Positions 1 to 64,000 of a stretch of DNA of 64,000 bases are shown piece by piece. This DNA is from Myxococcota bacterium (GTDB lineage Bacteria > Myxococcota_A > UBA9160 > UBA6930), in NCBI GenBank assembly GCA_965223415.1, contig OZ245002.1, positions 128,001 to 192,000 of the forward strand. Direction: 5' to 3'. The first letter of the stretch is position 1. Every line of letters begins with the position of its first letter. The notes beneath the pieces are model-generated. The model was given only the letters and a program-made list of their open reading frames with translations, was not told where the DNA came from and ran no database searches. Both the position numbers and the translations under genes were made by a program.

Positions 1-399
1 GGCCGCGCTCGCCAGCTCCACCGGGAAGCCCAGCACCAGCTCGTCGGGCAGGGCGATCGCCGCCCGGCCGGCGCGCAGGGCGACGGCGCGCCCGACCACC
101 TCGCGGGAGAGGTCGGCCAGGTCCCGCTCCGAGAAGCCAGGCTTGGCACCCAGGCCGAACGCCATCACACACGGCGTCTGCAGCCGGCCGGCGCTGACGA
201 GGAGTGTCGCCTCGCCGCGGGTACCGCGGATGCGCCCGGCCTGGAGCTCCTCGGACAGCAGCCCGCACAGCCGCCAGTCGACGTGAGCCGCCGGACCCCG
301 CAGAGGCCGGTGGCTCTCGAAGAACGGCGCCACCAGCACGTCGGCCGCGATGCGATCGATGCGACCCTCGCACACGTCGACGGCCAGGGTGGCGGTCAC
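1..399 (-). CDS. Peptidase M17 N-terminal-domain-like protein (runs off window)
   Basis: Manual translation from GTG at 399 behind AAGGAGG gives MTATLAVDVCEGRIDRIAADVLVAPFFESHRPLRGPAAHVDWRLCGLLS...MAFGLG, resembling leucyl aminopeptidase N-domain proteins; no stop before position 1. Confidence 0.6.
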   Translation of the reverse strand, partial: MTATLAVDVCEGRIDRIAADVLVAPFFESHRPLRGPAAHVDWRLCGLLSEELQAGRIRGTRGEATLLVSAGRLQTPCVMAFGLGAKPGFSERDLADLSREVVGRAVALRAGRAAIALPDELVLGFPVELASAA

Positions 400-430
400 G
401 ATACGTCCTCCTTGCGGTGAGCCCCGGCGA

Positions 431-859
431 TCACGCCGGGTCCTCGTCGTTCCGCCGGGCGACGGCGTCGAGGACGCCGTTCACGAAGCCTGGGGACGGA
501 TCGCCGCCGAACATCCGGGCCAGCTCGACGGCCTCGTCGATCGCCACCTGCCGGGGCGTGCCCAGGTGCAGGAGCTCGCAAGCCCCGAGACGCAGCACGT
601 TCCGGTCCACGGCGGCCATGCGCTCGAGCCGCCAGTTCCGGGCCGCCGCGGTGATCCGCAGATCGAGCTCGTCCCGGTGGGCCGCGACGGCGGCCACCAG
701 CTCCTTGGCGAAGGCGCGGGCGCCCTCGGGCAGCTCGAAGTGGTCGGCGAAGGTCTCGAACACGGCCTCGGCATCCGCATCGCCGCCGAGATCGAGGGCA
801 TAGAGCACCTGGAGCGCGACCTGGCGCGAACGACGGCGGGCGGCGGGAGCGGCGTTCAC
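431..859 (-). CDS. nusB: Transcription antitermination factor NusB
   Basis: RRRSRQVALQVLY, WRLERMAAVDRNVLRLG, IDEAVELA, FVNGVLD motifs; follows ribH. Confidence 0.97.
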   Translation of the reverse strand: MNAAPAARRRSRQVALQVLYALDLGGDADAEAVFETFADHFELPEGARAFAKELVAAVAAHRDELDLRITAAARNWRLERMAAVDRNVLRLGACELLHLGTPRQVAIDEAVELARMFGGDPSPGFVNGVLDAVARRNDEDPA

Positions 860-887
860 CGCAGGCTCCCGGCGACGAAGGTGACGC

Positions 888-1364
888 TCACTCCGGCACC
901 CCGGCCATCGCTCGTCGCAGGCACGCCATCTCGATCGCGGCGAGCGCCGCCTCCTCGCCCTTGTGGCCGTGGCTGCCGCCGGTGCGCTCCAGGGCCTGGT
1001 CGACGTCGTCGAGGGTGAGCACGCCGAAGGCGACCGGCACCCGGGTTTCGTGCATCACGGCAGCGACACCGTCGGTGACTCCGCGACACACGTACTCGAA
1101 GTGCGGCGTGCCTCCCCGGATCACCGAGCCCAGGGTCACCAGGGCGTCGTAGCGCCCGCTCGCGGCCAGCTCCCGCGCCGCGAGGGGGATCTCGAAGGCG
1201 CCCGGCACCCAGGCGATGTGCACGTCGTCCGCCGCGCAGCCGCGCCGCTCGAGCTCCGCCACGCAGCCCTCCAGAAGCCGCGTCGAGATCAGCGGATTGA
1301 AGCGCGAGATCACGACGGCGACGCGCAGGCCCGTGGCATCACGGCTGGCGGGAAAGGTCTTCAC
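888..1364 (-). CDS. ribH: 6,7-dimethyl-8-ribityllumazine synthase
   Basis: SRFN, VPGAFEIP, VIRGGTPHFEYV, PVAFGVLT motifs. Confidence 0.97.
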   Translation of the reverse strand: MKTFPASRDATGLRVAVVISRFNPLISTRLLEGCVAELERRGCAADDVHIAWVPGAFEIPLAARELAASGRYDALVTLGSVIRGGTPHFEYVCRGVTDGVAAVMHETRVPVAFGVLTLDDVDQALERTGGSHGHKGEEAALAAIEMACLRRAMAGVPE

Positions 1365-2488
1365 GACCGGCGCGGGGGGTGGGAGGGCAAGATGCCGTGA
1401 ACGTACACGTCTTCTCCGAGGCGTCGAACCTCGAGCCGCTCGAGCTGCGGCCGGGTAGGGAGGGAAGAGATCGCGAGGGCGCCGATCGCCGCACGCCCGT
1501 CGCCGCCGAGCAGGGAAGGCGCCGCGAACCAGTGGAGCTCGTCGACGACAGCGGCGCGCAGGAGCGCGGCGGCGAGCCCGCCGCCTCCCTCCACCAGCAG
1601 CGAGTTGATGCCCTCAGCGGCCAGCTCCTCGAGCGCTGCCGGGAGGTCGAGGGCGCCGCGCCGGCCGGGCACCGCCAGCACCCGGGCACCGGCCGCCTCG
1701 CGAGCGCGGCGGCGGCGGGCCGGCGCCGAGCGGGCGCACAGCACCACGGTTCGCCCCGCGTCCTCGTCCCGGAACAACCGGCGCGTCGCCGGCACGTCGA
1801 GGCCGGAATCGACGAGCACGCGGACGGGACAACGCACCCGCGCGCCCTCCCGGCGCACCGTGAGCTCCGGGTCGTCCCGCCGGGTGGTGCCCGAGCCCAC
1901 CATCACCGCGTCCGCCTGATCGCGCAGCGCGTGGACACGGCCCCGGGCCGCCTCGCCGGTGATCCAGCGCGACTCGCCGGAGGCGGTGGCGATGCGCCCG
2001 TCGAGGGTCGCGGCCAGCTTGAGCGCCACCCACGGACGCCCGCGCTCGTGCACGGAGAGGAAGCCGCGGTGGTGCCAGCGGCAGGCCTCCTCGAGCACGG
2101 CGCCCTGCACCGCGATGCCCTGCCGCCGCAGCCAGCGCAGGCCGCGGCCGGAGACCGCCGGGTGGGGATCTCCGGTTCCAACGAACACCCGGCGAATGCC
2201 CGCTCGCGCGATCGCCTCCGTACAGGGGCCGGTGCGGCCCTGGTGATGGCACGGCTCGAGGGTCACCGCGAGAGAGGCTCCGCGTAGGGCCGCCGCACCG
2301 TGGCGCTGCCGCGCGCGCTCCAGGGCCACCACCTCCGCGTGGGCGCCGCCGGGCGGCCGGGTGCCGCCGGCGCCGAGGATCCGGTCGCCGCGGAAGACCG
2401 CCGCGCCCACGGCCGGGTTCGGGTGGGTCCTCCCCTGGCGGGCCCGGGCCCGCGCGAGGGCCCGGCGCATGGCGCGCTCGGGATCCAT
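1361..2488 (-). CDS. ribD: Bifunctional diaminohydroxyphosphoribosylaminopyrimidine deaminase/reductase
   Basis: PNPAVG, HAE, TLEPCHHQGRTGPC, KLAATLDGRIA, LLVEGGG motifs. Confidence 0.97.
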   Translation of the reverse strand: MDPERAMRRALARARARQGRTHPNPAVGAAVFRGDRILGAGGTRPPGGAHAEVVALERARQRHGAAALRGASLAVTLEPCHHQGRTGPCTEAIARAGIRRVFVGTGDPHPAVSGRGLRWLRRQGIAVQGAVLEEACRWHHRGFLSVHERGRPWVALKLAATLDGRIATASGESRWITGEAARGRVHALRDQADAVMVGSGTTRRDDPELTVRREGARVRCPVRVLVDSGLDVPATRRLFRDEDAGRTVVLCARSAPARRRRAREAAGARVLAVPGRRGALDLPAALEELAAEGINSLLVEGGGGLAAALLRAAVVDELHWFAAPSLLGGDGRAAIGALAISSLPTRPQLERLEVRRLGEDVYVHGILPSHPPRRS

Positions 2489-2498
2489 CAGGAGCGAG

Positions 2499-2969
2499 TC
2501 AGCCGTCTTCCGCTTCGCCCGAACCGCCGAGGGTCGCGAAGAAGGCGTCGTAGTCGGCGGCGCTGGCGAACTCGCGGAACACGGAAGCGAAGCGCGCCGC
2601 CGCCATCACGTCCAGGCGCGAGAGCTCCTCGAGCACGGCGTCGCCGACGCGCTCGGTCGCCACCTCCGCCTCGCCGAGCTCCGAGAGACGGCGCTCGACC
2701 CGGTCGACGAGGCGTTGCAGCGCGTTCTCGCTGACCGGGCGCTTCGTGCACGCCTTCTGCACGCTGTGCTCGAGCTTGGAGCGGTCCCACTCCTCGCGAC
2801 GCTCGTCGTGCTTGATGACCTTGGGCAGCACCGACTCGAGCCGCTCCCGCGTCGTGAAGCGCCGGCCGCACTCGTCGCATTCGCGCCGGCGACGGATCTC
2901 GAGCCCCTCCCGCGTCAGCCGCGAATCGATGACGCGGTTGTTCGGGTCGTCGCAGAAGGGGCAGCGCAT
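2499..2969 (-). CDS. nrdR: Transcriptional repressor NrdR
   Basis: MRCPFC...VIDSR...IRRRRECDECGRRFTTRE zinc ribbon plus ATP cone, RFASVFREF. Confidence 0.97.
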   Translation of the reverse strand: MRCPFCDDPNNRVIDSRLTREGLEIRRRRECDECGRRFTTRERLESVLPKVIKHDERREEWDRSKLEHSVQKACTKRPVSENALQRLVDRVERRLSELGEAEVATERVGDAVLEELSRLDVMAAARFASVFREFASAADYDAFFATLGGSGEAEDG

Positions 2970-2972
2970 GGC

Positions 2973-4679
2973 CTAGACCGCGGTCTGCCAGCGGTCCGCG
3001 TAGAGCGGGAAGCGATCGCAGAGAGCGAGCACCTCGGCACGGACGGCCTCGCGCACGGCCCCGTCGTCGGGCTGCTCGAGAACCCGCGCCAGCAGGTCGG
3101 CGACGGTCGCCATCTCCGCCTCCGCCATGCCGCGGGTGGTGAGCGCCGGGGTGCCGATACGCACGCCGGAGGTCACGAAGGGCTTGCGCGGATCAAAGGG
3201 CACCATGTTCTTGTTCGTCGTGATGCCCGCCTCCTCGAGGGCGGCCTGGGCGGCCTTCCCACTCAGCTCCCGGCCGACCAGCGACAGCAGGAAGAGGTGG
3301 TTGTCGGTGCCACCGGAGACGATGCGGAAGCCCCGCTGCGCGAGCGCACCGGCGAGGGCTCGGGCGTTGGCGATGATCTGCCCGCAGTAGTCGCGGAACT
3401 CGGGACGCAGCGCCTCGCCGAAGCCCACGGCCTTGGCCGCGATCACGTGCATCAGGGGGCCGCCCTGCCCGCCCGGGAAGACGGCGCTGTCGACCTTCTT
3501 GGCCAGATCCTCGTCGCACAGGATCATCCCGCCGCGGGGCCCGCGGAGGGTCTTGTGGGTGGTCGTCGTGACGAGCTGGGCGTGACCCACGGGCGAGGGG
3601 TGGTGGCCCGTCGCCACCAGGCCCGCGATGTGGGCAATGTCCGCGAAGAGCAGCGCGCCCACCTCGTCGGCGATCTCGCGGAACTTCGCGAAGTCGATGA
3701 CCCGCGAGTAGGCGGTGGCGCCGCACTGGATCAGCTTGGGACGATGCTCCCGCGCCAGGCGCCGCAGCTCGTCGTAGTCGATCCGCTCCCTCTCTTTGTC
3801 CACGCCGTAGGGCACGATGCGATAGAGCTGGCCCGAGAAGTTGACGGGGCTGCCGTGGGTGAGGTGGCCGCCGTGGTCGAGGTTCATGGCCAGGATCCTG
3901 TCGCCCACGTCGAGCACGGCGCGGTAGGCGCACTCGTTGGCCTGGGAGCCGGAGTGGGGCTGGACGTTCGCGTGATCGGCGCCGAACAGCTCCTTCGCCC
4001 GGTCCCGGGCCAGGTCCTCCACCTCGTCGAGCACGTCGCAGCCGCCGTAGTAGCGGCGGCCCGGGTAGCCCTCGGCATACTTGTTCGTCGCCACCGAGCC
4101 CACCGCCTCGAGGACCGCCTCGGAGACGAAGTTCTCCGACGCGATCAGCTCCAGGCTCTGGGCCTGCCGCTGGGCCTCGCGCCGGAGGATGCTCGCAACG
4201 CCCGGGTCCTGCTGGGCGAGGGCGCCGTCGTGGGTGCGGGTGAGGCGATCGATCTGCTCCACGCGGAGGGTGTGGCGCCCGCCTTCGAAGGGCGTCGCCA
4301 GCCAGGCCGAAACGATGGCCCAGGCGTCGTCGGCCGCCGTGCGGTTGGCCGAGAGGGCCAGCACGTTGGCGTCGTTGTGCTCGCGGGCCAGCTTCGCCGT
4401 CTCCACGTCGTGGACCAGGGCGGCGCGGACCCGGGGAAAGCGGTTGGCGGTGTAGGTCACGCCGAGGCCGGTTCCGCAGATCACGATGGCGCGAGAGGCC
4501 GCGCCGTTCGAGACGGCGCGGGCCGCCGGTGCCACGAACTCCGGGTAGTTGGCGGACGCCTCGCCCTGGGGGCCCAGGTCGCGCACCTCGTGGCCCGCGG
4601 CCTCCAGGCGCTCCCTGAGGGCCGCCTTCAACGCCACCCCGCGGTGGTCCCCCGCCAGCAGAATCGGATCCCCCATCAT
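2973..4679 (-). CDS. glyA: Fused ribose-5-phosphate isomerase B / serine hydroxymethyltransferase (568 aa)
   Basis: Start ATG overlaps the fabF stop (ATGA). N-terminal RpiB motifs (GDHRG, CGTGLG, HNDANVL, FEGGRH) run without a stop into SHMT ([44 protein letters not shown]). Confidence 0.93.
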
Positions 4680-5926
4680 GCCTCCCATCGCCGAAAGACC
4701 AGGGCGGCGTTGACGCCGCCGAAGCCGAATGAGTTGGAGAGTGCCACACGAACGTCCGCCGCACGCGCCTTGCCGTCGACGTGATCCAGGGCGCAGGCCG
4801 GATCGGGCCGGTCGAGGTTGATCGTGGGGGGCAGCTGCCCCTCGGCGAGGGCCTGGATCGTGAAGACCGCTTCGACCGCCCCGGCAGCGCCCAGGAGGTG
4901 GCCCGTCATGCCCTTGGTCGCCGAGACCGCCACCCGGTCCGCGTGCCCGCCGAAGACCTCGCGGATGGACTCCACCTCCACCACGTCGCCGGCCGGCGTG
5001 CTGGTGGCGTGGGCGTTGACGTGCTCCACCGCTTCCGGGACGAGGCCTGCGTCGGCCAGGGCGGCGCGCATGCATCGGATGGCGCCTCCGCTCTCGGCGT
5101 CCGGCGCCGCCATGTGGGCCGCATCCGCCGAGGCGCCGTAGCCGGCCAGCTCGGCCCGGACGCGCGCGCCCCGGGCGCGGGCGTGCTCCTCGGCTTCGAG
5201 CACCAGCACGGCGGCGCCCTCCCCCAGCACGAAGCCGTCGCGATCCACATCGAAGGGCCGGCTGGCCCGCTCCGGCGCGTCGTTTCGCTTGGACAGGGCC
5301 TGCATGCTGGCGAAACCGGCCATCACCAGGTCGTTCATCGCCGCCTCGGTGCCGCCGGCCAGCATCACGTCGGCATCGCCCACGCGGATGGCGCGCGCCG
5401 CTTCGCCGATGCCGTGGGCAGCCGACGCACAGGCGGTGACATGACACAGGTTCGGGCCCCGCAGCCCGTGGCGAATGGCGACGACACCGCTCGGCATGTT
5501 CGCGAGGGTCATCGGAATGAAGAAGGGGGACACCCGTCGCGGCCCCTTCTCCAGGTAGGTCCGGTGGTTCTCGAGAAGGGTCCCGATGCCTCCGATGCCC
5601 GAGCCGATCGCCACTCCGACGCGGTCCAGGTCGGCGACGCCCTCGAGGCTCGCGTCCCGGGCCGCCTCCCGGGCTGCGGCCAGGGCGAGGAGGATCGCGC
5701 GATCGTAGCGGCGCCGTTCCTTCGGGTTCAGCTCTCCGAGATCGAGCTCGCCCGCCACCGGCGCGCCGATGCGGGCGGCCAGTCGCGCGTCGGCCTCCGG
5801 AAGCGTCCGAATCCCGCACGTCCCCTCCAACGCTGCCGTCCAGCTGGAGGCGGCGTTCGGGCCGAGGGGGGTCACGCTGCCGAGTCCCGTGACGACCACC
5901 CGGCGAGAGGCGGCGGGGGGCGGCAT
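4676..5926 (-). CDS. fabF: 3-oxoacyl-ACP synthase II
   Basis: [41 protein letters not shown]. Confidence 0.96.
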
Positions 5927-5935
5927 GGTGGGGGG

Positions 5936-6175
5936 CTACTCCTCGCCGAGCTTGCCCTTGAGGTACGAGATCGCCGACCCGATGGTCTGGATCTTCTCGG
6001 CGTCCTCGTCGGGAATCTCGACGTCGAAGGCCTCCTCCATCGCCATCACCAGCTCGACGATGTCGAGGGAGTCGGCGCCCAGGTCGTCGATGAAGGATGC
6101 CTGGGGCACCACCTCCTCGGCCGTGACGCCGAGCTGCTCGACGATGATCTCTCCGACGCGTTGCTCCAGTCCCAT
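5936..6175 (-). CDS. acpP: Acyl carrier protein
   Basis: [20 protein letters not shown] phosphopantetheine motif. Confidence 0.98.
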
Positions 6176-6184
6176 CGGTCCCCC

Positions 6185-7126
6185 TCAACCAGCGGCGGCC
6201 GCGACGGCGACCTGCTCGATCTCGTCCATCCCGCTGGCACTCGAACGTTGGATCTTGCGATCGATCCGGGCCACCAGCCCGGAGAGCACGTGGCCCGGCC
6301 CCACCTCGAGGACGCGCTCGACGCCGAGAGCAGCGAGCTTCTGCACGCTCTCGGTGAAGCGCACGGCCGCGGTGACCTGGCGCCGAAGCAGCTCGGGAAC
6401 GCGGCCGCCCTCGGTGTTGGGCTCGGCTTCGACGTTCGTCACCACGGGCACGGCCGGGTCGGCGAAGCGGATGCGGGCCAGCTCCGCGGCCAGCTTGTCG
6501 GCGGCGGGCTCCATCAGGCTGCAGTGGAAGGGAGCGGAGACCGGAAGCGCCACCGCCCGCTTGGCGCCCCGCGCCTTGGCCAGCTCTCCTGCGCGCTCGA
6601 CGGCGTCGGCGTGGCCGGCGATCACCGTCTGCTGGGGCGAGTTCCAGTTGGCCGGCGCCACGACCCGGCCGGTCTCCCGCGCCACGTCGGCGCAGGCCGC
6701 CCGGGCGGTGGCGGCGTCGCCGCCGAGGATGGCGGCCATGGCGCCCTGCCCTTCCGGCACCGCTTCCTGCATGAAGCGGCCCCGCGCATGGACCAGGGCC
6801 GCCGCGTCCTCGAGGGAGAGGGCGCCGGCGGCGACCAGCGCCGTGTACTCGCCCAGGCTGTGGCCTGCGACGAAGGCGGGCTCGACCGGGGCGCGTTCCT
6901 CGAGGGCCCGCAGCAGGGCGATCGACGTCGTGAGGATGGCGGGCTGCTGGTTCTCGGTGCGACGCAGCTCCTCCTCCGGGCCCTCGAAGCAGAGCTTCGT
7001 GAGCGAGAAGCCCAGGGCCGTGTCGGCGGCCTCGAAGACGGCACGGGCCGCCGGCGACGCGTCGAAGGCGTCGCGGCCCATCCCGACCTCCTGGGATCCC
7101 TGTCCGGGGAAGAGAAGCGCGAGCAC
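6185..7126 (-). CDS. fabD: Malonyl-CoA:ACP transacylase
   Basis: FPGQGSQ, GHSLGEY, VSAPFHC motifs. Confidence 0.97.
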
Positions 7127-7133
7127 GGGCCCT

Positions 7134-7316
7134 CTACTCCTCGTCGGTTTCGACCACCGTGCGGCCGCGGTAGGTGCCGCACTGCCCGCAGATGCGGTGC
7201 GGAGCCTTGGGCGCGCCGCAGGACGGACACACGGACTTGGCGGGCGCTGCCAGCGCGTGGTGGCTCCGCCGCTTGTTTCGGCGCGACTTCGAGGTACGGC
7301 GCTTGGGGACGATCAT
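7134..7316 (-). CDS. rpmF: 50S ribosomal protein L32
   Basis: MIVPKRRTSKSRRNKRRSH...CPSC...PHRICGQCGTYRG; ATG at 7316 overlaps the DUF177 stop. Confidence 0.96.
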   Translation of the reverse strand: MIVPKRRTSKSRRNKRRSHHALAAPAKSVCPSCGAPKAPHRICGQCGTYRGRTVVETDEE

Positions 7317-7897
7317 TTCGGCTCTCCTTCCTCCGAGGCCAGGCGGTCGCGGAGACCGGCCAGGGCTGCGAAGGGCGAATGGGGACGCTCTTCCCGACAC
7401 TCACAGGATTCGACGTTGCGGTCGATCCCGCAGCTCGGGCAGAGACCGGCGCACTCCTCACGACACAGGGGCTTCTGGGGAAGCCCGGCGACGAGCACCT
7501 CCTGGAAGAAGTGGTCGAGCTGGACCTCACTGCCGCGAAACCACCCGGCCTCGAGCTCGTCGGAGAGCACCAGGCCGTCGCGCGCCAGGGTCTCGGCGCC
7601 CTCCGGATCGGCGGGAACGCGGGACCCGGCGGGCTCGAGCACCAGCCGGAACGGCTCACGGACCGGCTGACGATAGCGTTCCAGGCACCTGCCGCACCCG
7701 AGCTGGAACTCCCCCTCGGCGGTGCCCTCGATGTAGAGATCCTCCCCCATCCGGTGCGCCTGCAGGCGGAAACGGGCCGGTTGGGCCAACGCCCGGGCCA
7801 GCTCCGGATCCGCGGACCAACGCTCCAGCCAGTCCGCGGCGCCAGCGAACTCGAGCTCGCTCGGATCCTCGGTCAGCCGGTCGACGAGCAGCTCCAC
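7313..7897 (-). CDS. YceD/DUF177 family protein
   Basis: C-terminal part of a long ORF: CGRCL, LPQKPLCREECAGLCPSCG, PFAALAGL; GTG at 7897; canonical position upstream of rpmF. Confidence 0.9.
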   Translation of the reverse strand: MELLVDRLTEDPSELEFAGAADWLERWSADPELARALAQPARFRLQAHRMGEDLYIEGTAEGEFQLGCGRCLERYRQPVREPFRLVLEPAGSRVPADPEGAETLARDGLVLSDELEAGWFRGSEVQLDHFFQEVLVAGLPQKPLCREECAGLCPSCGIDRNVESCECREERPHSPFAALAGLRDRLASEEGEPK

Positions 7898-8019
7898 CTG
7901 GAAATCCTCTTCTTTCCCGAAGAGTTGGGAAGACGTGGCGATAGCAGAACCGGCGCCGGCCTGGCAAGCCGGGCACCTTGAGGAATGGCCGCGAAGCCCT
8001 ACTCTCGGCGCGGATCCGC

Positions 8020-8093
8020 TCCCCGGTCGTCTAACGGCAGGACAACAGGCTCTGAACCTGTGAATCGTGGTTCGAATCCACGCCGGGGATCCA
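8020..8093 (+). tRNA. tRNA-Gln (CTG)
   Basis: Acceptor stem TCCCCGG/CCGGGGA, anticodon arm ACAGG-CT[CTG]AA-CCTGT, T-loop GGTTCGAATCC, encoded CCA; TTGAGG-N16-TACTCT upstream. Confidence 0.95.
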
Positions 8094-8130
8094 GCGCGAC
8101 GAGCGCTCGCGGCCGGCCCCGAGAAGGGCC

Positions 8131-10230
8131 TCAGGGGGCTCCCGCCCGCCCGCTCTCCTCGAGCACCCGGGCCAGGTTGAGCTGGGCCAGGCGGTCGTCC
8201 GGATGGCGGGCGAGCAGCCCCCGGAAGATCGCCTCGGCCTGGGCGTGGTCTCCCCGGGCGGCCAGTGCGATTCCCAGGCGGTTCACGAGACCGGGCTGCT
8301 GCGCCGCGGCGCCGGCCCGGCGCCGGTGCGCCTCCGAGGCCTCCCGGTCGCCCCGCCGCGCGTGCTGGATGGCCATGCGCATGTGCAATCGCTCCGAGTG
8401 CGGATCCTGCTCGAGGCCGCGCTCGTAGCAGGCGAGCGCCCGATCGAACTCGCCCAGCCCTTCCCAGGTCTCCCCGACCTGCTCCAGGATCGAGGGCCCG
8501 CCCCCCGCCAGCTCGACGGCGCGCTCGGCGTGGGCCTCGATCTCTTCGAGGGGGCTGCCCAGGGCGCCCTTCCACATGGCACCGAGTTGGGCGCCGAAGT
8601 GGTCGGGATCGCGGGCGATGCCGGTCTCGAAGGCGGCCGCCGCCTCCGCCAGGCGTCCGGCGCGACGCAAGGCGCGTCCGCGCATCGCGTGGTACTCGGC
8701 GTTCGCGTCGTGGAGGCGGACGAGGGCGCCGGTGTGGGCGAGTGCCGCTTCGGTCCGCCCGGTCGCGAGACCGATGCGGGCCAGGATCTCGTGCATCCGG
8801 ACGCTGTCGGGGAACGCGGCGAGCACCTCGCTGGCGTGCCGCTCGGCCTCGTCGAAGCGGTGGCCGAAGTAGGCGGTCGAGGCGGTGCTGGAGAGCTCGA
8901 TCCAGCGCTGGCCGTCCTTCGGGTTCATGCCGGTGCGCTCCGGCGGCTCCGGCGTCACGAGGTAGCCGAGGGCCTGGATGCGCTGGGCCGTCTCCGCGTC
9001 CAGCTCGACGCGGGCGCGCGGGATCGCCTTCGCCTGGACGGCCTCGATGCGCCGGGCGAGCCGCTCGCGCGCGGCGCCGGCTTCCGCGCTCGGCTTGCCC
9101 GCGAGGAGGTCCCGGGCCTGCCGGGGATCGGACCGGACATCGTAGAGCTCGGGCCGTGGCCCGTGGATGTAGGCGAAGCCTTCGCCCCGGGCCGCTGATA
9201 GAGGCGCCCAGCCGAAGTCGAGCTCCGGCGCGAGCGTCTCGGCATAGAGCGGCGACGGCGGGGAGCCCGCCTCCGCGAGCAGGGACGCCGCCGCCGCCGC
9301 GTGGAGCGGCGGAGCCTCGGCGAGGCCCGCGAGCGTCGCGGCCAGGGCGGTCGTCGAGACCGGCCGGTCCCGGCGGGCGCCTGCCGCCACGCCGGGCCCG
9401 CGGAGCAGGAGCGGCACCCGGAGCACGCTGTCGTAGAGGAAGTAGCCGTGGGTCGACTCGCCGTGCTCGCCGAGCCCCTCGCCGTGGTCCGAGGTGAGGG
9501 CCACGACGGTGCGGTCCCAACGCCCGCGCGCCCGCAGGGTCTCGAGCAGGCGGCCGATCTCGGCGTCGGTGTAGGCGATCTCGCCGGCGTAGGGCGCCTC
9601 GGCGAAGCGCGCCGCCCAGGGGGCCGGCGGCCGATAGTCCGCGTGCGGGTCGTAGTAGTGCACCCAGAGGAAGAACGGGCGATCGGTCTCCGCGATCCAA
9701 CGCAGCGCGCGATCCGTGACATCGGCCGCCCTGCGCTCCTGGAAGCCGCTGCCGCCCGAGCGCTGCTCGCCGAAGTGATCGTCGTAGTGGTCGAAGCCCT
9801 GGCGCAGGCCGAACTGGGAGGCGAGCACGAAGGCCCCGACCACCGCGCCGGTCGTCCACCCGCCCTCCTGGAGGGCTTCGGCGAGGGTACGCGCCTCGCC
9901 TCCCAGCTGGAACACCGCGTTGTGTCGCACGCCGTGCCGGGGCGGCTCGAGGCCGGTCAGCATCGACGCATGAGCCGGAAGGGTGAGCGGCGCCGGCGTG
10001 AAGACGCGCTCGAAGAGCGTGCCCTCGCCGGCCAGTCGGTCGATGGCGGGCGTCGCGCCGAGCTGCGCCCCGTACGCGCCCACGTGGTCGGCGCGCAGCG
10101 TGTCGACGGTGATCAGCACCAGGTCCGGCGCGTCCGCCGGCGGAGCGGGCCGGGCCGGTGCCGCCGCGGGATCCACGCGCACCTCCCCGCAGGCGAGTAC
10201 CAGGAGCAGCCAGGGCGCGAGCCATCGCAT
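8131..10230 (-). CDS. Alkaline-phosphatase-superfamily 'sulfatase-like' hydrolase/transferase lipoprotein with C-terminal TPRs (paralog 3)
   Basis: Lipobox-like LVLAC; DTLRADH, LTLPAHASMLTG, WVHYYDPH, TSDHGE; RIQALGY followed by TPR-like helices. Confidence 0.85.
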   Translation of the reverse strand: MRWLAPWLLLVLACGEVRVDPAAAPARPAPPADAPDLVLITVDTLRADHVGAYGAQLGATPAIDRLAGEGTLFERVFTPAPLTLPAHASMLTGLEPPRHGVRHNAVFQLGGEARTLAEALQEGGWTTGAVVGAFVLASQFGLRQGFDHYDDHFGEQRSGGSGFQERRAADVTDRALRWIAETDRPFFLWVHYYDPHADYRPPAPWAARFAEAPYAGEIAYTDAEIGRLLETLRARGRWDRTVVALTSDHGEGLGEHGESTHGYFLYDSVLRVPLLLRGPGVAAGARRDRPVSTTALAATLAGLAEAPPLHAAAAASLLAEAGSPPSPLYAETLAPELDFGWAPLSAARGEGFAYIHGPRPELYDVRSDPRQARDLLAGKPSAEAGAARERLARRIEAVQAKAIPRARVELDAETAQRIQALGYLVTPEPPERTGMNPKDGQRWIELSSTASTAYFGHRFDEAERHASEVLAAFPDSVRMHEILARIGLATGRTEAALAHTGALVRLHDANAEYHAMRGRALRRAGRLAEAAAAFETGIARDPDHFGAQLGAMWKGALGSPLEEIEAHAERAVELAGGGPSILEQVGETWEGLGEFDRALACYERGLEQDPHSERLHMRMAIQHARRGDREASEAHRRRAGAAAQQPGLVNRLGIALAARGDHAQAEAIFRGLLARHPDDRLAQLNLARVLEESGRAGAP

Positions 10231-10239
10231 GGAGAGCGA

Positions 10240-10265
10240 ATCGGCCGGTCCGTCGCCCGGGTTGA
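10240..10265 (-). promoter_or_regulatory. sigma28-like promoter motif TCAAC-N15-GCCGAT
   Basis: One of eight copies of the motif; ATG follows 9 nt after the hexamer with no SD. Confidence 0.65.
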
Positions 10266-10300
10266 TCGCTGTCTTGCCTGCCGTGGATCCGGGGCGCGCC

Positions 10301-11137
10301 CTAGCGGCGAGCCGTGACGACCCAGCAGCCGGAGCCGAGCTGCACCGAGCCGCCTCCCCCCGCCACGTCGAAAGCGCTACGGACCGCACTCTCCACTTTG
10401 GCCCGCGTAGCCGGCTCGGCCCCGCTCTCGCGGAGGGCGGCCGCCACCGGCCCCACCTGCAGGAACATGGCGACCGCGTCGTCGAGGTCGCCGCCCCCGG
10501 GCGCCATGGCGACGTCCTCCGGACGCACGACGACCTCGCCGAAGCCCGCGCCCTCGAGGATGCCGCGCACCCGCTCGCCGTCGGCGAAGGAGAGCATGCC
10601 CGGAGCGCCCGGCGGCGGAGGCGGCGGCAGCTCCAGCAGGGGCGCCGCGGCCGCCATCGGCACGGTGATCCAGGGGTTGTCCTGGGGGCCGCGCCAGCAG
10701 ACGAAGGCCAGCCGGCCGCCGGGCCGCAAGGCGCGGTGGAAGTTCGCGAAGGCAGTGTCCGGATCCTCGAAGAACATCACGCCGAAGCGCGAGAACACCG
10801 CATCGAAGCTCTCCGGCTCGATGGTGACGACGGCTGCGTCGCCCACCTCCAACGTCACGTTGGCGGCGCCGTCTTCCCCGACCCGTTGGCGCGCGCGAGC
10901 GAGCATGGGCGCCGAGACGTCGAGCCCGTGCACGCGCCCCTCGGACCCGACCCGCGAGGCGAGGGCGAGGACGGTGTCGCCGCAGCCACAGCCCACGTCG
11001 AGCACCGCCTCGCCGGGCTTCGGGGCCAGGGCCTCGAGGGCGAGGCGGCCGTGGGGCTCGATCTGGCGGTCGAGCCGCTCCTGCCAGGTGACCCAGATCT
11101 CGCCATGGGCGTTCCAGAACTCGGCCTGCGTGGTCAT
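10301..11137 (-). CDS. Class I SAM-dependent methyltransferase
   Basis: VLDVGCGCG, GLDVSAPML, FDAVFSRFGVMFF, LRPGGRLAF. Confidence 0.92.
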   Translation of the reverse strand: MTTQAEFWNAHGEIWVTWQERLDRQIEPHGRLALEALAPKPGEAVLDVGCGCGDTVLALASRVGSEGRVHGLDVSAPMLARARQRVGEDGAANVTLEVGDAAVVTIEPESFDAVFSRFGVMFFEDPDTAFANFHRALRPGGRLAFVCWRGPQDNPWITVPMAAAAPLLELPPPPPPGAPGMLSFADGERVRGILEGAGFGEVVVRPEDVAMAPGGGDLDDAVAMFLQVGPVAAALRESGAEPATRAKVESAVRSAFDVAGGGGSVQLGSGCWVVTARR

Positions 11138-11163
11138 GGCCGCGAGCGTAGCGCGCGCGGCGA

Positions 11164-12813
11164 CTAGCCTCGGGGGCCAGGGCCCTGCGCGGACTTCGCC
11201 GCCGCATGGGCGGGATCGAGCCGGAGCGCTTCGGCGAACGCCGCCGTCGCCCGCGCTTCGTCTCCCAGCCGGCGAGCGCTCTCGCCGAGCCAGTAGTGGG
11301 CGTCGGCCCAGTGAGGCGAGAGCCGCACGGCGGCCTCCGCCTGGGGCAGGGCGGCGCGGGGGTCATCGGCGGCGAGGAGGGCCCGGACGTAGACGATGCG
11401 AGGGCGCGCCGAGCTCGGAAGCAGCTTCACCGAGGCATCGCCTTCCCGTCGCGCGGTCTCCACGTCGTCACGATCCAGGGCTTCCTTGGCGCGGATGTAG
11501 GCGGAGAGCGCGCGGACCCCGTCCTTCGGGTCGACGCCGGTCGCTTGGGGAGCGCGTTCGGGAATCACGTAGCCGAGGGAGCGCAGGCGTTCCCGGGTCT
11601 CGGGGTCGAGATCGCCCTGCTTCGCCGGGCGGCCGCCGCCTCGTGTCGCGACAACGAAGTCGGCGAGCGTGCTCGCCAGCTGCGTGTGGTCGGGCTCCGG
11701 ATCCTCCAGGAGGTTCCGCTGCTGGGCGGCGTCAGCGTAGAGCTCGGGGCGCGGCGCGTCCACGTAGAGATGGGTGCGGGAACGGGCCGCGTAGAGCGGT
11801 GCCCAGCCGAAGTCGAGCTGGGTCGCCAGGGTCTCGGCGTAGACGGCGTGAGGCTCCTCTCCGGCCGCGAGCAGATCGACTCCCCGCGCACTCGCGAGGG
11901 AGCCCGTGCCGAGCCGTCCGAGCAGCGTCGGCGCCACGTCGGCGAGGCTCCCGAGCCGCTCGGACACCTCGCCCTTGGGCACACCGGGCCCGGCCAGGAT
12001 CAACGGCACGTGCTGGGTCGCGTCGTACAGGGTGAGGGCGTGGCTCTTCTCGCCGTGCTCCCCGAGGCTCTCGCCGTGATCCGCCGTGACGGCGACCAGC
12101 GTCCGCGCCGACAGCTCCCGGGCACGCAGGTGGTCGAGCAGGCGTCCGACGGCCGCGTCCGTCGCAGCCACCTCGCCGAGGTAGGGCTCGTCGCGAAACG
12201 ACTCGGCCCACGGAGCCGGCGGCTCGTAGGGCGCGTGGGGGTCGAAGTAGTGGACCCACAGGAAGAAGGGCGCCTCTTCGTCCCGTTGCGCCTCGAGCCA
12301 GGCCAGGGCGCGCCCGGTCGTCACCGAGGCGGGCCGCTCCGCATAGAGCGCGCCGCGGTTGTCCCCGCCCGGCTCGTCGTACACGCCGAAGCCCTGGGCG
12401 ATGCCGAAGCGCGCCTCGAGCACCGCGGCACTGACGAAGGCAGCGCTGGTGTAGCCGTCGGCGCTGAGGCGCTCGGCCAGGGTCTCCACCGCGGCAGGCA
12501 GGACGAAGGCGCCGTTGTTGCGCACGCCGTGCTCGGGCGGAAGCAGGCCGGTCATGATCGTGCTGTGGGCGGGCATGGTCAGCGGAGCGGGGGAGTACAC
12601 CCGCGTGAAGCGGGTACCGTCCCGGGCCAGCCCGTCGAGCACCGGTGTCGGATGACCGGCCCCATAGCTCCCGAGCGCGTCGGCGCGGAGCGTATCGATG
12701 GTGACCAGCAGCAGGTTCGACGGAAGGTCGTCGGGCCGGACCTCGACGCGACCGCAGGCCGCTGGCGCAAGCGAGAGGAGGACGACCAGGAGCTGGATGG
12801 TGCGGTGCCGCAT
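11164..12813 (-). CDS. 'Sulfatase-like' hydrolase/transferase lipoprotein with short TPR tail (paralog 2)
   Basis: Signal ...LAPAAC; DTLRADA, LTMPAHSTIMTG, WVHYFDPH, TADHGE, RLRSLGY; alternative start at 12831. Confidence 0.85.
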   Translation of the reverse strand: MRHRTIQLLVVLLSLAPAACGRVEVRPDDLPSNLLLVTIDTLRADALGSYGAGHPTPVLDGLARDGTRFTRVYSPAPLTMPAHSTIMTGLLPPEHGVRNNGAFVLPAAVETLAERLSADGYTSAAFVSAAVLEARFGIAQGFGVYDEPGGDNRGALYAERPASVTTGRALAWLEAQRDEEAPFFLWVHYFDPHAPYEPPAPWAESFRDEPYLGEVAATDAAVGRLLDHLRARELSARTLVAVTADHGESLGEHGEKSHALTLYDATQHVPLILAGPGVPKGEVSERLGSLADVAPTLLGRLGTGSLASARGVDLLAAGEEPHAVYAETLATQLDFGWAPLYAARSRTHLYVDAPRPELYADAAQQRNLLEDPEPDHTQLASTLADFVVATRGGGRPAKQGDLDPETRERLRSLGYVIPERAPQATGVDPKDGVRALSAYIRAKEALDRDDVETARREGDASVKLLPSSARPRIVYVRALLAADDPRAALPQAEAAVRLSPHWADAHYWLGESARRLGDEARATAAFAEALRLDPAHAAAKSAQGPGPRG

Positions 12814-12829
12814 CGGCCTGCCTGCCCTC

Positions 12830-12854
12830 ATCGGCGGGCCGCGACCGGCCTTGA
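12830..12854 (-). promoter_or_regulatory. sigma28-like promoter motif TCAAG-N14-GCCGAT
   Basis: Lies in the short gap between paralogs 1 and 2. Confidence 0.6.
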
Positions 12855-12871
12855 GGTCGGGCGCGCTGCCC

Positions 12872-14977
12872 TCACGAGGCCCCTTCCCTCTCGACCCGCG
12901 CGAGGAGCGCCCGGGCTCCCTGGTGGCCCGGGTCCTTCTCCACCACCGAGCGGAGCACGCTCGCAGCGCGGTCGTATTCGGCCCGCGCCGCGTAGACCAT
13001 GGCGAGGCGAACCGCGAGGTCCGGGGCCTGGGCCTCGTCCGCGGCCGCCCGGGCATGGCGGGCGCTGGGAGCGGCGTCGCCCAGGCGCGCGTACTGGATG
13101 GCGAGCCGCATCTGGAGTCGCCCGTAGTCCGGGAAAGCCTCGGCGGCGCGACGATAGACCTCGAGGGCGCGCTCGTAGTCCCCTGTTCGCTCCCAGTATT
13201 CGCCGGCAAGCTCGTGGGCGTCGCCTCCCGCGGCGGGCAGCTCGACGATGCGGGCGGCCAGCGTCCCGGCCCGAGCGGCGTCCTGATGCATCAGCAGCCG
13301 GAGCGCCCCCGCGTGGGCGGCGGGGCTCTCGGGATCGCGCTCGATCGCCGCCTCGAAGGCCGCCAGCGCGGCGCCCGGATCCCGGCGCGCCTCGTGCACC
13401 TCGGCCAGGAACAGCCAGGGCTGGGCCCGATCCCCTGCGACCTCGGTGGCGCGCCGGGCCGGCGCCAGGGCCAGGTCCGGCTGCTCCGCGGCCAGGTGGA
13501 TTCGCGCGCGCAGGTCGAGCATGCGCGCGCTGTCGGGGAACCTCTCGAGCACCCGCCCGACCTTCTCCAGGGCCGAGTCGAGCCGGCCGTTCTGGAACTC
13601 GGCAGCGGCCTCCCAGCCCAGGCGCGCCCAGGGGAAGGCCTCCCGCGGGCTCGGGCCCGCCTGGGCGGCCTCGCGGGGCGGGGCGTCGGGCACCACGTAG
13701 CCCAGGGCTTCGACCTGGGCGCGGCGCGCGTCCGAGACCGGCGAGGGGCGCAGGGCCCGTTCGCGCTCCAGCACCCGGTCGAGGCGTGCGGCCGCGGCCT
13801 CGGCGAGCGAGCTCGCCTCGGGATCGTCGCCCGTGGCGAAGAGGTCGTGCAGCTGACCGGGATCCTCGGCCACGTCGTACAGCTCCGGATCCGGAGCCTG
13901 GATGTAGTGGTGGCTATCGCTCCGGATCGCGTAGGAGGCGCTCCAGCCGTGGTCGAGCCAGGGCGCCAGGGATTCCGCGTAGGCCCATCCCGTTTCACCG
14001 GGCTGCCCGCCCTTCACGACCGACGAGAGATCCGGCACGTCGGTCTCGGCGAGCCCGGGGACGCCGGCCAGCGCGAGCAGGGTCGGCGCGATGCTGGCGT
14101 TCGAGACCACCGGAGCCACACGCCCCGGACGAGCGCCCGGTCCGGCCACGACCCACGGAACGAGCAGGTCGGCGTCGTAGACCAGATAGCTGTGGCCGGG
14201 CTCGCCGTGCTCCCCCAGGCCTTCACCGTGGTCGGAGGTGACCGAGATCCAGACGTCGTCGCCCCCCGGACGCTCGCCCACCGCGGCCAGCAGGCGCCCG
14301 AGCTGGTGATCCACGAAGGCGATCTCACCGGAGTACGGATCGTCGCCGAAGCGCGCGTCGAAGGGAGGGGGCGGCTGGTAGGCGACGTGGGGATCGTAGT
14401 AGTGCACCCAGAGGAAGAAGGGCCCGTCGGTCCCCTCCAGCCACTCGAGGGCGCGATCGGTCACCTCGTCCGCTCGCCGCTCCGGGAAGCCGATGGAGCT
14501 CGCCGCGTCGGCGAAGCCGGCTTCGTCGTAGCGATCGAATCCGCGATCCAGGCCGAACTCCGACGCCAGGACCGACGCACCGACGACGGCCGCCGTGCTC
14601 CAGCCACGTCCTTGGAGCTCGCTGGCGAGCGTCGGGATCTCGGCGGGAAGCCGGAACACCGCGTTGTGTCGCACGCCGTGACTCGGCGGGTAGCGCCCGG
14701 TCAGGATCGAGGCGTGGGAGGGAAGCGTGAGCGGCGCCGTCGCCACCGCCGCTTCGAAGACCACACCACGAGCGGCGAGCGCGTCCAGGTTCGGCGTCGC
14801 GCCGGTCGTGGCACCGTACGCACCGACGTGGTCGGCGCGCAGGGTGTCGATCGTGACGAGCAGGAACGACGGGGGGACCGGCCCGGATCCGCCGATGGGG
14901 CCCGAGTCACACGCCCCGAGAGCCAGCGAGGCCGCGACGAGGACCACCCATCGATGCTTCGATCCACCCGGTTGCAT
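12872..14977 (-). CDS. 'Sulfatase-like' hydrolase/transferase lipoprotein with C-terminal TPRs (paralog 1)
   Basis: Lipobox LALGAC; DTLRADH, LTLPSHASILTG, WVHYYDPH, TSDHGE, VEALGY, TPR-like repeats. Confidence 0.85.
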   Translation of the reverse strand: MQPGGSKHRWVVLVAASLALGACDSGPIGGSGPVPPSFLLVTIDTLRADHVGAYGATTGATPNLDALAARGVVFEAAVATAPLTLPSHASILTGRYPPSHGVRHNAVFRLPAEIPTLASELQGRGWSTAAVVGASVLASEFGLDRGFDRYDEAGFADAASSIGFPERRADEVTDRALEWLEGTDGPFFLWVHYYDPHVAYQPPPPFDARFGDDPYSGEIAFVDHQLGRLLAAVGERPGGDDVWISVTSDHGEGLGEHGEPGHSYLVYDADLLVPWVVAGPGARPGRVAPVVSNASIAPTLLALAGVPGLAETDVPDLSSVVKGGQPGETGWAYAESLAPWLDHGWSASYAIRSDSHHYIQAPDPELYDVAEDPGQLHDLFATGDDPEASSLAEAAAARLDRVLERERALRPSPVSDARRAQVEALGYVVPDAPPREAAQAGPSPREAFPWARLGWEAAAEFQNGRLDSALEKVGRVLERFPDSARMLDLRARIHLAAEQPDLALAPARRATEVAGDRAQPWLFLAEVHEARRDPGAALAAFEAAIERDPESPAAHAGALRLLMHQDAARAGTLAARIVELPAAGGDAHELAGEYWERTGDYERALEVYRRAAEAFPDYGRLQMRLAIQYARLGDAAPSARHARAAADEAQAPDLAVRLAMVYAARAEYDRAASVLRSVVEKDPGHQGARALLARVEREGAS

Positions 14978-14987
14978 CCAAGACGGG

Positions 14988-15013
14988 ATCGGCCTCCCGC
15001 CCCTTCGAGTTGA
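14988..15013 (-). promoter_or_regulatory. sigma28-like promoter motif TCAAC-N15-GCCGAT
   Basis: Lies in the 49-nt pilD-paralog 1 gap; ATG 10 nt downstream. Confidence 0.65.
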
Positions 15014-15026
15014 ATGCGGGCCGGGC

Positions 15027-15893
15027 CTAGGGGAGCAGTCCCACGAACCAGACCGGCGGTGCCAGCACCACGGCGAGGGCCGCCAGGACGATCGCCGGGC
15101 CGAAGCCGAAGGGGACGTCCGCCGCCCGCCGCATCACGGCTGCGACGCCGCCCCAGACCAGCCCGACCAGCGCGGCGCCGATGATCGTCAGGACCACACC
15201 CGCCGGGCCCACGCCGGCGCCGACCAGCGCCATGAGCTTGACGTCGCCGAAGCCGAGGCCCGGGAACCAGGTCCAGTAGTCGACGCTGCCGAGGACGGGA
15301 AAGTCCTCTCCCTCGTCGGGCCAGTGGGGAAAGCGCCGCCCCATCGCCGCCGAGACCCGCGCGTGGCCGAAGCCGACGATCCACAGGAAGCCCGCACCGA
15401 TCGCCGCCCCGAGGAGCGAATCCGCGAGGGCCGCGAGGTAGGGCGCGCCGGCGAGGGCCGTGGCTGCCGGCACCGCCGCGAGCGCGAACAGGGCACCGCC
15501 GAGGGACAGGCCGTCGGGAATGAACTGGTGGTCGAAGTCGATCAGTGCCGCCGCGACGAGGATGGCGGCGATCACCAACCACACCGGGAGCAGAGGTGTC
15601 GGCCCCAGCCGCAGAGCGAGGGTCGCGAAGAGCAGACCCGTTGCCAGCTCCACCAGCGGGTAGCGGGCCGAGATCCCCCGGCCGCAGTGCCGGCAGCGGC
15701 CCCGCAGGATCAGGTAGGAGAGCACGGGAACGTTGTCCCAGGCGGCGATCGTTCGCCGGCAGCCCGGGCAGCGTGAACGGGGGGTGACCACCGACTCCTC
15801 GAGGGGAACCCGGTGGATCACGACGTTCAGGAAGGAGCCCACGATCAGCCCCAGCACGAAGGCGCCGAGCGCGAGGAGGTGGAGAAGCGTCAC
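15027..15893 (-). CDS. pilD: Prepilin peptidase / N-methyltransferase
   Basis: [52 protein letters not shown]-like C-terminus. Confidence 0.95.
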
Positions 15894-15918
15894 GGAGTTC
15901 CAGGTGCCGGGCGCCGGG

Positions 15919-16698
15919 TCAGCGGAAATCGCGGCGTTCGAAGACCAGCACCGCGATGGTCAGGAACGCAACGCACCAGGCGGCTCCCATGACGGTAGCG
16001 AAGGCCACGTCGGAAGCCGCGATCGGCAGGCCGTGCACGGCCTCGATGGTCCAGTTGAACGACTCGAGATCCGGAAGCAGGCGGTGCAGCCACAACGTCG
16101 CTTCCCTCACGAGCTCGGAGCCCGAGGCATCGCCGATCGCGCGGAGGTCCCGGGTCATGTGCCCGATCAGGTAGAAGCCCACGCTGTAGCAGCTGGCCAG
16201 GAAGGGCGTGGCGAAGCACGAGAAGAGCGTGGCGATGGAGACCAGCACGGCCAGCTCCATGCCGACGGCTCCCAGGGCCACCAGGGTGGAGGAGCCGATC
16301 GGAGCCTCCGTGAGCACGGACACACCGAGGAAGCCCGCGGACATGACGAGGAGCATCAGCCACAGCGTCGCCAGCAGCCCGAGGTACTTGCCGACCAGGA
16401 AGTCCGCCCTGAACACCGGTTTCGAGAGGATGGTGAAGATGGTGCGCCGCTCCACCTCCCGATGGACCAGCCCCACACCGATGAAGACGGCGATCGCCGC
16501 CCCGAACAGCCGGATCGCGGCGAGGCCGACGTCCTGGAGAATGCGCTCCCGTTCGACGTAGGAGAGGCTCGCGAGGAGCACGCTCATGCCGATCAGCAGC
16601 ATCGCGAAGAAGAGCAGGACGTAGAGGACCTTGTTACGCACGGCGTCGCGCACCGTGTGGCGAGCGATCACCGCGATCCTGGAGAGCCTCACCCTCAT
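15919..16698 (-). CDS. ABC transporter permease (Myxococcus PilI-like)
   Basis: [47 protein letters not shown]; about 6 hydrophobic segments; ATG overlaps the ATPase stop. Confidence 0.85.
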
Positions 16699-17636
16699 CG
16701 CTCTCCCTCCCCGATGGCGGCCATGAACAGGTCCTCCAGGCCTCCGCGCAGGGGCATGGCCGAGAGCACGTGGGCGCCGTCGGCGACGATCTCGCCGAGC
16801 ACCTGGTCCACGCGCTTGCTGGCGACCCGCACCTCGATGCGGCCGCCCCGGCCCCGCAGCTCGGCTCCGTGCTCCGTCTCGAGACGCTCTGCGAGCCCGG
16901 CCGAGAGGCCCATCGCGATGATGTCGACCAGCCCGCCGTCGGCCGCACGCAGCTCCTGTGCGCTGGCCTGGTGGACGATGCGACCGCCCACGATGATCGC
17001 GATGCGGTCGCAGATCATCTCGACGTCCGAGAGGATGTGGGTGTTCATGAAGATCGTCTTCCCCTCCTCGTGGAGGTGGAGGATCAGGTCGCGGATCTCC
17101 TTGCGGCCCACCGGGTCGAGGCCGCTCATCGGCTCGTCCAGGAACAAAACCTCCGGGTCGTGGACGAGGGCCTGGGCGATGCCGATGCGCTGCAGCATGC
17201 CCTTCGAGTAAGTGCGCAGACGCTGGCCCCCGGCGTGACCCAGACCGATCTGCTCGAGCAGCTCCTGGGTGCGGGCGCGGGCCCGCGCCGGGGAGAGCCC
17301 GCACAGCCTCGAGTAGAACTCCAGGGTCTCGCGCCCGGTCAGGAAGTCATAGAAGTAGGGGCCCTCGGGCAGGAAGCCCACGTGGCGGCGGAACGCGACT
17401 TCCGACACGTCGTGCCCGAGGATCCGCGCGCACCCGCCGGTCGGACGGATCAGACCCATCAGGATCTTGAGCGTCGTGGTCTTCCCGGCGCCATTCGGTC
17501 CGATGAAGCCGAAGATCTCGCCCTTGTGCACCTCCAGGGCAATGCCTTCGAGCACCCGCTTGCGGCGAAGGCCGAAGCCGGGACGGAAGTCCTTCGTCAG
17601 GCCCTCGATCTCGATGATAGGCTGCCCCTCACTCAC
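16695..17636 (-). CDS. ABC transporter ATP-binding protein (Myxococcus PilH-like)
   Basis: [29 protein letters not shown]; lies between pilins and pilD. Confidence 0.92.
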
Positions 17637-18546
17637 GGTTGCTGTCTTCCCCCCTTGCCTTCATCGCCTCCACACGCTGGCGATTCGTCAGGTCGATCTG
17701 CGGCTCGTAGCGGTGCCCGAGCCTGGCCGAGACGATCACGCCCGCCGCGTCGAGCGCCCAGCCCTCGCCGAACGGCTCGGCGGGGAGCGCCCGCAGCACC
17801 GGCGCCGATCCGGAGGCCAGCTCCTCGACCCGCTCGATGTCCCGGCCGTGGCGTTCCCGGAAGGCGGCGCGAGCGCGGTCCAGCAGGCGGGCCCGACGCT
17901 CCGTCTCGATCTCCTTGAGCGTCCACTCGTAGATCTGGCGGGTGCGGGTATCCGCCTCGTCGGTACCCCGCAGCAGGGTCGCCACGAAGGCCGCCGCTGC
18001 CGCGAGCCCCTCCCGATCGCTGCGCAGGCGGGCCGCAAGGCTTCCCAGGTAGCGGGGAGCGTCTTCGAGGTGGACGGCCCCGGCCAGGATGTCCGCCGCG
18101 CGCTCATTCTCGCCCAGGTAGAAGAAGTGGTTGAAGGCGAGGTAGAAGCGGTTCCGCCACTCGCCCGGATGGGCCTCGATCCCCCGCTCGAGGAGCTCGT
18201 TCGCCTTGCGCACCGCCGCCAGGTCGTCGGTCATCCACAGGGCGGCGAAGCGGTAGGGATGGTCCACCCGGGGGTTGAGGTCGGTCACCAGGTCCACGAG
18301 AGCGCCGATCCGATGGCTCTGCCCGACCGGGCCTCCTCGGCCTCCGCCGAGCTGGACCGCCTGGAGCCAGTAGGCGTCCGCCAGCAGGGCGTCGAAGCCC
18401 GCCGAGAACAGCTTGGCCGTGGTGGCATCGGGGAGGTAGCCCTCACCGCGGTTCGTCCGGGGCTCCGCCGGGAGCTGGGCATGGCTCGCGCCGATGGCCG
18501 TGCCCGCGGCCAACAGCAGGACCAGTCTGGATCCCCAACCCACCAT
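17629..18546 (-). CDS. Pilus-associated TPR-like protein (Myxococcus PilG-like)
   Basis: N-terminal hydrophobic segment, LADAYWLQAVQ, VTDLNP, LLERG motifs; syntenic position after pilA. Confidence 0.7.
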   Translation of the reverse strand: MVGWGSRLVLLLAAGTAIGASHAQLPAEPRTNRGEGYLPDATTAKLFSAGFDALLADAYWLQAVQLGGGRGGPVGQSHRIGALVDLVTDLNPRVDHPYRFAALWMTDDLAAVRKANELLERGIEAHPGEWRNRFYLAFNHFFYLGENERAADILAGAVHLEDAPRYLGSLAARLRSDREGLAAAAAFVATLLRGTDEADTRTRQIYEWTLKEIETERRARLLDRARAAFRERHGRDIERVEELASGSAPVLRALPAEPFGEGWALDAAGVIVSARLGHRYEPQIDLTNRQRVEAMKARGEDSNRE

Positions 18547-18580
18547 CCGATGCTCGTCCCCTCCTCCGGTAGGACGCTCT

Positions 18581-18605
18581 ATCGGCCAGGCACGGCGCCT
18601 GCTGA
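18581..18605 (-). promoter_or_regulatory. sigma28-like promoter motif TCAGC-N14-GCCGAT(A)
   Basis: Lies between the pilin-2 stop and the GGAGGAGG of the pilG-like gene. Confidence 0.55.
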
Positions 18606-18611
18606 AGGGAC

Positions 18612-19166
18612 TCAGAACTCCGTGCGGCCGTCGAGGGCGGTGCACGGCCCGACGGTGTCGAAGGCACCGAGCGGGTTGGCGGGATCGAAGACACCGACGC
18701 CGGTGCAGCCCGGAGCGATGGTGGAGGCCTGCCCGAGCGCGGCTCCGGCGGCGGGGTGGACGTAGCCCAGGTCGGAGAAGACCAGGTTGTTGTCCAGGTC
18801 CCCCAACGCCGCGGCCGTGAAGGCGGTGTTGGCTGCGTTGGTGTCCACGCCGTAGGTGAAGTGGACTGCGCCTTCGGGGATGAAGCCGATGAGATCGAAG
18901 CTCACGATGCCGCCACCGGCCCAGACGCGCTTGCCGAGAGTGGGCGCGCCTGCCGGGGTCGCAGGCGCCGCCACGTAGACGCCGAACTCGGAGAAGTAGG
19001 CGGCCTCGGCCGTGGCGATCGCCTTCAGGTTCCCGCGCGCCTCACTGATGCGGCTTCGCAGCTGGAACTGACGGAAGTTGGAGATGGCCGTGGCGGCGAG
19101 GACGCCGATGATCGCCACCACGATCATCAGCTCGATCAGGGTGAATGCGTTTCGTCGCCGGGTCAT
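18612..19166 (-). CDS. Type IVa pilin, second paralog
   Basis: MTRRRNA|FTLIELMIVVAIIGVLAATAISNF...; SD GGAAGG; two C-terminal Cys. Confidence 0.9.
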   Translation of the reverse strand: MTRRRNAFTLIELMIVVAIIGVLAATAISNFRQFQLRSRISEARGNLKAIATAEAAYFSEFGVYVAAPATPAGAPTLGKRVWAGGGIVSFDLIGFIPEGAVHFTYGVDTNAANTAFTAAALGDLDNNLVFSDLGYVHPAAGAALGQASTIAPGCTGVGVFDPANPLGAFDTVGPCTALDGRTEF

Positions 19167-19227
19167 GGTCGAGTCCTTCCTGGCCTTCCAGCGGAGGAAC
19201 ACTGCAGGCTCTCGGACCGGTGAACAC

Positions 19228-19244
19228 AGCAAGATGCGGGCCAG
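19228..19244 (-). promoter_or_regulatory. sigma54 promoter of pilin 2
   Basis: CTGGCCCGCATCTTGCT, one mismatch to TGGCACG-N4-TTGC. Confidence 0.75.
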
Positions 19245-19397
19245 ACCGGCCGCGCCCCTCGGAGCGTCGCAGCCGAGGCTCCAAGTAGGCGGCTCACAGT
19301 GCATTTCGCGACCGGGTGCGAAGCCACGTCGAAGCGTGACGAATGAGCCAAACGACGAATTGCGGCACTGGCGCCGGGGAGCGTCACCCGTGCTCCC

Positions 19398-19434
19398 AAG
19401 AAAAGACGGGGGCCGGCGCGAACGCCGACCCCCG
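19398..19434 (-). terminator. Intrinsic terminator after pilA
   Basis: 12-bp stem CGGGGGTCGGCG-TTCG-CGCCGGCCCCCG followed by TCTTTTCTT. Confidence 0.8.
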
Positions 19435-19461
19435 CTTCTCGTCGAGGACGATCGAGCGAGT

Positions 19462-20025
19462 CTAGAACTGGCTCTGACCGTCGAGCTGGGCGCAGCCACC
19501 GACCGCGTTCAGCACGTCGAGGGCCGTGGTCACGGCGTTGTACACGCCGGTCGCCGCGCAGCCCGCGCCGCTGTAGGCCGGCACCGTCGAAGCAGCGGCC
19601 GCACCCGGAACCGGGTGGATGTACGCGAAGTCGGAGGTCGTGGTGTCGCCGTCCAGGTCGCCGGCGGCCACGGCCATGTAGTCGGCGTTGTTCGTGCCGA
19701 CGGCGTACGAGTAGAACACCGAGCCTTCCGGCGCCCAACCCATGATCTCGAAGCCGTGGGTGGTGGCCGGGGTCCAGACCTGCTTGCTGGTCAGGAGGGC
19801 ACCGGGGTAGTCGGTCGCGCCGACGTAGGTGCCGTACTCGGCGAAGTAGCTCTCCTCCGCGGTGCGGATGGCGGCCAGGTTGGTCCGGGCCTCACCGGTC
19901 TTCGAGCGGAGCTGGAAGCGGAGGAAGTTGGGAATGGCGATGGCCGCCAGGATCCCGATGATGGCGACGACGATCATCAGCTCGATGAGCGTGAAGCCGC
20001 GCTTGCGGTTGAGAAGCTTTCGCAT
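19462..20025 (-). CDS. pilA: Type IVa major pilin
   Basis: MRKLLNRKRG|FTLIELMIVVAIIGILAAIAIPNF; strong SD AAGGAG; sigma54 promoter and own terminator. Confidence 0.93.
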   Translation of the reverse strand: MRKLLNRKRGFTLIELMIVVAIIGILAAIAIPNFLRFQLRSKTGEARTNLAAIRTAEESYFAEYGTYVGATDYPGALLTSKQVWTPATTHGFEIMGWAPEGSVFYSYAVGTNNADYMAVAAGDLDGDTTTSDFAYIHPVPGAAAASTVPAYSGAGCAATGVYNAVTTALDVLNAVGGCAQLDGQSQF

Positions 20026-20127
20026 GGGGTGTTGTCTCCTTGTCCGAGCCTGGCCTCGCGGGCGACCTGCCTACGACTTGCCTTGGCCCGCGGGCCTCGG
20101 CTCGGATCGGCGTTCGGGGCAGGGAAA

Positions 20128-20144
20128 AGCAACCGCCGTGCCAA
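20128..20144 (-). promoter_or_regulatory. sigma54 promoter of pilA
   Basis: TTGGCACGGCGGTTGCT, perfect -24/-12 consensus. Confidence 0.88.
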
Positions 20145-20370
20145 GCGCTCCGGCGTACGTCACGGATCGGCAGCTCGCGGCGCAACCTGTAGGCGTGAAG
20201 CCTCGAGCGGGCCGCGCGACCCCTTCAACTCGGGTGTTCACTGGGCGACAGAAGTGACGGAAACCGTCGTCACCAGCGACGAAATCCGTCACCCGCCCGG
20301 GTGCAACACCCGCCGAGGCCACAGCCGTTGACACCCGCCGGAGGGGGGGTACGGTTGCGCCCCTTCTAGC

Positions 20371-20446
20371 GCTCCCTTCGTCTAGTGGCCTAGGACGCGG
20401 CCCTCTCAAGGCTGAAACACGGGTTCGACTCCCGTAGGGAGCGCCA
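20371..20446 (+). tRNA. tRNA-Glu (CTC)
   Basis: GCTCCCT/AGGGAGC acceptor stem, CGGCC-CT[CTC]AA-GGCTG anticodon arm, GGTTCGACTCC, CCA; TTGACA-N16-TACGGT upstream (20328-20355). Confidence 0.96.
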
Positions 20447-20501
20447 ACTGCTCCCCGCCACGCCGCGCCCGGACGCGGCGCCACCGGAAGGGCCCGTCGC
20501 C

Positions 20502-21110
20502 GTGCCGGACTTCGCCTTCGCCTTCCTCGACTGCGAGTTCGGCGGCCTGGATCCCGAGCAGCACGACATCACCGAGATCGGTGTGATCGTGACCGACTAC
20601 CGCCTCACCGAGCAGGGCGAGAAGGAATGGAAGGTGATCCCGCGGCCCGAGCGGGTCACGGCGGAGGCGGCGGCGATCTTCGACTACCAGCCCGAGGTGT
20701 GGAAGGCCGAAGGCGTGGGCGTCCGGCAGGCGCTGACCGAGGTGGCGGAACTGCTCCCGAAGGGCCGCGTGGTCGTGCCCGCCGGCCAGAACGTGCGCAT
20801 GGACGTGCTCTTCCTGCAGCGCGCCTACGAGAAGTGCGGCATCCCCTACCCCTTCGACTACCACGTCATCGACCTGGCGACCCTCTTCTACGCCTGGTCC
20901 CTGGTCGAGGGGGAGACGCTCCCCGCCCTCTCTCTTCGCCAGGCGGCGACGACGGCGGGCCTGGTGAAGGGGCCGGTGGCCCACCGCGCCCTGGCCGACG
21001 CGCGGCTCACCCTGGAGACGTTCCGCTACTACGTGGGCCGGCTGGCGCCCCGCCCGCTCCCGGACGAGCCGACGCCGCCGGCGGACGAGGCGGACAGCGC
21101 CTCGCCCTGA
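20502..21110 (+). CDS. DEDDh 3'-5' exonuclease
   Basis: FLDCEFGG (ExoI), GQNVRMD (ExoII), HRALAD (ExoIII). Confidence 0.85.
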   Translation: MPDFAFAFLDCEFGGLDPEQHDITEIGVIVTDYRLTEQGEKEWKVIPRPERVTAEAAAIFDYQPEVWKAEGVGVRQALTEVAELLPKGRVVVPAGQNVRMDVLFLQRAYEKCGIPYPFDYHVIDLATLFYAWSLVEGETLPALSLRQAATTAGLVKGPVAHRALADARLTLETFRYYVGRLAPRPLPDEPTPPADEADSASP

Positions 21111-21658
21111 CCCGGCCCGAGCTTGCGGCGCCACTTGCGGGCGGCGCGCCGGTCGAAGCGCGCCAGCAGGCGGGCCGGAAGGCCACCCGGGCGGAGCACC
21201 AGGGCGGAGCCGAAGTCGATCAGGATCGGGTGGCCGTCCTCCCCGAGCAGGACATTGCTGCGATGGCGCAGGTCGAGATGGACGACGCCGCGGGCGTGCA
21301 TGTCGGCCAGGGCCGCATCGAGGCGATCCGCGAAATCCGCCGGCACCTCCCCCCGTAGCCCCCGGCCCATCCGACGCCCGGGCCGGTACTCGACGGCGAA
21401 GGCGAGATCGTCGACGACGCCGAGGAAGGCCGGCACGCAGGGGTGACCCTCCAGGGCACGCCAGGCACGGGCCTCGCGGGCGGTCACCCAGCGACCGATC
21501 GTCGCGCGCACCCAGGCGCCGCGAGGCGCGAAATCCTTGACGACCTGGGACCGGCCGGCGAAGGCGACCCGGTAGACGTCCGGGTTCCGCCGGTTGCCCC
21601 GGTTCAGGAGCTCCCTCGGCAGGCGATCGAGCTCGGCACGGGTGGGGACGGAAGGCAC
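21029..21658 (-). CDS. RIO/Kdo-like small kinase
   Basis: VVKDF, REARA, MHARGVVHLDL, NVLL, LIDFG; 3' end overlaps the exonuclease gene. Confidence 0.8.
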   Translation of the reverse strand: MPSVPTRAELDRLPRELLNRGNRRNPDVYRVAFAGRSQVVKDFAPRGAWVRATIGRWVTAREARAWRALEGHPCVPAFLGVVDDLAFAVEYRPGRRMGRGLRGEVPADFADRLDAALADMHARGVVHLDLRHRSNVLLGEDGHPILIDFGSALVLRPGGLPARLLARFDRRAARKWRRKLGPGQGEALSASSAGGVGSSGSGRGASRPT

Positions 21659-21720
21659 GGCCGCGAGAGTATGGGCGCTGACGCGGCCTCGAGCTAGGAG
21701 CCTGACCCGAGACGGGGTGG

Positions 21721-22005
21721 CTACCGACCCTCGTCCCCGCCCCGGCCGTGGCGGGACTGGACCACCTGCCAGAGCTCCTTGCGCAGCTCTTCCTTGAAGA
21801 CCGGATCGGCCTGGTCGGGGCCCAGATCTCCCTCGAGGAACTCCTGCAGCTCCTCCATGGAGAACTCGGCTGCCAGCTGTCGGTTCACGTTCTGCTCCCG
21901 AAGGTCCTGTCGATCGGCGGTCCTGCGAGAGGGGCCACTCGAAGCACCCCGCCCGAAGCGCCGTCTCCAGCGCGCACGAAGCCGTGAGGCCAGACGCGGA
22001 ATCAA
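21721..22005 (-). CDS. Small hypothetical protein downstream of the ECF pair (94 aa from TTG 22005, or 55 aa from GTG 21888)
   Basis: Open frame ending ...FSMEELQEFLEGDLGPDQADPVFKEELRKELWQVV...; GC3-rich codons in the 3' half; TTG overlaps the sigma stop (TTGA). Confidence 0.6.
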   Translation of the reverse strand: MIPRLASRLRARWRRRFGRGASSGPSRRTADRQDLREQNVNRQLAAEFSMEELQEFLEGDLGPDQADPVFKEELRKELWQVVQSRHGRGGDEGR

Positions 22006-22709
22006 GTCACTCTCGTCGTCTCTTGTGCTTCCGCGTCCAGCAACAACTGCTTCACCCGATAGAGACCGGACCGGATGGCGTCTCCGGAACGGTCCGTACG
22101 CTCCGAGATCTCCCGGATCGTCAAATTGTGCACGTGGCGCAGAAAGAAGGCCTCCGCCTGCCAGCTCGAGACGCCTTGCAACCTCTCCTCGATGGCGCGG
22201 GCGTAGCGATCCATCTCGAGGTGATCCTCCGGCGTGCAGGTCCAGGTCGCCGAGTCCGACAACAACAGGTCGGGACCGGCCTGCTCGACCCGCTCGCCGT
22301 GGATGCGGTGGCGCCGCAGGTGGTTGTAGACGGTGTTCTTGGCGACACCGTAGACCCAGGCCAACGGCGCCGACCGGCCCGACCAGCCTTCCGCGGAACG
22401 GAAGACGACGGTGAAGGTCTCCTGGGTCAGCTCCTCGGCGTCCGCATGGTTGCGGACGCGCAGGTAGACGAAGCTGTAGATGCGCTGGAAGTAGCGATCG
22501 TAGAGCACGTTGAAGTGCTCCTCGCTCCCTCGGCACACCTCCTGGAAGAGCGCCTCGTCCGTCCAGGTGGAGGGCGAGCCAGGGTGGCGCCGCGCGCTGT
22601 CGCGCGTGTGCGAACGATCGACCAGGGCCAACGCGGACTCCTCGCGTTCGCCCTTCCCAGGTGATGCGATGGAGACCCGGTCTGGACCCCCATCCAGCGT
22701 CTCCGTCAA
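22002..22709 (-). CDS. ECF-family RNA polymerase sigma factor (second of pair)
   Basis: FNVLYDRYFQRIYSF...DAEELTQETF...WVYGVAKN; region 4 LTIREISERTDRSGDAIRSGLYR; start uncertain. Confidence 0.9.
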   Translation of the reverse strand: MTETLDGGPDRVSIASPGKGEREESALALVDRSHTRDSARRHPGSPSTWTDEALFQEVCRGSEEHFNVLYDRYFQRIYSFVYLRVRNHADAEELTQETFTVVFRSAEGWSGRSAPLAWVYGVAKNTVYNHLRRHRIHGERVEQAGPDLLLSDSATWTCTPEDHLEMDRYARAIEERLQGVSSWQAEAFFLRHVHNLTIREISERTDRSGDAIRSGLYRVKQLLLDAEAQETTRVT

Positions 22710-22766
22710 GGAAGTGGTCGGAGGAGGCCGTACGTGGCAGGAAAAAACCTGCGGACCCGAAGATAG

Positions 22767-22796
22767 GACACCCCTCGGGGAGTCCCGAGGGGTGTC
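22767..22796. repeat. 13-bp perfect inverted repeat (hairpin) between the two ECF genes
   Basis: GACACCCCTCGGG-GAGT-CCCGAGGGGTGTC. Confidence 0.7.
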
Positions 22797-22829
22797 GGCG
22801 AGACGAGATCCGGTGCGGTGGGAGCGCGC

Positions 22830-23528
22830 TCAGACCTGGAGGATCTGCTCCAGCCCCGGCGCCGCCTGGGCGATGGCCCGGCGCATCCGGTAGAGGTTGG
22901 CCTTCACCGCGTCCTCGGACTTCCCGAGGCTCCCGGCGATCGAGCGGATGGACTGCCGGCGCAGGTGCTTCAGGTGGAAGATGCGCCGCTGCAGGGGCGT
23001 GAGCTGCTCCTCGATCACCCTTTCGCAGTGGGCGAGCATGCGGCGGGCGTCGACGGCCCGGTCCGTGGGAGCCTCGGAGGCCGGGAGCTCCATCGCGGCC
23101 GGCGCGTCGAGGGATTCCAGCCGCGGACGAACGCCTCGGAAGCGCCGGTTCACCTTGTTGCGGGTGATTCCGAAGATCCAGACCAGCAGGCTCGAGTTGC
23201 CCGCGTAGGTATGCAGGGCCTTGAAGACGGTGACGAAGACCTCCTGGGTCACGTCCTCGGCCTCGCCGGAATCCCGCAGCCGCTTCAGGGCGAAGCGGTA
23301 GACGCGGGGGAAGTAGGCCTTGTACAGGAGGTCGAAGTGGGCACGGCTGCCGCCGAGAATCTCCTTGACCAGCTCCGCATCGCTCTCCCAGGGGGAGTCG
23401 TTGCGGCGGGACTTGCGGCGGGGCGGGGTAGCGGCCTTGGCGCGGCTCCCCACGCCCTTGGACGCAGCCGGCTCGCGCGAGCTGCGGGTGGACGGGGCGG
23501 CCGTGGGGCGGAGGGATCGGCTCAGCAC
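22830..23528 (-). CDS. ECF-family RNA polymerase sigma factor (first of pair)
   Basis: GTG at 23528 behind AGGGAG; FDLLYKAYFPRVYRF...EAEDVTQEVF...WIFGITRN; region 4 SIRSIAGSLGKSEDAVKANLYR. Confidence 0.9.
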   Translation of the reverse strand: MLSRSLRPTAAPSTRSSREPAASKGVGSRAKAATPPRRKSRRNDSPWESDAELVKEILGGSRAHFDLLYKAYFPRVYRFALKRLRDSGEAEDVTQEVFVTVFKALHTYAGNSSLLVWIFGITRNKVNRRFRGVRPRLESLDAPAAMELPASEAPTDRAVDARRMLAHCERVIEEQLTPLQRRIFHLKHLRRQSIRSIAGSLGKSEDAVKANLYRMRRAIAQAAPGLEQILQV

Positions 23529-23594
23529 GGATTCTCCCTGGCGGTTGGATGGCTCTCGAAGGTGGTGGGGGATCGGGATCCCGTGGGGCCTTAG

Positions 23595-23611
23595 AGCAAA
23601 CCCCGTGCCAC
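23595..23611 (-). promoter_or_regulatory. sigma54 promoter of the ECF operon
   Basis: GTGGCACGGGGTTTGCT, perfect -24/-12 consensus about 65 nt upstream of the start. Confidence 0.85.
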
Positions 23612-23708
23612 GGACCGAGAGTCGTGGGGGCAAGCACCCAACCATCTGAAATCACTGAGCTTTCCGCGCGGTCAGCGTCTCCCTGCGGGTATGAAACGCT
23701 GTGCTATG

Positions 23709-23726
23709 TGGGAACGCCCGTTCCCA
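23709..23726. promoter_or_regulatory. Palindromic candidate enhancer (EBP binding site)
   Basis: TGGGAACG-CC-CGTTCCCA, about 100 bp upstream of the sigma54 site. Confidence 0.55.
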
Positions 23727-23811
23727 TCGAGGGCCATTCGGAGGAATCGGGAGAAACGGATTCCACACCCTGTTTGGGGCCCCGGGGGACCTGGAGCGTG
23801 CGCAGGGACCG

Positions 23812-24315
23812 CTAGAGCTTGCCGGGGATGACCCACCAGGTGCCCTGCAGGCGCTCCCAGCGGTCCACCCGCTCAAGCTCGGTGGTGCCGCGCCGGAGGG
23901 GCAGGCCGTTGTCCCCGACCATGCGCGTGACCACCTCGGCCTCTCCCGGCCCGGCGAGACGGAACTCGACCACGTCCAGGGAGAGCGGCCGGTTGCGCTC
24001 GAAGTGGGCCTCGGTGAGCGCCTGGGCCAGACCGGCGTAGTAGTCGGAGAACGCGCCCTCGCTGCGGAAGAAGTCGCGGAGGCGCTCGTCGCGGTAGGTG
24101 CTGATGTCGTTGAAGCGGCGGTGGGCCAGATAGCCGTAGAACACGCTCGCCCGCTCGTAGAAGCCGACCACACTGGCGTCCTCGGCCACCACCAGGCCCT
24201 GGGCGAGGTCCGGCTGCGGGCCCGCCGCCGCCTCCCCGCCGAAAGGCCACAGGGCGCAGCCCGAGAGCCCGCTCGCCAACACCGCCACCGCCAGAGCCCG
24301 CATCCACCGCGTCAT
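23812..24315 (-). CDS. Hypothetical lipoprotein
   Basis: Lipobox LSGC after a hydrophobic stretch; ATG overlaps the ppdK stop. Confidence 0.75.
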   Translation of the reverse strand: MTRWMRALAVAVLASGLSGCALWPFGGEAAAGPQPDLAQGLVVAEDASVVGFYERASVFYGYLAHRRFNDISTYRDERLRDFFRSEGAFSDYYAGLAQALTEAHFERNRPLSLDVVEFRLAGPGEAEVVTRMVGDNGLPLRRGTTELERVDRWERLQGTWWVIPGKL

Positions 24316-27152
24316 CGCCCCCTCCTCTTCGCTCCGGTCGTCCGGGCCGCGGCCTGGGCGGCGGCCAGCCGGGCCACCGGCACCCGGAACGGTGAGCAGG
24401 AAACGTAGTCGAAGCCCAGGCTCGCGCAGAAGCCGATGCTCTTGGGGTCGCCTCCGTGCTCCCCGCAGATCCCGACCTTCAGGCCCGGGCGGGTCCGACG
24501 ACCGCCCTCGACCCCGATCCGCATCAGCCGCCCGATGCCCTCCTCGTCCACGGAGACGAAGGGATCGTCGGCGAGGATCCCCTGGTCGACGTACTCGGGA
24601 AGGAACTTCCCGGCGTCGTCCCGGGAGAGCGCGTAGCCGGTCTGGGTGAGGTCGTTCGTCCCGAAGGAGAAGAAGTCCGCGTGGCGGGCGATCTCGTCGG
24701 CGGTGAGTGCGGCGCGCGGCACCTCGATCATCGTGCCGATGGAGGGACGCACGCGCCGCTTCGCCCGGAGCTCCGGATGCGCCTCCAGCACCAGGGCCAC
24801 CTCCGCCTCGACCAACGCCCGCAGGCGCTCGAGCTCGCCCACATGGGCGATGAGCGGCAGCATGATCTCGGGCTTCACCTTCGTGCCTTCACCCGCGACC
24901 CGACACGCAGCCTCGGCGATCGCCCGCACCTGCATCCGGTAGATCTCCGGGAAGCTGATGCCGAGGCGGCAGCCCCGGTGGCCGAGCATCGGGTTGAACT
25001 CCTTGACCTCGTCCACCTTGGCCCGCAGCTCGGCGGCGGAGACGCCCAGGCCCTCGGCCACCTCCCGGATCTCATCGTCGGTGTGGGGCAGGAACTCGTG
25101 GAGCGGCGGGTCGAGCAGCCGAACGGTGACCGGCAGCCCGTCCATCACCCGAAAGATCCCCTCGAAATCGCTGCGCTGCATGGGCAGGAGCTTGGCGAGG
25201 GCCCGTTCCCGGGCGGCGCCGTCCTCGGCGAGGATCATCTCGCGCACGGCGAGGATGCGCTCGTGCTCGAAGAACATGTGCTCCGTCCGGCAGAGCCCGA
25301 TGCCCTCGGCGCCGAACTCCCGGGCCACGGCCGCGTCCTCGGGCGTGTCCGCGTTCGTGCGCACGCCCACGCGGCGCATGCGGTCGGCCCACCGCATCAG
25401 CTCGGCGAAGGCGCCGCCGAGGTGCGGCGTCACGGTCGGCACCTGTCCGCGCATCACCTCGCCGCTTCCGCCGTCGAGGGTGAGGAAATCGCCGGCGCGA
25501 AAGAGGTGGCCATCGATGCGCACCGCACCGTCCGGCGAAACGTGCAGGCTGCCGCAGCCGGCGACGCAGCACTTGCCCATACCGCGGGCCACCACCGCGG
25601 CGTGGGAGGTCATGCCGCCCCGGGCGGTCAGGATGCCCTCGGCGGCGTGCATCCCGTGGATGTCGTCGGGGGAGGTCTCGATCCGCACCAGGATGACCTT
25701 CTCCCCCGCCTTGGCGCGGGCTTCCGCGTCGTCGGCGGAGAGCACGATGCGCCCGACGGCGGCTCCCGGCGAAGCGGGCAGGCCGCGGGCCACCACGTCG
25801 CGCGGCGCGTCCGGGTCCAGCGTGGGATGCAGGAGCTGGTCCAGCGAGGAGGGCTCGATGCGCAGCACCGCCTCCTCCCGGCCGATCAGCCGCTCCCGGG
25901 CCATGTCCACCGCGATCCTCACCGCCGCCTGGGTGGTGCGCTTGCCGGTGCGGGTCTGCAGCATCCAGAGCTTGCCGTCCTGGATGGTGAACTCGATGTC
26001 CTGCATGTCCCGGTAGTGCTTCTCGAGCCGCTTGTAGATGCCCACCAGCTCCCGGTAGGCGCGAGGCATCTCCAGCTCGAGGGTCGGCAGGTGCTCCGAA
26101 TCGTCCTTCTTGCTCTCTTCGTTGATCGGCTGGGGCGTGCGGATGCCGGCGACCACGTCCTCGCCCTGGGCGTTCTTCAGGTACTCGCCGTAGAAGTGCT
26201 TCGCGCCGGTCGAGGGATCGCGGGTGAAGGCGACGCCGGTCGCACAGTCCTCGCCCATGTTCCCGAACACCATGGCCTGCACGTTCACCGCCGTGCCCCA
26301 TTCCTCGGGAATATCGTGGATGGCGCGGTAGCGGCGCGCGCGGTCGTTCTCCCAGGAGCGGAAGACCGCTCCGACAGCGCCCCAGAGCTGGTCCAGGGGA
26401 TCCTGGGGAAAGGGTCGACCCGTGTGCTCCTGGACGATCTCCAGGTAGTCCTTCACCAGGACGCGCCAGTCTTCGGCCTCGAGCTCCGTGTCCAGGTCGA
26501 CGTCCCGCGCGTCCTTCAGGGCCTCGAGCCGGTCTTCGAAGCGCTCGTGGGGGATGTCCTGGACGACGTCGCCGTACATCTGGATGAAGCGCCGGTAGCT
26601 GTCGTAGGCGAAGCGGGCGTCGGCCGCGGCGGCCAGGCCGACGACGGTCTCGTCGTTCAGCCCGAGATTCAGCACTGTGTCCATCATGCCCGGCATCGAG
26701 GCGCGGGCGCCGGAGCGGACCGAGACGAGGAGCGGCTCCGTGGCGGCCCCGAAGCGCCGGCCCATGGCGGACTCGACCTTCGAGAGCGCGGCCAGCGCGG
26801 CCTTGCGCACGTCGGCGGCCAGGCGGTGGCCGGCCCGGTTGTACTCGGCGCAGACGGCGGTGGAGATGGTGAAGCCGGGGGGGACCGGGACGCCCAGCCG
26901 GGTCATCTCCGCCAGGTTCGCGCCCTTGCCGCCGAGCAGCTCCTTCATGCCGGCCCGACCGTCGGCCTTCCCGTCGCCGAAGAAGAAGACCTTGCGGGTG
27001 GTCGAACGCTTGCGCGCGGTCTTCGGATCCTTGCGGCTCGCGGCCTTCTTGCGCGGCGCCGCCCTCTTCTTCTGGGCCCGCGCGGCGATGCCCTTCGTCC
27101 CCTTGCGGCGCGCCGGCCGCTCCCTGGAGGCGGCCTTCCTGCGGGCGGTCAA
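24312..27152 (-). CDS. ppdK: Pyruvate, phosphate dikinase with basic N-terminal extension
   Basis: LLGGKGANLAEM, LLVSVRSGA, GGMTSHAAVVARG, GLCRTEHMF, GICGEHGGDP; TTG at 27152 overlaps the GlyRS stop, GGAGG upstream. Confidence 0.96.
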   Translation of the reverse strand: MTARRKAASRERPARRKGTKGIAARAQKKRAAPRKKAASRKDPKTARKRSTTRKVFFFGDGKADGRAGMKELLGGKGANLAEMTRLGVPVPPGFTISTAVCAEYNRAGHRLAADVRKAALAALSKVESAMGRRFGAATEPLLVSVRSGARASMPGMMDTVLNLGLNDETVVGLAAAADARFAYDSYRRFIQMYGDVVQDIPHERFEDRLEALKDARDVDLDTELEAEDWRVLVKDYLEIVQEHTGRPFPQDPLDQLWGAVGAVFRSWENDRARRYRAIHDIPEEWGTAVNVQAMVFGNMGEDCATGVAFTRDPSTGAKHFYGEYLKNAQGEDVVAGIRTPQPINEESKKDDSEHLPTLELEMPRAYRELVGIYKRLEKHYRDMQDIEFTIQDGKLWMLQTRTGKRTTQAAVRIAVDMARERLIGREEAVLRIEPSSLDQLLHPTLDPDAPRDVVARGLPASPGAAVGRIVLSADDAEARAKAGEKVILVRIETSPDDIHGMHAAEGILTARGGMTSHAAVVARGMGKCCVAGCGSLHVSPDGAVRIDGHLFRAGDFLTLDGGSGEVMRGQVPTVTPHLGGAFAELMRWADRMRRVGVRTNADTPEDAAVAREFGAEGIGLCRTEHMFFEHERILAVREMILAEDGAARERALAKLLPMQRSDFEGIFRVMDGLPVTVRLLDPPLHEFLPHTDDEIREVAEGLGVSAAELRAKVDEVKEFNPMLGHRGCRLGISFPEIYRMQVRAIAEAACRVAGEGTKVKPEIMLPLIAHVGELERLRALVEAEVALVLEAHPELRAKRRVRPSIGTMIEVPRAALTADEIARHADFFSFGTNDLTQTGYALSRDDAGKFLPEYVDQGILADDPFVSVDEEGIGRLMRIGVEGGRRTRPGLKVGICGEHGGDPKSIGFCASLGFDYVSCSPFRVPVARLAAAQAAARTTGAKRRGR

Positions 27153-28525
27153 GGTGCGCCCTCCAGACGCTCCTCCAGGTAGGCGGCCAGGCCTTCCAGG
27201 GGAACGCGCTCCTGGGTCATGCCGTCGCGCTCCCGCACCGTCACCTGTCGGTCGTCCTCGGACTCGAAGTCGTAGGTCACGCACAGGGGCGTGCCAGCCT
27301 CGTCCATGCGCCGGTAGCGGCGGCCGATGTTTCCGGCGTCGTCGTAGAAGACGTTCCAGCGCCGGCGCAGATCGGCGGCAATGCGGCGGGCCGGCTCGGC
27401 GAGCTTCTTGCTGAGCGGGAGGACCGCCGCCTTGATGGGCGCCACCCGGGGCGAGAGACGCAGCACCGTGCGGGTGTCGCCTCCCTCGAGCTGCTCCTCG
27501 GCGTAGGCGGCGCAGAGGAGCGCCAGGGTCGTGCGATCCATGCCGACGGAGGTCTCCACCACGGCCGGGGTAAAGCGCTCCTTCGTCTCCTCGTCGGTGA
27601 CGGCGAGCTCCTTGCCCGCGAACTCGGTGTGCTGGGTGAGGTCGTAGGTGCCCCGGTCGTGGATGCCCTCGATCTCCTGCCAGCCGAACGGGAAGAGAAA
27701 CTCGATGTCGATGGCCCGCCGGCAGTAGTGGGCCAGCTCGTCGTCGGCGTGGGGCCGGGTGCGCAGGTTGGCCTCGGTGAAGCCCAGCTCCCGGTGGAAG
27801 CGCAGACGCTCCTCGCACCAGTGCTCGAACCACTCGGTGCTGCTGTCCGGGTGACAGAAGAACTCCATCTCCGCCTGCTCGAACTCGCGGCTTCGGAAGG
27901 TGAAGTTCCGCGGGTTGATCTCGTTCCGGAACGCCTTGCCGATCTGGCCGATGCCGAAGGGGATCTTCTGGCGGGCGACCTCCCGCACGCGGCGGAAGTC
28001 GGTGAAGATCGAGCCGCAGGTCTCGGCCCGCAGATACGCGGTGGCGGACGCGTCGGCCTGGGCGCCGATGTGCGTCTGCATCATCAGGTTGAACTCGCGG
28101 GCCTCGGTGAGATCGCAGTCGCTGAGATTGCGCTTCTTCGGCGCCTCGGGGCAGGGCTGATCGAGCTGATCCGCACGGAAGCGGCGCTTGCACGTCCGGC
28201 AGTCGACCATCGGGTCGCTGAAGTGCTCGACGTGACCGGAGGCCTCCCAGGTGCGCGGGTGCGTGATGATTGCGCTGTCGATGCCCTCGACGTCGTCGCG
28301 CTCCCGCACCGTGCGCTGCCACCAGAAGGCCTTGAGGTTGTTCTTGAGCTCGACACCGAGGGGGCCGTAGTCCCAGAAGCCGTTGATGCCGCCATAGATC
28401 TCGCCGGACTGGAAAATGAAGCCGCGTCGCGCGCAGAGGGAGACGACCTCTTCCATGCGCACCCTGGCGTCGGGCTCCCCTGCTTCGTTCGGGCGGTGCG
28501 GGCTCTCGGGGTTCTGGGCGCTCAT
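27149..28525 (-). CDS. glyQS: Glycine--tRNA ligase, homodimeric (alpha2) type
   Basis: RRGFIFQSGEIYGG...DYGPLG, YLRAET, GKAFRNEI, FRSREFEQAEMEFF, NIGRRYRRMDEAGTP. Confidence 0.95.
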   Translation of the reverse strand: MSAQNPESPHRPNEAGEPDARVRMEEVVSLCARRGFIFQSGEIYGGINGFWDYGPLGVELKNNLKAFWWQRTVRERDDVEGIDSAIITHPRTWEASGHVEHFSDPMVDCRTCKRRFRADQLDQPCPEAPKKRNLSDCDLTEAREFNLMMQTHIGAQADASATAYLRAETCGSIFTDFRRVREVARQKIPFGIGQIGKAFRNEINPRNFTFRSREFEQAEMEFFCHPDSSTEWFEHWCEERLRFHRELGFTEANLRTRPHADDELAHYCRRAIDIEFLFPFGWQEIEGIHDRGTYDLTQHTEFAGKELAVTDEETKERFTPAVVETSVGMDRTTLALLCAAYAEEQLEGGDTRTVLRLSPRVAPIKAAVLPLSKKLAEPARRIAADLRRRWNVFYDDAGNIGRRYRRMDEAGTPLCVTYDFESEDDRQVTVRERDGMTQERVPLEGLAAYLEERLEGAP

Positions 28526-29355
28526 CGGGCTCCGCCGGGCGAGGTCGGTTCGGACGCGGGAGGCGGGAGTCTTCCCCTCGCGTCGGTAGGTGTCAATTGG
28601 TCCTGGAGGAAGGCCTCGCTGCGCAGGTCGAGCCCGACGTGGAAGCGGAGGAAGCGCGCTACCAGGCCCCGGGCCTCGGCGAGTGCGGCGCCCCGGAGGG
28701 CGAGGCGTCCGAGCTGGTCGGTGGCGAGGCTCCGACTCTGCTGGAGTGCCCGCAGCGTCCCCTTGTGCACCGGCAGCAGCGGATGGCCCTCCGGCGTGCA
28801 GCGCGCACAGCACGGGCCGCCGTCCGCCACGTGGAAGCCGATGGGTCCTTCGGACCCTTCGAGCGCCTCGCCGCAGCGCACACAGTGCGCGAGCTCGGGC
28901 CCGAGCCCGAGCACGTCGAGGGCGCGCACCTCGAGGAGCGTCCGCAGGCCGGCGTCCGGCACGCGCGCGTCGACGAGCTCGAGCGCCCGCCGCGCGAACT
29001 CGTAGAGCCGGCGGTGGTCCACGCGCGCCCCGCCCTCGGGCGCCAGCCGATCGAGAAGCTCGAGCAGATAGCAGCCGAGGGCGAAGCGCCGGGGATCCGT
29101 GCGCAAGCCGTGGAGTGTGCGACCCAGTCGCGCATGCTCGAGCCGCGCCATCGACGTCGGCCGGCGGCGCTCGATCTGCACGCCGAGCTCGTTGAAGAAA
29201 TCGAGGGTGCCCGGGAAGCGCTTCTTCGAGCGCCGCGCCCCCTTGGCGATCACGGTGAGCCGGCCCGTGTCCGGCGTGAGCAGGTGCAGGATCCGGTCGG
29301 ACTCGCCGAAATCGACACTGCGGAGGACCAGCGCCTGGGTATGGAGGGTCGCCAT
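28522..29355 (-). CDS. recO: DNA repair protein RecO
   Basis: ALVLRSVDFGESDRILHLLT, AKGARRSKKRF, CVRCG...CARC zinc finger. Confidence 0.95.
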   Translation of the reverse strand: MATLHTQALVLRSVDFGESDRILHLLTPDTGRLTVIAKGARRSKKRFPGTLDFFNELGVQIERRRPTSMARLEHARLGRTLHGLRTDPRRFALGCYLLELLDRLAPEGGARVDHRRLYEFARRALELVDARVPDAGLRTLLEVRALDVLGLGPELAHCVRCGEALEGSEGPIGFHVADGGPCCARCTPEGHPLLPVHKGTLRALQQSRSLATDQLGRLALRGAALAEARGLVARFLRFHVGLDLRSEAFLQDQLTPTDARGRLPPPASEPTSPGGAR

Positions 29356-29385
29356 CGGGGAGAAACTAGCCCCCGGGTTGGCAAT

Positions 29386-29919
29386 TCACGGGCCGGGCGC
29401 GGGGGGCGAGAAGCTCTCCCGTTCGGTGCCGGGCCTCGGAGCGGGCCGCGTCGCTTCGGAGGCCGGCGGCGCCGTCGGAGCGGCGCGCTGGGCCTCCGCC
29501 AGGGCCCGCACCGGATCCCGGCGCAGGCGAAGCTCCGGATCGGCCCTGTGGGCAGCGGCGGCCGAAGGAGCCGCCGGCGCCGGCCTCCCGAATCGGCCGG
29601 CGACGACGGAGCCGAGGGCGACGAGGAGCAGGAAGGCGCCCGCCGCCGCCAGCACGGCCCCCGCCCGAGGCCAGGCGCGGCGCGGCCCCAGATCGGGCTC
29701 GACCAGCATGCGGGCCACCGCCTCGTCCGGGTCGAGCCCGATGGCCGAGGCCACCGTGCGGACGAAGCCCCGCACGAACCCGTCGGTGACGCCGTCGAAT
29801 GCTCCGCCTTCCAGCCGCTCCAGGGAGCGCCGGGGAATCCGCGTGAGGGTGACGAGCTCGTCCAGCTCCATCCCCCGCAGCTTGCGCTGCCGGGCGAGGT
29901 AGCGGCCGATCGACGGCAC
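29386..29919 (-). CDS. RodZ-like helix-turn-helix membrane protein (start uncertain)
   Basis: IGRYLARQRKLRGMELDEL...TRIP...LERLEGG...FVRGFVRTVASAIGLD followed by a TM segment. Confidence 0.75.
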   Translation of the reverse strand: MPSIGRYLARQRKLRGMELDELVTLTRIPRRSLERLEGGAFDGVTDGFVRGFVRTVASAIGLDPDEAVARMLVEPDLGPRRAWPRAGAVLAAAGAFLLLVALGSVVAGRFGRPAPAAPSAAAAHRADPELRLRRDPVRALAEAQRAAPTAPPASEATRPAPRPGTERESFSPPAPGP

Positions 29920-29951
29920 CGGCTCGGCGGCGTCTCCCGCAGCCTCGTCGC

Positions 29952-30767
29952 TCAGCGGAGGCGATCCAGGTACTCCTCCGATCGCTTCCCCCATGGTCCG
30001 CTCGGCTTGGAGGCCGCGGACGCCGTCAGATACTCGAGAGCCAGCTCCCGGTCCCCAGTCGCGATGTAGATCTCGGCGATCCGGAAGTTCGCCTCCGCCT
30101 CCGCGAGCGGTCCCGGGTCGAGCTCCACGACCCGTTCGAAGCGCGCGATCGCCTTCTCGTGACGGCCGCGCTCGGCTTCGATGATGCCGAGGTTGAGAAT
30201 CGGACGCCAGTAGCCGGTGTGGTACTCCGTCGCCATCTCCAGGGACTCCATGGCCCGTCGCAGCTGACCGAGCTTGTAGTAGGCCCAGCCCTGATTCGTG
30301 AGCGCCGCCCACGGAAGCGGGAAGGTCGGGTCGTTCACCAGGGACTCGGCCATGTGAATGGCCTCGCCGTAGCGCTCGAGCTCGATGTAGATCGCGGAAA
30401 GGGTGAGCTTGGCCTGCTGGAAGTTCGGAGCCTCGGCCAGGGCCTTCAGGAGGTGGCGCTCGGCGTCGGCGAACAGCCCCTTGCGGCGGTAGGAGTCGGC
30501 GAGGGCGAGCTGGGTCCACTTGTCCTCGGGCCGCAGCTCCTCCGCGATGCGGAGCTCGCGGATCGCGAGGGCCACCCGACCCTCGCGCAGGTGGCCGGTG
30601 CCGACGTTGTAGTGGGAGGCCGCGCGCCGCTCGATCTTCATCTTCTCGGCGAGCTTCGTGTCGGCACGGCTCGAGCGGGAGCCGCCGGGGGTCGCGCACC
30701 CCACGAGGAGCACCAGGGCGACCAGGCTCAGCACGCGGAAGTGGGAGCTTCGAGGGTTCGTCGTCAC
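29952..30767 (-). CDS. tgl: TPR lipoprotein, Tgl/PilF-type type IV pilus pilotin
   Basis: GTG behind GAAGGAG, lipobox LVGC, about 6 TPRs, DPTFPLPWAALTNQGWAYY motif; precedes RodZ-like gene and recO. Confidence 0.72.
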   Translation of the reverse strand: MTTNPRSSHFRVLSLVALVLLVGCATPGGSRSSRADTKLAEKMKIERRAASHYNVGTGHLREGRVALAIRELRIAEELRPEDKWTQLALADSYRRKGLFADAERHLLKALAEAPNFQQAKLTLSAIYIELERYGEAIHMAESLVNDPTFPLPWAALTNQGWAYYKLGQLRRAMESLEMATEYHTGYWRPILNLGIIEAERGRHEKAIARFERVVELDPGPLAEAEANFRIAEIYIATGDRELALEYLTASAASKPSGPWGKRSEEYLDRLR

Positions 30768-30780
30768 GGGATCGTCTCCT

Positions 30781-31629
30781 TCAGAAGGAAGAGAGGATGC
30801 GGGCCAGCCAGTCACGGCGTTCTTCGTCGCTCACGGGCTTTCGTTTCTTGACCAGGCGCAGCTTGCCAAGGGCCGCCTTGCCCAGCCGGCGGCGGGTGCG
30901 TTGACGCCGCTCGCCCTCGGGCATCGGGTCGGCAGCTGCGAAGGCTTCGCTCGGTGCCGGCAGGTCGAACTCGAGATCGGCATCCGCCTCGAGGGGCGGA
31001 TCGGCCTCGCCGAGCGGTGTCGCGCCCGCGGGAGGGCCGATGCGGAACTTGCTCAGCTCGGTCGCCGGCGGGGAAGGAGCCTCGCCCTCCGGAGCACCGG
31101 CGGGCTCCGCGGCGGCCAGGGCATCCTCCACCAACGAGGTGAGCTGGGAGGTATCCGGCGGCTCGATCTCCGGCTCGGGGACCACCGCCTCGACCAGCAG
31201 GAACTCGTCCTGGATCTTGTCGGTGCCGGCGTCGTCCGCAGGCGCAGGCTCGCTGGGCGGCGGTGCCAGGTCTCCCATCAGCTCGGCCCAGATACCGTAG
31301 GCGCGCTCGGCGTCGCCGGCCGCGAGCTCGTCGTCGTCGAACAGGAAGCCCATGCCCTCGCCGAAGGCCATCGCCGCGTCGACGCAGCTCGCGGCGTCCG
31401 GCACGTCACCGTCGGGAGCGAAGTGCAGCACCTGGCCGCTCTTGAGGGAGCGCACGCTCAGGGTGACGTCGAGGGGGCCGTCGAGGACGGCGTGGACGAC
31501 GAGCGCCGCCCGGGCCGGAGCCACGGGGAAGTCCTCGGTGCGAACCACCGGTGTGTTGAGGGAGAGCTGCAGGCTCCGCAGGTGCTCGGGGCGCAGCTGG
31601 AGCGGCGCGTTGCGGCGCGCGAAGAACAT
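30781..31629 (-). CDS. Hypothetical protein resembling the myxobacterial ORF that precedes tgl
   Basis: SLNTPVV, AMAFGEGMGFLFDD, acidic Pro-rich linker, C-terminal LARILSSF; family resemblance recalled, not searched. Confidence 0.55.
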   Translation of the reverse strand: MFFARRNAPLQLRPEHLRSLQLSLNTPVVRTEDFPVAPARAALVVHAVLDGPLDVTLSVRSLKSGQVLHFAPDGDVPDAASCVDAAMAFGEGMGFLFDDDELAAGDAERAYGIWAELMGDLAPPPSEPAPADDAGTDKIQDEFLLVEAVVPEPEIEPPDTSQLTSLVEDALAAAEPAGAPEGEAPSPPATELSKFRIGPPAGATPLGEADPPLEADADLEFDLPAPSEAFAAADPMPEGERRQRTRRRLGKAALGKLRLVKKRKPVSDEERRDWLARILSSF

Positions 31630-31637
31630 GCCCTGCT

Positions 31638-31663
31638 ATCGGTCCCCGCCGAGCCCCACTTGA
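31638..31663 (-). promoter_or_regulatory. sigma28-like promoter motif TCAAG-N15-ACCGAT(A)
   Basis: ATG 8 nt downstream with no SD; heads the tgl operon. Confidence 0.65.
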
Positions 31664-31852
31664 GGCTCTTCGGGGCGCAGGGCGGCGGGGGAAGTCCCCT
31701 CCCAGCAAGGCCTTTTCCGGAGCGGGGCCCGACCCCCCCGAGTGGCCCTCGGGGGGTTTCGGAGGGCACCTGGGGGGATACACTGCCGGGGCGTTCCCCA
31801 TCGCGCGGGCCTCCCGGACGAGGTGGCCTCGACCCAAGGAGCCCAACAGCCC

Positions 31853-33691
31853 GTGGCCCAGCCCAAGAAGCCGATCGAGCAGGTCGAGCGCGTGGCCATC
31901 CGGTTCGCAGGGGACTCCGGCGACGGCATGCAGCTGACCGGGACCAAGTTCACCGAGTCGACCGCCCTCGCCGGCAACGACCTGTCCACCTTTCCGGACT
32001 TCCCTGCCGAGATCCGTGCACCCGCCGGATCCCTGGCCGGTGTGTCCGGCTTCCAGATCCACTTCGCGAGCGAGGACATTCGCACGCCCGCGGACGAGCC
32101 GGACGTGCTGGTTGCCCTCAACCCGGCCGCCCTGCGCGCGAACGTCGAGGACCTCCGCCCCGGCGGCATGCTGATCGTCAACAGCGACGCCTTCACGACC
32201 AAGAACGTCGAGCGCGCCGGCTACGACGACGACCCGCTGCCGGATCTGGAGGATCGCTTCCGCGTGGTGCAGATCCCGCTGACGGCCCTCAACCGCGAGG
32301 CGCTCTCGGACCTCAAGCTGGGCACGCGCGAGACGGACCGCTGCAAGAACTTCTTCGCCCTCGGCCTGATGTACTGGCTCTACAACCGTCCGATCGAGTC
32401 GACCCTGCGCTGGCTCGAGAGCAAGTTCCGCGGAGACGTGCTCGAGGCGAACCGCCGGGTCGTGAAGGCCGGCATGCACTTCGGCGAGACCACCGAGCTC
32501 TTCCCGGTCTCCTTCACCGTACCCAGGGCGAAGATCCAGCCGGGCACCTACCGCAACATCACCGGCAACCAGGCCCTCGCCTGGGGGATCATCGGCGCCG
32601 GCGTGCAGCTCGGTCGCTCGATCTTCCTCGGCGCCTACCCCATCACGCCGGCCAGCGACGTGCTCCACGAGCTGGCCCGCTACCGGCACTTCGGCGTGAA
32701 GACCCTCCAGGCCGAGGACGAGATCGCCGCGGCCAGTGCCACGATCGGCGCCGCCTTCGCCGGCCAGCTCAGCGCCTGCACCACCAGCGGCCCCGGCTTC
32801 ATCCTGAAGCAGGAGGCGCTGGGCCTCGCCGTCATGACCGAGCTGCCGATGGTCGTGGTCGACATCCAGCGCGCGGGTCCGTCGACGGGCATGCCCACGA
32901 AGACCGAACAGGCCGACCTGCTGGCCGCCCTCTACGGGCGCAACTCCGACAGCCCGATCCCGGTGCTCGCCCCCTGCACGCCCGGCGACTGCTTCACGAT
33001 CATGCTCGAGGCCTTCCAGCTGGCCGTGAAGTACATGACGCCGGTAGCGGTCCTCTCCGACGGCTACCTGGCCAACAGCTCGGAGCCCTGGCTCATCCCG
33101 GACGTGAACGCCCTGCCCCGCGGCGAGGTCCGCCATCACCAGGATCCGGAGGGCTTCCTCCCCTACGGCCGCGATCCCGAGACCCTGGCGCGGCCGTGGG
33201 CCGTCCCGGGTACGCCCGGCCTCGAGCACCGCATCGGCGGGCTCGAGAGCGAGGTGGACACGGGCAACGTCTCCTACTCCCCGGAGAACCACGGGCGCAT
33301 GGTGCAGCTGCGAGCCGCGAAGGTGGCGCGCATCGCCCAGGACATCCCGCCCCTCGAGGTGAACGGCGCGGATCGCGGCGAGCTGCTCGTCGTCGGCTGG
33401 GGCGGCACCCACGGCGCGATCACCTCCGCGGTGAACGAGGCCCGAGAGGACGGCCTCGACGTCTCGAGCCTGCACCTCCGTCACCTGAACCCCTTCCCCT
33501 CGGACCTGGGCGAAGTCCTCGCGCGCTTCCGACAGGTGCTCGTCCCGGAGCTCAACTCGGGCCAGCTCCATCGCCTGCTGCGGGCGGAGTTCCTGGTGCC
33601 CGCCGAGAGCCTGTCGAAGGTCCAGGGCCAGCCCTTCAAGGTGAACGAGATCCGCGCGCGCATCGATCGCATGCTCGCGCCCGGGAGCTGA
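31853..33691 (+). CDS. korA: 2-oxoacid:ferredoxin oxidoreductase alpha subunit
   Basis: RFAGDSGDGMQLTG, YPITPAS, QAEDEIAA, QRAGPSTGMPTK; GTG at 31853 behind AAGGAG. Confidence 0.92.
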   Translation: MAQPKKPIEQVERVAIRFAGDSGDGMQLTGTKFTESTALAGNDLSTFPDFPAEIRAPAGSLAGVSGFQIHFASEDIRTPADEPDVLVALNPAALRANVEDLRPGGMLIVNSDAFTTKNVERAGYDDDPLPDLEDRFRVVQIPLTALNREALSDLKLGTRETDRCKNFFALGLMYWLYNRPIESTLRWLESKFRGDVLEANRRVVKAGMHFGETTELFPVSFTVPRAKIQPGTYRNITGNQALAWGIIGAGVQLGRSIFLGAYPITPASDVLHELARYRHFGVKTLQAEDEIAAASATIGAAFAGQLSACTTSGPGFILKQEALGLAVMTELPMVVVDIQRAGPSTGMPTKTEQADLLAALYGRNSDSPIPVLAPCTPGDCFTIMLEAFQLAVKYMTPVAVLSDGYLANSSEPWLIPDVNALPRGEVRHHQDPEGFLPYGRDPETLARPWAVPGTPGLEHRIGGLESEVDTGNVSYSPENHGRMVQLRAAKVARIAQDIPPLEVNGADRGELLVVGWGGTHGAITSAVNEAREDGLDVSSLHLRHLNPFPSDLGEVLARFRQVLVPELNSGQLHRLLRAEFLVPAESLSKVQGQPFKVNEIRARIDRMLAPGS

Positions 33692-33693
33692 TC

Positions 33694-34722
<1,029 letters not shown>

Positions 34723-34764
34723 GCCCGAGCCGCCTGCCTCGAGCCGGGCTCCGCTCCGGGCCGC

Positions 34765-35643
34765 CTACCCCGCGAGCTCCGGCGCCCGCTTGGCGAGGGT
34801 GGCGCCGATCTCTGCCGGCGACTTCGCCACGGCGACCCCGGCGGCTTCGAGCGCCGCCATCTTGTCGCTCGCCCGGCCCTTTCCGCCGGCGATGATGGCG
34901 CCGGCGTGGCCCATGCGCTTGCCGGGCGGGGCGTTCTGTCCGGCGATGAAGGCAACCACGGGCTTCGACATCTTCTCCTGGACGAAGCGCGCCGCCTCTT
35001 CCTCTGCCGAGCCCCCGATCTCGCCGATCATCACCACGGCGCGGGTCTCGGAATCCGCCTCGAAGAGGGTGAGGGCGTCGATGAAGGTCGTGCCGATCAC
35101 CGGATCGCCGCCGATGCCGACGCAGGTGGACTGGCCGATACCGAGGCGGGAGAGCTGGTCGACGGCCTCGTAGGTGAGCGTTCCGGAGCGGGAGACCACG
35201 CCCACGGGGCCCGGGCGGGTGATCTGTGCCGGCATGATGCCGATGCGGCACTGCTCGGGCGTCACGACGCCGGGGCAGTTCGGCCCGACGAGGCGCGTCC
35301 GACCGCCGGCCATGGCGCGCTTGGCCTTGGCCATGTCGACGGCGGGGATGCCCTCGGTGATGCAACAGGTGAGGTCGAGGCCCGCGTCCGCCGCCTCGAG
35401 GATCGCGTCCGCCGCGCCCGCCGGCGGGACGAAGATGGCGGAGGCGTTGGCGCCGGTCTTGTCGACGGCCTCGCTGACGGTCGCGAAGACCGGGATGCCC
35501 TCGATGGTGGTGCCGGCCTTGGTCGGGTGAACGCCACCCACCACCTGGGTGCCGTACTCGGCGGAGAGACCCGCATGGAACTGGCCCATGCGGCCCATGC
35601 CCTGGATCAGGAGCTTGGTGTTCTTGTCGGCGAGGATCGCCAT
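34765..35643 (-). CDS. sucD: Succinyl-CoA synthetase alpha subunit
   Basis: [32 protein letters not shown]. Confidence 0.97.
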
Positions 35644-35646
35644 GCC

Positions 35647-36813
35647 TCAGGCCCCCCGGGCCGCAGCGACGGCCTTCTCGCCCGCTTCCTGCAGGGTCTC
35701 GGCGGGCGTGATGTCGAGACCGCTGTCGGCCATGATCTTCCGGCCTTCCTCTGCGTTGTTGCCCTGCAGCCTCACGACGAGAGGCACCTCGATGCCGAGC
35801 TCGCCCGCCGCCGCGACCACGCCCTCGGCGATCAGGTCGCAGCGCACGATACCGCCGAAGATGTTCACCAGGATGGCCTTCACCTTCTCGTCCTGGAGGA
35901 TGAGCTTGAAGGCCTCCTTCACCTTCTCCTTGTCGGCGCCACCGCCGGCGTCGAGGAAGTTGGCCGGGCTGCCTCCGCACACGGCGATCATGTCGAGGGT
36001 GGCCATCGCCAGCCCCGCACCGTTCACCATGCAGCCGATGTCACCGTCCAGGCCCACGTAGGCCAGGTCGATCTCCTTGGCCGCGCGCTCTCGAGGGTCC
36101 TCTTCGTCCGGATCGCGAAGCTCCGCGATGTCCGGGTGCCGGAAGAGCGCGTTGTCGTCGAAGTTGAGCTTGCCATCGAGGGCGAGGAGCTCTCCCTCCT
36201 CGGTGACGACCAGCGGGTTGATCTCGACCAGCGAGGCGTCCTTCTCGATGAACAGGCGGTAGAGGCTCTTCAGAAAGGTGTCGAGCTTCGCGGCCTGGGC
36301 CGGGTCGAGCTCGAGGGCTGCCGCGATCTTGCGCACCTGGAAGCCCTGCAGGCCGGCATTCGGATCGACGAACTCGGTGTGGATGCGCTCGGGCGTGCTC
36401 TCGGCCACCTCTTCGATGTCCATGCCGCCCTCGGTCGACGCGATGATCGCGAAGTCCTCGGTCGCCCGGTCGAGGGTGAGCGCCAGGTACAGCTCGCGGG
36501 CGATGTCCGAGCCCGCTTCCACGTAGACCTTGCGCACGAGCTTGCCCTCGGGACCGGTCTGGTGGGTGACGAGGGTCATCCCCAGGATGTCGCTCGCGTG
36601 CTGCTTCGCCTCGGCGGGGCTCTTCGCCAGCTTCACGCCGCCGCCCTTGCCACGGCCGCCGGCGTGCACCTGGGCCTTCACCACCGTCACCGCGGTGCCG
36701 AGCCGCTTGGCCGCGTCCTCCGCCTCCGCAGGGGTCGTGGCGAGGTGCCCCTCGGGCACTGCCACCCCGTAGGCGCGGAACAGCTCCTTCGCCTGGTACT
36801 CGTGGACGTTCAT
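35647..36813 (-). CDS. sucC: Succinyl-CoA synthetase beta subunit
   Basis: [47 protein letters not shown]. Confidence 0.97.
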
Positions 36814-36821
36814 GAGCGCGC

Positions 36822-37820
<999 letters not shown>

Positions 37821-37842
37821 CTACCCCGCATCCCGTGATGGC

Positions 37843-38124
37843 CTACTGGCTCGTGAGGGCCTTGGCCTCGCGGCGGAGCTCCGCCGCCCGCTCCGGGTCG
37901 ATCTCCGGAATCGCCAGCTGCTGGCCGGGATAGACCCGGGAGGGGTCCTTGATCTGGTCCCGGTTGGCCAGGTAGAGGGCCGGCCAGAGGGTCGGATCGC
38001 CGACGGTCTCGCCGGCGATGTGCCACAGGGTCTCCCCGTCGCGAACGGTGTGGGTGCGCCCGGCCTGGGCGCGCTGGGGCGTGGCGGGCATGAGGAGCGC
38101 CAACGCCGCCAGGAACAGCAGCAT
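37843..38124 (-). CDS. Small secreted LysM-domain protein
   Basis: Signal peptide, then HTVRDGETLWHIA...LWPALYLANRDQIKDPSRVYPGQQLAIP. Confidence 0.85.
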   Translation of the reverse strand: MLLFLAALALLMPATPQRAQAGRTHTVRDGETLWHIAGETVGDPTLWPALYLANRDQIKDPSRVYPGQQLAIPEIDPERAAELRREAKALTSQ

Positions 38125-38162
38125 GCGTCGCAGGCTCAGCACTCCGTGCGGAGGCCGCAAGC

Positions 38163-40007
38163 TCAGCGCTCCGAACGGCGGACGCGCAAGTGCAGCTCCT
38201 CGAGCTGCTCGCGGTCCACCTCCGAGGGCGCGTCCATCAGCAGGTCCTGGCCACGCTGGGTCTTCGGGAAGGCCACGACGTCGCGCAGGCTCTCTGCTCC
38301 GGTGAGCACCATCACGGTCCGATCGTACCCGAAGGCGAAGCCGCCATGGGGCGGCGCGCCGGCCTCGAGGGCATTCAGCAGGAAGCCGAAGGAGGCTTCC
38401 ATCTCGTCCTTGGGGTAGCCGATGATCTCCAGGATCCGGCGCTGGACGTCGGCCCGGTGGTTTCTCAGGCTGCCCGAGCCCAGCTCGGTGCCGTTGAGCA
38501 CCAGGTCGTAGTGGGTCGCCCTCACCCGCTCCGGCGCCGTCTCGAGGAGCGGGAGGTCCTCGTCCATCGGCGCGACGAAGGGCATGTGCATCCAGGTGAG
38601 CCCCCCCTTCTCGTCGCGCTCGAAGAGGGGGAAGTCGACCACGAAGAGCGGGTCCCAGGCGCGCCCATCGGTGCGGCCCAGGCGTTCTCCCAGGTCGACC
38701 CGTAGCCGGGCCAGGATGGCGTTCGCCCGGTCGGCGGCGTCGGCCTGAAAGAAGACCAGGCTGCCCGGGCGGGCCTCGGTCCGTTCCTGGATCGCCTCGC
38801 GCTCGGCGTCGGAGAGGAACTTCACGATCGGCGACTGCCAGCTGCCGTCGGCGGTCACGCGGATCCAGGCCAGGCCCTTCGCGCCGAGCTCCTTCTTCAC
38901 GAACTTCTCGAGGCGATCCACGTCGCCGCGGGAGAGCGCGTCGGCGTCGTGGACGGGCAGGCACTTCACGATGCCGCCGGCGTCGACCGCGGCGCGGAAG
39001 GCGCGGAACTCGCTCTCGGCGAAGAGGTCGGTCAGCTCCACCAGCTCGAGCTGGATGCGGGTATCGGGGCGATCGACGCCGAAGCGGTCCATCGCCTCCG
39101 CCCAGGACATGCGCGGGAACGGACGCGGCAGGTCCACACCGGCGCCATCCCGGCAGGTGCGGCAGGTCACCTCCTCGAGCACCTCGAGCACGTCCTCGAC
39201 GCCGATGAAGGACATCTCCAGGTCGACCTGCGTGAATTCGAGCTGGCGGTCCGCGCGCTGGTCCTCGTCCCGGAAGCAGCGGGCGATCTGGAAGTAGCGA
39301 TCGAAGCCCGCGATCATGAAGAGCTGCTTCATGAGCTGCGGCGACTGGGGCAACGCGTAGAACTCCCCGGCCTGGTAGCGGCTCGGGACCAGGAAGTCCC
39401 GCGCACCCTCCGGCGTCGCCCGGGCGAGGATCGGCGTCTCGATCTCGAGGAAGCCCAGCTCCGAGAGCGTCTGCCGGAACACCTGCGCCAGCCGGTGGCG
39501 CATCTGGAGTGTCCGCTGGTGGACGGGACGCCGCAGATCGTGGACGCGGTGACGCAGGCGGATCGCCTCATCCACTCCCGGATCGTCCTCGATCGGAAAC
39601 GGGGGCGGCACCGCCGCGTTCAGCACGCGGAGCTCGGCGGCCTCGACCTCCACCTCGCCGGTGGGCATCTCCGGGTTCACGTTCTCGGGCTCGCGCCGCA
39701 CCACCCGGCCGCGGGCCAGGATGACGAACTCCGTGCGCAGCTCGTCGGCGCGACGGTGCACGGTGGGATCCGTATCGGGCCGGAACACCACCTGCAGCCG
39801 CCCGGTGCGGTCGCGCACGTCCGCGAAGATCACACCCCCGTGGTCGCGGTGGCCATGGACCCAGCCCGCTACCACCACCTCTTCGCCCACCTGGGCTGTG
39901 CCGACCTCGCCGCAGCCGTGGCTACGGCGCAGCATGCCCATGCCGTCGAGACGGACCTCCTGGCGTCCGCCCAGAGCGGATCCTTCGGCAGACGGCGGCT
40001 CGCTCAC
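38163..40007 (-). CDS. aspS: Aspartate--tRNA ligase
   Basis: RSHGCG, RDHGG, TPEGARDFLVPSR, FRDEDQRADRQLEFTQ, GAPPHGG, AFPKT. Confidence 0.97.
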   Translation of the reverse strand: MSEPPSAEGSALGGRQEVRLDGMGMLRRSHGCGEVGTAQVGEEVVVAGWVHGHRDHGGVIFADVRDRTGRLQVVFRPDTDPTVHRRADELRTEFVILARGRVVRREPENVNPEMPTGEVEVEAAELRVLNAAVPPPFPIEDDPGVDEAIRLRHRVHDLRRPVHQRTLQMRHRLAQVFRQTLSELGFLEIETPILARATPEGARDFLVPSRYQAGEFYALPQSPQLMKQLFMIAGFDRYFQIARCFRDEDQRADRQLEFTQVDLEMSFIGVEDVLEVLEEVTCRTCRDGAGVDLPRPFPRMSWAEAMDRFGVDRPDTRIQLELVELTDLFAESEFRAFRAAVDAGGIVKCLPVHDADALSRGDVDRLEKFVKKELGAKGLAWIRVTADGSWQSPIVKFLSDAEREAIQERTEARPGSLVFFQADAADRANAILARLRVDLGERLGRTDGRAWDPLFVVDFPLFERDEKGGLTWMHMPFVAPMDEDLPLLETAPERVRATHYDLVLNGTELGSGSLRNHRADVQRRILEIIGYPKDEMEASFGFLLNALEAGAPPHGGFAFGYDRTVMVLTGAESLRDVVAFPKTQRGQDLLMDAPSEVDREQLEELHLRVRRSER

Positions 40008-40101
40008 GGTTCCTCTCGCGGGCGAAGGGGGAGGGAAAACGGCTTGAAAAACGCGAGGTTGGTTAGCAGAGGGGGCTGCCCCCCGCCAACCCGGTGGGCG
40101 C

Positions 40102-41493
40102 TCAGTCGAGCTCGCTGGCCGAGCACACGCGATTGCGCCCGTTGGACTTGGCCCGGTACATCGCCTTGTCGGCCGCGTCGAGCAGCTCCTCGCGGCTGCA
40201 GCCGTGGGCCGGGTAGGCGGCGACGCCGATGCTGCAGGTTACCTGGAGGGTCACGCCGTCGCTCGCCTCGAAGGGCGTGGCCTCAACGGTATGGCGGATC
40301 CGCTCGGCGATCGTGAGGGCGACCTCCTCCTCGGTGTCGACCAGGATCACGGTGAACTCGTCGCCCCCGTAGCGGGCCACGGTATCGACCGTGCGCACGC
40401 ACTGCAGCAGCACCTGGGCGAGCTGGCGCAGGGCCCCGGAGCCGACCAGATGGCCGTGTCGATCGTTCACCAGCTTGAAGCGGTCGAGGTCGAGGAACAG
40501 GACCGAGAGCGCGCTGCCGTACCGCTCGGCCCGGCGCACCTCCCGATCCGTGGCCTCGAGCAGGTAGCGGGCGTTGTACAGGTCGGTCACGTCGTCGACG
40601 AACGCCCGCTCGCGGGCCCGGTGGTACCGCTCGGCGTTCTGCAAGGCGACCGAGGCGAAGCTCGCCACGATGGCGGCACGCGTCACCGCATCGTCCGAGA
40701 ACGGCTGCTCCGCGTCCACGATGCAGAAGAGCCCGGTCTCGGTGTCGTCGCCCCGGACCGGCACCACGAGCGCCTCGTGCACCGGCACCCGAGCCTCGCG
40801 GAGGGCGTCCACGAAGGGGCCGTCGGCATGGCGCGTGGGCCCGTCCTCGCCCTCCAGGGCCAGGCGCTTGCCTCGCACGAGCAGGTCGCGAAGCGGTGCC
40901 TCCGCCGCCTCGTCGATGCCGCGAGCGTGGAAGCCGTCCGAGCCGGGCAGGGACGAGCGCGCGTAGAGACAGAATCCGGCCCGGGCACCCATGGCCTGCA
41001 CGACCAGGTCGAGGCCCACGGCGAACACGTCCTCCGGCTCGAGGCAGGACGTCAGCGTCTTGCACGCCTCGAAGACGCTCAGCTCGTCCTGCAGACGCCG
41101 GTTCTCGGCGAGGAGGCCACGGCGTGCCATCGTGCGCTCGGCGACCAGGATCAGGTCCGCGGCGCGCACGGGCTTCTGGAGGTAGTCGGCCGCGCCCATG
41201 CGAAGCGCCTCCACGGCGCTGTCGACGGAGGCGTGGGCCGTCATCAGGACGAAGTCCGTTCCCGGGTACTGGCGCCGCACGAGCTGCAGCAGCTCGAGAC
41301 CGCTCAGCCCGGGCATCGAGAGATCCGAGAGCACGAGATCCGCCGGCTCGCGAGCCAGGGCCTCGAGCGCCTCCTGCGCATCCGCGCAGCCTTCGACCTC
41401 CGCTCGGGAGCACAGCACGTCCGTGGCCAGCTCCCGGTAGTAGCGGCTGTCGTCGACGACCAGAATACGAGGACGCGGACCGCCCTCGGCCAT
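40102..41493 (-). CDS. Response regulator-GAF-GGDEF diguanylate cyclase
   Basis: ILVVDD...LSDLSMPG receiver, GAF-like middle, DLDRFKLVND...RTVD (I-site)...RYGGDEF; SD GGAGG. Confidence 0.92.
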   Translation of the reverse strand: MAEGGPRPRILVVDDSRYYRELATDVLCSRAEVEGCADAQEALEALAREPADLVLSDLSMPGLSGLELLQLVRRQYPGTDFVLMTAHASVDSAVEALRMGAADYLQKPVRAADLILVAERTMARRGLLAENRRLQDELSVFEACKTLTSCLEPEDVFAVGLDLVVQAMGARAGFCLYARSSLPGSDGFHARGIDEAAEAPLRDLLVRGKRLALEGEDGPTRHADGPFVDALREARVPVHEALVVPVRGDDTETGLFCIVDAEQPFSDDAVTRAAIVASFASVALQNAERYHRARERAFVDDVTDLYNARYLLEATDREVRRAERYGSALSVLFLDLDRFKLVNDRHGHLVGSGALRQLAQVLLQCVRTVDTVARYGGDEFTVILVDTEEEVALTIAERIRHTVEATPFEASDGVTLQVTCSIGVAAYPAHGCSREELLDAADKAMYRAKSNGRNRVCSASELD

Positions 41494-41526
41494 GAAGCCT
41501 CCCTCGAATCCCTTCAGCTTCCCGAA

Positions 41527-41552
41527 ATCGGCGCTGCGGCCAAGCCCCTTGA
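41527..41552 (-). promoter_or_regulatory. sigma28-like promoter motif TCAAG-N15-GCCGAT
   Basis: 33 nt upstream of the DGC start codon. Confidence 0.65.
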
Positions 41553-41593
41553 GAAGGAGGGAGCTTCCCCGCGGGGAATCGATGGACGAGGTT

Positions 41594-41794
41594 GGGGCGT
41601 CTCTTGCCGGCACCGGGGCGGGGCCGGGGAGGGGGTGGCTGTTGCTTCCGCTCCTCGCTTCGAGGTGGGGCGAGGCGTTGGCCCCTGTGGCCAGGGACCG
41701 GGAGGCGTTGCACGACGAGGGCGCCGGGAAGCCAAGGAGACCAGCGGAGCGTGCCGTCACCCGCCCCCGGCCCGGTGCCCGCAAGAGACGCCCC
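41594..41794. repeat. 201-nt intergenic element with 35-bp imperfect terminal inverted repeats (MITE-like or structured ncRNA)
   Basis: 41594-41628 is complementary to 41760-41794 at 32 of 35 positions, starting GGGGCGTCTCTTGC; additional internal stems. Confidence 0.65.
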
Positions 41795-41810
41795 GAAAGA
41801 AATCCCCGGC

Positions 41811-43295
41811 TCAGTGCCCAGCGTCCGCCAGCTCCAGGCTCTTCTTCGGCGTCACCGCCGCCCACGACCTACCAGCATCCTCCGAGCGCAGGACCATGCC
41901 GCGCTGGCCGACGATGTAGCCCGTGTCCCCCTGGAAGGAGACGTCGCGCATGAAGGTGAAGATGGTGCGGAAGATGGGGTCGGATGATTCCTGCCAGGTC
42001 TTGCCGCCGTCTCCGGTCAGCCGGATGAGCCCCTTCTCGCCCACGACCACCGCCTTCTCGCCGGAGAAGGGGTGGACCGAGAAGATCGCCTGCTTGCGGC
42101 CGATGTCCTCGTAGGTCCAGGTGCGACCCCCGTCGTGGCTGCGCAACACCACGCCGCCCAGGCCGGAGATGTAGCCGTCGTTCTCGTCGGCGAAGCGAAC
42201 GCTGAAGAGGTAGGGGTTCTGGGCGATGGTCACCTCGATCTGCGGCTGGTCGGCGGTGCGGCCGTCGAAGTAACGCTTCAGGAACTCCGGATCGTCCTCG
42301 AGGAAGTCCTCGTAGTCCCAGGGCGGCGCGCCGCGGCGGCGGATGCGGTCCGACAGGACGCCGGCGTCCTCGATCGCGGACTGCACCTCCTGGGTGCGTG
42401 CCTCGATGATCTCGAACAGCGGGAAGGGATCCGACTCCTTGCCGAAGGCCCTCACCTCGGCCGCCGAGACCCGCGGCTGGATCGCGATGTTCAGGTGCTG
42501 CTGGTCGGCGATCTGCTGGGCAAAGTTGCCGATGGTCGCCTTGTCGTCGTCGGTGATCTCGATCGAGTTGTAGGCGAGAGGGATCGGGTCGACCTTCACC
42601 CCCGAGAGGATCTCGCCTCGCTCCCAGCTATCGGCGCCGTCCTCGCTCCGGAAGAGATAGGCGAACTCGCCGATGATCCAGCAGTGCTCGGAGTTCGAGG
42701 CCAGGCAGGAGACGTCGTTCAGCCCGACGTCCTCGAACACGGCCTCGCCGTTGCGCACGCGCTCCTGGTCGAAGATCGAGAGCCACACGAACTGGGGATG
42801 GGTCTCGTCGACGGTGAGCGAATCGTCACGCCAGGTCTTGCCGCCGTCCTTGGTGACGATGATCGTGCCCCACTCACCGACGGCCACGGCCCGCAGCGGA
42901 TCGATGGCCTGCACCGAGAACAGGTGGACGCCCTGCTCGTCCTTCGGCGTGCTCTGCTGGCTCCAGGTCTGACCGCCGTCGTCCGTGTAGAGCACGAGGC
43001 CGAGCTGGCCGACCGCCCAGCCGACCTTGTCGTCGGCCATGCTGATGTCGTAGATCAGGCTCTTGGTGGGCGTCGTCGCCTTGCTCCAGCTCGCGCCACC
43101 ATCGGTGCTGCGGTAGATCGCGCCCCAGTAGCCGGAAGCCAGCACGTTGTCACCGGACACGACCGACACCGCGAACAGATCGTCGAGGATGTCGATCTGG
43201 CCCGAGGCGGTACGCGGTTCGAAGTGGACCTCGTGACAGGCCACGCTGAACAGCAGGCTGGCGGCCAGCAGGGGGAGGACGCGGCGGTGGCGCAT
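41811..43295 (-). CDS. YCF48-like BNR/Asp-box beta-propeller lipoprotein with internal insertion
   Basis: Lipobox SVAC; repeated (S/T)xDGGx(S/T)W boxes and AVGxxG strands. Confidence 0.85.
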   Translation of the reverse strand: MRHRRVLPLLAASLLFSVACHEVHFEPRTASGQIDILDDLFAVSVVSGDNVLASGYWGAIYRSTDGGASWSKATTPTKSLIYDISMADDKVGWAVGQLGLVLYTDDGGQTWSQQSTPKDEQGVHLFSVQAIDPLRAVAVGEWGTIIVTKDGGKTWRDDSLTVDETHPQFVWLSIFDQERVRNGEAVFEDVGLNDVSCLASNSEHCWIIGEFAYLFRSEDGADSWERGEILSGVKVDPIPLAYNSIEITDDDKATIGNFAQQIADQQHLNIAIQPRVSAAEVRAFGKESDPFPLFEIIEARTQEVQSAIEDAGVLSDRIRRRGAPPWDYEDFLEDDPEFLKRYFDGRTADQPQIEVTIAQNPYLFSVRFADENDGYISGLGGVVLRSHDGGRTWTYEDIGRKQAIFSVHPFSGEKAVVVGEKGLIRLTGDGGKTWQESSDPIFRTIFTFMRDVSFQGDTGYIVGQRGMVLRSEDAGRSWAAVTPKKSLELADAGH

Positions 43296-43412
43296 GGTCG
43301 TTGCCCTTTCGAACGGTGAGCCGGAGTGGCAGGACGGCCAGGATCTGGACGGAGCATGCTACCACGCCCCGCCCCAGGGGACACCAGCCGGCGCCCGACG
43401 GATTCGCCCGCA

Positions 43413-43466
43413 GCCGAACGTGAACGGGCCGGGACCCTGTGGGTCCCGGCCCGCACGGCGTTCGGC
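43413..43466. repeat. Long imperfect hairpin downstream of the DUF1329 gene
   Basis: Core CGGGCCGGGACCC-TGT-GGGTCCCGGCCCG (13 bp) closed by GCCGAACG/CGTTCGGC. Confidence 0.55.
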
Positions 43467-43501
43467 CGCTCGGCCCCGGGGGCCGAGCCGAGCCGGAGCC
43501 C

Positions 43502-44830
43502 CTAGCGGCCCTTGGTCAGGCGGCCGACGTCGATGTAGCGCCGGATCTTGCCCTTGCTCTTGAGCGGCGTGCCGTGGCTGCTCCAGAACTCGATCCGGTT
43601 GCCCGTGCCCGTCTGGACGTTCACGATCATGTCGCTGACCACGCGGATGTCCCGGGGCTCGGGCACCGCCTCCCAGCCCGCGTACCACCTGCCCTCCGGC
43701 TTGTCCGCGTCGCCCGGGAGGTTGTCCTCACTCCAGCGGTGGTTGTGGGTGATGATCTTCCACAGCTCGTTCTTGCGGTCGTAGGCGAAGGAGTAGAGTG
43801 GCGTGTAGGTCTGCTGGTCGATGTAGATGTCCTTGTGGTGGTACGGGTGGTCCGCGTTGTTCGGCACGAAGCGGATCTTGTAGGCCTTGCGCAGCTCCCA
43901 GCGGTCGTCCGCGTAGGAGAGCCCATAGGGACCGAAGTTGTGGTCCTCGGAGTAGGGATAGGGCTCCACCCTCGAGTTCATCGGAGCCAGGATCTCGGCT
44001 TCGCCGAGGCACTCCCACTCGTACTGGGGCACGATGCCGGAGAAGCTGCGCAGGTCGTCGAAGGTGAAGTCCGTCCCCGAGACCGCGTCGGTCCGCTGGG
44101 CCGAGGAGACCCGGCGCACGCGCCGCAGCGTCGGCACGTAGACCCAGGTGTCGTCGTTCTTGGTCTGGGCCTCCGGGTTGTCCGACTCCTTGTAGCGGTA
44201 GGTCATGAGCATGATGCCGCGGGCGTCGAAGGGCGCGTCGACCTCGACCCCGAAGGCGGTCTTGCGCTTCTCGCCCCGGAAGAGATCCCCGTTGTCCTTG
44301 TCGAGGATCTCCTTCTCGACCCGGTGCGAGAGCACGATCGTCTTCGACGTCCCGTCGTAGTAGAGCGGCAGCTCTTCGCCGCGATCCCAGTAGGAGTAGT
44401 GGTACTGGGAGTTCGCCCCGTCGCCCTCCCACTGGTAGTCGAAGTTCCAGATGATCTTCTTGCCGGCGTCCGGGTCGCCCTTGCAGTCGATCTTCTCCGG
44501 GAAGGGGCGACCAGCAGTGAAGCTGGCGAGGCTGGCCTCGGGCCCGAGCTTGGCCTGGCCCTTGTAGCGCTCGGTGGCGGCCGAATAGGCCGGGGCCTCG
44601 CTGTAGTCACGATGGAAGGGACCGATCTCGAGCTGCATCCCCTCGTAGAAGAAGAAGTCCCGGTTGGCCCAGAACTCCTCCGGAAGGAACGGCTTGAGCG
44701 ACTCCACCTTGTCGTTGGTGATGACGTCGCCTTCGGCGAAGGTGGGTGCGCCGGCCGACGTGTCCTCCTGGGCCGAGGCAACGAGAGGCAGCCCGAGGGC
44801 CGCGCACAGGACGATCAGGAAACGGGTCAT
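43502..44830 (-). CDS. DUF1329-family exported protein
   Basis: Signal peptide; AGRPFP, IIWNF, DDTWVYVPTLRRVRR, RWELRK, ELWK motifs; adjacent to a YCF48-like gene. Confidence 0.8.
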   Translation of the reverse strand: MTRFLIVLCAALGLPLVASAQEDTSAGAPTFAEGDVITNDKVESLKPFLPEEFWANRDFFFYEGMQLEIGPFHRDYSEAPAYSAATERYKGQAKLGPEASLASFTAGRPFPEKIDCKGDPDAGKKIIWNFDYQWEGDGANSQYHYSYWDRGEELPLYYDGTSKTIVLSHRVEKEILDKDNGDLFRGEKRKTAFGVEVDAPFDARGIMLMTYRYKESDNPEAQTKNDDTWVYVPTLRRVRRVSSAQRTDAVSGTDFTFDDLRSFSGIVPQYEWECLGEAEILAPMNSRVEPYPYSEDHNFGPYGLSYADDRWELRKAYKIRFVPNNADHPYHHKDIYIDQQTYTPLYSFAYDRKNELWKIITHNHRWSEDNLPGDADKPEGRWYAGWEAVPEPRDIRVVSDMIVNVQTGTGNRIEFWSSHGTPLKSKGKIRRYIDVGRLTKGR

Positions 44831-44945
44831 GTGAGTCCCCCTTTGGTGGACGGAGGGGCAGCGGGCACCTCCGCCCGGGTTCAACCTACCAGAGGGACCC
44901 CTCGCGTGGTGGATCCGTTTCGCGGCCACTAGCGTCCTGCGCGAC

Positions 44946-46253
44946 ATGCAGCGGCCCGACCAGCTCCCCCACCCGACGCTCGGCGAGCGCATCGCCGCAG
45001 GGCTCGGGCAGCTGGCGCGTGTGACGGGCCTCACGGCCCTTGCCGGATGGCTGCGCCTGGCCGGGAAGGCGCGTGCGGGTGCGATCCCCGCCGCGCTTCC
45101 GTCGCTCCTCGGCCGGCTGAAGGGTCCCTTTGCAAAAGTGGGCCAGCTCGCCGCAGTGCGGGTCGATGCCCTCGACCCGGCCACACGGGAAGCGCTCGTC
45201 TCCCTGCGTGACGAGGTTCCCGCTGTACCGTTCTGGCGCATCCGCCGGGTGATCGAACGTGAGCTCGGCGCTCCCCTGGCCCGCCACTTTGCCGCCGTCG
45301 ACCCGGAGCCGGTGGGCGCCGCCTCCATCGCCCAGGTGCATCGGGCACGGCTACTGAACGGCCGGACGGTCGTGATCAAGGTGCAGTATCCCTGGCTGGC
45401 CCGTTCGGTCGGCGTGGACCTGGCGATCCTCCGGCACGTCCTGGGGCGTGTGGCGCCGTCCGATCGGGCCGGCGCCGCCTTCGCCGAGTTCGCCCGCGGC
45501 TACCGCAAGGAGCTCGATTTCACCCGCGAAGCCGCCATGGCGGCGGAGATCGCCGCCAACCTCTCGGCCGACGTCAGGCTCCTGGTCCCCGAGGTGCTGG
45601 CGCCGCTCTCCACCCGGCGGGTTCTGACCATGCTCGAGGTACCCGCCCTCTCCCTCCAGGACCCGGCGGCCCTGGCCGCTCGCGGCATCCCCATGGCCCC
45701 GGTCCTGGAGACGATCGTCGCCGCCTACGCCAAGCAGATGTTCGTCGACGGCCTCTTCCACGCGGATCCCCATCCGGGCAACCTCTTGGTGGTCGACGAG
45801 CCCGAGGCGACCCAGCACCCCCGCGTCCTGTTCGTCGACTTCGGGCTCTCGGAGCGCCTCGACCCCACCCTCCGCCGCGAGGTGCGACAGGGCATCTACG
45901 CCCTCCTCCAGAACGACCTCGAGGGTTTCCTCGCCGGCATGGAGCGCATGGAGATGATCGCGCCCGGCGGCCGGCCCGCCGTCCAGGCGGCCGTCGCCTC
46001 GATGTTCGAGCGGATTCGCGGCGAAGAGGGCGGACCCACCGCGATGAGCAGCGACCGGGTCCTCGCCCTGAAGGACGAGGCGAGCGCGCTCCTGTTCGAG
46101 ACGCCGGGGCTCACGCTCCCGGTTCCTCTTCTCCTGTTCGCGAAGACGCTTTCCTATGTGTTCGCACTGGGGCGGGAGGTGGCGCCGGACGTCGACCTGA
46201 TGCGGCTCACCGTGCCCTTCTTGCTGCGCTTCCTGGCCGAGAAGGAGGAGTAG
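44946..46253 (+). CDS. ABC1/UbiB-family atypical kinase
   Basis: AKVGQ, GAASIAQVHRA, VIKVQYP, ELDFTREA, FHADPHPGN, VDFG. Confidence 0.92.
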   Translation: MQRPDQLPHPTLGERIAAGLGQLARVTGLTALAGWLRLAGKARAGAIPAALPSLLGRLKGPFAKVGQLAAVRVDALDPATREALVSLRDEVPAVPFWRIRRVIERELGAPLARHFAAVDPEPVGAASIAQVHRARLLNGRTVVIKVQYPWLARSVGVDLAILRHVLGRVAPSDRAGAAFAEFARGYRKELDFTREAAMAAEIAANLSADVRLLVPEVLAPLSTRRVLTMLEVPALSLQDPAALAARGIPMAPVLETIVAAYAKQMFVDGLFHADPHPGNLLVVDEPEATQHPRVLFVDFGLSERLDPTLRREVRQGIYALLQNDLEGFLAGMERMEMIAPGGRPAVQAAVASMFERIRGEEGGPTAMSSDRVLALKDEASALLFETPGLTLPVPLLLFAKTLSYVFALGREVAPDVDLMRLTVPFLLRFLAEKEE

Positions 46254-46267
46254 AGGCGGCCGGCGCC

Positions 46268-47476
<1,209 letters not shown>

Positions 47477-47599
47477 GGTCGTTCTCCTCGGGCCGCGGAG
47501 ACACCCGCTTGGGTCGGGTCCTCCGGTGGCAAACCGTCGGAGTCTAACGGAGGCCCGCGGGGCCGGTCACCGTCCCCGTTCCGGGAGACGGGGCGCGGA

Positions 47600-48553
47600 T
47601 CAGTGTCCCCGGTCGGGGACGCGCAGCACCGTGGTGCGGCCGAGGCGCGGGTGGACGTAGCCGTGGACCTGCGCACCGAGGGCGACCAGGCGATCCGCGA
47701 GGCCGCCCTCCTCCTCGAAGGGCGTATCGAAGCTCCCCTCCCGGGCCGTCTCGCACAGCGACACCACCAACGGGCTGGCGTCGGCCTCGTCCAGCCGGCG
47801 AACGCCGAGGGTGATCCGGGCGGGGGCGGCAGCCGTCGCGAGGCGGGCCTCGACCATTCCGCGCAGTGCGGCTTCGAGGCCGGGACCGTCCCCCCCGAAG
47901 CCCGCCAGGGTGGTAGGGGCAAGGAGCTGGAGCTGCGTGCCGCACGCCCCGGCGCGCTCCGCCACCGCGTCGGCCACCTGCCGGACGACCTGGGCGGGAT
48001 CGAAGGGCTCGCTCCGCATCTCGGGCTGCTTGCCCGCCAGGACCGTGGAGATCTCGTCGAGGCTCTTGCGCAGGCGCTCGATGCCGCGCAACGCCTCCTC
48101 CAGCCGGGCGCGGTGACCGGGGTTGCGGCGGCCGCCGGTCTCCTCCAGGAGCATCTCGAGGCACCCCGCCAGCTCGTCGATCGGGCGGTCGAGCTCGCGG
48201 CGCGCGCGCATCAGCTGCTCGCCGCCGGGCTGCTCCTCGGTGAGCAGCACGACGACGCCGACCTGCTCGCCCTGGCTCGCGATGGGTGAGACCACCGCGC
48301 ACCAGCCGACGCCGACTGCGTCCCGGATGCGGCAGCGGACGCTGGCGCCCTCCGCGCAGACGGAGGCAACGGCGCGCAGCATGGCCTCGCGGGCGCCGCC
48401 CTCGAACAGCTCGGCCAGGGGCGTCCCCAGCACGAGCTCCCCGTCGACGCCGAAGCAGCGTTCGAAAGCCGGGTTGAGATGGACGGCGTTGGCGTCCGGA
48501 TCGCCGACCAGGACCGGCGAATCCATGTGGTCGATGAGCGCTGCGTCACTCAA
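47600..48553 (-). CDS. PAS-domain protein with degenerate histidine-kinase-like domain
   Basis: TTG overlaps the upstream stop; IDHMDSPVLVGD...LNPAFERCFG PAS; RRELDRPIDELAGCLEML in place of an H-box; eroded HATPase. Confidence 0.65.
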   Translation of the reverse strand: MSDAALIDHMDSPVLVGDPDANAVHLNPAFERCFGVDGELVLGTPLAELFEGGAREAMLRAVASVCAEGASVRCRIRDAVGVGWCAVVSPIASQGEQVGVVVLLTEEQPGGEQLMRARRELDRPIDELAGCLEMLLEETGGRRNPGHRARLEEALRGIERLRKSLDEISTVLAGKQPEMRSEPFDPAQVVRQVADAVAERAGACGTQLQLLAPTTLAGFGGDGPGLEAALRGMVEARLATAAAPARITLGVRRLDEADASPLVVSLCETAREGSFDTPFEEEGGLADRLVALGAQVHGYVHPRLGRTTVLRVPDRGH

Positions 48554-49176
48554 TCCCGGACTCCGACGATGCCGGACTCGAGCAGGCGTCCGAGGGTGTG
48601 ATAGGTCTCGAAGGGGTCCATCCCGCTCACCGCCACCAGGTCCTCGACCGGCGTCTGGCCGTCGATGCGGGAGATCAGGAAGCCCGCGCCGGGGGGCAGG
48701 TTGAACTTCATGAGCTCCTCGCCGGCCACCTCGACGATCGGGACGGAGGAGACCGAGCCGACGCGCATGATCACGTCGTCCACCAGGTGGGTGCGCAGCA
48801 GCTCGATCAACGCCAGGCTCTCGAGCTCGCTGGCGACGTCCATCGAGGTCGTCGTGAGGAGCTGGTAGGCGTCGTCCACGAGACCACCCGAGAGGAGCTC
48901 CAGGGCTTCCTCGCGCAGCTCCTCGGCGTCGAGCTCGGCGGGCGGCTGGCAGCCCGGCCCGGCGGCGTCGGAATCGGGCCCGTCGTCCTGCACCGCCAGG
49001 GCGGGCGTGGGCGACTCGCCCATCTGGGCGAGGTAGTCCAGGGCCGCCTCGTGATTGGGCGCGATGGCCAACACCTGCAGCCAGCACTCGACCGCCTGGT
49101 TCCGCTCGCCCGCGGCCATGTGATCCAGGCCCTGGGCCAGCAACCGGGACACGGACCTGGGAGCGCCGTCGCTCAT
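48550..49176 (-). CDS. Hypothetical TPR / winged-helix-like protein
   Basis: N-terminal TPR (AVECWLQVLAIAPNHEAALDYL); C-terminal GFLISRIDGQTPVEDL...LGRLLESGIV. Confidence 0.65.
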   Translation of the reverse strand: MSDGAPRSVSRLLAQGLDHMAAGERNQAVECWLQVLAIAPNHEAALDYLAQMGESPTPALAVQDDGPDSDAAGPGCQPPAELDAEELREEALELLSGGLVDDAYQLLTTTSMDVASELESLALIELLRTHLVDDVIMRVGSVSSVPIVEVAGEELMKFNLPPGAGFLISRIDGQTPVEDLVAVSGMDPFETYHTLGRLLESGIVGVRD

Positions 49177-49178
49177 TC

Positions 49179-50780
49179 CTACTCCTTGACGCCGATCTGC
49201 GTCGACCCGATCTCCTTCAACTGGACCTCGTAGAGCTCCTGCTCCTCGATGATCTGCTGGATCTCGTCGTCGGAGAGGGTCCCGGTGGCGTTCACCGTGA
49301 TCGACTGCTCCTTGCCGGTCATCGTGTCGCGCGCCGAGACGCTGACGATGCCGTTCGCATCGATGTCGAAGGAGACGTCGATCTCCGGCTCGCCCTTGCG
49401 GGCCGGCCGGATCCCGCCGAGCACGAACTCGCCCAGGAGATCGTTCTCGGCCGCCGTCTCGCTCTCACCCTGGAGGACGCGGATCTTCACCGCCGACTGG
49501 TTGTCGCGGGTCGTCGTGAAGATGTGGCTCTTGCAGACCGGCACCGTGGTGTTGCGCTCGATCAGCCGCGCGAAGTGTCCGCCGAAGGTGGCGATGCCCA
49601 GGGAGAGCGGCGTCACGTCGAGCAGAAGCAGGTTGTCGTCCTCGGACACCAGCGTCTCGCCCTGGATGGCCGCGCCGATGGCGACCACCTCGTCCGGGTT
49701 CACGCCCTTGTGGGGGCGCTTGCCGAAGTACTCGGCGACCCGGTTCTGGACCAGGGGCGCGCGGGTCTGGCCACCGACCAGGATGACCTGGTCGATCTGG
49801 TCCCGCGTGACGGCCGCGTCCTGCATGCACTGCTCGACGGTCTTGAGCGTGCCCTCGACGATGTCGGCCACCAGGCCCTCGAGGGTCTCCCGATCGAGCT
49901 CCACCGAGAGGTGGCGCGGGCCCGAGTCATCGCTGGCGATGAAGGGCAGGTTGATCTCGGCGCCCTCCCGGGAGGAGAGATCGCACTTCGCCTTCTCGGC
50001 CGCGTCCTTCAGCCGCTGCAGCGCCATGGCGTCGCCGCGCAGGTCGATGCCCTCCTGCTCCTGGAAGCGCTGGAGAAGGTGGTCGACGATGCGCCGGTCG
50101 AAGTCCTCGCCGCCGAGGAAGGTGTTGCCGGCGGTGGCGATCACCTCGACCACGCCGTCGCTCATCTCGAGGATCGAGATGTCGAAGGTGCCGCCGCCCA
50201 GGTCGTAGATGGCGACCTTCTCCTCCTCGTTGCGGTTGAAACCGTAGGCCAGCGCCGCCGCGGTGGGCTCGTTCAGGATGCGCAGCACGTCCAGGCCGGC
50301 GATCTTGCCCGCGTCCTTCGTGCACTGGCGCTGGGCGTCGTTGAAGTAGGCGGGGACCGTGATCACCGCTTCCTGGACGGGCTCGCCCAGGTACTCCTCC
50401 GCGACCCGCTTCATCTCGCGCAGGATGAAGGCCGAGAGCTCCGGACAGGTGAAGGTCTTGCCGGAGACCTCGACCCGCACGTCCTCGTTCGGCCCCTCGA
50501 CGATGGCGTAAGGCGTGACGTCGATCGCCCGCTGCACTTCGTCCGAGTCGAAGCGGCGACCGATCAGCCGCTTCGCGGCGTAGACCGTGCTTGGCGCGTT
50601 GGTGATCGCCTGGCGCTTGGCCAGGTGCCCGACGAGACGCTTGCCGTCCTGGGTGATCGCGAACATCGACGGCGTTGTCTTGTAGCCGCCGGCGTTGGGG
50701 ATCACGCTGGGCTGCCCGTTCTCCAGCACCGCGACGCAGGAGTTGGTCGTTCCCAGATCGATTCCGATGACATGACCCAT
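49179..50780 (-). CDS. dnaK: Hsp70/DnaK paralog lacking most of the C-terminal lid (533 aa)
   Basis: [30 protein letters not shown], linker [12 protein letters not shown]; ends shortly after [10 protein letters not shown]. Confidence 0.9.
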
Positions 50781-50804
50781 GGGTCCCCTCCAGAAGCGAA
50801 CGCG

Positions 50805-51794
50805 TCAGAGCGTCCGCAATTCCGCTTTCGCTTCCTTGTCGTTGGGATCGAGACGGACAGCCGTCTCCAGCTCACGTTTGGCGTTGGCCGTGAGATCGGC
50901 CGCTTTGTAGATCTGCCCGAGCACCCGGTGGTACTCGCCGCTCTCCGGCTCCAGCTCGCAAGCAGAGGAAGCCAGCTCCTTCGCCTTGCGCAGGTCTCCG
51001 ATCGCCTGCCAGGCGATCTTGGCCGCCCGGAAGGCCAGCTCGGCGTCGAATGGGCGGAAGTGGCACGCCTCCTCGAGCGCCTCGAAGGCCTCCTTGTAGT
51101 CGCGGAGGTCGAGGGCGGCGTCCGCCGTGCGCGTCAGGTGCTTGGCCCGCTCTTCGTGGGCCTTGCGCTGCACCTTCACGAACTCCTCGCGGTAGACCTC
51201 GTTGGAGGGGTCGAAGGCCATGGCGAGGCGCACCGAGCCCGCCGCCTCGAGCCACCGCTCGCTGCGGAAGGCGCTCATGCCGGACTCGAAGAAGGTCTTG
51301 GCCTTCTGCTTGCGCTCCTGCTTGACCTTGTGGTGGCCGTGGAGGCCGGACATGCGCCGCCGCAGCCGGCGCGCGGCCTCGGTGCTCGACATGCGCGGCT
51401 TGGCGGGCTCGGCGGAATCGGCGGGGGGCCCGGCGGACGGCACTCCCGACGGCTTCGGCGCCGCCTTCGCGCGGGCCTTCTCGCCCCGCTGCACCTCCGC
51501 ACGGGTGGCCGGATCCGACAGCAGCTCGTAGGCCTCGAGCAGCTTCTTGAAGCAGGTCTCCACCAGGGGCTCGAAGTCGCCCAGGTTCTTGCGGAAGTAG
51601 CGATCCGGGTGGAAGCGCTTGGACTTCTGGAAGTAGGCCTTCTTGATCGCGCGGTCGTCCGCGTCGACGGCCACGCCCAGGAGCTCGTGGTACGGGCGAT
51701 CGAGGCCGTTCGCGAACTCGATCAGCTCTTCCTGGACCTTGGGGTCCAGATCGAGCGACGAATCCACCTCGACGTCGAACGAGCCGGTCTTCAT
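50805..51794 (-). CDS. J-domain protein with C-terminal TPRs
   Basis: PYHELLGV...IKKAYFQKSKRFHPD...EAYELLSDP; TPR helices; start uncertain. Confidence 0.88.
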   Translation of the reverse strand: MKTGSFDVEVDSSLDLDPKVQEELIEFANGLDRPYHELLGVAVDADDRAIKKAYFQKSKRFHPDRYFRKNLGDFEPLVETCFKKLLEAYELLSDPATRAEVQRGEKARAKAAPKPSGVPSAGPPADSAEPAKPRMSSTEAARRLRRRMSGLHGHHKVKQERKQKAKTFFESGMSAFRSERWLEAAGSVRLAMAFDPSNEVYREEFVKVQRKAHEERAKHLTRTADAALDLRDYKEAFEALEEACHFRPFDAELAFRAAKIAWQAIGDLRKAKELASSACELEPESGEYHRVLGQIYKAADLTANAKRELETAVRLDPNDKEAKAELRTL

Positions 51795-51916
51795 GAGCTC
51801 GCGACGCGGTGCCTGGACGCCACCCGAAGACAAACCTGTTTCCCCCGATCCCCATCGATCCGGCCTGGCGTCCCCACGCCGACCGGTCCGTCCCCTGGGA
51901 GACGGCCACAGGTTCC

Positions 51917-51942
51917 ATCGGCGGGGCATGGGGGGAAGCTGA
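51917..51942 (-). promoter_or_regulatory. sigma28-like promoter motif TCAGC-N15-GCCGAT
   Basis: Lies in the argB-J-protein gap. Confidence 0.55.
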
Positions 51943-52041
51943 GGGGTTCCTCGGGGAACCCGAGCGATTCCCTGGGCCTCGGCGGCGAGCTACCCGTCGC
52001 AGGGACATCCCCGAGGGGCCCCCATCGGGTCGGCGAGGCCC

Positions 52042-52896
52042 CTAGCGGGTCAGCAGGGTGCCGACTCCCCCGTCCGTGAAGACCTCGAGCAGGATCGCGT
52101 GCAGCACCCGGCCGTCGATGATGTGGGTGCGAGCCACCCCTCCCCGCAGGGCACGGAGGCAGCACTCGACCTTCGGGATCATGCCGCCCTGGATGGTGCC
52201 CTCGTCCATGTGCTTCTGGACCTCGGTCTCGGTGAGCTGGTGGATCAGCTGCTCCTGGGCGTCCAGCACGCCGTCGACGTCGGTGAGCAGGATCAGCTTC
52301 TCGGCGTGGAGGGCCTCGGCGATGGCGCCGGCGGCTTCGTCGGCGTTGACGTTGTGGGTCAGGCCCTCGTCGTCGGCCCCGATCGGCGCGATCACGGGGA
52401 CGTAGCCGGCCTCGGCCACCGCTCGGATCGGGTCCGGGTCCACGGCGATCACCTCGCCCACCCGACCGAGGTCGACGCCCTCCTGGCGCTTGCGTCGGAC
52501 CCGCAGGATGCCGGCGTCGGTTCCGGTGAGGCCGATGGCGCGGCCGCCGCCCCGGCCGATCAGGGCCACGATCTCCCGATTCACCCGGCCGCCGAGGACC
52601 ATCTCGACCACCTCCATGGTGGCGTCGTCGGTGACCCGCAGGCCCTGCTCGAAGCGGGTGGGGATGTCGAGGCGCTCGAGGGTGGCGCCGATCTGCGGGC
52701 CGCCGCCGTGGACCAGCACGGGCTTCACGCCGATGTACTTGAGCAGCACCACGTCGACGGCGAAGGAGGCACGCAGCTCCTCGTCGGTCATGGCCGCGCC
52801 GCCGTACTTGATCACGACGGTCTTGTCCCGGAAGCGCCGGATGTAGGGCAGCGCCTCGATCAGAACCTCGGCCTTGTCGATCAGGGCCTGGACCAC
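52042..52896 (-). CDS. argB: Acetylglutamate kinase
   Basis: LIEALPYI, VIKYGGAAM, VHGGGPQI, NVNAD, GGMIPKV. Confidence 0.97.
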   Translation of the reverse strand: MVQALIDKAEVLIEALPYIRRFRDKTVVIKYGGAAMTDEELRASFAVDVVLLKYIGVKPVLVHGGGPQIGATLERLDIPTRFEQGLRVTDDATMEVVEMVLGGRVNREIVALIGRGGGRAIGLTGTDAGILRVRRKRQEGVDLGRVGEVIAVDPDPIRAVAEAGYVPVIAPIGADDEGLTHNVNADEAAGAIAEALHAEKLILLTDVDGVLDAQEQLIHQLTETEVQKHMDEGTIQGGMIPKVECCLRALRGGVARTHIIDGRVLHAILLEVFTDGGVGTLLTR

Positions 52897-52897
52897 G

Positions 52898-54373
52898 TCA
52901 GCTCCCTGCGCCGCCGGCCTGGGCTTCCCGCCGGGCGACGGCGACCTCTTCGATCGTCTCGAGGAGCGAACGGTACAGGAGCACGTTGCGCACGGCCGCG
53001 GAAAGGCAGGCGGTCAGCACCTCGCCCACCTCCGGTGTGGCGTCCTCCGCCCGCTCCGGGAAGACCCGGTAGACGCCGAGGGACTTACCCCGGAAGCGCA
53101 GGGGGCCGCACAGGAGGGGTCGGACGTCGCCGCTCTCGGGCGTATCGACCTCGGGCTCGAAGCGCGGATCCACCGCCGGATCCGGCGATGCGACGGGACG
53201 CCCGGAGTCGAGGGCGGCCCCCGTGAGCCCCCGGGATGCGTCCAGGCGCGGCCGATCCGAAGCGACGCCGCCGTCCCACTGGGCCTCGCGCTGCAGCGTG
53301 CCGCCCTCGGGCAGCGCCAGGAAGAGCGAGACCGGGGCCGCGGCCAGGAGCTCTCCGACCGGGCGCAAGGCCGCTTCGAGGATGCGGCCGGGCTCGACCT
53401 CGGCGGTGAGAGCCTCGTTGATCCGCTGGGCCAGGGCCACCTGGCGCAGGGCCTCCGGAGGCGCATCGCCCGCCGGCCGGTCGGCGGCGGCCCGTTCCGG
53501 AGCCGCCTCGGCTCCGGGGGCGAGGGCGGCGGCGGCCCGGTCGGCGAGGATGCGGAGGATCGGCGCCGCGGCTTCGTCGAAGCCGGGGCCCGCCACCGGG
53601 TCGGCGACGCACAGGAGCCCGGCCAGCCCGTCTCCACTCTCCACCGGCGCGACGGCGAAGGCGCCGGTCCTGTAGCGCTCCGGGCGCGCCCAGGCCGCGA
53701 AGCGCTCGTCGGCGGCCAGGTCGTCCACGAGGGCGCTCTCGCTGCGCTCGGCCAGCCAGCCGGCGATCCCCTCGCCCAGGGCGATGGGCTCCATCTCTGA
53801 GAGCGGCGCCTTCGCACCGACGGCGGCGACCACGCGAAGGTCCGAGCCCGCCGGATCGCGCGCGAGGAGGGAGGCGCGATCGGCACCCAACACCTCGGCC
53901 GCCGCCGCCGCGATCGCCTCGGGCGTCGGGGCGCCGCCCAGCCCGGCGAGGCATTGCTGCAGCCGCTCGACCTGCTCCCCCAGCCAGGCGCGGGCGACGG
54001 ACAGGTCGAAGGTCTCGGCGGCCCGACGCACGGCGAGCAGCAGCTCTTCTTCGTGGATCGGCTTCGCCAGGTAGTCGCAGGCGCCCAGGCGCAGCGCTTC
54101 GAGCACGTACTCCTGATCGGTGTGGGCGGAGAGGATGATCACTCGGAGGTCCGGCCGGAGCTCACGGAGGCGGCGGAACACCTCGATGCCGTGAAGGTCC
54201 GGGAGCTGCAGATCGAGGATGCAGACGCCCAGCGTCGCGTCGGCAGCCTCCTCCAGGGCCGAGCCGCCGTCGCCCACCGAGACCAGATCGAAGCCCTCGG
54301 CGTCGAGCACGTCGCGGATCGCCTCGCGGAAGAACCGCTCGTCGTCCACCACCAGTACGCGGGTCTGGCTCAC
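52898..54373 (-). CDS. Response regulator with two GAF-like domains
   Basis: VLVVDDE...ILDLQLPD...YLAKP receiver; LGEGIAGWLA and SRGLTGAAL GAF signatures. Confidence 0.8.
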   Translation of the reverse strand: MSQTRVLVVDDERFFREAIRDVLDAEGFDLVSVGDGGSALEEAADATLGVCILDLQLPDLHGIEVFRRLRELRPDLRVIILSAHTDQEYVLEALRLGACDYLAKPIHEEELLLAVRRAAETFDLSVARAWLGEQVERLQQCLAGLGGAPTPEAIAAAAAEVLGADRASLLARDPAGSDLRVVAAVGAKAPLSEMEPIALGEGIAGWLAERSESALVDDLAADERFAAWARPERYRTGAFAVAPVESGDGLAGLLCVADPVAGPGFDEAAAPILRILADRAAAALAPGAEAAPERAAADRPAGDAPPEALRQVALAQRINEALTAEVEPGRILEAALRPVGELLAAAPVSLFLALPEGGTLQREAQWDGGVASDRPRLDASRGLTGAALDSGRPVASPDPAVDPRFEPEVDTPESGDVRPLLCGPLRFRGKSLGVYRVFPERAEDATPEVGEVLTACLSAAVRNVLLYRSLLETIEEVAVARREAQAGGAGS

Positions 54374-54386
54374 CGATCGCCCCCCT

Positions 54387-55781
54387 TCAGAGGATATAGC
54401 GGGAGAGGTCTTCGTCCTGCACCAGCCCGGAGAGCCGCTCCTCGACGAAGGCCCGGTCCACCCGCACGTGGCTCCCGGCCCGGTCGGGCGCGTCGAACGA
54501 CACCTCGTCGAGCACGCGCTCGAGGAGGGTGTGGAGGCGGCGCGCGCCGATGTCGTCGGTGCGCTCGTTCACCGTGGCGGCGATCTCGGCGAGGGCTTCG
54601 ACGCCGTCGTCGGTCACCTCGAGCCGGACGCCTTCCGTCTCCAGGAGCGCCGTGTACTGGCGCACCAGCGAGTTGCGCGGCTCGGTGAGGATCCGGACGA
54701 AGTCATCCCGGGTGAGGCTCTGCAGCTCGACGCGAATGGGGAAGCGACCCTGGAGCTCGGGAATCAGGTCCGAGGGCTTCGCCACGTGGAAGGCGCCGGC
54801 GGCGACGAACAGGATGTGGTCCGTGCGCACCGGGCCGTGCTTGGTCTGCACCGTGGAGCCCTCGACGATGGGCAGCAGGTCCCGCTGCACGCCCTCGCGG
54901 GAGACGTCGGGGCCGCCGGCCCGAGCGCCCTCCCCTCCCGAGGCCACCTTGTCGAGCTCGTCGATGAACACGATGCCGGCCTGCTCCACCCGCTCCACGG
55001 CGAGCTCACGCACCCGGTCCATATCGACCAGCTTGCCGGCTTCCTCGGCGGTGAACACCTCGAGGGCGGCGGGCACCTTGAGCCTTCGCACCTTCGTCTT
55101 CCCGCCGAACAGGCCCCCGAGCATGTCCTTGAACTGGACGCCCATCTCCTCCACGCCCTGGGGCGTGAAGACGGACATGGTCGGCGCGCCGCCGCCGTCG
55201 GCGACCTCGACGTCGATCTCCCGCTCGTCGAGCTTGCCCTCGCGCAGCCAGCGCCGGAGCTTCTCGCGGGTCTCGCCGGTCTCCGTCGGGGGCACGGGCG
55301 CGTCGGGCGCCGGCACCCCGGGCTCGGGCATCGGAAACGCAGCGGGGCCCGGGGCCGGCGGGGGGAGCAGCGCGTCGAGCACCCGCTCCTCCGCGCGCTC
55401 CTCGGCCTTGGCGACAACCGAGCGCTTCTCCTCTTCGGTCACGAGCTGCACCGCCAGGTCGGCCAGATCCCGCACGATCGACTCGACGTCCCGCCCGACG
55501 TAGCCGACCTCGGTGAACTTCGACGCCTCCACCTTGAGGAAGGGCGCCTGGGCGAGCTTGGCCAGGCGCCGGGCGATCTCCGTCTTCCCGACGCCGGTGG
55601 AGCCGATCATGATGATGTTCTTCGGCGCGATCTCCTCACGCAGCTCCTCCGGCACCTGCTGGCGCCGCCAGCGGTTGCGCAGGGCGATGGCGACCGCGCG
55701 CTTCGCCTCGTGCTGGCCGACGATGTAGCGGTCGAGCTCCGAGACGATCTCCCGCGGCGTGAAGGCGTGTCCCCCGTTCAC
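54387..55781 (-). CDS. hslU: ATP-dependent protease ATPase subunit
   Basis: [57 protein letters not shown]. Confidence 0.97.
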
Positions 55782-56314
55782 GGCAGGGTCACCACGGAGA
55801 TCTGGTCGTTGGTGTAGATGCAGATCTCCGCCGCGATCTCGAGGGCGCGGCGAGCCACCGCCTCCGCGCCGACGTCGGGACGATCGGCGAGGGCGCGGGC
55901 CGCGGCCAGGGCGTAGGCGCCGCCGGAGCCGATGGCGGCGATGCCGTCGTCGGGCTCGATCACCTCGCCGTTGCCAGACACCACCAGCACGCCGCTGGCG
56001 TCGCCGACCAGGAGCATCGCCTCGAGGCGACGCAGCATGCGGTCGGTGCGCCACTCCCGGGCGAGCTCCACCGCCGCCCGGCGCACATTGCCGGGATGGG
56101 CCTCGAGCTTGGCCTCGAGGCGCTCGGAGAGCGCCAGGGCGTCGGCCACTCCGCCGGCGAAGCCGAAGACGGCGCGCCGCTCGGCCGCCTCGCGCACCTT
56201 CTGGGCGCCGTGCTTCATGATCGTGTCGCCGACGGTCACCTGCCCGTCGGAGGCCATGGCGATGCAGCCGTCCTTGACGACGCCGATCACGGTGGTCGAG
56301 CGGGTCTCGCTCAT
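55778..56314 (-). CDS. hslV: ATP-dependent protease peptidase subunit
   Basis: [37 protein letters not shown]. Confidence 0.97.
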
Positions 56315-57246
56315 GGTCGTGCACTCCCGCGGCGCCGCCCCCGCTTCCCGCGGGCCCTGGGATGGGCCTCGTCGTAGACCTGCATCAGGTGCTCGGCGGA
56401 GACGGCGGTGTACTTCTGGGTCGTGGAGAGGCTGGCGTGGCCCAGCAGCTCCTGGATGGCGCGCAGGTCCGTGCCCATGTCGAGGAGATGGGTCGCATAG
56501 CTATGGCGCAGCCGGTGGGGGTGGATGCGTCCGCCGAGACTGGCCAGCCGGGCGCGGCGCGCCAGACGTCGGCGCACGTCGCGGGCGCCGAGCCGACGCG
56601 GCGGCTCGCCCTTGCGCACCCGCAGCGACGTGAAGAGCGGCTCCGAGAGCACGCCCTGGCCGCGACGCGGGTCGAGCCACGCGCGCAGCGCCTCGCGGGC
56701 CGCGCTCGGCAGCGGCACCACGCGTTCCTTTCCGCCCTTGCCCCAGACCCGCACCTCGCCACGGTGCAGGTCTACGTCCCGCACGTCGAGGGCCACCAGC
56801 TCTCCGACCCGCAGCCCCGCCCCGTAGAGGAGCTCCGCGATGGCGCGATCCCGCGGCGCCGCGGGCCCTTCGTCCTCGTCGGACGCGTCCATCAGGTGCT
56901 GGCAATCATCGACCGCAAGGGGCGAAGGCAGGCCGCGCGGGGCGCGCGGCGTCGGAATGCCGAGGCTCGGATCCGCCGCGCGCTCCCCCTCCCGCACCAG
57001 GAAGCGGAAGAAGCAGCGCAGGGAGGCGAGCTTGCGGCCGAGGGTGGTCGGCGCCAGGGCGGCATGGCGATCGGCGAGGAAGGCGCGCACGTCGTCCGGC
57101 CGAGTCCGCTCGGGACGGCTCCGAGGCCCGAGGGCCAGGGCGAGCTGCCGGACGTCCGAGAGGTACGCCCGCACCGTGTGGTCCGAGAGCCCGCGCTCTC
57201 CGCGCAGGTGGCGACCGAAGGCGTCGATGCACGCGTCCCAGCTCAC
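56311..57246 (-). CDS. xerC: Tyrosine recombinase XerC
   Basis: [53 protein letters not shown]; trmFO-xerC-hslVU synteny. Confidence 0.92.
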
Positions 57247-58571
57247 GCCGCGTCCTTCGCCCCGCCGATCGCGGCGCGGAAAGGCTCGAGCGCTTCGAGA
57301 GCGCGAGCGGTGAGACGCCCGTTCTTCTCGCGCTTCTTCATGCGCTTCGTCCCGTTCAGCGGGGGAAAGAGCCCGAAGTTGACGTTTGTGGGCTGGAAGT
57401 CCGACTTCGCCTCCCGCAGATGGCCGAGAAGCGCCCCGTGGGCCGTGCTCGGGTGAGGTTGGGGCGCGGGCGCGCCGCGGGCGGCGGCCCCGGCGAACAC
57501 GCCGCCCAGGAGACCGAGCGCGGCCGACTCCACATAGCCCTCGACGCCAGCCATCTGCCCGGCGACGAACAGGCCGGGACAAGCGCGTAGCTCGAGGCTC
57601 TCGCTCAGCTGCTGAGGCGCGTTCAGGAAGGTGTTGCGGTGCACCGAGCCGAAGCGCGCGAAGACGGCCTCGCCCATGCCCGGCAGGCTGCGGAAGATGC
57701 GCTTCTGCTCGCCGATGCGGAGCTTGGTCTGGAAGCCCACCAGGTTGAAGAGGACGCCGCGTTTGTCCTCCTGGCGAAGCTGCACCACCGCGAAGGGCCG
57801 CCGGCCCGTGCGCGGATCCACCAGACCCACCGGCTTCATCGGCCCGTAGGCCAGGGTGTCGGGGCCGCGGCGCGCCATCTCCTCGATCGGGAGGCAGCCG
57901 TCGAAGTAGAGGGCCGCCTCGAAGCGGTGCAGGGGCACCGTGTCGGCGGCGAGCAGGGCCTCGACGAAGACCCGGTAGGCGGGCTCGTCCAGGGCGAGGT
58001 TCAGGTAGTCGCCCTCGCCGTCCTCCCAGCGGGAGGCGCGGAAGGCGACGGCTGCGTCCACGGAATCGGCGTAGACGATGGGCGAGATGGCGTCGTAGAA
58101 GTAGAGGGACTCCTCCCCGACCCGCGCCTGCAGCGCGGCAGCCAGGGGGTCGGAGGTGAGGGGGCCCGTCGCCAGCACGGTCGGCCGGTGATCGGGTAGC
58201 GAGGTCACTTCCTCCCGGCGCACCTCGATGGCCGGATGGCTCTCGAGCCGCTCGGTGATCCGCTTCGAGAACTCGAGCCGATCCACGGCCAGCGCGCGGC
58301 CGGCGGGCACCGCCGTCTCGTCCGCCGTGCGCATCACCAGCGAACCCAGCCGCCGCATCTCCTCCTTCAGGAGGCCGACTGCGTTGCCGGTGCCGCTCGC
58401 CCGGAAGGAGTTGCTGCACACCAGCTCGGCGAACTCCGGGCTCTGGTGGGCCGGCGAATACTGCACCGGCTTCATCTCGTAGAGGCGGACGCGCAGACCG
58501 CTGCGGGCGAGCTGCCAGGCAGCCTCGCTCCCGGCCAGGCCGGCACCCACCACGACGACGTCCACGGCCAC
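57243..58571 (-). CDS. trmFO: tRNA (uracil-54) folate-dependent methyltransferase
   Basis: GAGLAGSEAAWQ, ELVCSNS, YGPMKPVGL, GVEGYVESAA. Confidence 0.96.
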   Translation of the reverse strand: MAVDVVVVGAGLAGSEAAWQLARSGLRVRLYEMKPVQYSPAHQSPEFAELVCSNSFRASGTGNAVGLLKEEMRRLGSLVMRTADETAVPAGRALAVDRLEFSKRITERLESHPAIEVRREEVTSLPDHRPTVLATGPLTSDPLAAALQARVGEESLYFYDAISPIVYADSVDAAVAFRASRWEDGEGDYLNLALDEPAYRVFVEALLAADTVPLHRFEAALYFDGCLPIEEMARRGPDTLAYGPMKPVGLVDPRTGRRPFAVVQLRQEDKRGVLFNLVGFQTKLRIGEQKRIFRSLPGMGEAVFARFGSVHRNTFLNAPQQLSESLELRACPGLFVAGQMAGVEGYVESAALGLLGGVFAGAAARGAPAPQPHPSTAHGALLGHLREAKSDFQPTNVNFGLFPPLNGTKRMKKREKNGRLTARALEALEPFRAAIGGAKDAA

Positions 58572-58649
58572 TGGCCCTCCCGCGCTGCCCCGCGCGTGAC
58601 GCCGGAATGTAGCCGCCGCGGAAGGTGACGCCCCGAGGGGCGCCGGCGC

Positions 58650-59753
58650 TCAGCTCCGGGGGCCCAGCGCCCTCCAGCGCCCGTCCCGATCCCGGGCGAC
58701 CCGGCCGCCCAGCTCGAGCTCGAGCAGGGGACCCGCCAGCTCCGGTAGCCCGAGGCGCAGCGCCCGCGCCAGTTCCTCGCGGGTGCGCGGACGTGCCACC
58801 AGGCTGGCGAGGATCCGTCCCTCGATGGCGCCAGCCGGCCCCGGAGCCCGCTGCTCGTCCCGTCCGGCGGGCAGACCCAACGCCACCAGCACGTCGGCGG
58901 CGCCCTCCACCAGGCCGGCCCCCTCGCGCAAGAGCTGGTGCGGACCGCGGCTGGTGGGTGCGTCGACCGGTCCCGGCACCGCGAACACGTCGACGCCCTG
59001 GTCCGCGGCGTGACGCGCCGTCGTGAGGGAGCCCGAGCGAAGCCGCGCCTCCACCACGATCACCGCCTCCGAGAGCGCGCTGATCAACCGGTTGCGCAGG
59101 GGGAAGTGGGGCGCCCGGGGCGGCGCGCCGAGGGGAAGCTCGCTCACCACGCCGCCGGACCCGGCGATGCGTCCCGCCAGGCCGCGGTGGCTGGCCGGGT
59201 ACACCCGGTCGGGGCCGCAGGCCTGGAAGGCCAGCGTGACGCCGCCGGCGTCGAGCGCCCCCTCGTGGGCCGCCCGGTCGATGCCCCGCGCGAGGCCCGA
59301 CACGATCACGAGGCCCGCCTCCGCCAGCCGCCCGGCCAGTCGCGCTGCGATGTCCCGGCCGGGGGCGGTGGCCGCCCGGGCGCCGACCATGGCCACGGCA
59401 CGGGCCGAGAGCAGCGCCGGAAGCCCCCGCACCGCGAGGACCGGCGGAGCATCGGCGAGACGCCGCAGCCGCGGGGGATAGGCCGGCGACGTCCACGGCA
59501 CCAGCACGACGCCGCCCCGCGACAGCCGCGCCCTCGCCTGCGCGACGTCGTCGGGCGCCAGCAGGCGGGCGTCGGGGGTGCGGGCGAGCAGTGCTTCCGG
59601 CGAGGCCCCGGCCCGGAACGCCGCGGCCGCGAGCTCGGGCGCGAAAGCGAAGCGGGCCTGCACCGAGAGCCACAGGCGCAGCTCTTCGCGCGTCTCGGGG
59701 CGGCTGTCGGCCGGGTCGAGGGGGCCGGGCGATCCGGAGGCGAAAGGGTCCAC
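58650..59753 (-). CDS. dprA: DNA-processing protein DprA
   Basis: AMVGAR, VSGLARGID, HFPLRNRLISALS, SGSLTTA, VFAVPG. Confidence 0.95.
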   Translation of the reverse strand: MDPFASGSPGPLDPADSRPETREELRLWLSVQARFAFAPELAAAAFRAGASPEALLARTPDARLLAPDDVAQARARLSRGGVVLVPWTSPAYPPRLRRLADAPPVLAVRGLPALLSARAVAMVGARAATAPGRDIAARLAGRLAEAGLVIVSGLARGIDRAAHEGALDAGGVTLAFQACGPDRVYPASHRGLAGRIAGSGGVVSELPLGAPPRAPHFPLRNRLISALSEAVIVVEARLRSGSLTTARHAADQGVDVFAVPGPVDAPTSRGPHQLLREGAGLVEGAADVLVALGLPAGRDEQRAPGPAGAIEGRILASLVARPRTREELARALRLGLPELAGPLLELELGGRVARDRDGRWRALGPRS

Positions 59754-59798
59754 GGGCGAGGGCTCCCGGGACCGGGCGGGCAGAGCCTACCGAAACGA

Positions 59799-59828
59799 GA
59801 AGAGCCGGCCCGTCCGGGCCGGCTCTTC
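59799..59828 (-). terminator. Hairpin / probable terminator after the tsaP-like gene
   Basis: GAAGAGCCGGCCC-N4-GGGCCGGCTCTTC (13 bp) followed by TCGTTT on the minus strand. Confidence 0.6.
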
Positions 59829-59851
59829 CTTCGTTCGATCTGGGAGCGTGA

Positions 59852-61075
59852 CTACGGGTTCACGTCGGGCGAGCCGCGGAAGCGGTCGCCACGGGAGAGC
59901 TCCGTGATGGTGTGGGTGACGACGGCCACCGACGCCTCGTCCTGCACGTCCACCACGAGCAGCTTCGCCACCACGTGGTCCGGCAGCGCCACGCGCTCCG
60001 CCTTGACGGCGTCGATACCGTCGTTCATCGGGCGGTATACCTCGAGGGGACTGCCGACGGCGAGGCCGTGCTGACGACCCCGGTCGAGGTAGACCACGTC
60101 GGTGCTGCCCATCTCGAGGCGCCGCGACGGCGTGTGGACCACCAGGCCCTCCACCTGCGGCATCGGGCCGACCTCGATCTCCGCCGTGCGCGGCCGGCGC
60201 GGCAGCAGGCCGTCGCCGCGACGGACCTCGGAACGGGACAGGCGGATCGTGGCCCAGGAGCTCTCGGGGTGGACCTCCGTCACCTCGAGCCAGCCCAGGA
60301 ACTCGGTGTGGTAGCCGAACAGCACGCCGTCTTCCGGCGACGACACGCGACCGGCGGTGCGGAAGATGTCGAACTGCTCGCCCACCTGGGTCTCACCGGC
60401 CCCGAGGCCGATGACGACCTGGTCGTGGTCCTGGAGCCAGACGCGCTGGAGCGGGCTGTCGACGATCGCCGCGGCGCGCTCGTGCTGCTCGACGGTCACG
60501 AAGCCCGTCGACTGGATCTCGCTGTAGCGATAGGTCGGCGGGGTCTCGAGGCCCTCCATGCCGTCCTGCAGGGCGGCGGGCATCCCGCCCTCGCCCAGGA
60601 GGGCGGCGGCCTCGGCATCGGACACCTTGCGGATCTCGTGGGGCGTGATCCAGAGGTGGTCGCCGGGGAAGATGCGGTGGGGATTCTCGATCTCCCCATT
60701 GTCCTTCCAGATCGACGGCCACACCCAGGGCGTACCCAGGTAGGCGTCCGAGATGTCCCACAGCGTGTCGCCGCGCTGCACCGTGTGCAGGCGACCCGTG
60801 CGACCGTTCTCGTCTTCGCCGAGCGGCCCGAGCTCCACGGCGGAGCGACCGGACTCGGGCGTGACTTCGGTCACTTCGTGGTCGGCCTCGGTCGCGGTCG
60901 CGTCCTCCGCGGCCACGGCTTCGGACGCCGCGGCGGCCTCCGGGGCCATCGCTTCGGGCGCGGCTGCGGCCTCGGCAGTGGCCATGGCTTCGGGCGCGGT
61001 CGCCGCGTCCTCCGCCAGAGCGGGCGCCGCCAGCAGGCTCGAGATCAGGGTCAGGGCGAGCTTCGAGGACCTCAT
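59852..61075 (-). CDS. tsaP: LysM peptidoglycan-binding protein, TsaP-like (T4P secretin-associated)
   Basis: Signal peptide, Ala/Glu linker, HTVQRGDTLWDIS...PWVWPSIW...IENPHRIFPGD, beta-rich C-domain; directly upstream of dprA as in known tsaP loci. Confidence 0.72.
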   Translation of the reverse strand: MRSSKLALTLISSLLAAPALAEDAATAPEAMATAEAAAAPEAMAPEAAAASEAVAAEDATATEADHEVTEVTPESGRSAVELGPLGEDENGRTGRLHTVQRGDTLWDISDAYLGTPWVWPSIWKDNGEIENPHRIFPGDHLWITPHEIRKVSDAEAAALLGEGGMPAALQDGMEGLETPPTYRYSEIQSTGFVTVEQHERAAAIVDSPLQRVWLQDHDQVVIGLGAGETQVGEQFDIFRTAGRVSSPEDGVLFGYHTEFLGWLEVTEVHPESSWATIRLSRSEVRRGDGLLPRRPRTAEIEVGPMPQVEGLVVHTPSRRLEMGSTDVVYLDRGRQHGLAVGSPLEVYRPMNDGIDAVKAERVALPDHVVAKLLVVDVQDEASVAVVTHTITELSRGDRFRGSPDVNP

Positions 61076-61132
61076 GGTTCCCTCCGACCGTCCCCTCGAG
61101 CGCAACAGGCCCGGAGGACGCTGGGGTCTTCC

Positions 61133-61158
61133 ATCGGCCGGGCAGCCCGCGGCCTTGA
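61133..61158 (-). promoter_or_regulatory. sigma28-like promoter motif TCAAG-N15-GCCGAT
   Basis: Lies in the gap upstream of the tsaP-like gene. Confidence 0.65.
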
Positions 61159-61214
61159 CCCCTCACGAAGGTGCAACGAGACCCTCGCCCGGAACCCCTC
61201 ACGGTGGTGCAGCT

Positions 61215-63659
61215 CTACGAGCCGAGGCGCTCCAGGCCGGCCTTGACCTCCGCCGCCCAGGGAGGCTCGGGTCGGGCGGGCTCGCCTTCGGGGGTGTCGA
61301 CGTACTGCTCGATCTCCGCCACGGCCTTCTCCCAGGCCTCCCGCGCCCTCTCGGGCTCGGCGTTGGCCTCGTAGGCCAGGGCCAGGTGGTGGCGGACCAG
61401 GGAGATCTGCCGGTCGTCCGGCTGCATCCCGCCGACTGCCTCCTTCAGGTAGTCGATGGCGGCCGAGGGGACGTTCTTCTTGTAGAGGACCCAGCCCAGC
61501 GTATCGGCGGCGTTGGGATTGTCCGGCAGCATCGACTTGGCCTCCTGGGCCAGGTCGAGGGCGCGGTCCAGGTTGCCGTCCCGCTCCGCGAGCAGGTAGG
61601 CGAGGTTGTTCTTCGCCACCGCCAGCTCCGGCGCGAGGCGGATCGCCTCCTCGTAGCGCTCGATGGCACGGTCGGTGTCCTGGTTCATCTCGTAGAGCGT
61701 GCCCACCACCAGGTGCAGCGGCCCGAAGTTCGGGTTCGCCTCCAGGGCCCGCTCGTAGGTCTTGAGCACCTCGTCGGACTGGCCGGTGATGGCCAGGAAG
61801 CGCGCCAGGGCGTCGTACCCGCCGAGGTTGTTCGGATCCAGCTCGATCGCCTTGCGGAAGGCCGCATCCGCGTCGCGCACCCGGTTGGAGTAGGTCGCGA
61901 CCCAGCCCGAGAGCTGCCTCAGCGGCGCGCTCTCCGGATGCGCCTCGACGGCCTTGGCGACCCGCTCCACCGACGGGCTGATGTCTCCCTCGCGCAGCTC
62001 CAGGTCGAGGAGGGCCCGCAGGATCTCGTAGCGATGGGGCTCGTGGGCATCGGCGGTGAGGAAGTGCGCACGGGCCGCCTCCGGATTGCCGAGCAGGGTG
62101 TGGACGCGCCCGAGCGCGTACTCGCCTTCGGCGCCGCGCGCGTCCGCAGCGATGCTCTCCAGCTCCCGCAGGGCCGCCGGCGTGTCGCCCTTCCGCACCT
62201 GGCTCTGGGCCACCAGGATCTGCAGGGAGGCGTCGTCGCCGACCGCATCGAGGACGCGGCGGCCGCTCTCGACGGCCAGGGCGTGATCCCCGAGTGCCGC
62301 ATGGATGCGGGTCATCAGCTTGTGGGCGTCGACCAGGTTCGGGTCGAGCTCGAGGGCCCGGGCCACCGCGGCTCGGGCGCCGGGACGATCCCCCGAGAGG
62401 AAGAGCGCCGAGCCCAGCAGGTAGCGGCCCTGAGCCCAGTCCGGGCGAGCGTCGAGGGCGCGCCGCATGGCGGCGGCCCCATCGTCGAACTTTCCCTCCG
62501 CGAGATCGATCTTCGCCCTCACGAAGAGGGCCTGAGGCGAGCCCTCGTCCCTGGCGAGCACGGCCTCGACGATCGCGCGGCCCTGGGCGATGCGCGTCTT
62601 CTCCTTGTTGCGATAGCCGAGGTCGACCAACACCTCGGCGCGGCGCAGCTTCGCCAGCTCGTCCTGGGGCGCGGCCTTCAGGGCGAGCTCGGCGGCCTCG
62701 AGGGCACCGTCCAAGTCGCCGTTCTGTCCCCGGTAGGTGGAGAGCAGCAGGAAGGGCTTCGGATCGCTCGGATCCGCCTCGGTCGCCTCCTGAATCATGG
62801 CATCCGCCTGCTCGCGGCGGCCCTGGGAGTGGTAGAAGCGGGCGAGGGTGTAGATCAGCTCGACGTTCTTCTCGGCGTCGATGCCCTTGCGGAGGATCGC
62901 CTCGGCGTCGTCGGCCCGCTCCCGGGTCATCAGGAAGTTGGCGAGCATGGTGTAAGCGCCGACGCGCTCGTCCGGCTCCGAAAGCTCCAAGGCCTGGTGG
63001 AAGGTGGCCTCCGCCTCCTCGTCCCGATCCATCGACGCGAGGAAGCCGGCCAGGGCCGCGTGGCTCGCGAAGCCGGGCTCGATCTTCGCGACCCTGCGGA
63101 AGAGCACCTCGGCCTCGTCGCTGCGCTCTTCGCTCCGCAGGTAGTTCGCGTAGAGCAGCAGGGGGCCGGCCTCGTCGGGCGCCACGTCGGCGGCGGCCTT
63201 CAAGGCGAGGCCCGCCTCGTCGGACCTGCGCAGGGCGCCGAGCGCGCGGGCACGCAGCACATGGGCCTGCCACTGGCTCTCGTCCTGGGCGAGGATCTCC
63301 TCCGCGTTCTGCACGGCCTGCTCGAGGTCGTCCTCCTTGCCGAACAGGAGGAACTGGCCGTAGCGAAGCCGCGCGTCCAGGTTGGCGGGATCCAGGCGGA
63401 CCGTCTCCTGGAGCTCCCAGTAGGCGCGGCGGCGGTCGCCCTTGCCGAGCATCGCCTGGGCCAGGCCCCAGTGGGCGGCCGCGGCGTTCGGATCGATCTG
63501 GAGCATGTTGCGGAACTCGATCTCCGCCTCGGCCCACGCCTCCTCGTCGAGATAGGCCTGACCCGCCACCCGGTGCTCCTCGAGCCGGGCAGCCGGGTCC
63601 GTGCACGCCAGCAGCGCGAGGCTGGCGGCGAGGAAGATCGCAAGGAGGGCCCGAGCCAC
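61215..63659 (-). CDS. Large TPR lipoprotein (PrsT-like architecture)
   Basis: GTG behind GGGAG, lipobox LLAC, many TPRs, C-terminal NNLAYLLA...DTLGWVLYKK. Confidence 0.8.
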   Translation of the reverse strand: MARALLAIFLAASLALLACTDPAARLEEHRVAGQAYLDEEAWAEAEIEFRNMLQIDPNAAAAHWGLAQAMLGKGDRRRAYWELQETVRLDPANLDARLRYGQFLLFGKEDDLEQAVQNAEEILAQDESQWQAHVLRARALGALRRSDEAGLALKAAADVAPDEAGPLLLYANYLRSEERSDEAEVLFRRVAKIEPGFASHAALAGFLASMDRDEEAEATFHQALELSEPDERVGAYTMLANFLMTRERADDAEAILRKGIDAEKNVELIYTLARFYHSQGRREQADAMIQEATEADPSDPKPFLLLSTYRGQNGDLDGALEAAELALKAAPQDELAKLRRAEVLVDLGYRNKEKTRIAQGRAIVEAVLARDEGSPQALFVRAKIDLAEGKFDDGAAAMRRALDARPDWAQGRYLLGSALFLSGDRPGARAAVARALELDPNLVDAHKLMTRIHAALGDHALAVESGRRVLDAVGDDASLQILVAQSQVRKGDTPAALRELESIAADARGAEGEYALGRVHTLLGNPEAARAHFLTADAHEPHRYEILRALLDLELREGDISPSVERVAKAVEAHPESAPLRQLSGWVATYSNRVRDADAAFRKAIELDPNNLGGYDALARFLAITGQSDEVLKTYERALEANPNFGPLHLVVGTLYEMNQDTDRAIERYEEAIRLAPELAVAKNNLAYLLAERDGNLDRALDLAQEAKSMLPDNPNAADTLGWVLYKKNVPSAAIDYLKEAVGGMQPDDRQISLVRHHLALAYEANAEPERAREAWEKAVAEIEQYVDTPEGEPARPEPPWAAEVKAGLERLGS

Positions 63660-63748
63660 GCGGGCTCCCTTCCCATGGACGACCATGTCGAAACGCCTCC
63701 CTGGTTCCGGCGAGGGTCGGAACCTAGAGCACATCCCCTGGATCGGCT

Positions 63749-64000
63749 CTAGTCGACCCCGCGGTGGATCCGCCACGTGGCGTGGGTGATCCCCATCCGC
63801 TGGATCCTGTAGTTCAGCTTGCGGCGGCTGATGCCCAGCAGGGCCGCCGCCTCCTTCTGCACGAAGCTGCAGCGCTCGAGGGCCTCGAGCACCACGGCCC
63901 GCTCCACCTCTTCGAGGGAGAGCCCTTCCGGCGGCAGGCTCGGGCGCCACGAGGGCGCACCGCCCGGCCGGGCCAGGCCGATCTCCGCCGCCTCCACCCG
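63749..64000 (-). CDS. C-terminus of a sigma54-dependent (NtrC/Fis-family) activator, 5'-partial
   Basis: LPPEGLSLEEVERAVVLEALE...QKEAAALLGISRRKLNYRI Fis-type HTH. Confidence 0.8.
   Translation of the reverse strand, partial: RVEAAEIGLARPGGAPSWRPSLPPEGLSLEEVERAVVLEALERCSFVQKEAAALLGISRRKLNYRIQRMGITHATWRIHRGVD

Follow-up and report, generated by a model that had tools for sequence, protein, structure and literature searches.

A putative sigma-28 regulon of type IV pilus and surface genes, apparently uncoupled from flagellin, in an uncultured myxobacterial lineage

Eight bipartite sites in a 64-kb stretch of DNA from a UBA9160-type member of the Myxococcota (the window, meaning the whole stretch analysed) are best explained as promoters read by a single FliA/WhiG-family sigma factor that is uncoupled from flagellin and placed within a sigma-54 to sigma-28 cascade, a reading to which we assign a probability of roughly 0.8. 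According to this model, the NtrC-type activator encoded next to the sigma factor gene would act with sigma-54 to switch that gene on. Some 180 units would then be switched on by sigma-28. They include the motor, secretin and accessory operons of the type IVa pilus, a cluster for an MSHA-like pilus, genes for polarity, a chemosensory operon, and numerous enzymes and receptors of c-di-GMP/cGAMP signalling. Sigma-54 would itself drive pilA and flagellin directly.

All eight sites of the preliminary description were found at its coordinates on the minus strand of the window, where its pattern matches eight times as against no match on the plus strand, and each is intergenic and directed into the next gene (Table 1). 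The spacers had been counted as 15 nt in six cases and 14 nt in two; seven of the eight share a spacer of 15, with 18581-18605 better read at that spacer (17.6 vs 12.7 bits) and 12830-12854 being a true 14. Near-leaderless starts at three sites were borne out (ATG 8-10 nt past the hexamer). An additional site suspected at 63742-63768 is unsupported, requiring a spacer of 16 and scoring 10.9 bits, below the threshold of 12 bits that we set for sites. Pilin had been assigned to sigma-54, and a predicted sigma-54 site does lie ahead of pilA. The genes recO, mdh, argG and trmFO are absent from the 181 matrix matches described below.

Table 1. Predicted promoter sites in the window and the genes behind them.
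Feature	Position	Strand	Remarks
Three sulfatase-fold TPR proteins	8131-10230, 11164-12813, 12872-14977 (span 8131..14977)	−	Pfam PF00884
Sigma-28-type site TCAAC-N15-GCCGAT	10240..10265	−	15.1 bits; ATG of sulfatase-like TPR gene 9 nt on
Site TCAAG-N14-GCCGAT	12830..12854	−	Upstream of second sulfatase-like gene; 20.5 bits at spacer 14
Site TCAAC-N15-GCCGAT	14988..15013	−	Upstream of pilD-proximal sulfatase-like gene, ATG 10 nt on; conserved one of trio
pilD prepilin peptidase, ABC permease, ABC ATPase, pilG-like gene	15027..18546	−	pilG-like gene without family match
Site TTCAG-N15-GCCGAT	18581..18606	−	Upstream of pilG-like/ABC ATPase/permease/pilD unit; at least 12 bits in only 1/5 relatives tested
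Two prepilin genes	18612-19166, 19462-20025 (18612..20025)	−	PF07963
Sigma-54 site TGGCAC-N5-TTGCT	20128..20143	−	Upstream of pilA
Weak extra sigma-28-type site TACAG-N15-GCCGAT	20166..20191	−	12.9 bits, barely above threshold; 5' of pilA sigma-54 site
Uncharacterised gene and Tgl/PilW-like TPR lipoprotein	29952..31629	−	NF033762, E 1.4e-25, below its cut-off
Site TCAAG-N15-ACCGAT	31638..31663	−	ATG of tgl-like operon 8 nt on; 21.1 bits; kept in 5/5 relatives tested
REC-GGDEF (REC-GAF-GGDEF) protein, Hypr signature GHLVGS	40102..41493	−	Predicted cGAMP synthase
Site TCAAG-N15-GCCGAT	41527..41552	−	Upstream of Hypr GGDEF gene; 19.6 bits
J-domain/TPR protein (50805-51794) and 533-aa DnaK paralog stopping before lid	49179..51794	−	HSP70 profile matched 1-520 of 599
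Site TCAGC-N15-GCCGAT	51917..51942	−	Upstream of J-domain/TPR and lid-less DnaK operon; 15.6 bits
LysM and FlgT_C-like protein (tsaP-like)	59852..61075	−	Domain match
Site TCAAG-N15-GCCGAT	61133..61158	−	Upstream of LysM (tsaP-like) gene; 19.0 bits; kept in 4/5 relatives tested

The eight sites are not a product of chance, as a genome-wide scan yielded 64 intergenic pattern matches compared with 4.8 expected (mean of 20 third-order Markov simulations; maximum 9). At promoter positions, 46 matches have a spacer of 15 and 14 a spacer of 14, as against 0-4 at each of the 14 other spacers in the range 8-23. This untrained sweep is the fair control, because the weight matrix, which picks out 181 sites among 5267 genes (starts from our own gene calling), was trained at spacer 15 and hence is biased to it. 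The consensus T(C/T)(A/C)AG-N15-(G)CCGAT has the published sigma-28/WhiG geometry in identical register, as exemplified by TTAAG-N16-CCGATA in 92 of 140 mapped attack-phase promoters for FliA (Bd3318) of Bdellovibrio bacteriovorus (PMC3627812, PMC5430801) and by XT(C/A)AX-N16-GCCGA for WhiG (PMC13595943). The matrix shows the sigma-28 signature of a -10 GCCGAT(A) with a T(A/C/T)AAG-like -35 at fixed spacing; an E. coli-style TAAA -35 gave only 0-1 matches at any spacer. An ATG 8-12 nt past the hexamer was found at 57 positions among the 181 sites, with a peak at 9 nt (20, vs 0-6 at other offsets) that would fit a transcription start just downstream of the hexamer, and genes with such a near ATG seldom have a Shine-Dalgarno-like word (7/55 vs 50/107).

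As the preliminary description had postulated, a FliA/WhiG-family sigma factor is encoded in this genome (G000:C1:4603455-4604222, outside both the window and the flagellar cluster), the only one over the TIGR02479 cut-off (278.9 bits vs 189.6). It resembles the sigma factor of the enteric FliA-FlgM hierarchy in being 41.5% identical to E. coli FliA and in conserving R74, D81, R84, R91 and the ESRV-Q stretch, which we take to function in promoter reading. It differs from that hierarchy in its lack of linkage to the flagellar cluster (no flhA, flhF or flhG was found at 80 sigma loci, some of them short), in that flagellin is no predicted target, and in that FlgM (PF04316) was not found in 41 genomes, a search whose controls matched in 3 of 14 cases and which a short divergent FlgM might escape. 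Autoregulation is not indicated either, a self-promoter site being present in just 1 of 79 loci. By contrast, a sigma-54 site lies upstream of the sigma gene in 79/79 loci, and an NtrC-type sigma-54 activator gene adjoins it in 68 of 72. The proposed two-sigma pilus hierarchy therefore looks serial, running from sigma-54 to sigma-28.

Among 41 genomes, the sigma factor was found in 35, pilM in 33 and flagellin in 12. An excess of spacer-15 sites over spacer 18, added as an in-phase control since a reversed-pattern control breaks codon phase, is seen in 34 of the 35 sigma-bearing genomes and is absent from five of the six without the factor. Sites thus track the presence of the sigma factor, a relation confounded by genome reduction and with two exceptions: G016 keeps 15 sites, with neither sigma nor pilM found, and G033 has the sigma factor without a raw site excess (18 vs 21). 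The five motif-poor genomes without the factor are small (2.1-2.8 Mb; three genera of one family), show background site counts and gave no match for pilM or for the J protein, sulfatase-like and Hypr genes, so that site loss may follow target loss. Upstream of orthologs the motif is conserved at 29/30 pilM, 64/69 romR-like and 27/28 Hypr genes (the latter including this genome), with 0-4 for off-spacer controls. Outside the class, 4 of 26 pilM upstream regions reach 12 bits within 700 nt, like off-spacer controls. The pilM sites of 10.4-14.4 bits in five genomes of one family there, which have a stand-alone paralog, are only suggestive, and counts from 151 genomes of the phylum, which lack the spacer-18 control, were left uninterpreted outside the class.

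Three other explanations were weighed against this reading. That the bipartite motif is a transcription-factor operator or a dispersed repeat, and no promoter, seems very improbable to us, given that the spacers have no sequence in common, that the position of the ATG peak fits a transcription start, and that the sense orientation is favoured (58 genes, vs 21 antisense with divergent gaps included; one antisense control was contaminated by divergent promoters). Somewhat less remote, yet still improbable, are promoters read by another sigma factor of this genome, of group 3 or the ECF type, such as the two encoded at 22002-23528 in the window. The genome does have ten weaker TIGR02479 matches, and G016 retains sites with no FliA/WhiG factor found. 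However, sigma and pilM are separated by about 50 kb in relatives, so that a single assembly gap in G016 could account for the absence of both; genomes without this sigma factor mostly show background counts, and sequence and spacing equal those published for sigma-28 (PMC3627812, PMC13595943).

To a similarly small degree we credit an ordinary FliA regulon for flagella and chemotaxis, simply enlarged as it is in Bdellovibrio and with flagellin still included. The genome is flagellated, sites precede the cheY-cheA operon and an MCP gene, and relaxed sites occur at three divergent flagellin-like loci. Against this, fliC has a perfect sigma-54 site and no CCGAT in the 330 nt upstream, and 23 of the 35 sigma-bearing genomes gave no flagellin match. 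Of 25 flagellin loci, 14 carry a sigma-54 motif (present in 11 of 12 genomes), three, the divergent copies, a relaxed sigma-28 site, and eight neither. Nor does this genome have the other marks of a classical FliA regulon: flhF-flhG is followed by an HD-type gene instead of fliA, and there is no flgM between flgJ and flgN. The sigma factor belongs to a clade (100/100) separate from FliAs adjoining flhG, in a tree with an unresolved backbone. Within the flagellar cluster one of 54 genes is over threshold, plus one gene just outside. Sigma-28 thus appears to be uncoupled from flagellin in this class, though not totally, as shown by the sites at the three divergent loci and the two cluster-region genes.

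Genes with predicted sites include pilB-T-C, pilM-Q, minor pilins, mglB, RomY, and PilZ (12/26) and GGDEF genes (8/14, vs 181/5267 of all genes). The view that a sigma-28-type factor drives pilus and surface genes is supported by the type of site, a matching sigma factor and type IV pilus targets; it has to be broadened because the predicted regulon is genome-wide and many of its targets are unrelated to pili. A lone site is therefore weak evidence of a role in pilus or surface biology, which had been suggested for the uncharacterised genes. A search for c-di-GMP-I riboswitches gave no match, its controls being likewise silent.

Each sulfatase-like gene has its own site in this genome, as described before, whereas in three congeners a site is confined to the copy nearest pilD, none of the 12830-12854 type being found at the corresponding copies. 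Interspersed with the three genes is one for a methyltransferase. Formylglycine sulfatases have a Cys/Ser-x-P-x-R nucleophile motif. The proteins studied here have threonine instead (T-x-P-x-H in 34/34 homologous copies), which speaks against such an identity, and a PDB search gave only distant sulfatase-fold matches. The pilG-like gene is presumably pilG, being named from its position, and we likewise assume the name tsaP for the LysM protein. The J-domain/TPR and DnaK genes adjoin in 29/29 loci; their inclusion in the regulon holds for this genome and is largely genus-limited, with a site in 8 of 29 orthologs, six of them of this genus. What had been called a diguanylate cyclase more likely produces cGAMP, as judged from a Hypr serine at the position of PleD D344 with the GGDEF motif intact (GHLVGS...GGDEF; among 30 orthologs S in 26, T in three, one unread). 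Its best PDB match, 6d9m, also has GHLVGS. Ser/Thr at this position likewise characterizes the cGAMP synthases GacA/GSU1658 and Bd0367; in the accessible part of the source, no sigma-28 control is described for such a gene (PMC9140294).

Bdellovibrio FliA and Rubrobacter WhiG are precedents for sigma-28 acting on pilus and non-flagellar genes, and the present case is a variant. Bdellovibrio FliA shares the promoter geometry and a global regulon that extends to numerous surface and non-flagellar genes, and has been shown in E. coli to activate a Tad pilus operon; it still drives flagellin, its pilus target is type IVb, and pilA is described as not FliA-regulated (PMC3627812, PMC5430801). In the present case, a sigma-54 site precedes flagellin, the search for FlgM gave no match, and polarity genes and a type IVa machine are the predicted targets. 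WhiG2 of actinobacteria, above all the WhiG of Rubrobacter, is alike in consensus and spacing, in lying off the flagellar cluster and in its type IV pilus and DGC/PDE targets. It belongs to another phylum and is held by the c-di-GMP anti-sigma factor RsiG, and the part of the source available describes no sigma-54 input (PMC13595943), whereas the present host is still flagellated. Myxococcus xanthus SigF is an alternative sigma factor required for pilus-driven (social) motility in a myxobacterium; listed as MXAN_0785 with regions 2 and 4 only, it is not linked to sigma-28 in the text at hand, and orthology with the present factor is unsupported (PMC9548883). Literature searches, mainly among papers outside subscription, turned up no account of this regulon for Myxococcota.

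It is tempting to speculate, although we consider it rather unlikely as a whole, that a class-wide swap has occurred, in which sigma-54 runs the flagellum to the end and switches on an FlgM-free sigma-28 as master of a surface-living state (pilus motor, Mgl/Rom polarity, cGAMP synthase, half of the PilZ/GGDEF genes; about a third leaderless). This factor might be gated by an anti-sigma factor or by second messengers of its own; the enzyme with a Thr nucleophile that is encoded next to pilD might be a pilin-decorating transferase.

Our analysis provides a putative conserved regulon for a large uncultured myxobacterial lineage and, judged from sequence, would place this lineage beside Bdellovibrio and Rubrobacter as a third setting with sigma-28 in charge of pili. 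It is the first case we have found of flagellin seemingly leaving the sigma-28 regulon in a still-flagellated cell. Site retention ranks the uncharacterised genes, with strong cases for the Hypr gene and the tgl-like operon, a moderate one for the pilD-adjacent Thr enzyme and a weak one for the DnaK module. Predicted cGAMP synthesis would thereby be tied to pilus gene expression.

The eight sigma-28-type sites of the preliminary description (a TCAAG-like -35 box, a spacer of 14 or 15 nt, and (G/A)CCGAT) are all present at their positions on the minus strand of the window (C1:128001-192000), where the plus strand holds no match. The G000 genome, a single 5.83-Mb contig with 5267 genes predicted by a self-trained gene caller, contains 64 matches to this pattern in its intergenic DNA versus a mean of 4.8 (at most 9) across 20 Markov simulations, which places the motif above background. 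Promoter-position matches numbered 46 at a spacer of 15 nt, 14 at 14 nt, and 0–4 at each of 14 other spacers. Most 14-spacer sites are better read as TTCAG-N15-GCCGAT, so a single register dominates; of the two window sites to which a 14-nt spacer had been assigned, only that at 12830-12854 keeps it, and a possible ninth window site did not survive matrix scoring. An iterated matrix (consensus cTCAAG-N15-GCCGAT(g/a)) applied to 3694 upstream gaps at a threshold of at least 12 bits yielded 181 sites at spacer 15, 35 at spacer 14 and 7–17 at spacers 11–13 and 16–19; because it was trained at spacer 15, the untrained spacer sweep is the unbiased control. The consensus is in register with those of Bdellovibrio FliA (TTAAG-N16-CCGATA; PMC3627812) and WhiG (XT(C/A)AX-N16-GCCGA; PMC13595943).

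The sites are real and class-wide. They precede 29 of 30 pilM units (G000 included; the single miss had no upstream DNA) and 64 of 69 romR-like genes, with off-spacer controls in large ortholog sets at 0–4. Conservation of the window sites before orthologs held for the gene of the Hypr-type GGDEF protein, a predicted cGAMP synthase (27/28, two of 30 being skipped), the tgl-like operon (5/5 relatives) and the tsaP-like gene (4/5 relatives); it was low for the pilG-like gene (1/5 relatives) and the J-protein/DnaK operon (8/29, one skipped; six of the eight within the genus of G000). Sulfatase-like copies carry a site in 16 of 34 cases, chiefly the pilD-proximal copy.

The sigma-28-type factor postulated for these sites has one candidate in G000, the single protein above the FliA/WhiG profile cut-off. 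It retains R74, D81, R84 and R91 of E. coli FliA, residues that function in promoter reading. Most of its 80 nearest relatives in genomes come from Myxococcota or Deltaproteobacteria MAGs, one being the isolate UBA9160. In a 38-row tree with an unresolved backbone the sigmas of the class form one clade (100/100) apart from flhG-adjacent FliAs. Five genomes of family f37 (loci L201-L205, L217-L221) encode an flhG-adjacent FliA and a stand-alone paralog, 43–46% to the G000 sigma. A link to SigF was unsupported. The sigma gene adjoins genes for a PP2C phosphatase and a response regulator, which we provisionally call romR-like by similarity; flhA, flhF and flhG were found in none of the 80 sigma loci, some of them short. 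All 79 loci that could be scored have a sigma-54 site 5' of the sigma gene (0–2 in shifted controls), and an NtrC-type activator gene is directly upstream in 68 of 72. The -12 box, GTGC/CTGC, explains why a strict sigma-54 regular expression caught just 30 of the 79. A transposase-like ORF occurs twice, once near the sigma locus and once near flagellin, and the two share their N-terminus.

Of 41 genomes, 35 yielded the sigma, 33 pilM (every one of these also having the sigma) and 12 flagellin. Median site counts in sigma-bearing genomes were 25 at spacer 15 versus 3 at spacer 18; the six sigma-less genomes gave 5/5, 1/1, 15/3, 1/2, 2/3 and 2/3. Counter-examples exist in both directions, G016, where no sigma was found, showing 15/3 and G033 possessing it yet showing 18/21, and the five sigma-less genomes at background level are reduced and related to one another, and therefore are not independent tests of sigma-site co-occurrence.

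Flagellar genes, including flagellin, flhA and fliG, are present in G000, distant from the sigma gene. The cluster lacks fliA after flhG and flgM between flgJ and flgN; csrA and fliW are encoded in the genome, and FlgM was found in none of the 41 genomes searched. Upstream of fliC, flgB and flgF lie sigma-54 sites and no CCGAT, and a sigma-28-type site precedes one of 54 flagellar cluster genes plus one gene just past the cluster. The 25 flagellin loci, drawn from 12 genomes, divide into 14 with a sigma-54 motif (11 genomes), three divergent copies with a relaxed sigma-28 site, and eight with neither motif. The divergent flagellin-like paralogs L111, L112 and L117 of three relatives combine the relaxed site with absence of a sigma-54 site.

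Annotation reached a minority of the 181 predicted targets; it covered 53 proteins in one profile scan and 48 window proteins in another (see table). Direct sites precede 12 of 26 PilZ genes (p 1e-11; one Pfam match lacks a called gene), and sites accompany 8 of 14 GGDEF genes found by motif (p 4e-9) and, directly or via an operon, 7 of 12 prepilin genes; many other site-bearing genes have no evident pilus link. As previously proposed, a sigma-54 site lies before pilA; a marginal sigma-28 site is also present there. Immediately following pilA is a second prepilin gene, which has its own sigma-54-like TGGC-N7-TTGC about 75 nt upstream. Two tandem ECF-like sigma genes have a strict sigma-54 site before the upstream one. 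The pseudopilin genes of a type II secretion-like operon, read by eye from translations, have no site.

Features of G000 discussed in the text (C1, contig coordinates; window, positions within the window)
Feature	Position	Site and context
FliA/WhiG-type sigma gene	C1:4603455-4604222	
Transposase-like ORF	C1:4607972; C1:2137907	
Flagellin, flhA, fliG	2.12-2.16 Mb	2.4 Mb from sigma gene
pilB (above profile cut-off)		heads pilT-pilC-pilS-pilR; site upstream
Small gene heading pilM to pilQ		site upstream
Two minor-pilin units		site upstream of each
MSHA-like pilus cluster L123	C1:4793243-4805459	two sites; complete; MshL above cut-off; additional to type IVa system
PilT paralog		site upstream
mglB (under cut-off) and following GTPase gene		site upstream
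RomY gene		site upstream
cheY-cheA operon		site upstream
MCP gene		site upstream
KaiC-like ATPase fused to receiver domain	C1:5137814-5140126	strong site
Second DnaK paralog	C1:17556-19589	site; 677 aa; acidic non-standard tail
Type II secretion-like operon L134	C1:4516629-4529549	
Hypr-type GGDEF gene	window 40102-41493 (-)	site
Sulfatase-like trio	window 8131-14977	
Second prepilin gene	window 18612-19166 (-)	
Two ECF-like sigma genes	window 22002-22631, 22830-23528 (-)	
RpiB-serine hydroxymethyltransferase fusion	window 2973-4676 (-)	one ORF

The window GGDEF protein reads NDRHGHLVGS at NDTFGHDIGD of PleD and is the only protein with the Hypr-type residue among 14 GGDEFs found in G000; its best PDB match, 6d9m, has the same serine. 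According to PMC9140294, Ser or Thr at that position confers cGAMP synthesis, which is required for Bdellovibrio gliding.

In each of the three sulfatase-fold proteins a Thr occupies the nucleophile position. Formylglycine sulfatases use Cys or Ser there, which rules out that identity. Given this Thr and the proximity to pilD, we guess that they may be phosphoester transferases or hydrolases acting on pilin or the surface. The pilD-proximal copy of congeners is most like the distal G000 gene (8131-10230; 70–76%), a changed paralog order that suggests rearrangement or conversion. As had been described, the window DnaK paralog is lid-less, ending before the lid, and it always follows the J protein. 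Since the DnaK-like SglK and StkA of M. xanthus affect social motility and EPS (PMC8265645), a pilus link of this module is plausible by analogy, and not new, but its site is the one least conserved.

Called starts lie 8–12 nt past the hexamer at 55 of 181 sites. Caller-independent ATG counts were 7, 20, 13, 12 and 5 at offsets of 8, 9, 10, 11 and 12 nt, and 0–6 at each remaining offset between 3 and 24 nt; SD-like words accompany 7 of 55 near starts versus 50 of 107 distant ones. This peak and the scarcity of SD-like words point to leaderless transcripts of the near-start genes.

Control of pili by sigma-28 is already known: a heterologous test showed activation of the Bdellovibrio Tad operon by FliA (PMC5430801), and type IV pili and DGC/PDE genes are among the targets of WhiG in Rubrobacter (PMC13595943). 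Our literature search found no description of such a sigma-28 regulon in Myxococcota, of sigma-54 acting ahead of sigma-28 in a system whose sigma-28 regulon excludes flagellin, or of a Hypr gene under sigma-28. From the DNA features observed here we infer transcription in a cascade and its direction: the activator and sigma-54 would switch on the sigma-28 gene, pilA and flagellar genes, and sigma-28 would then switch on the pilus machine, polarity genes and cyclic-dinucleotide genes.
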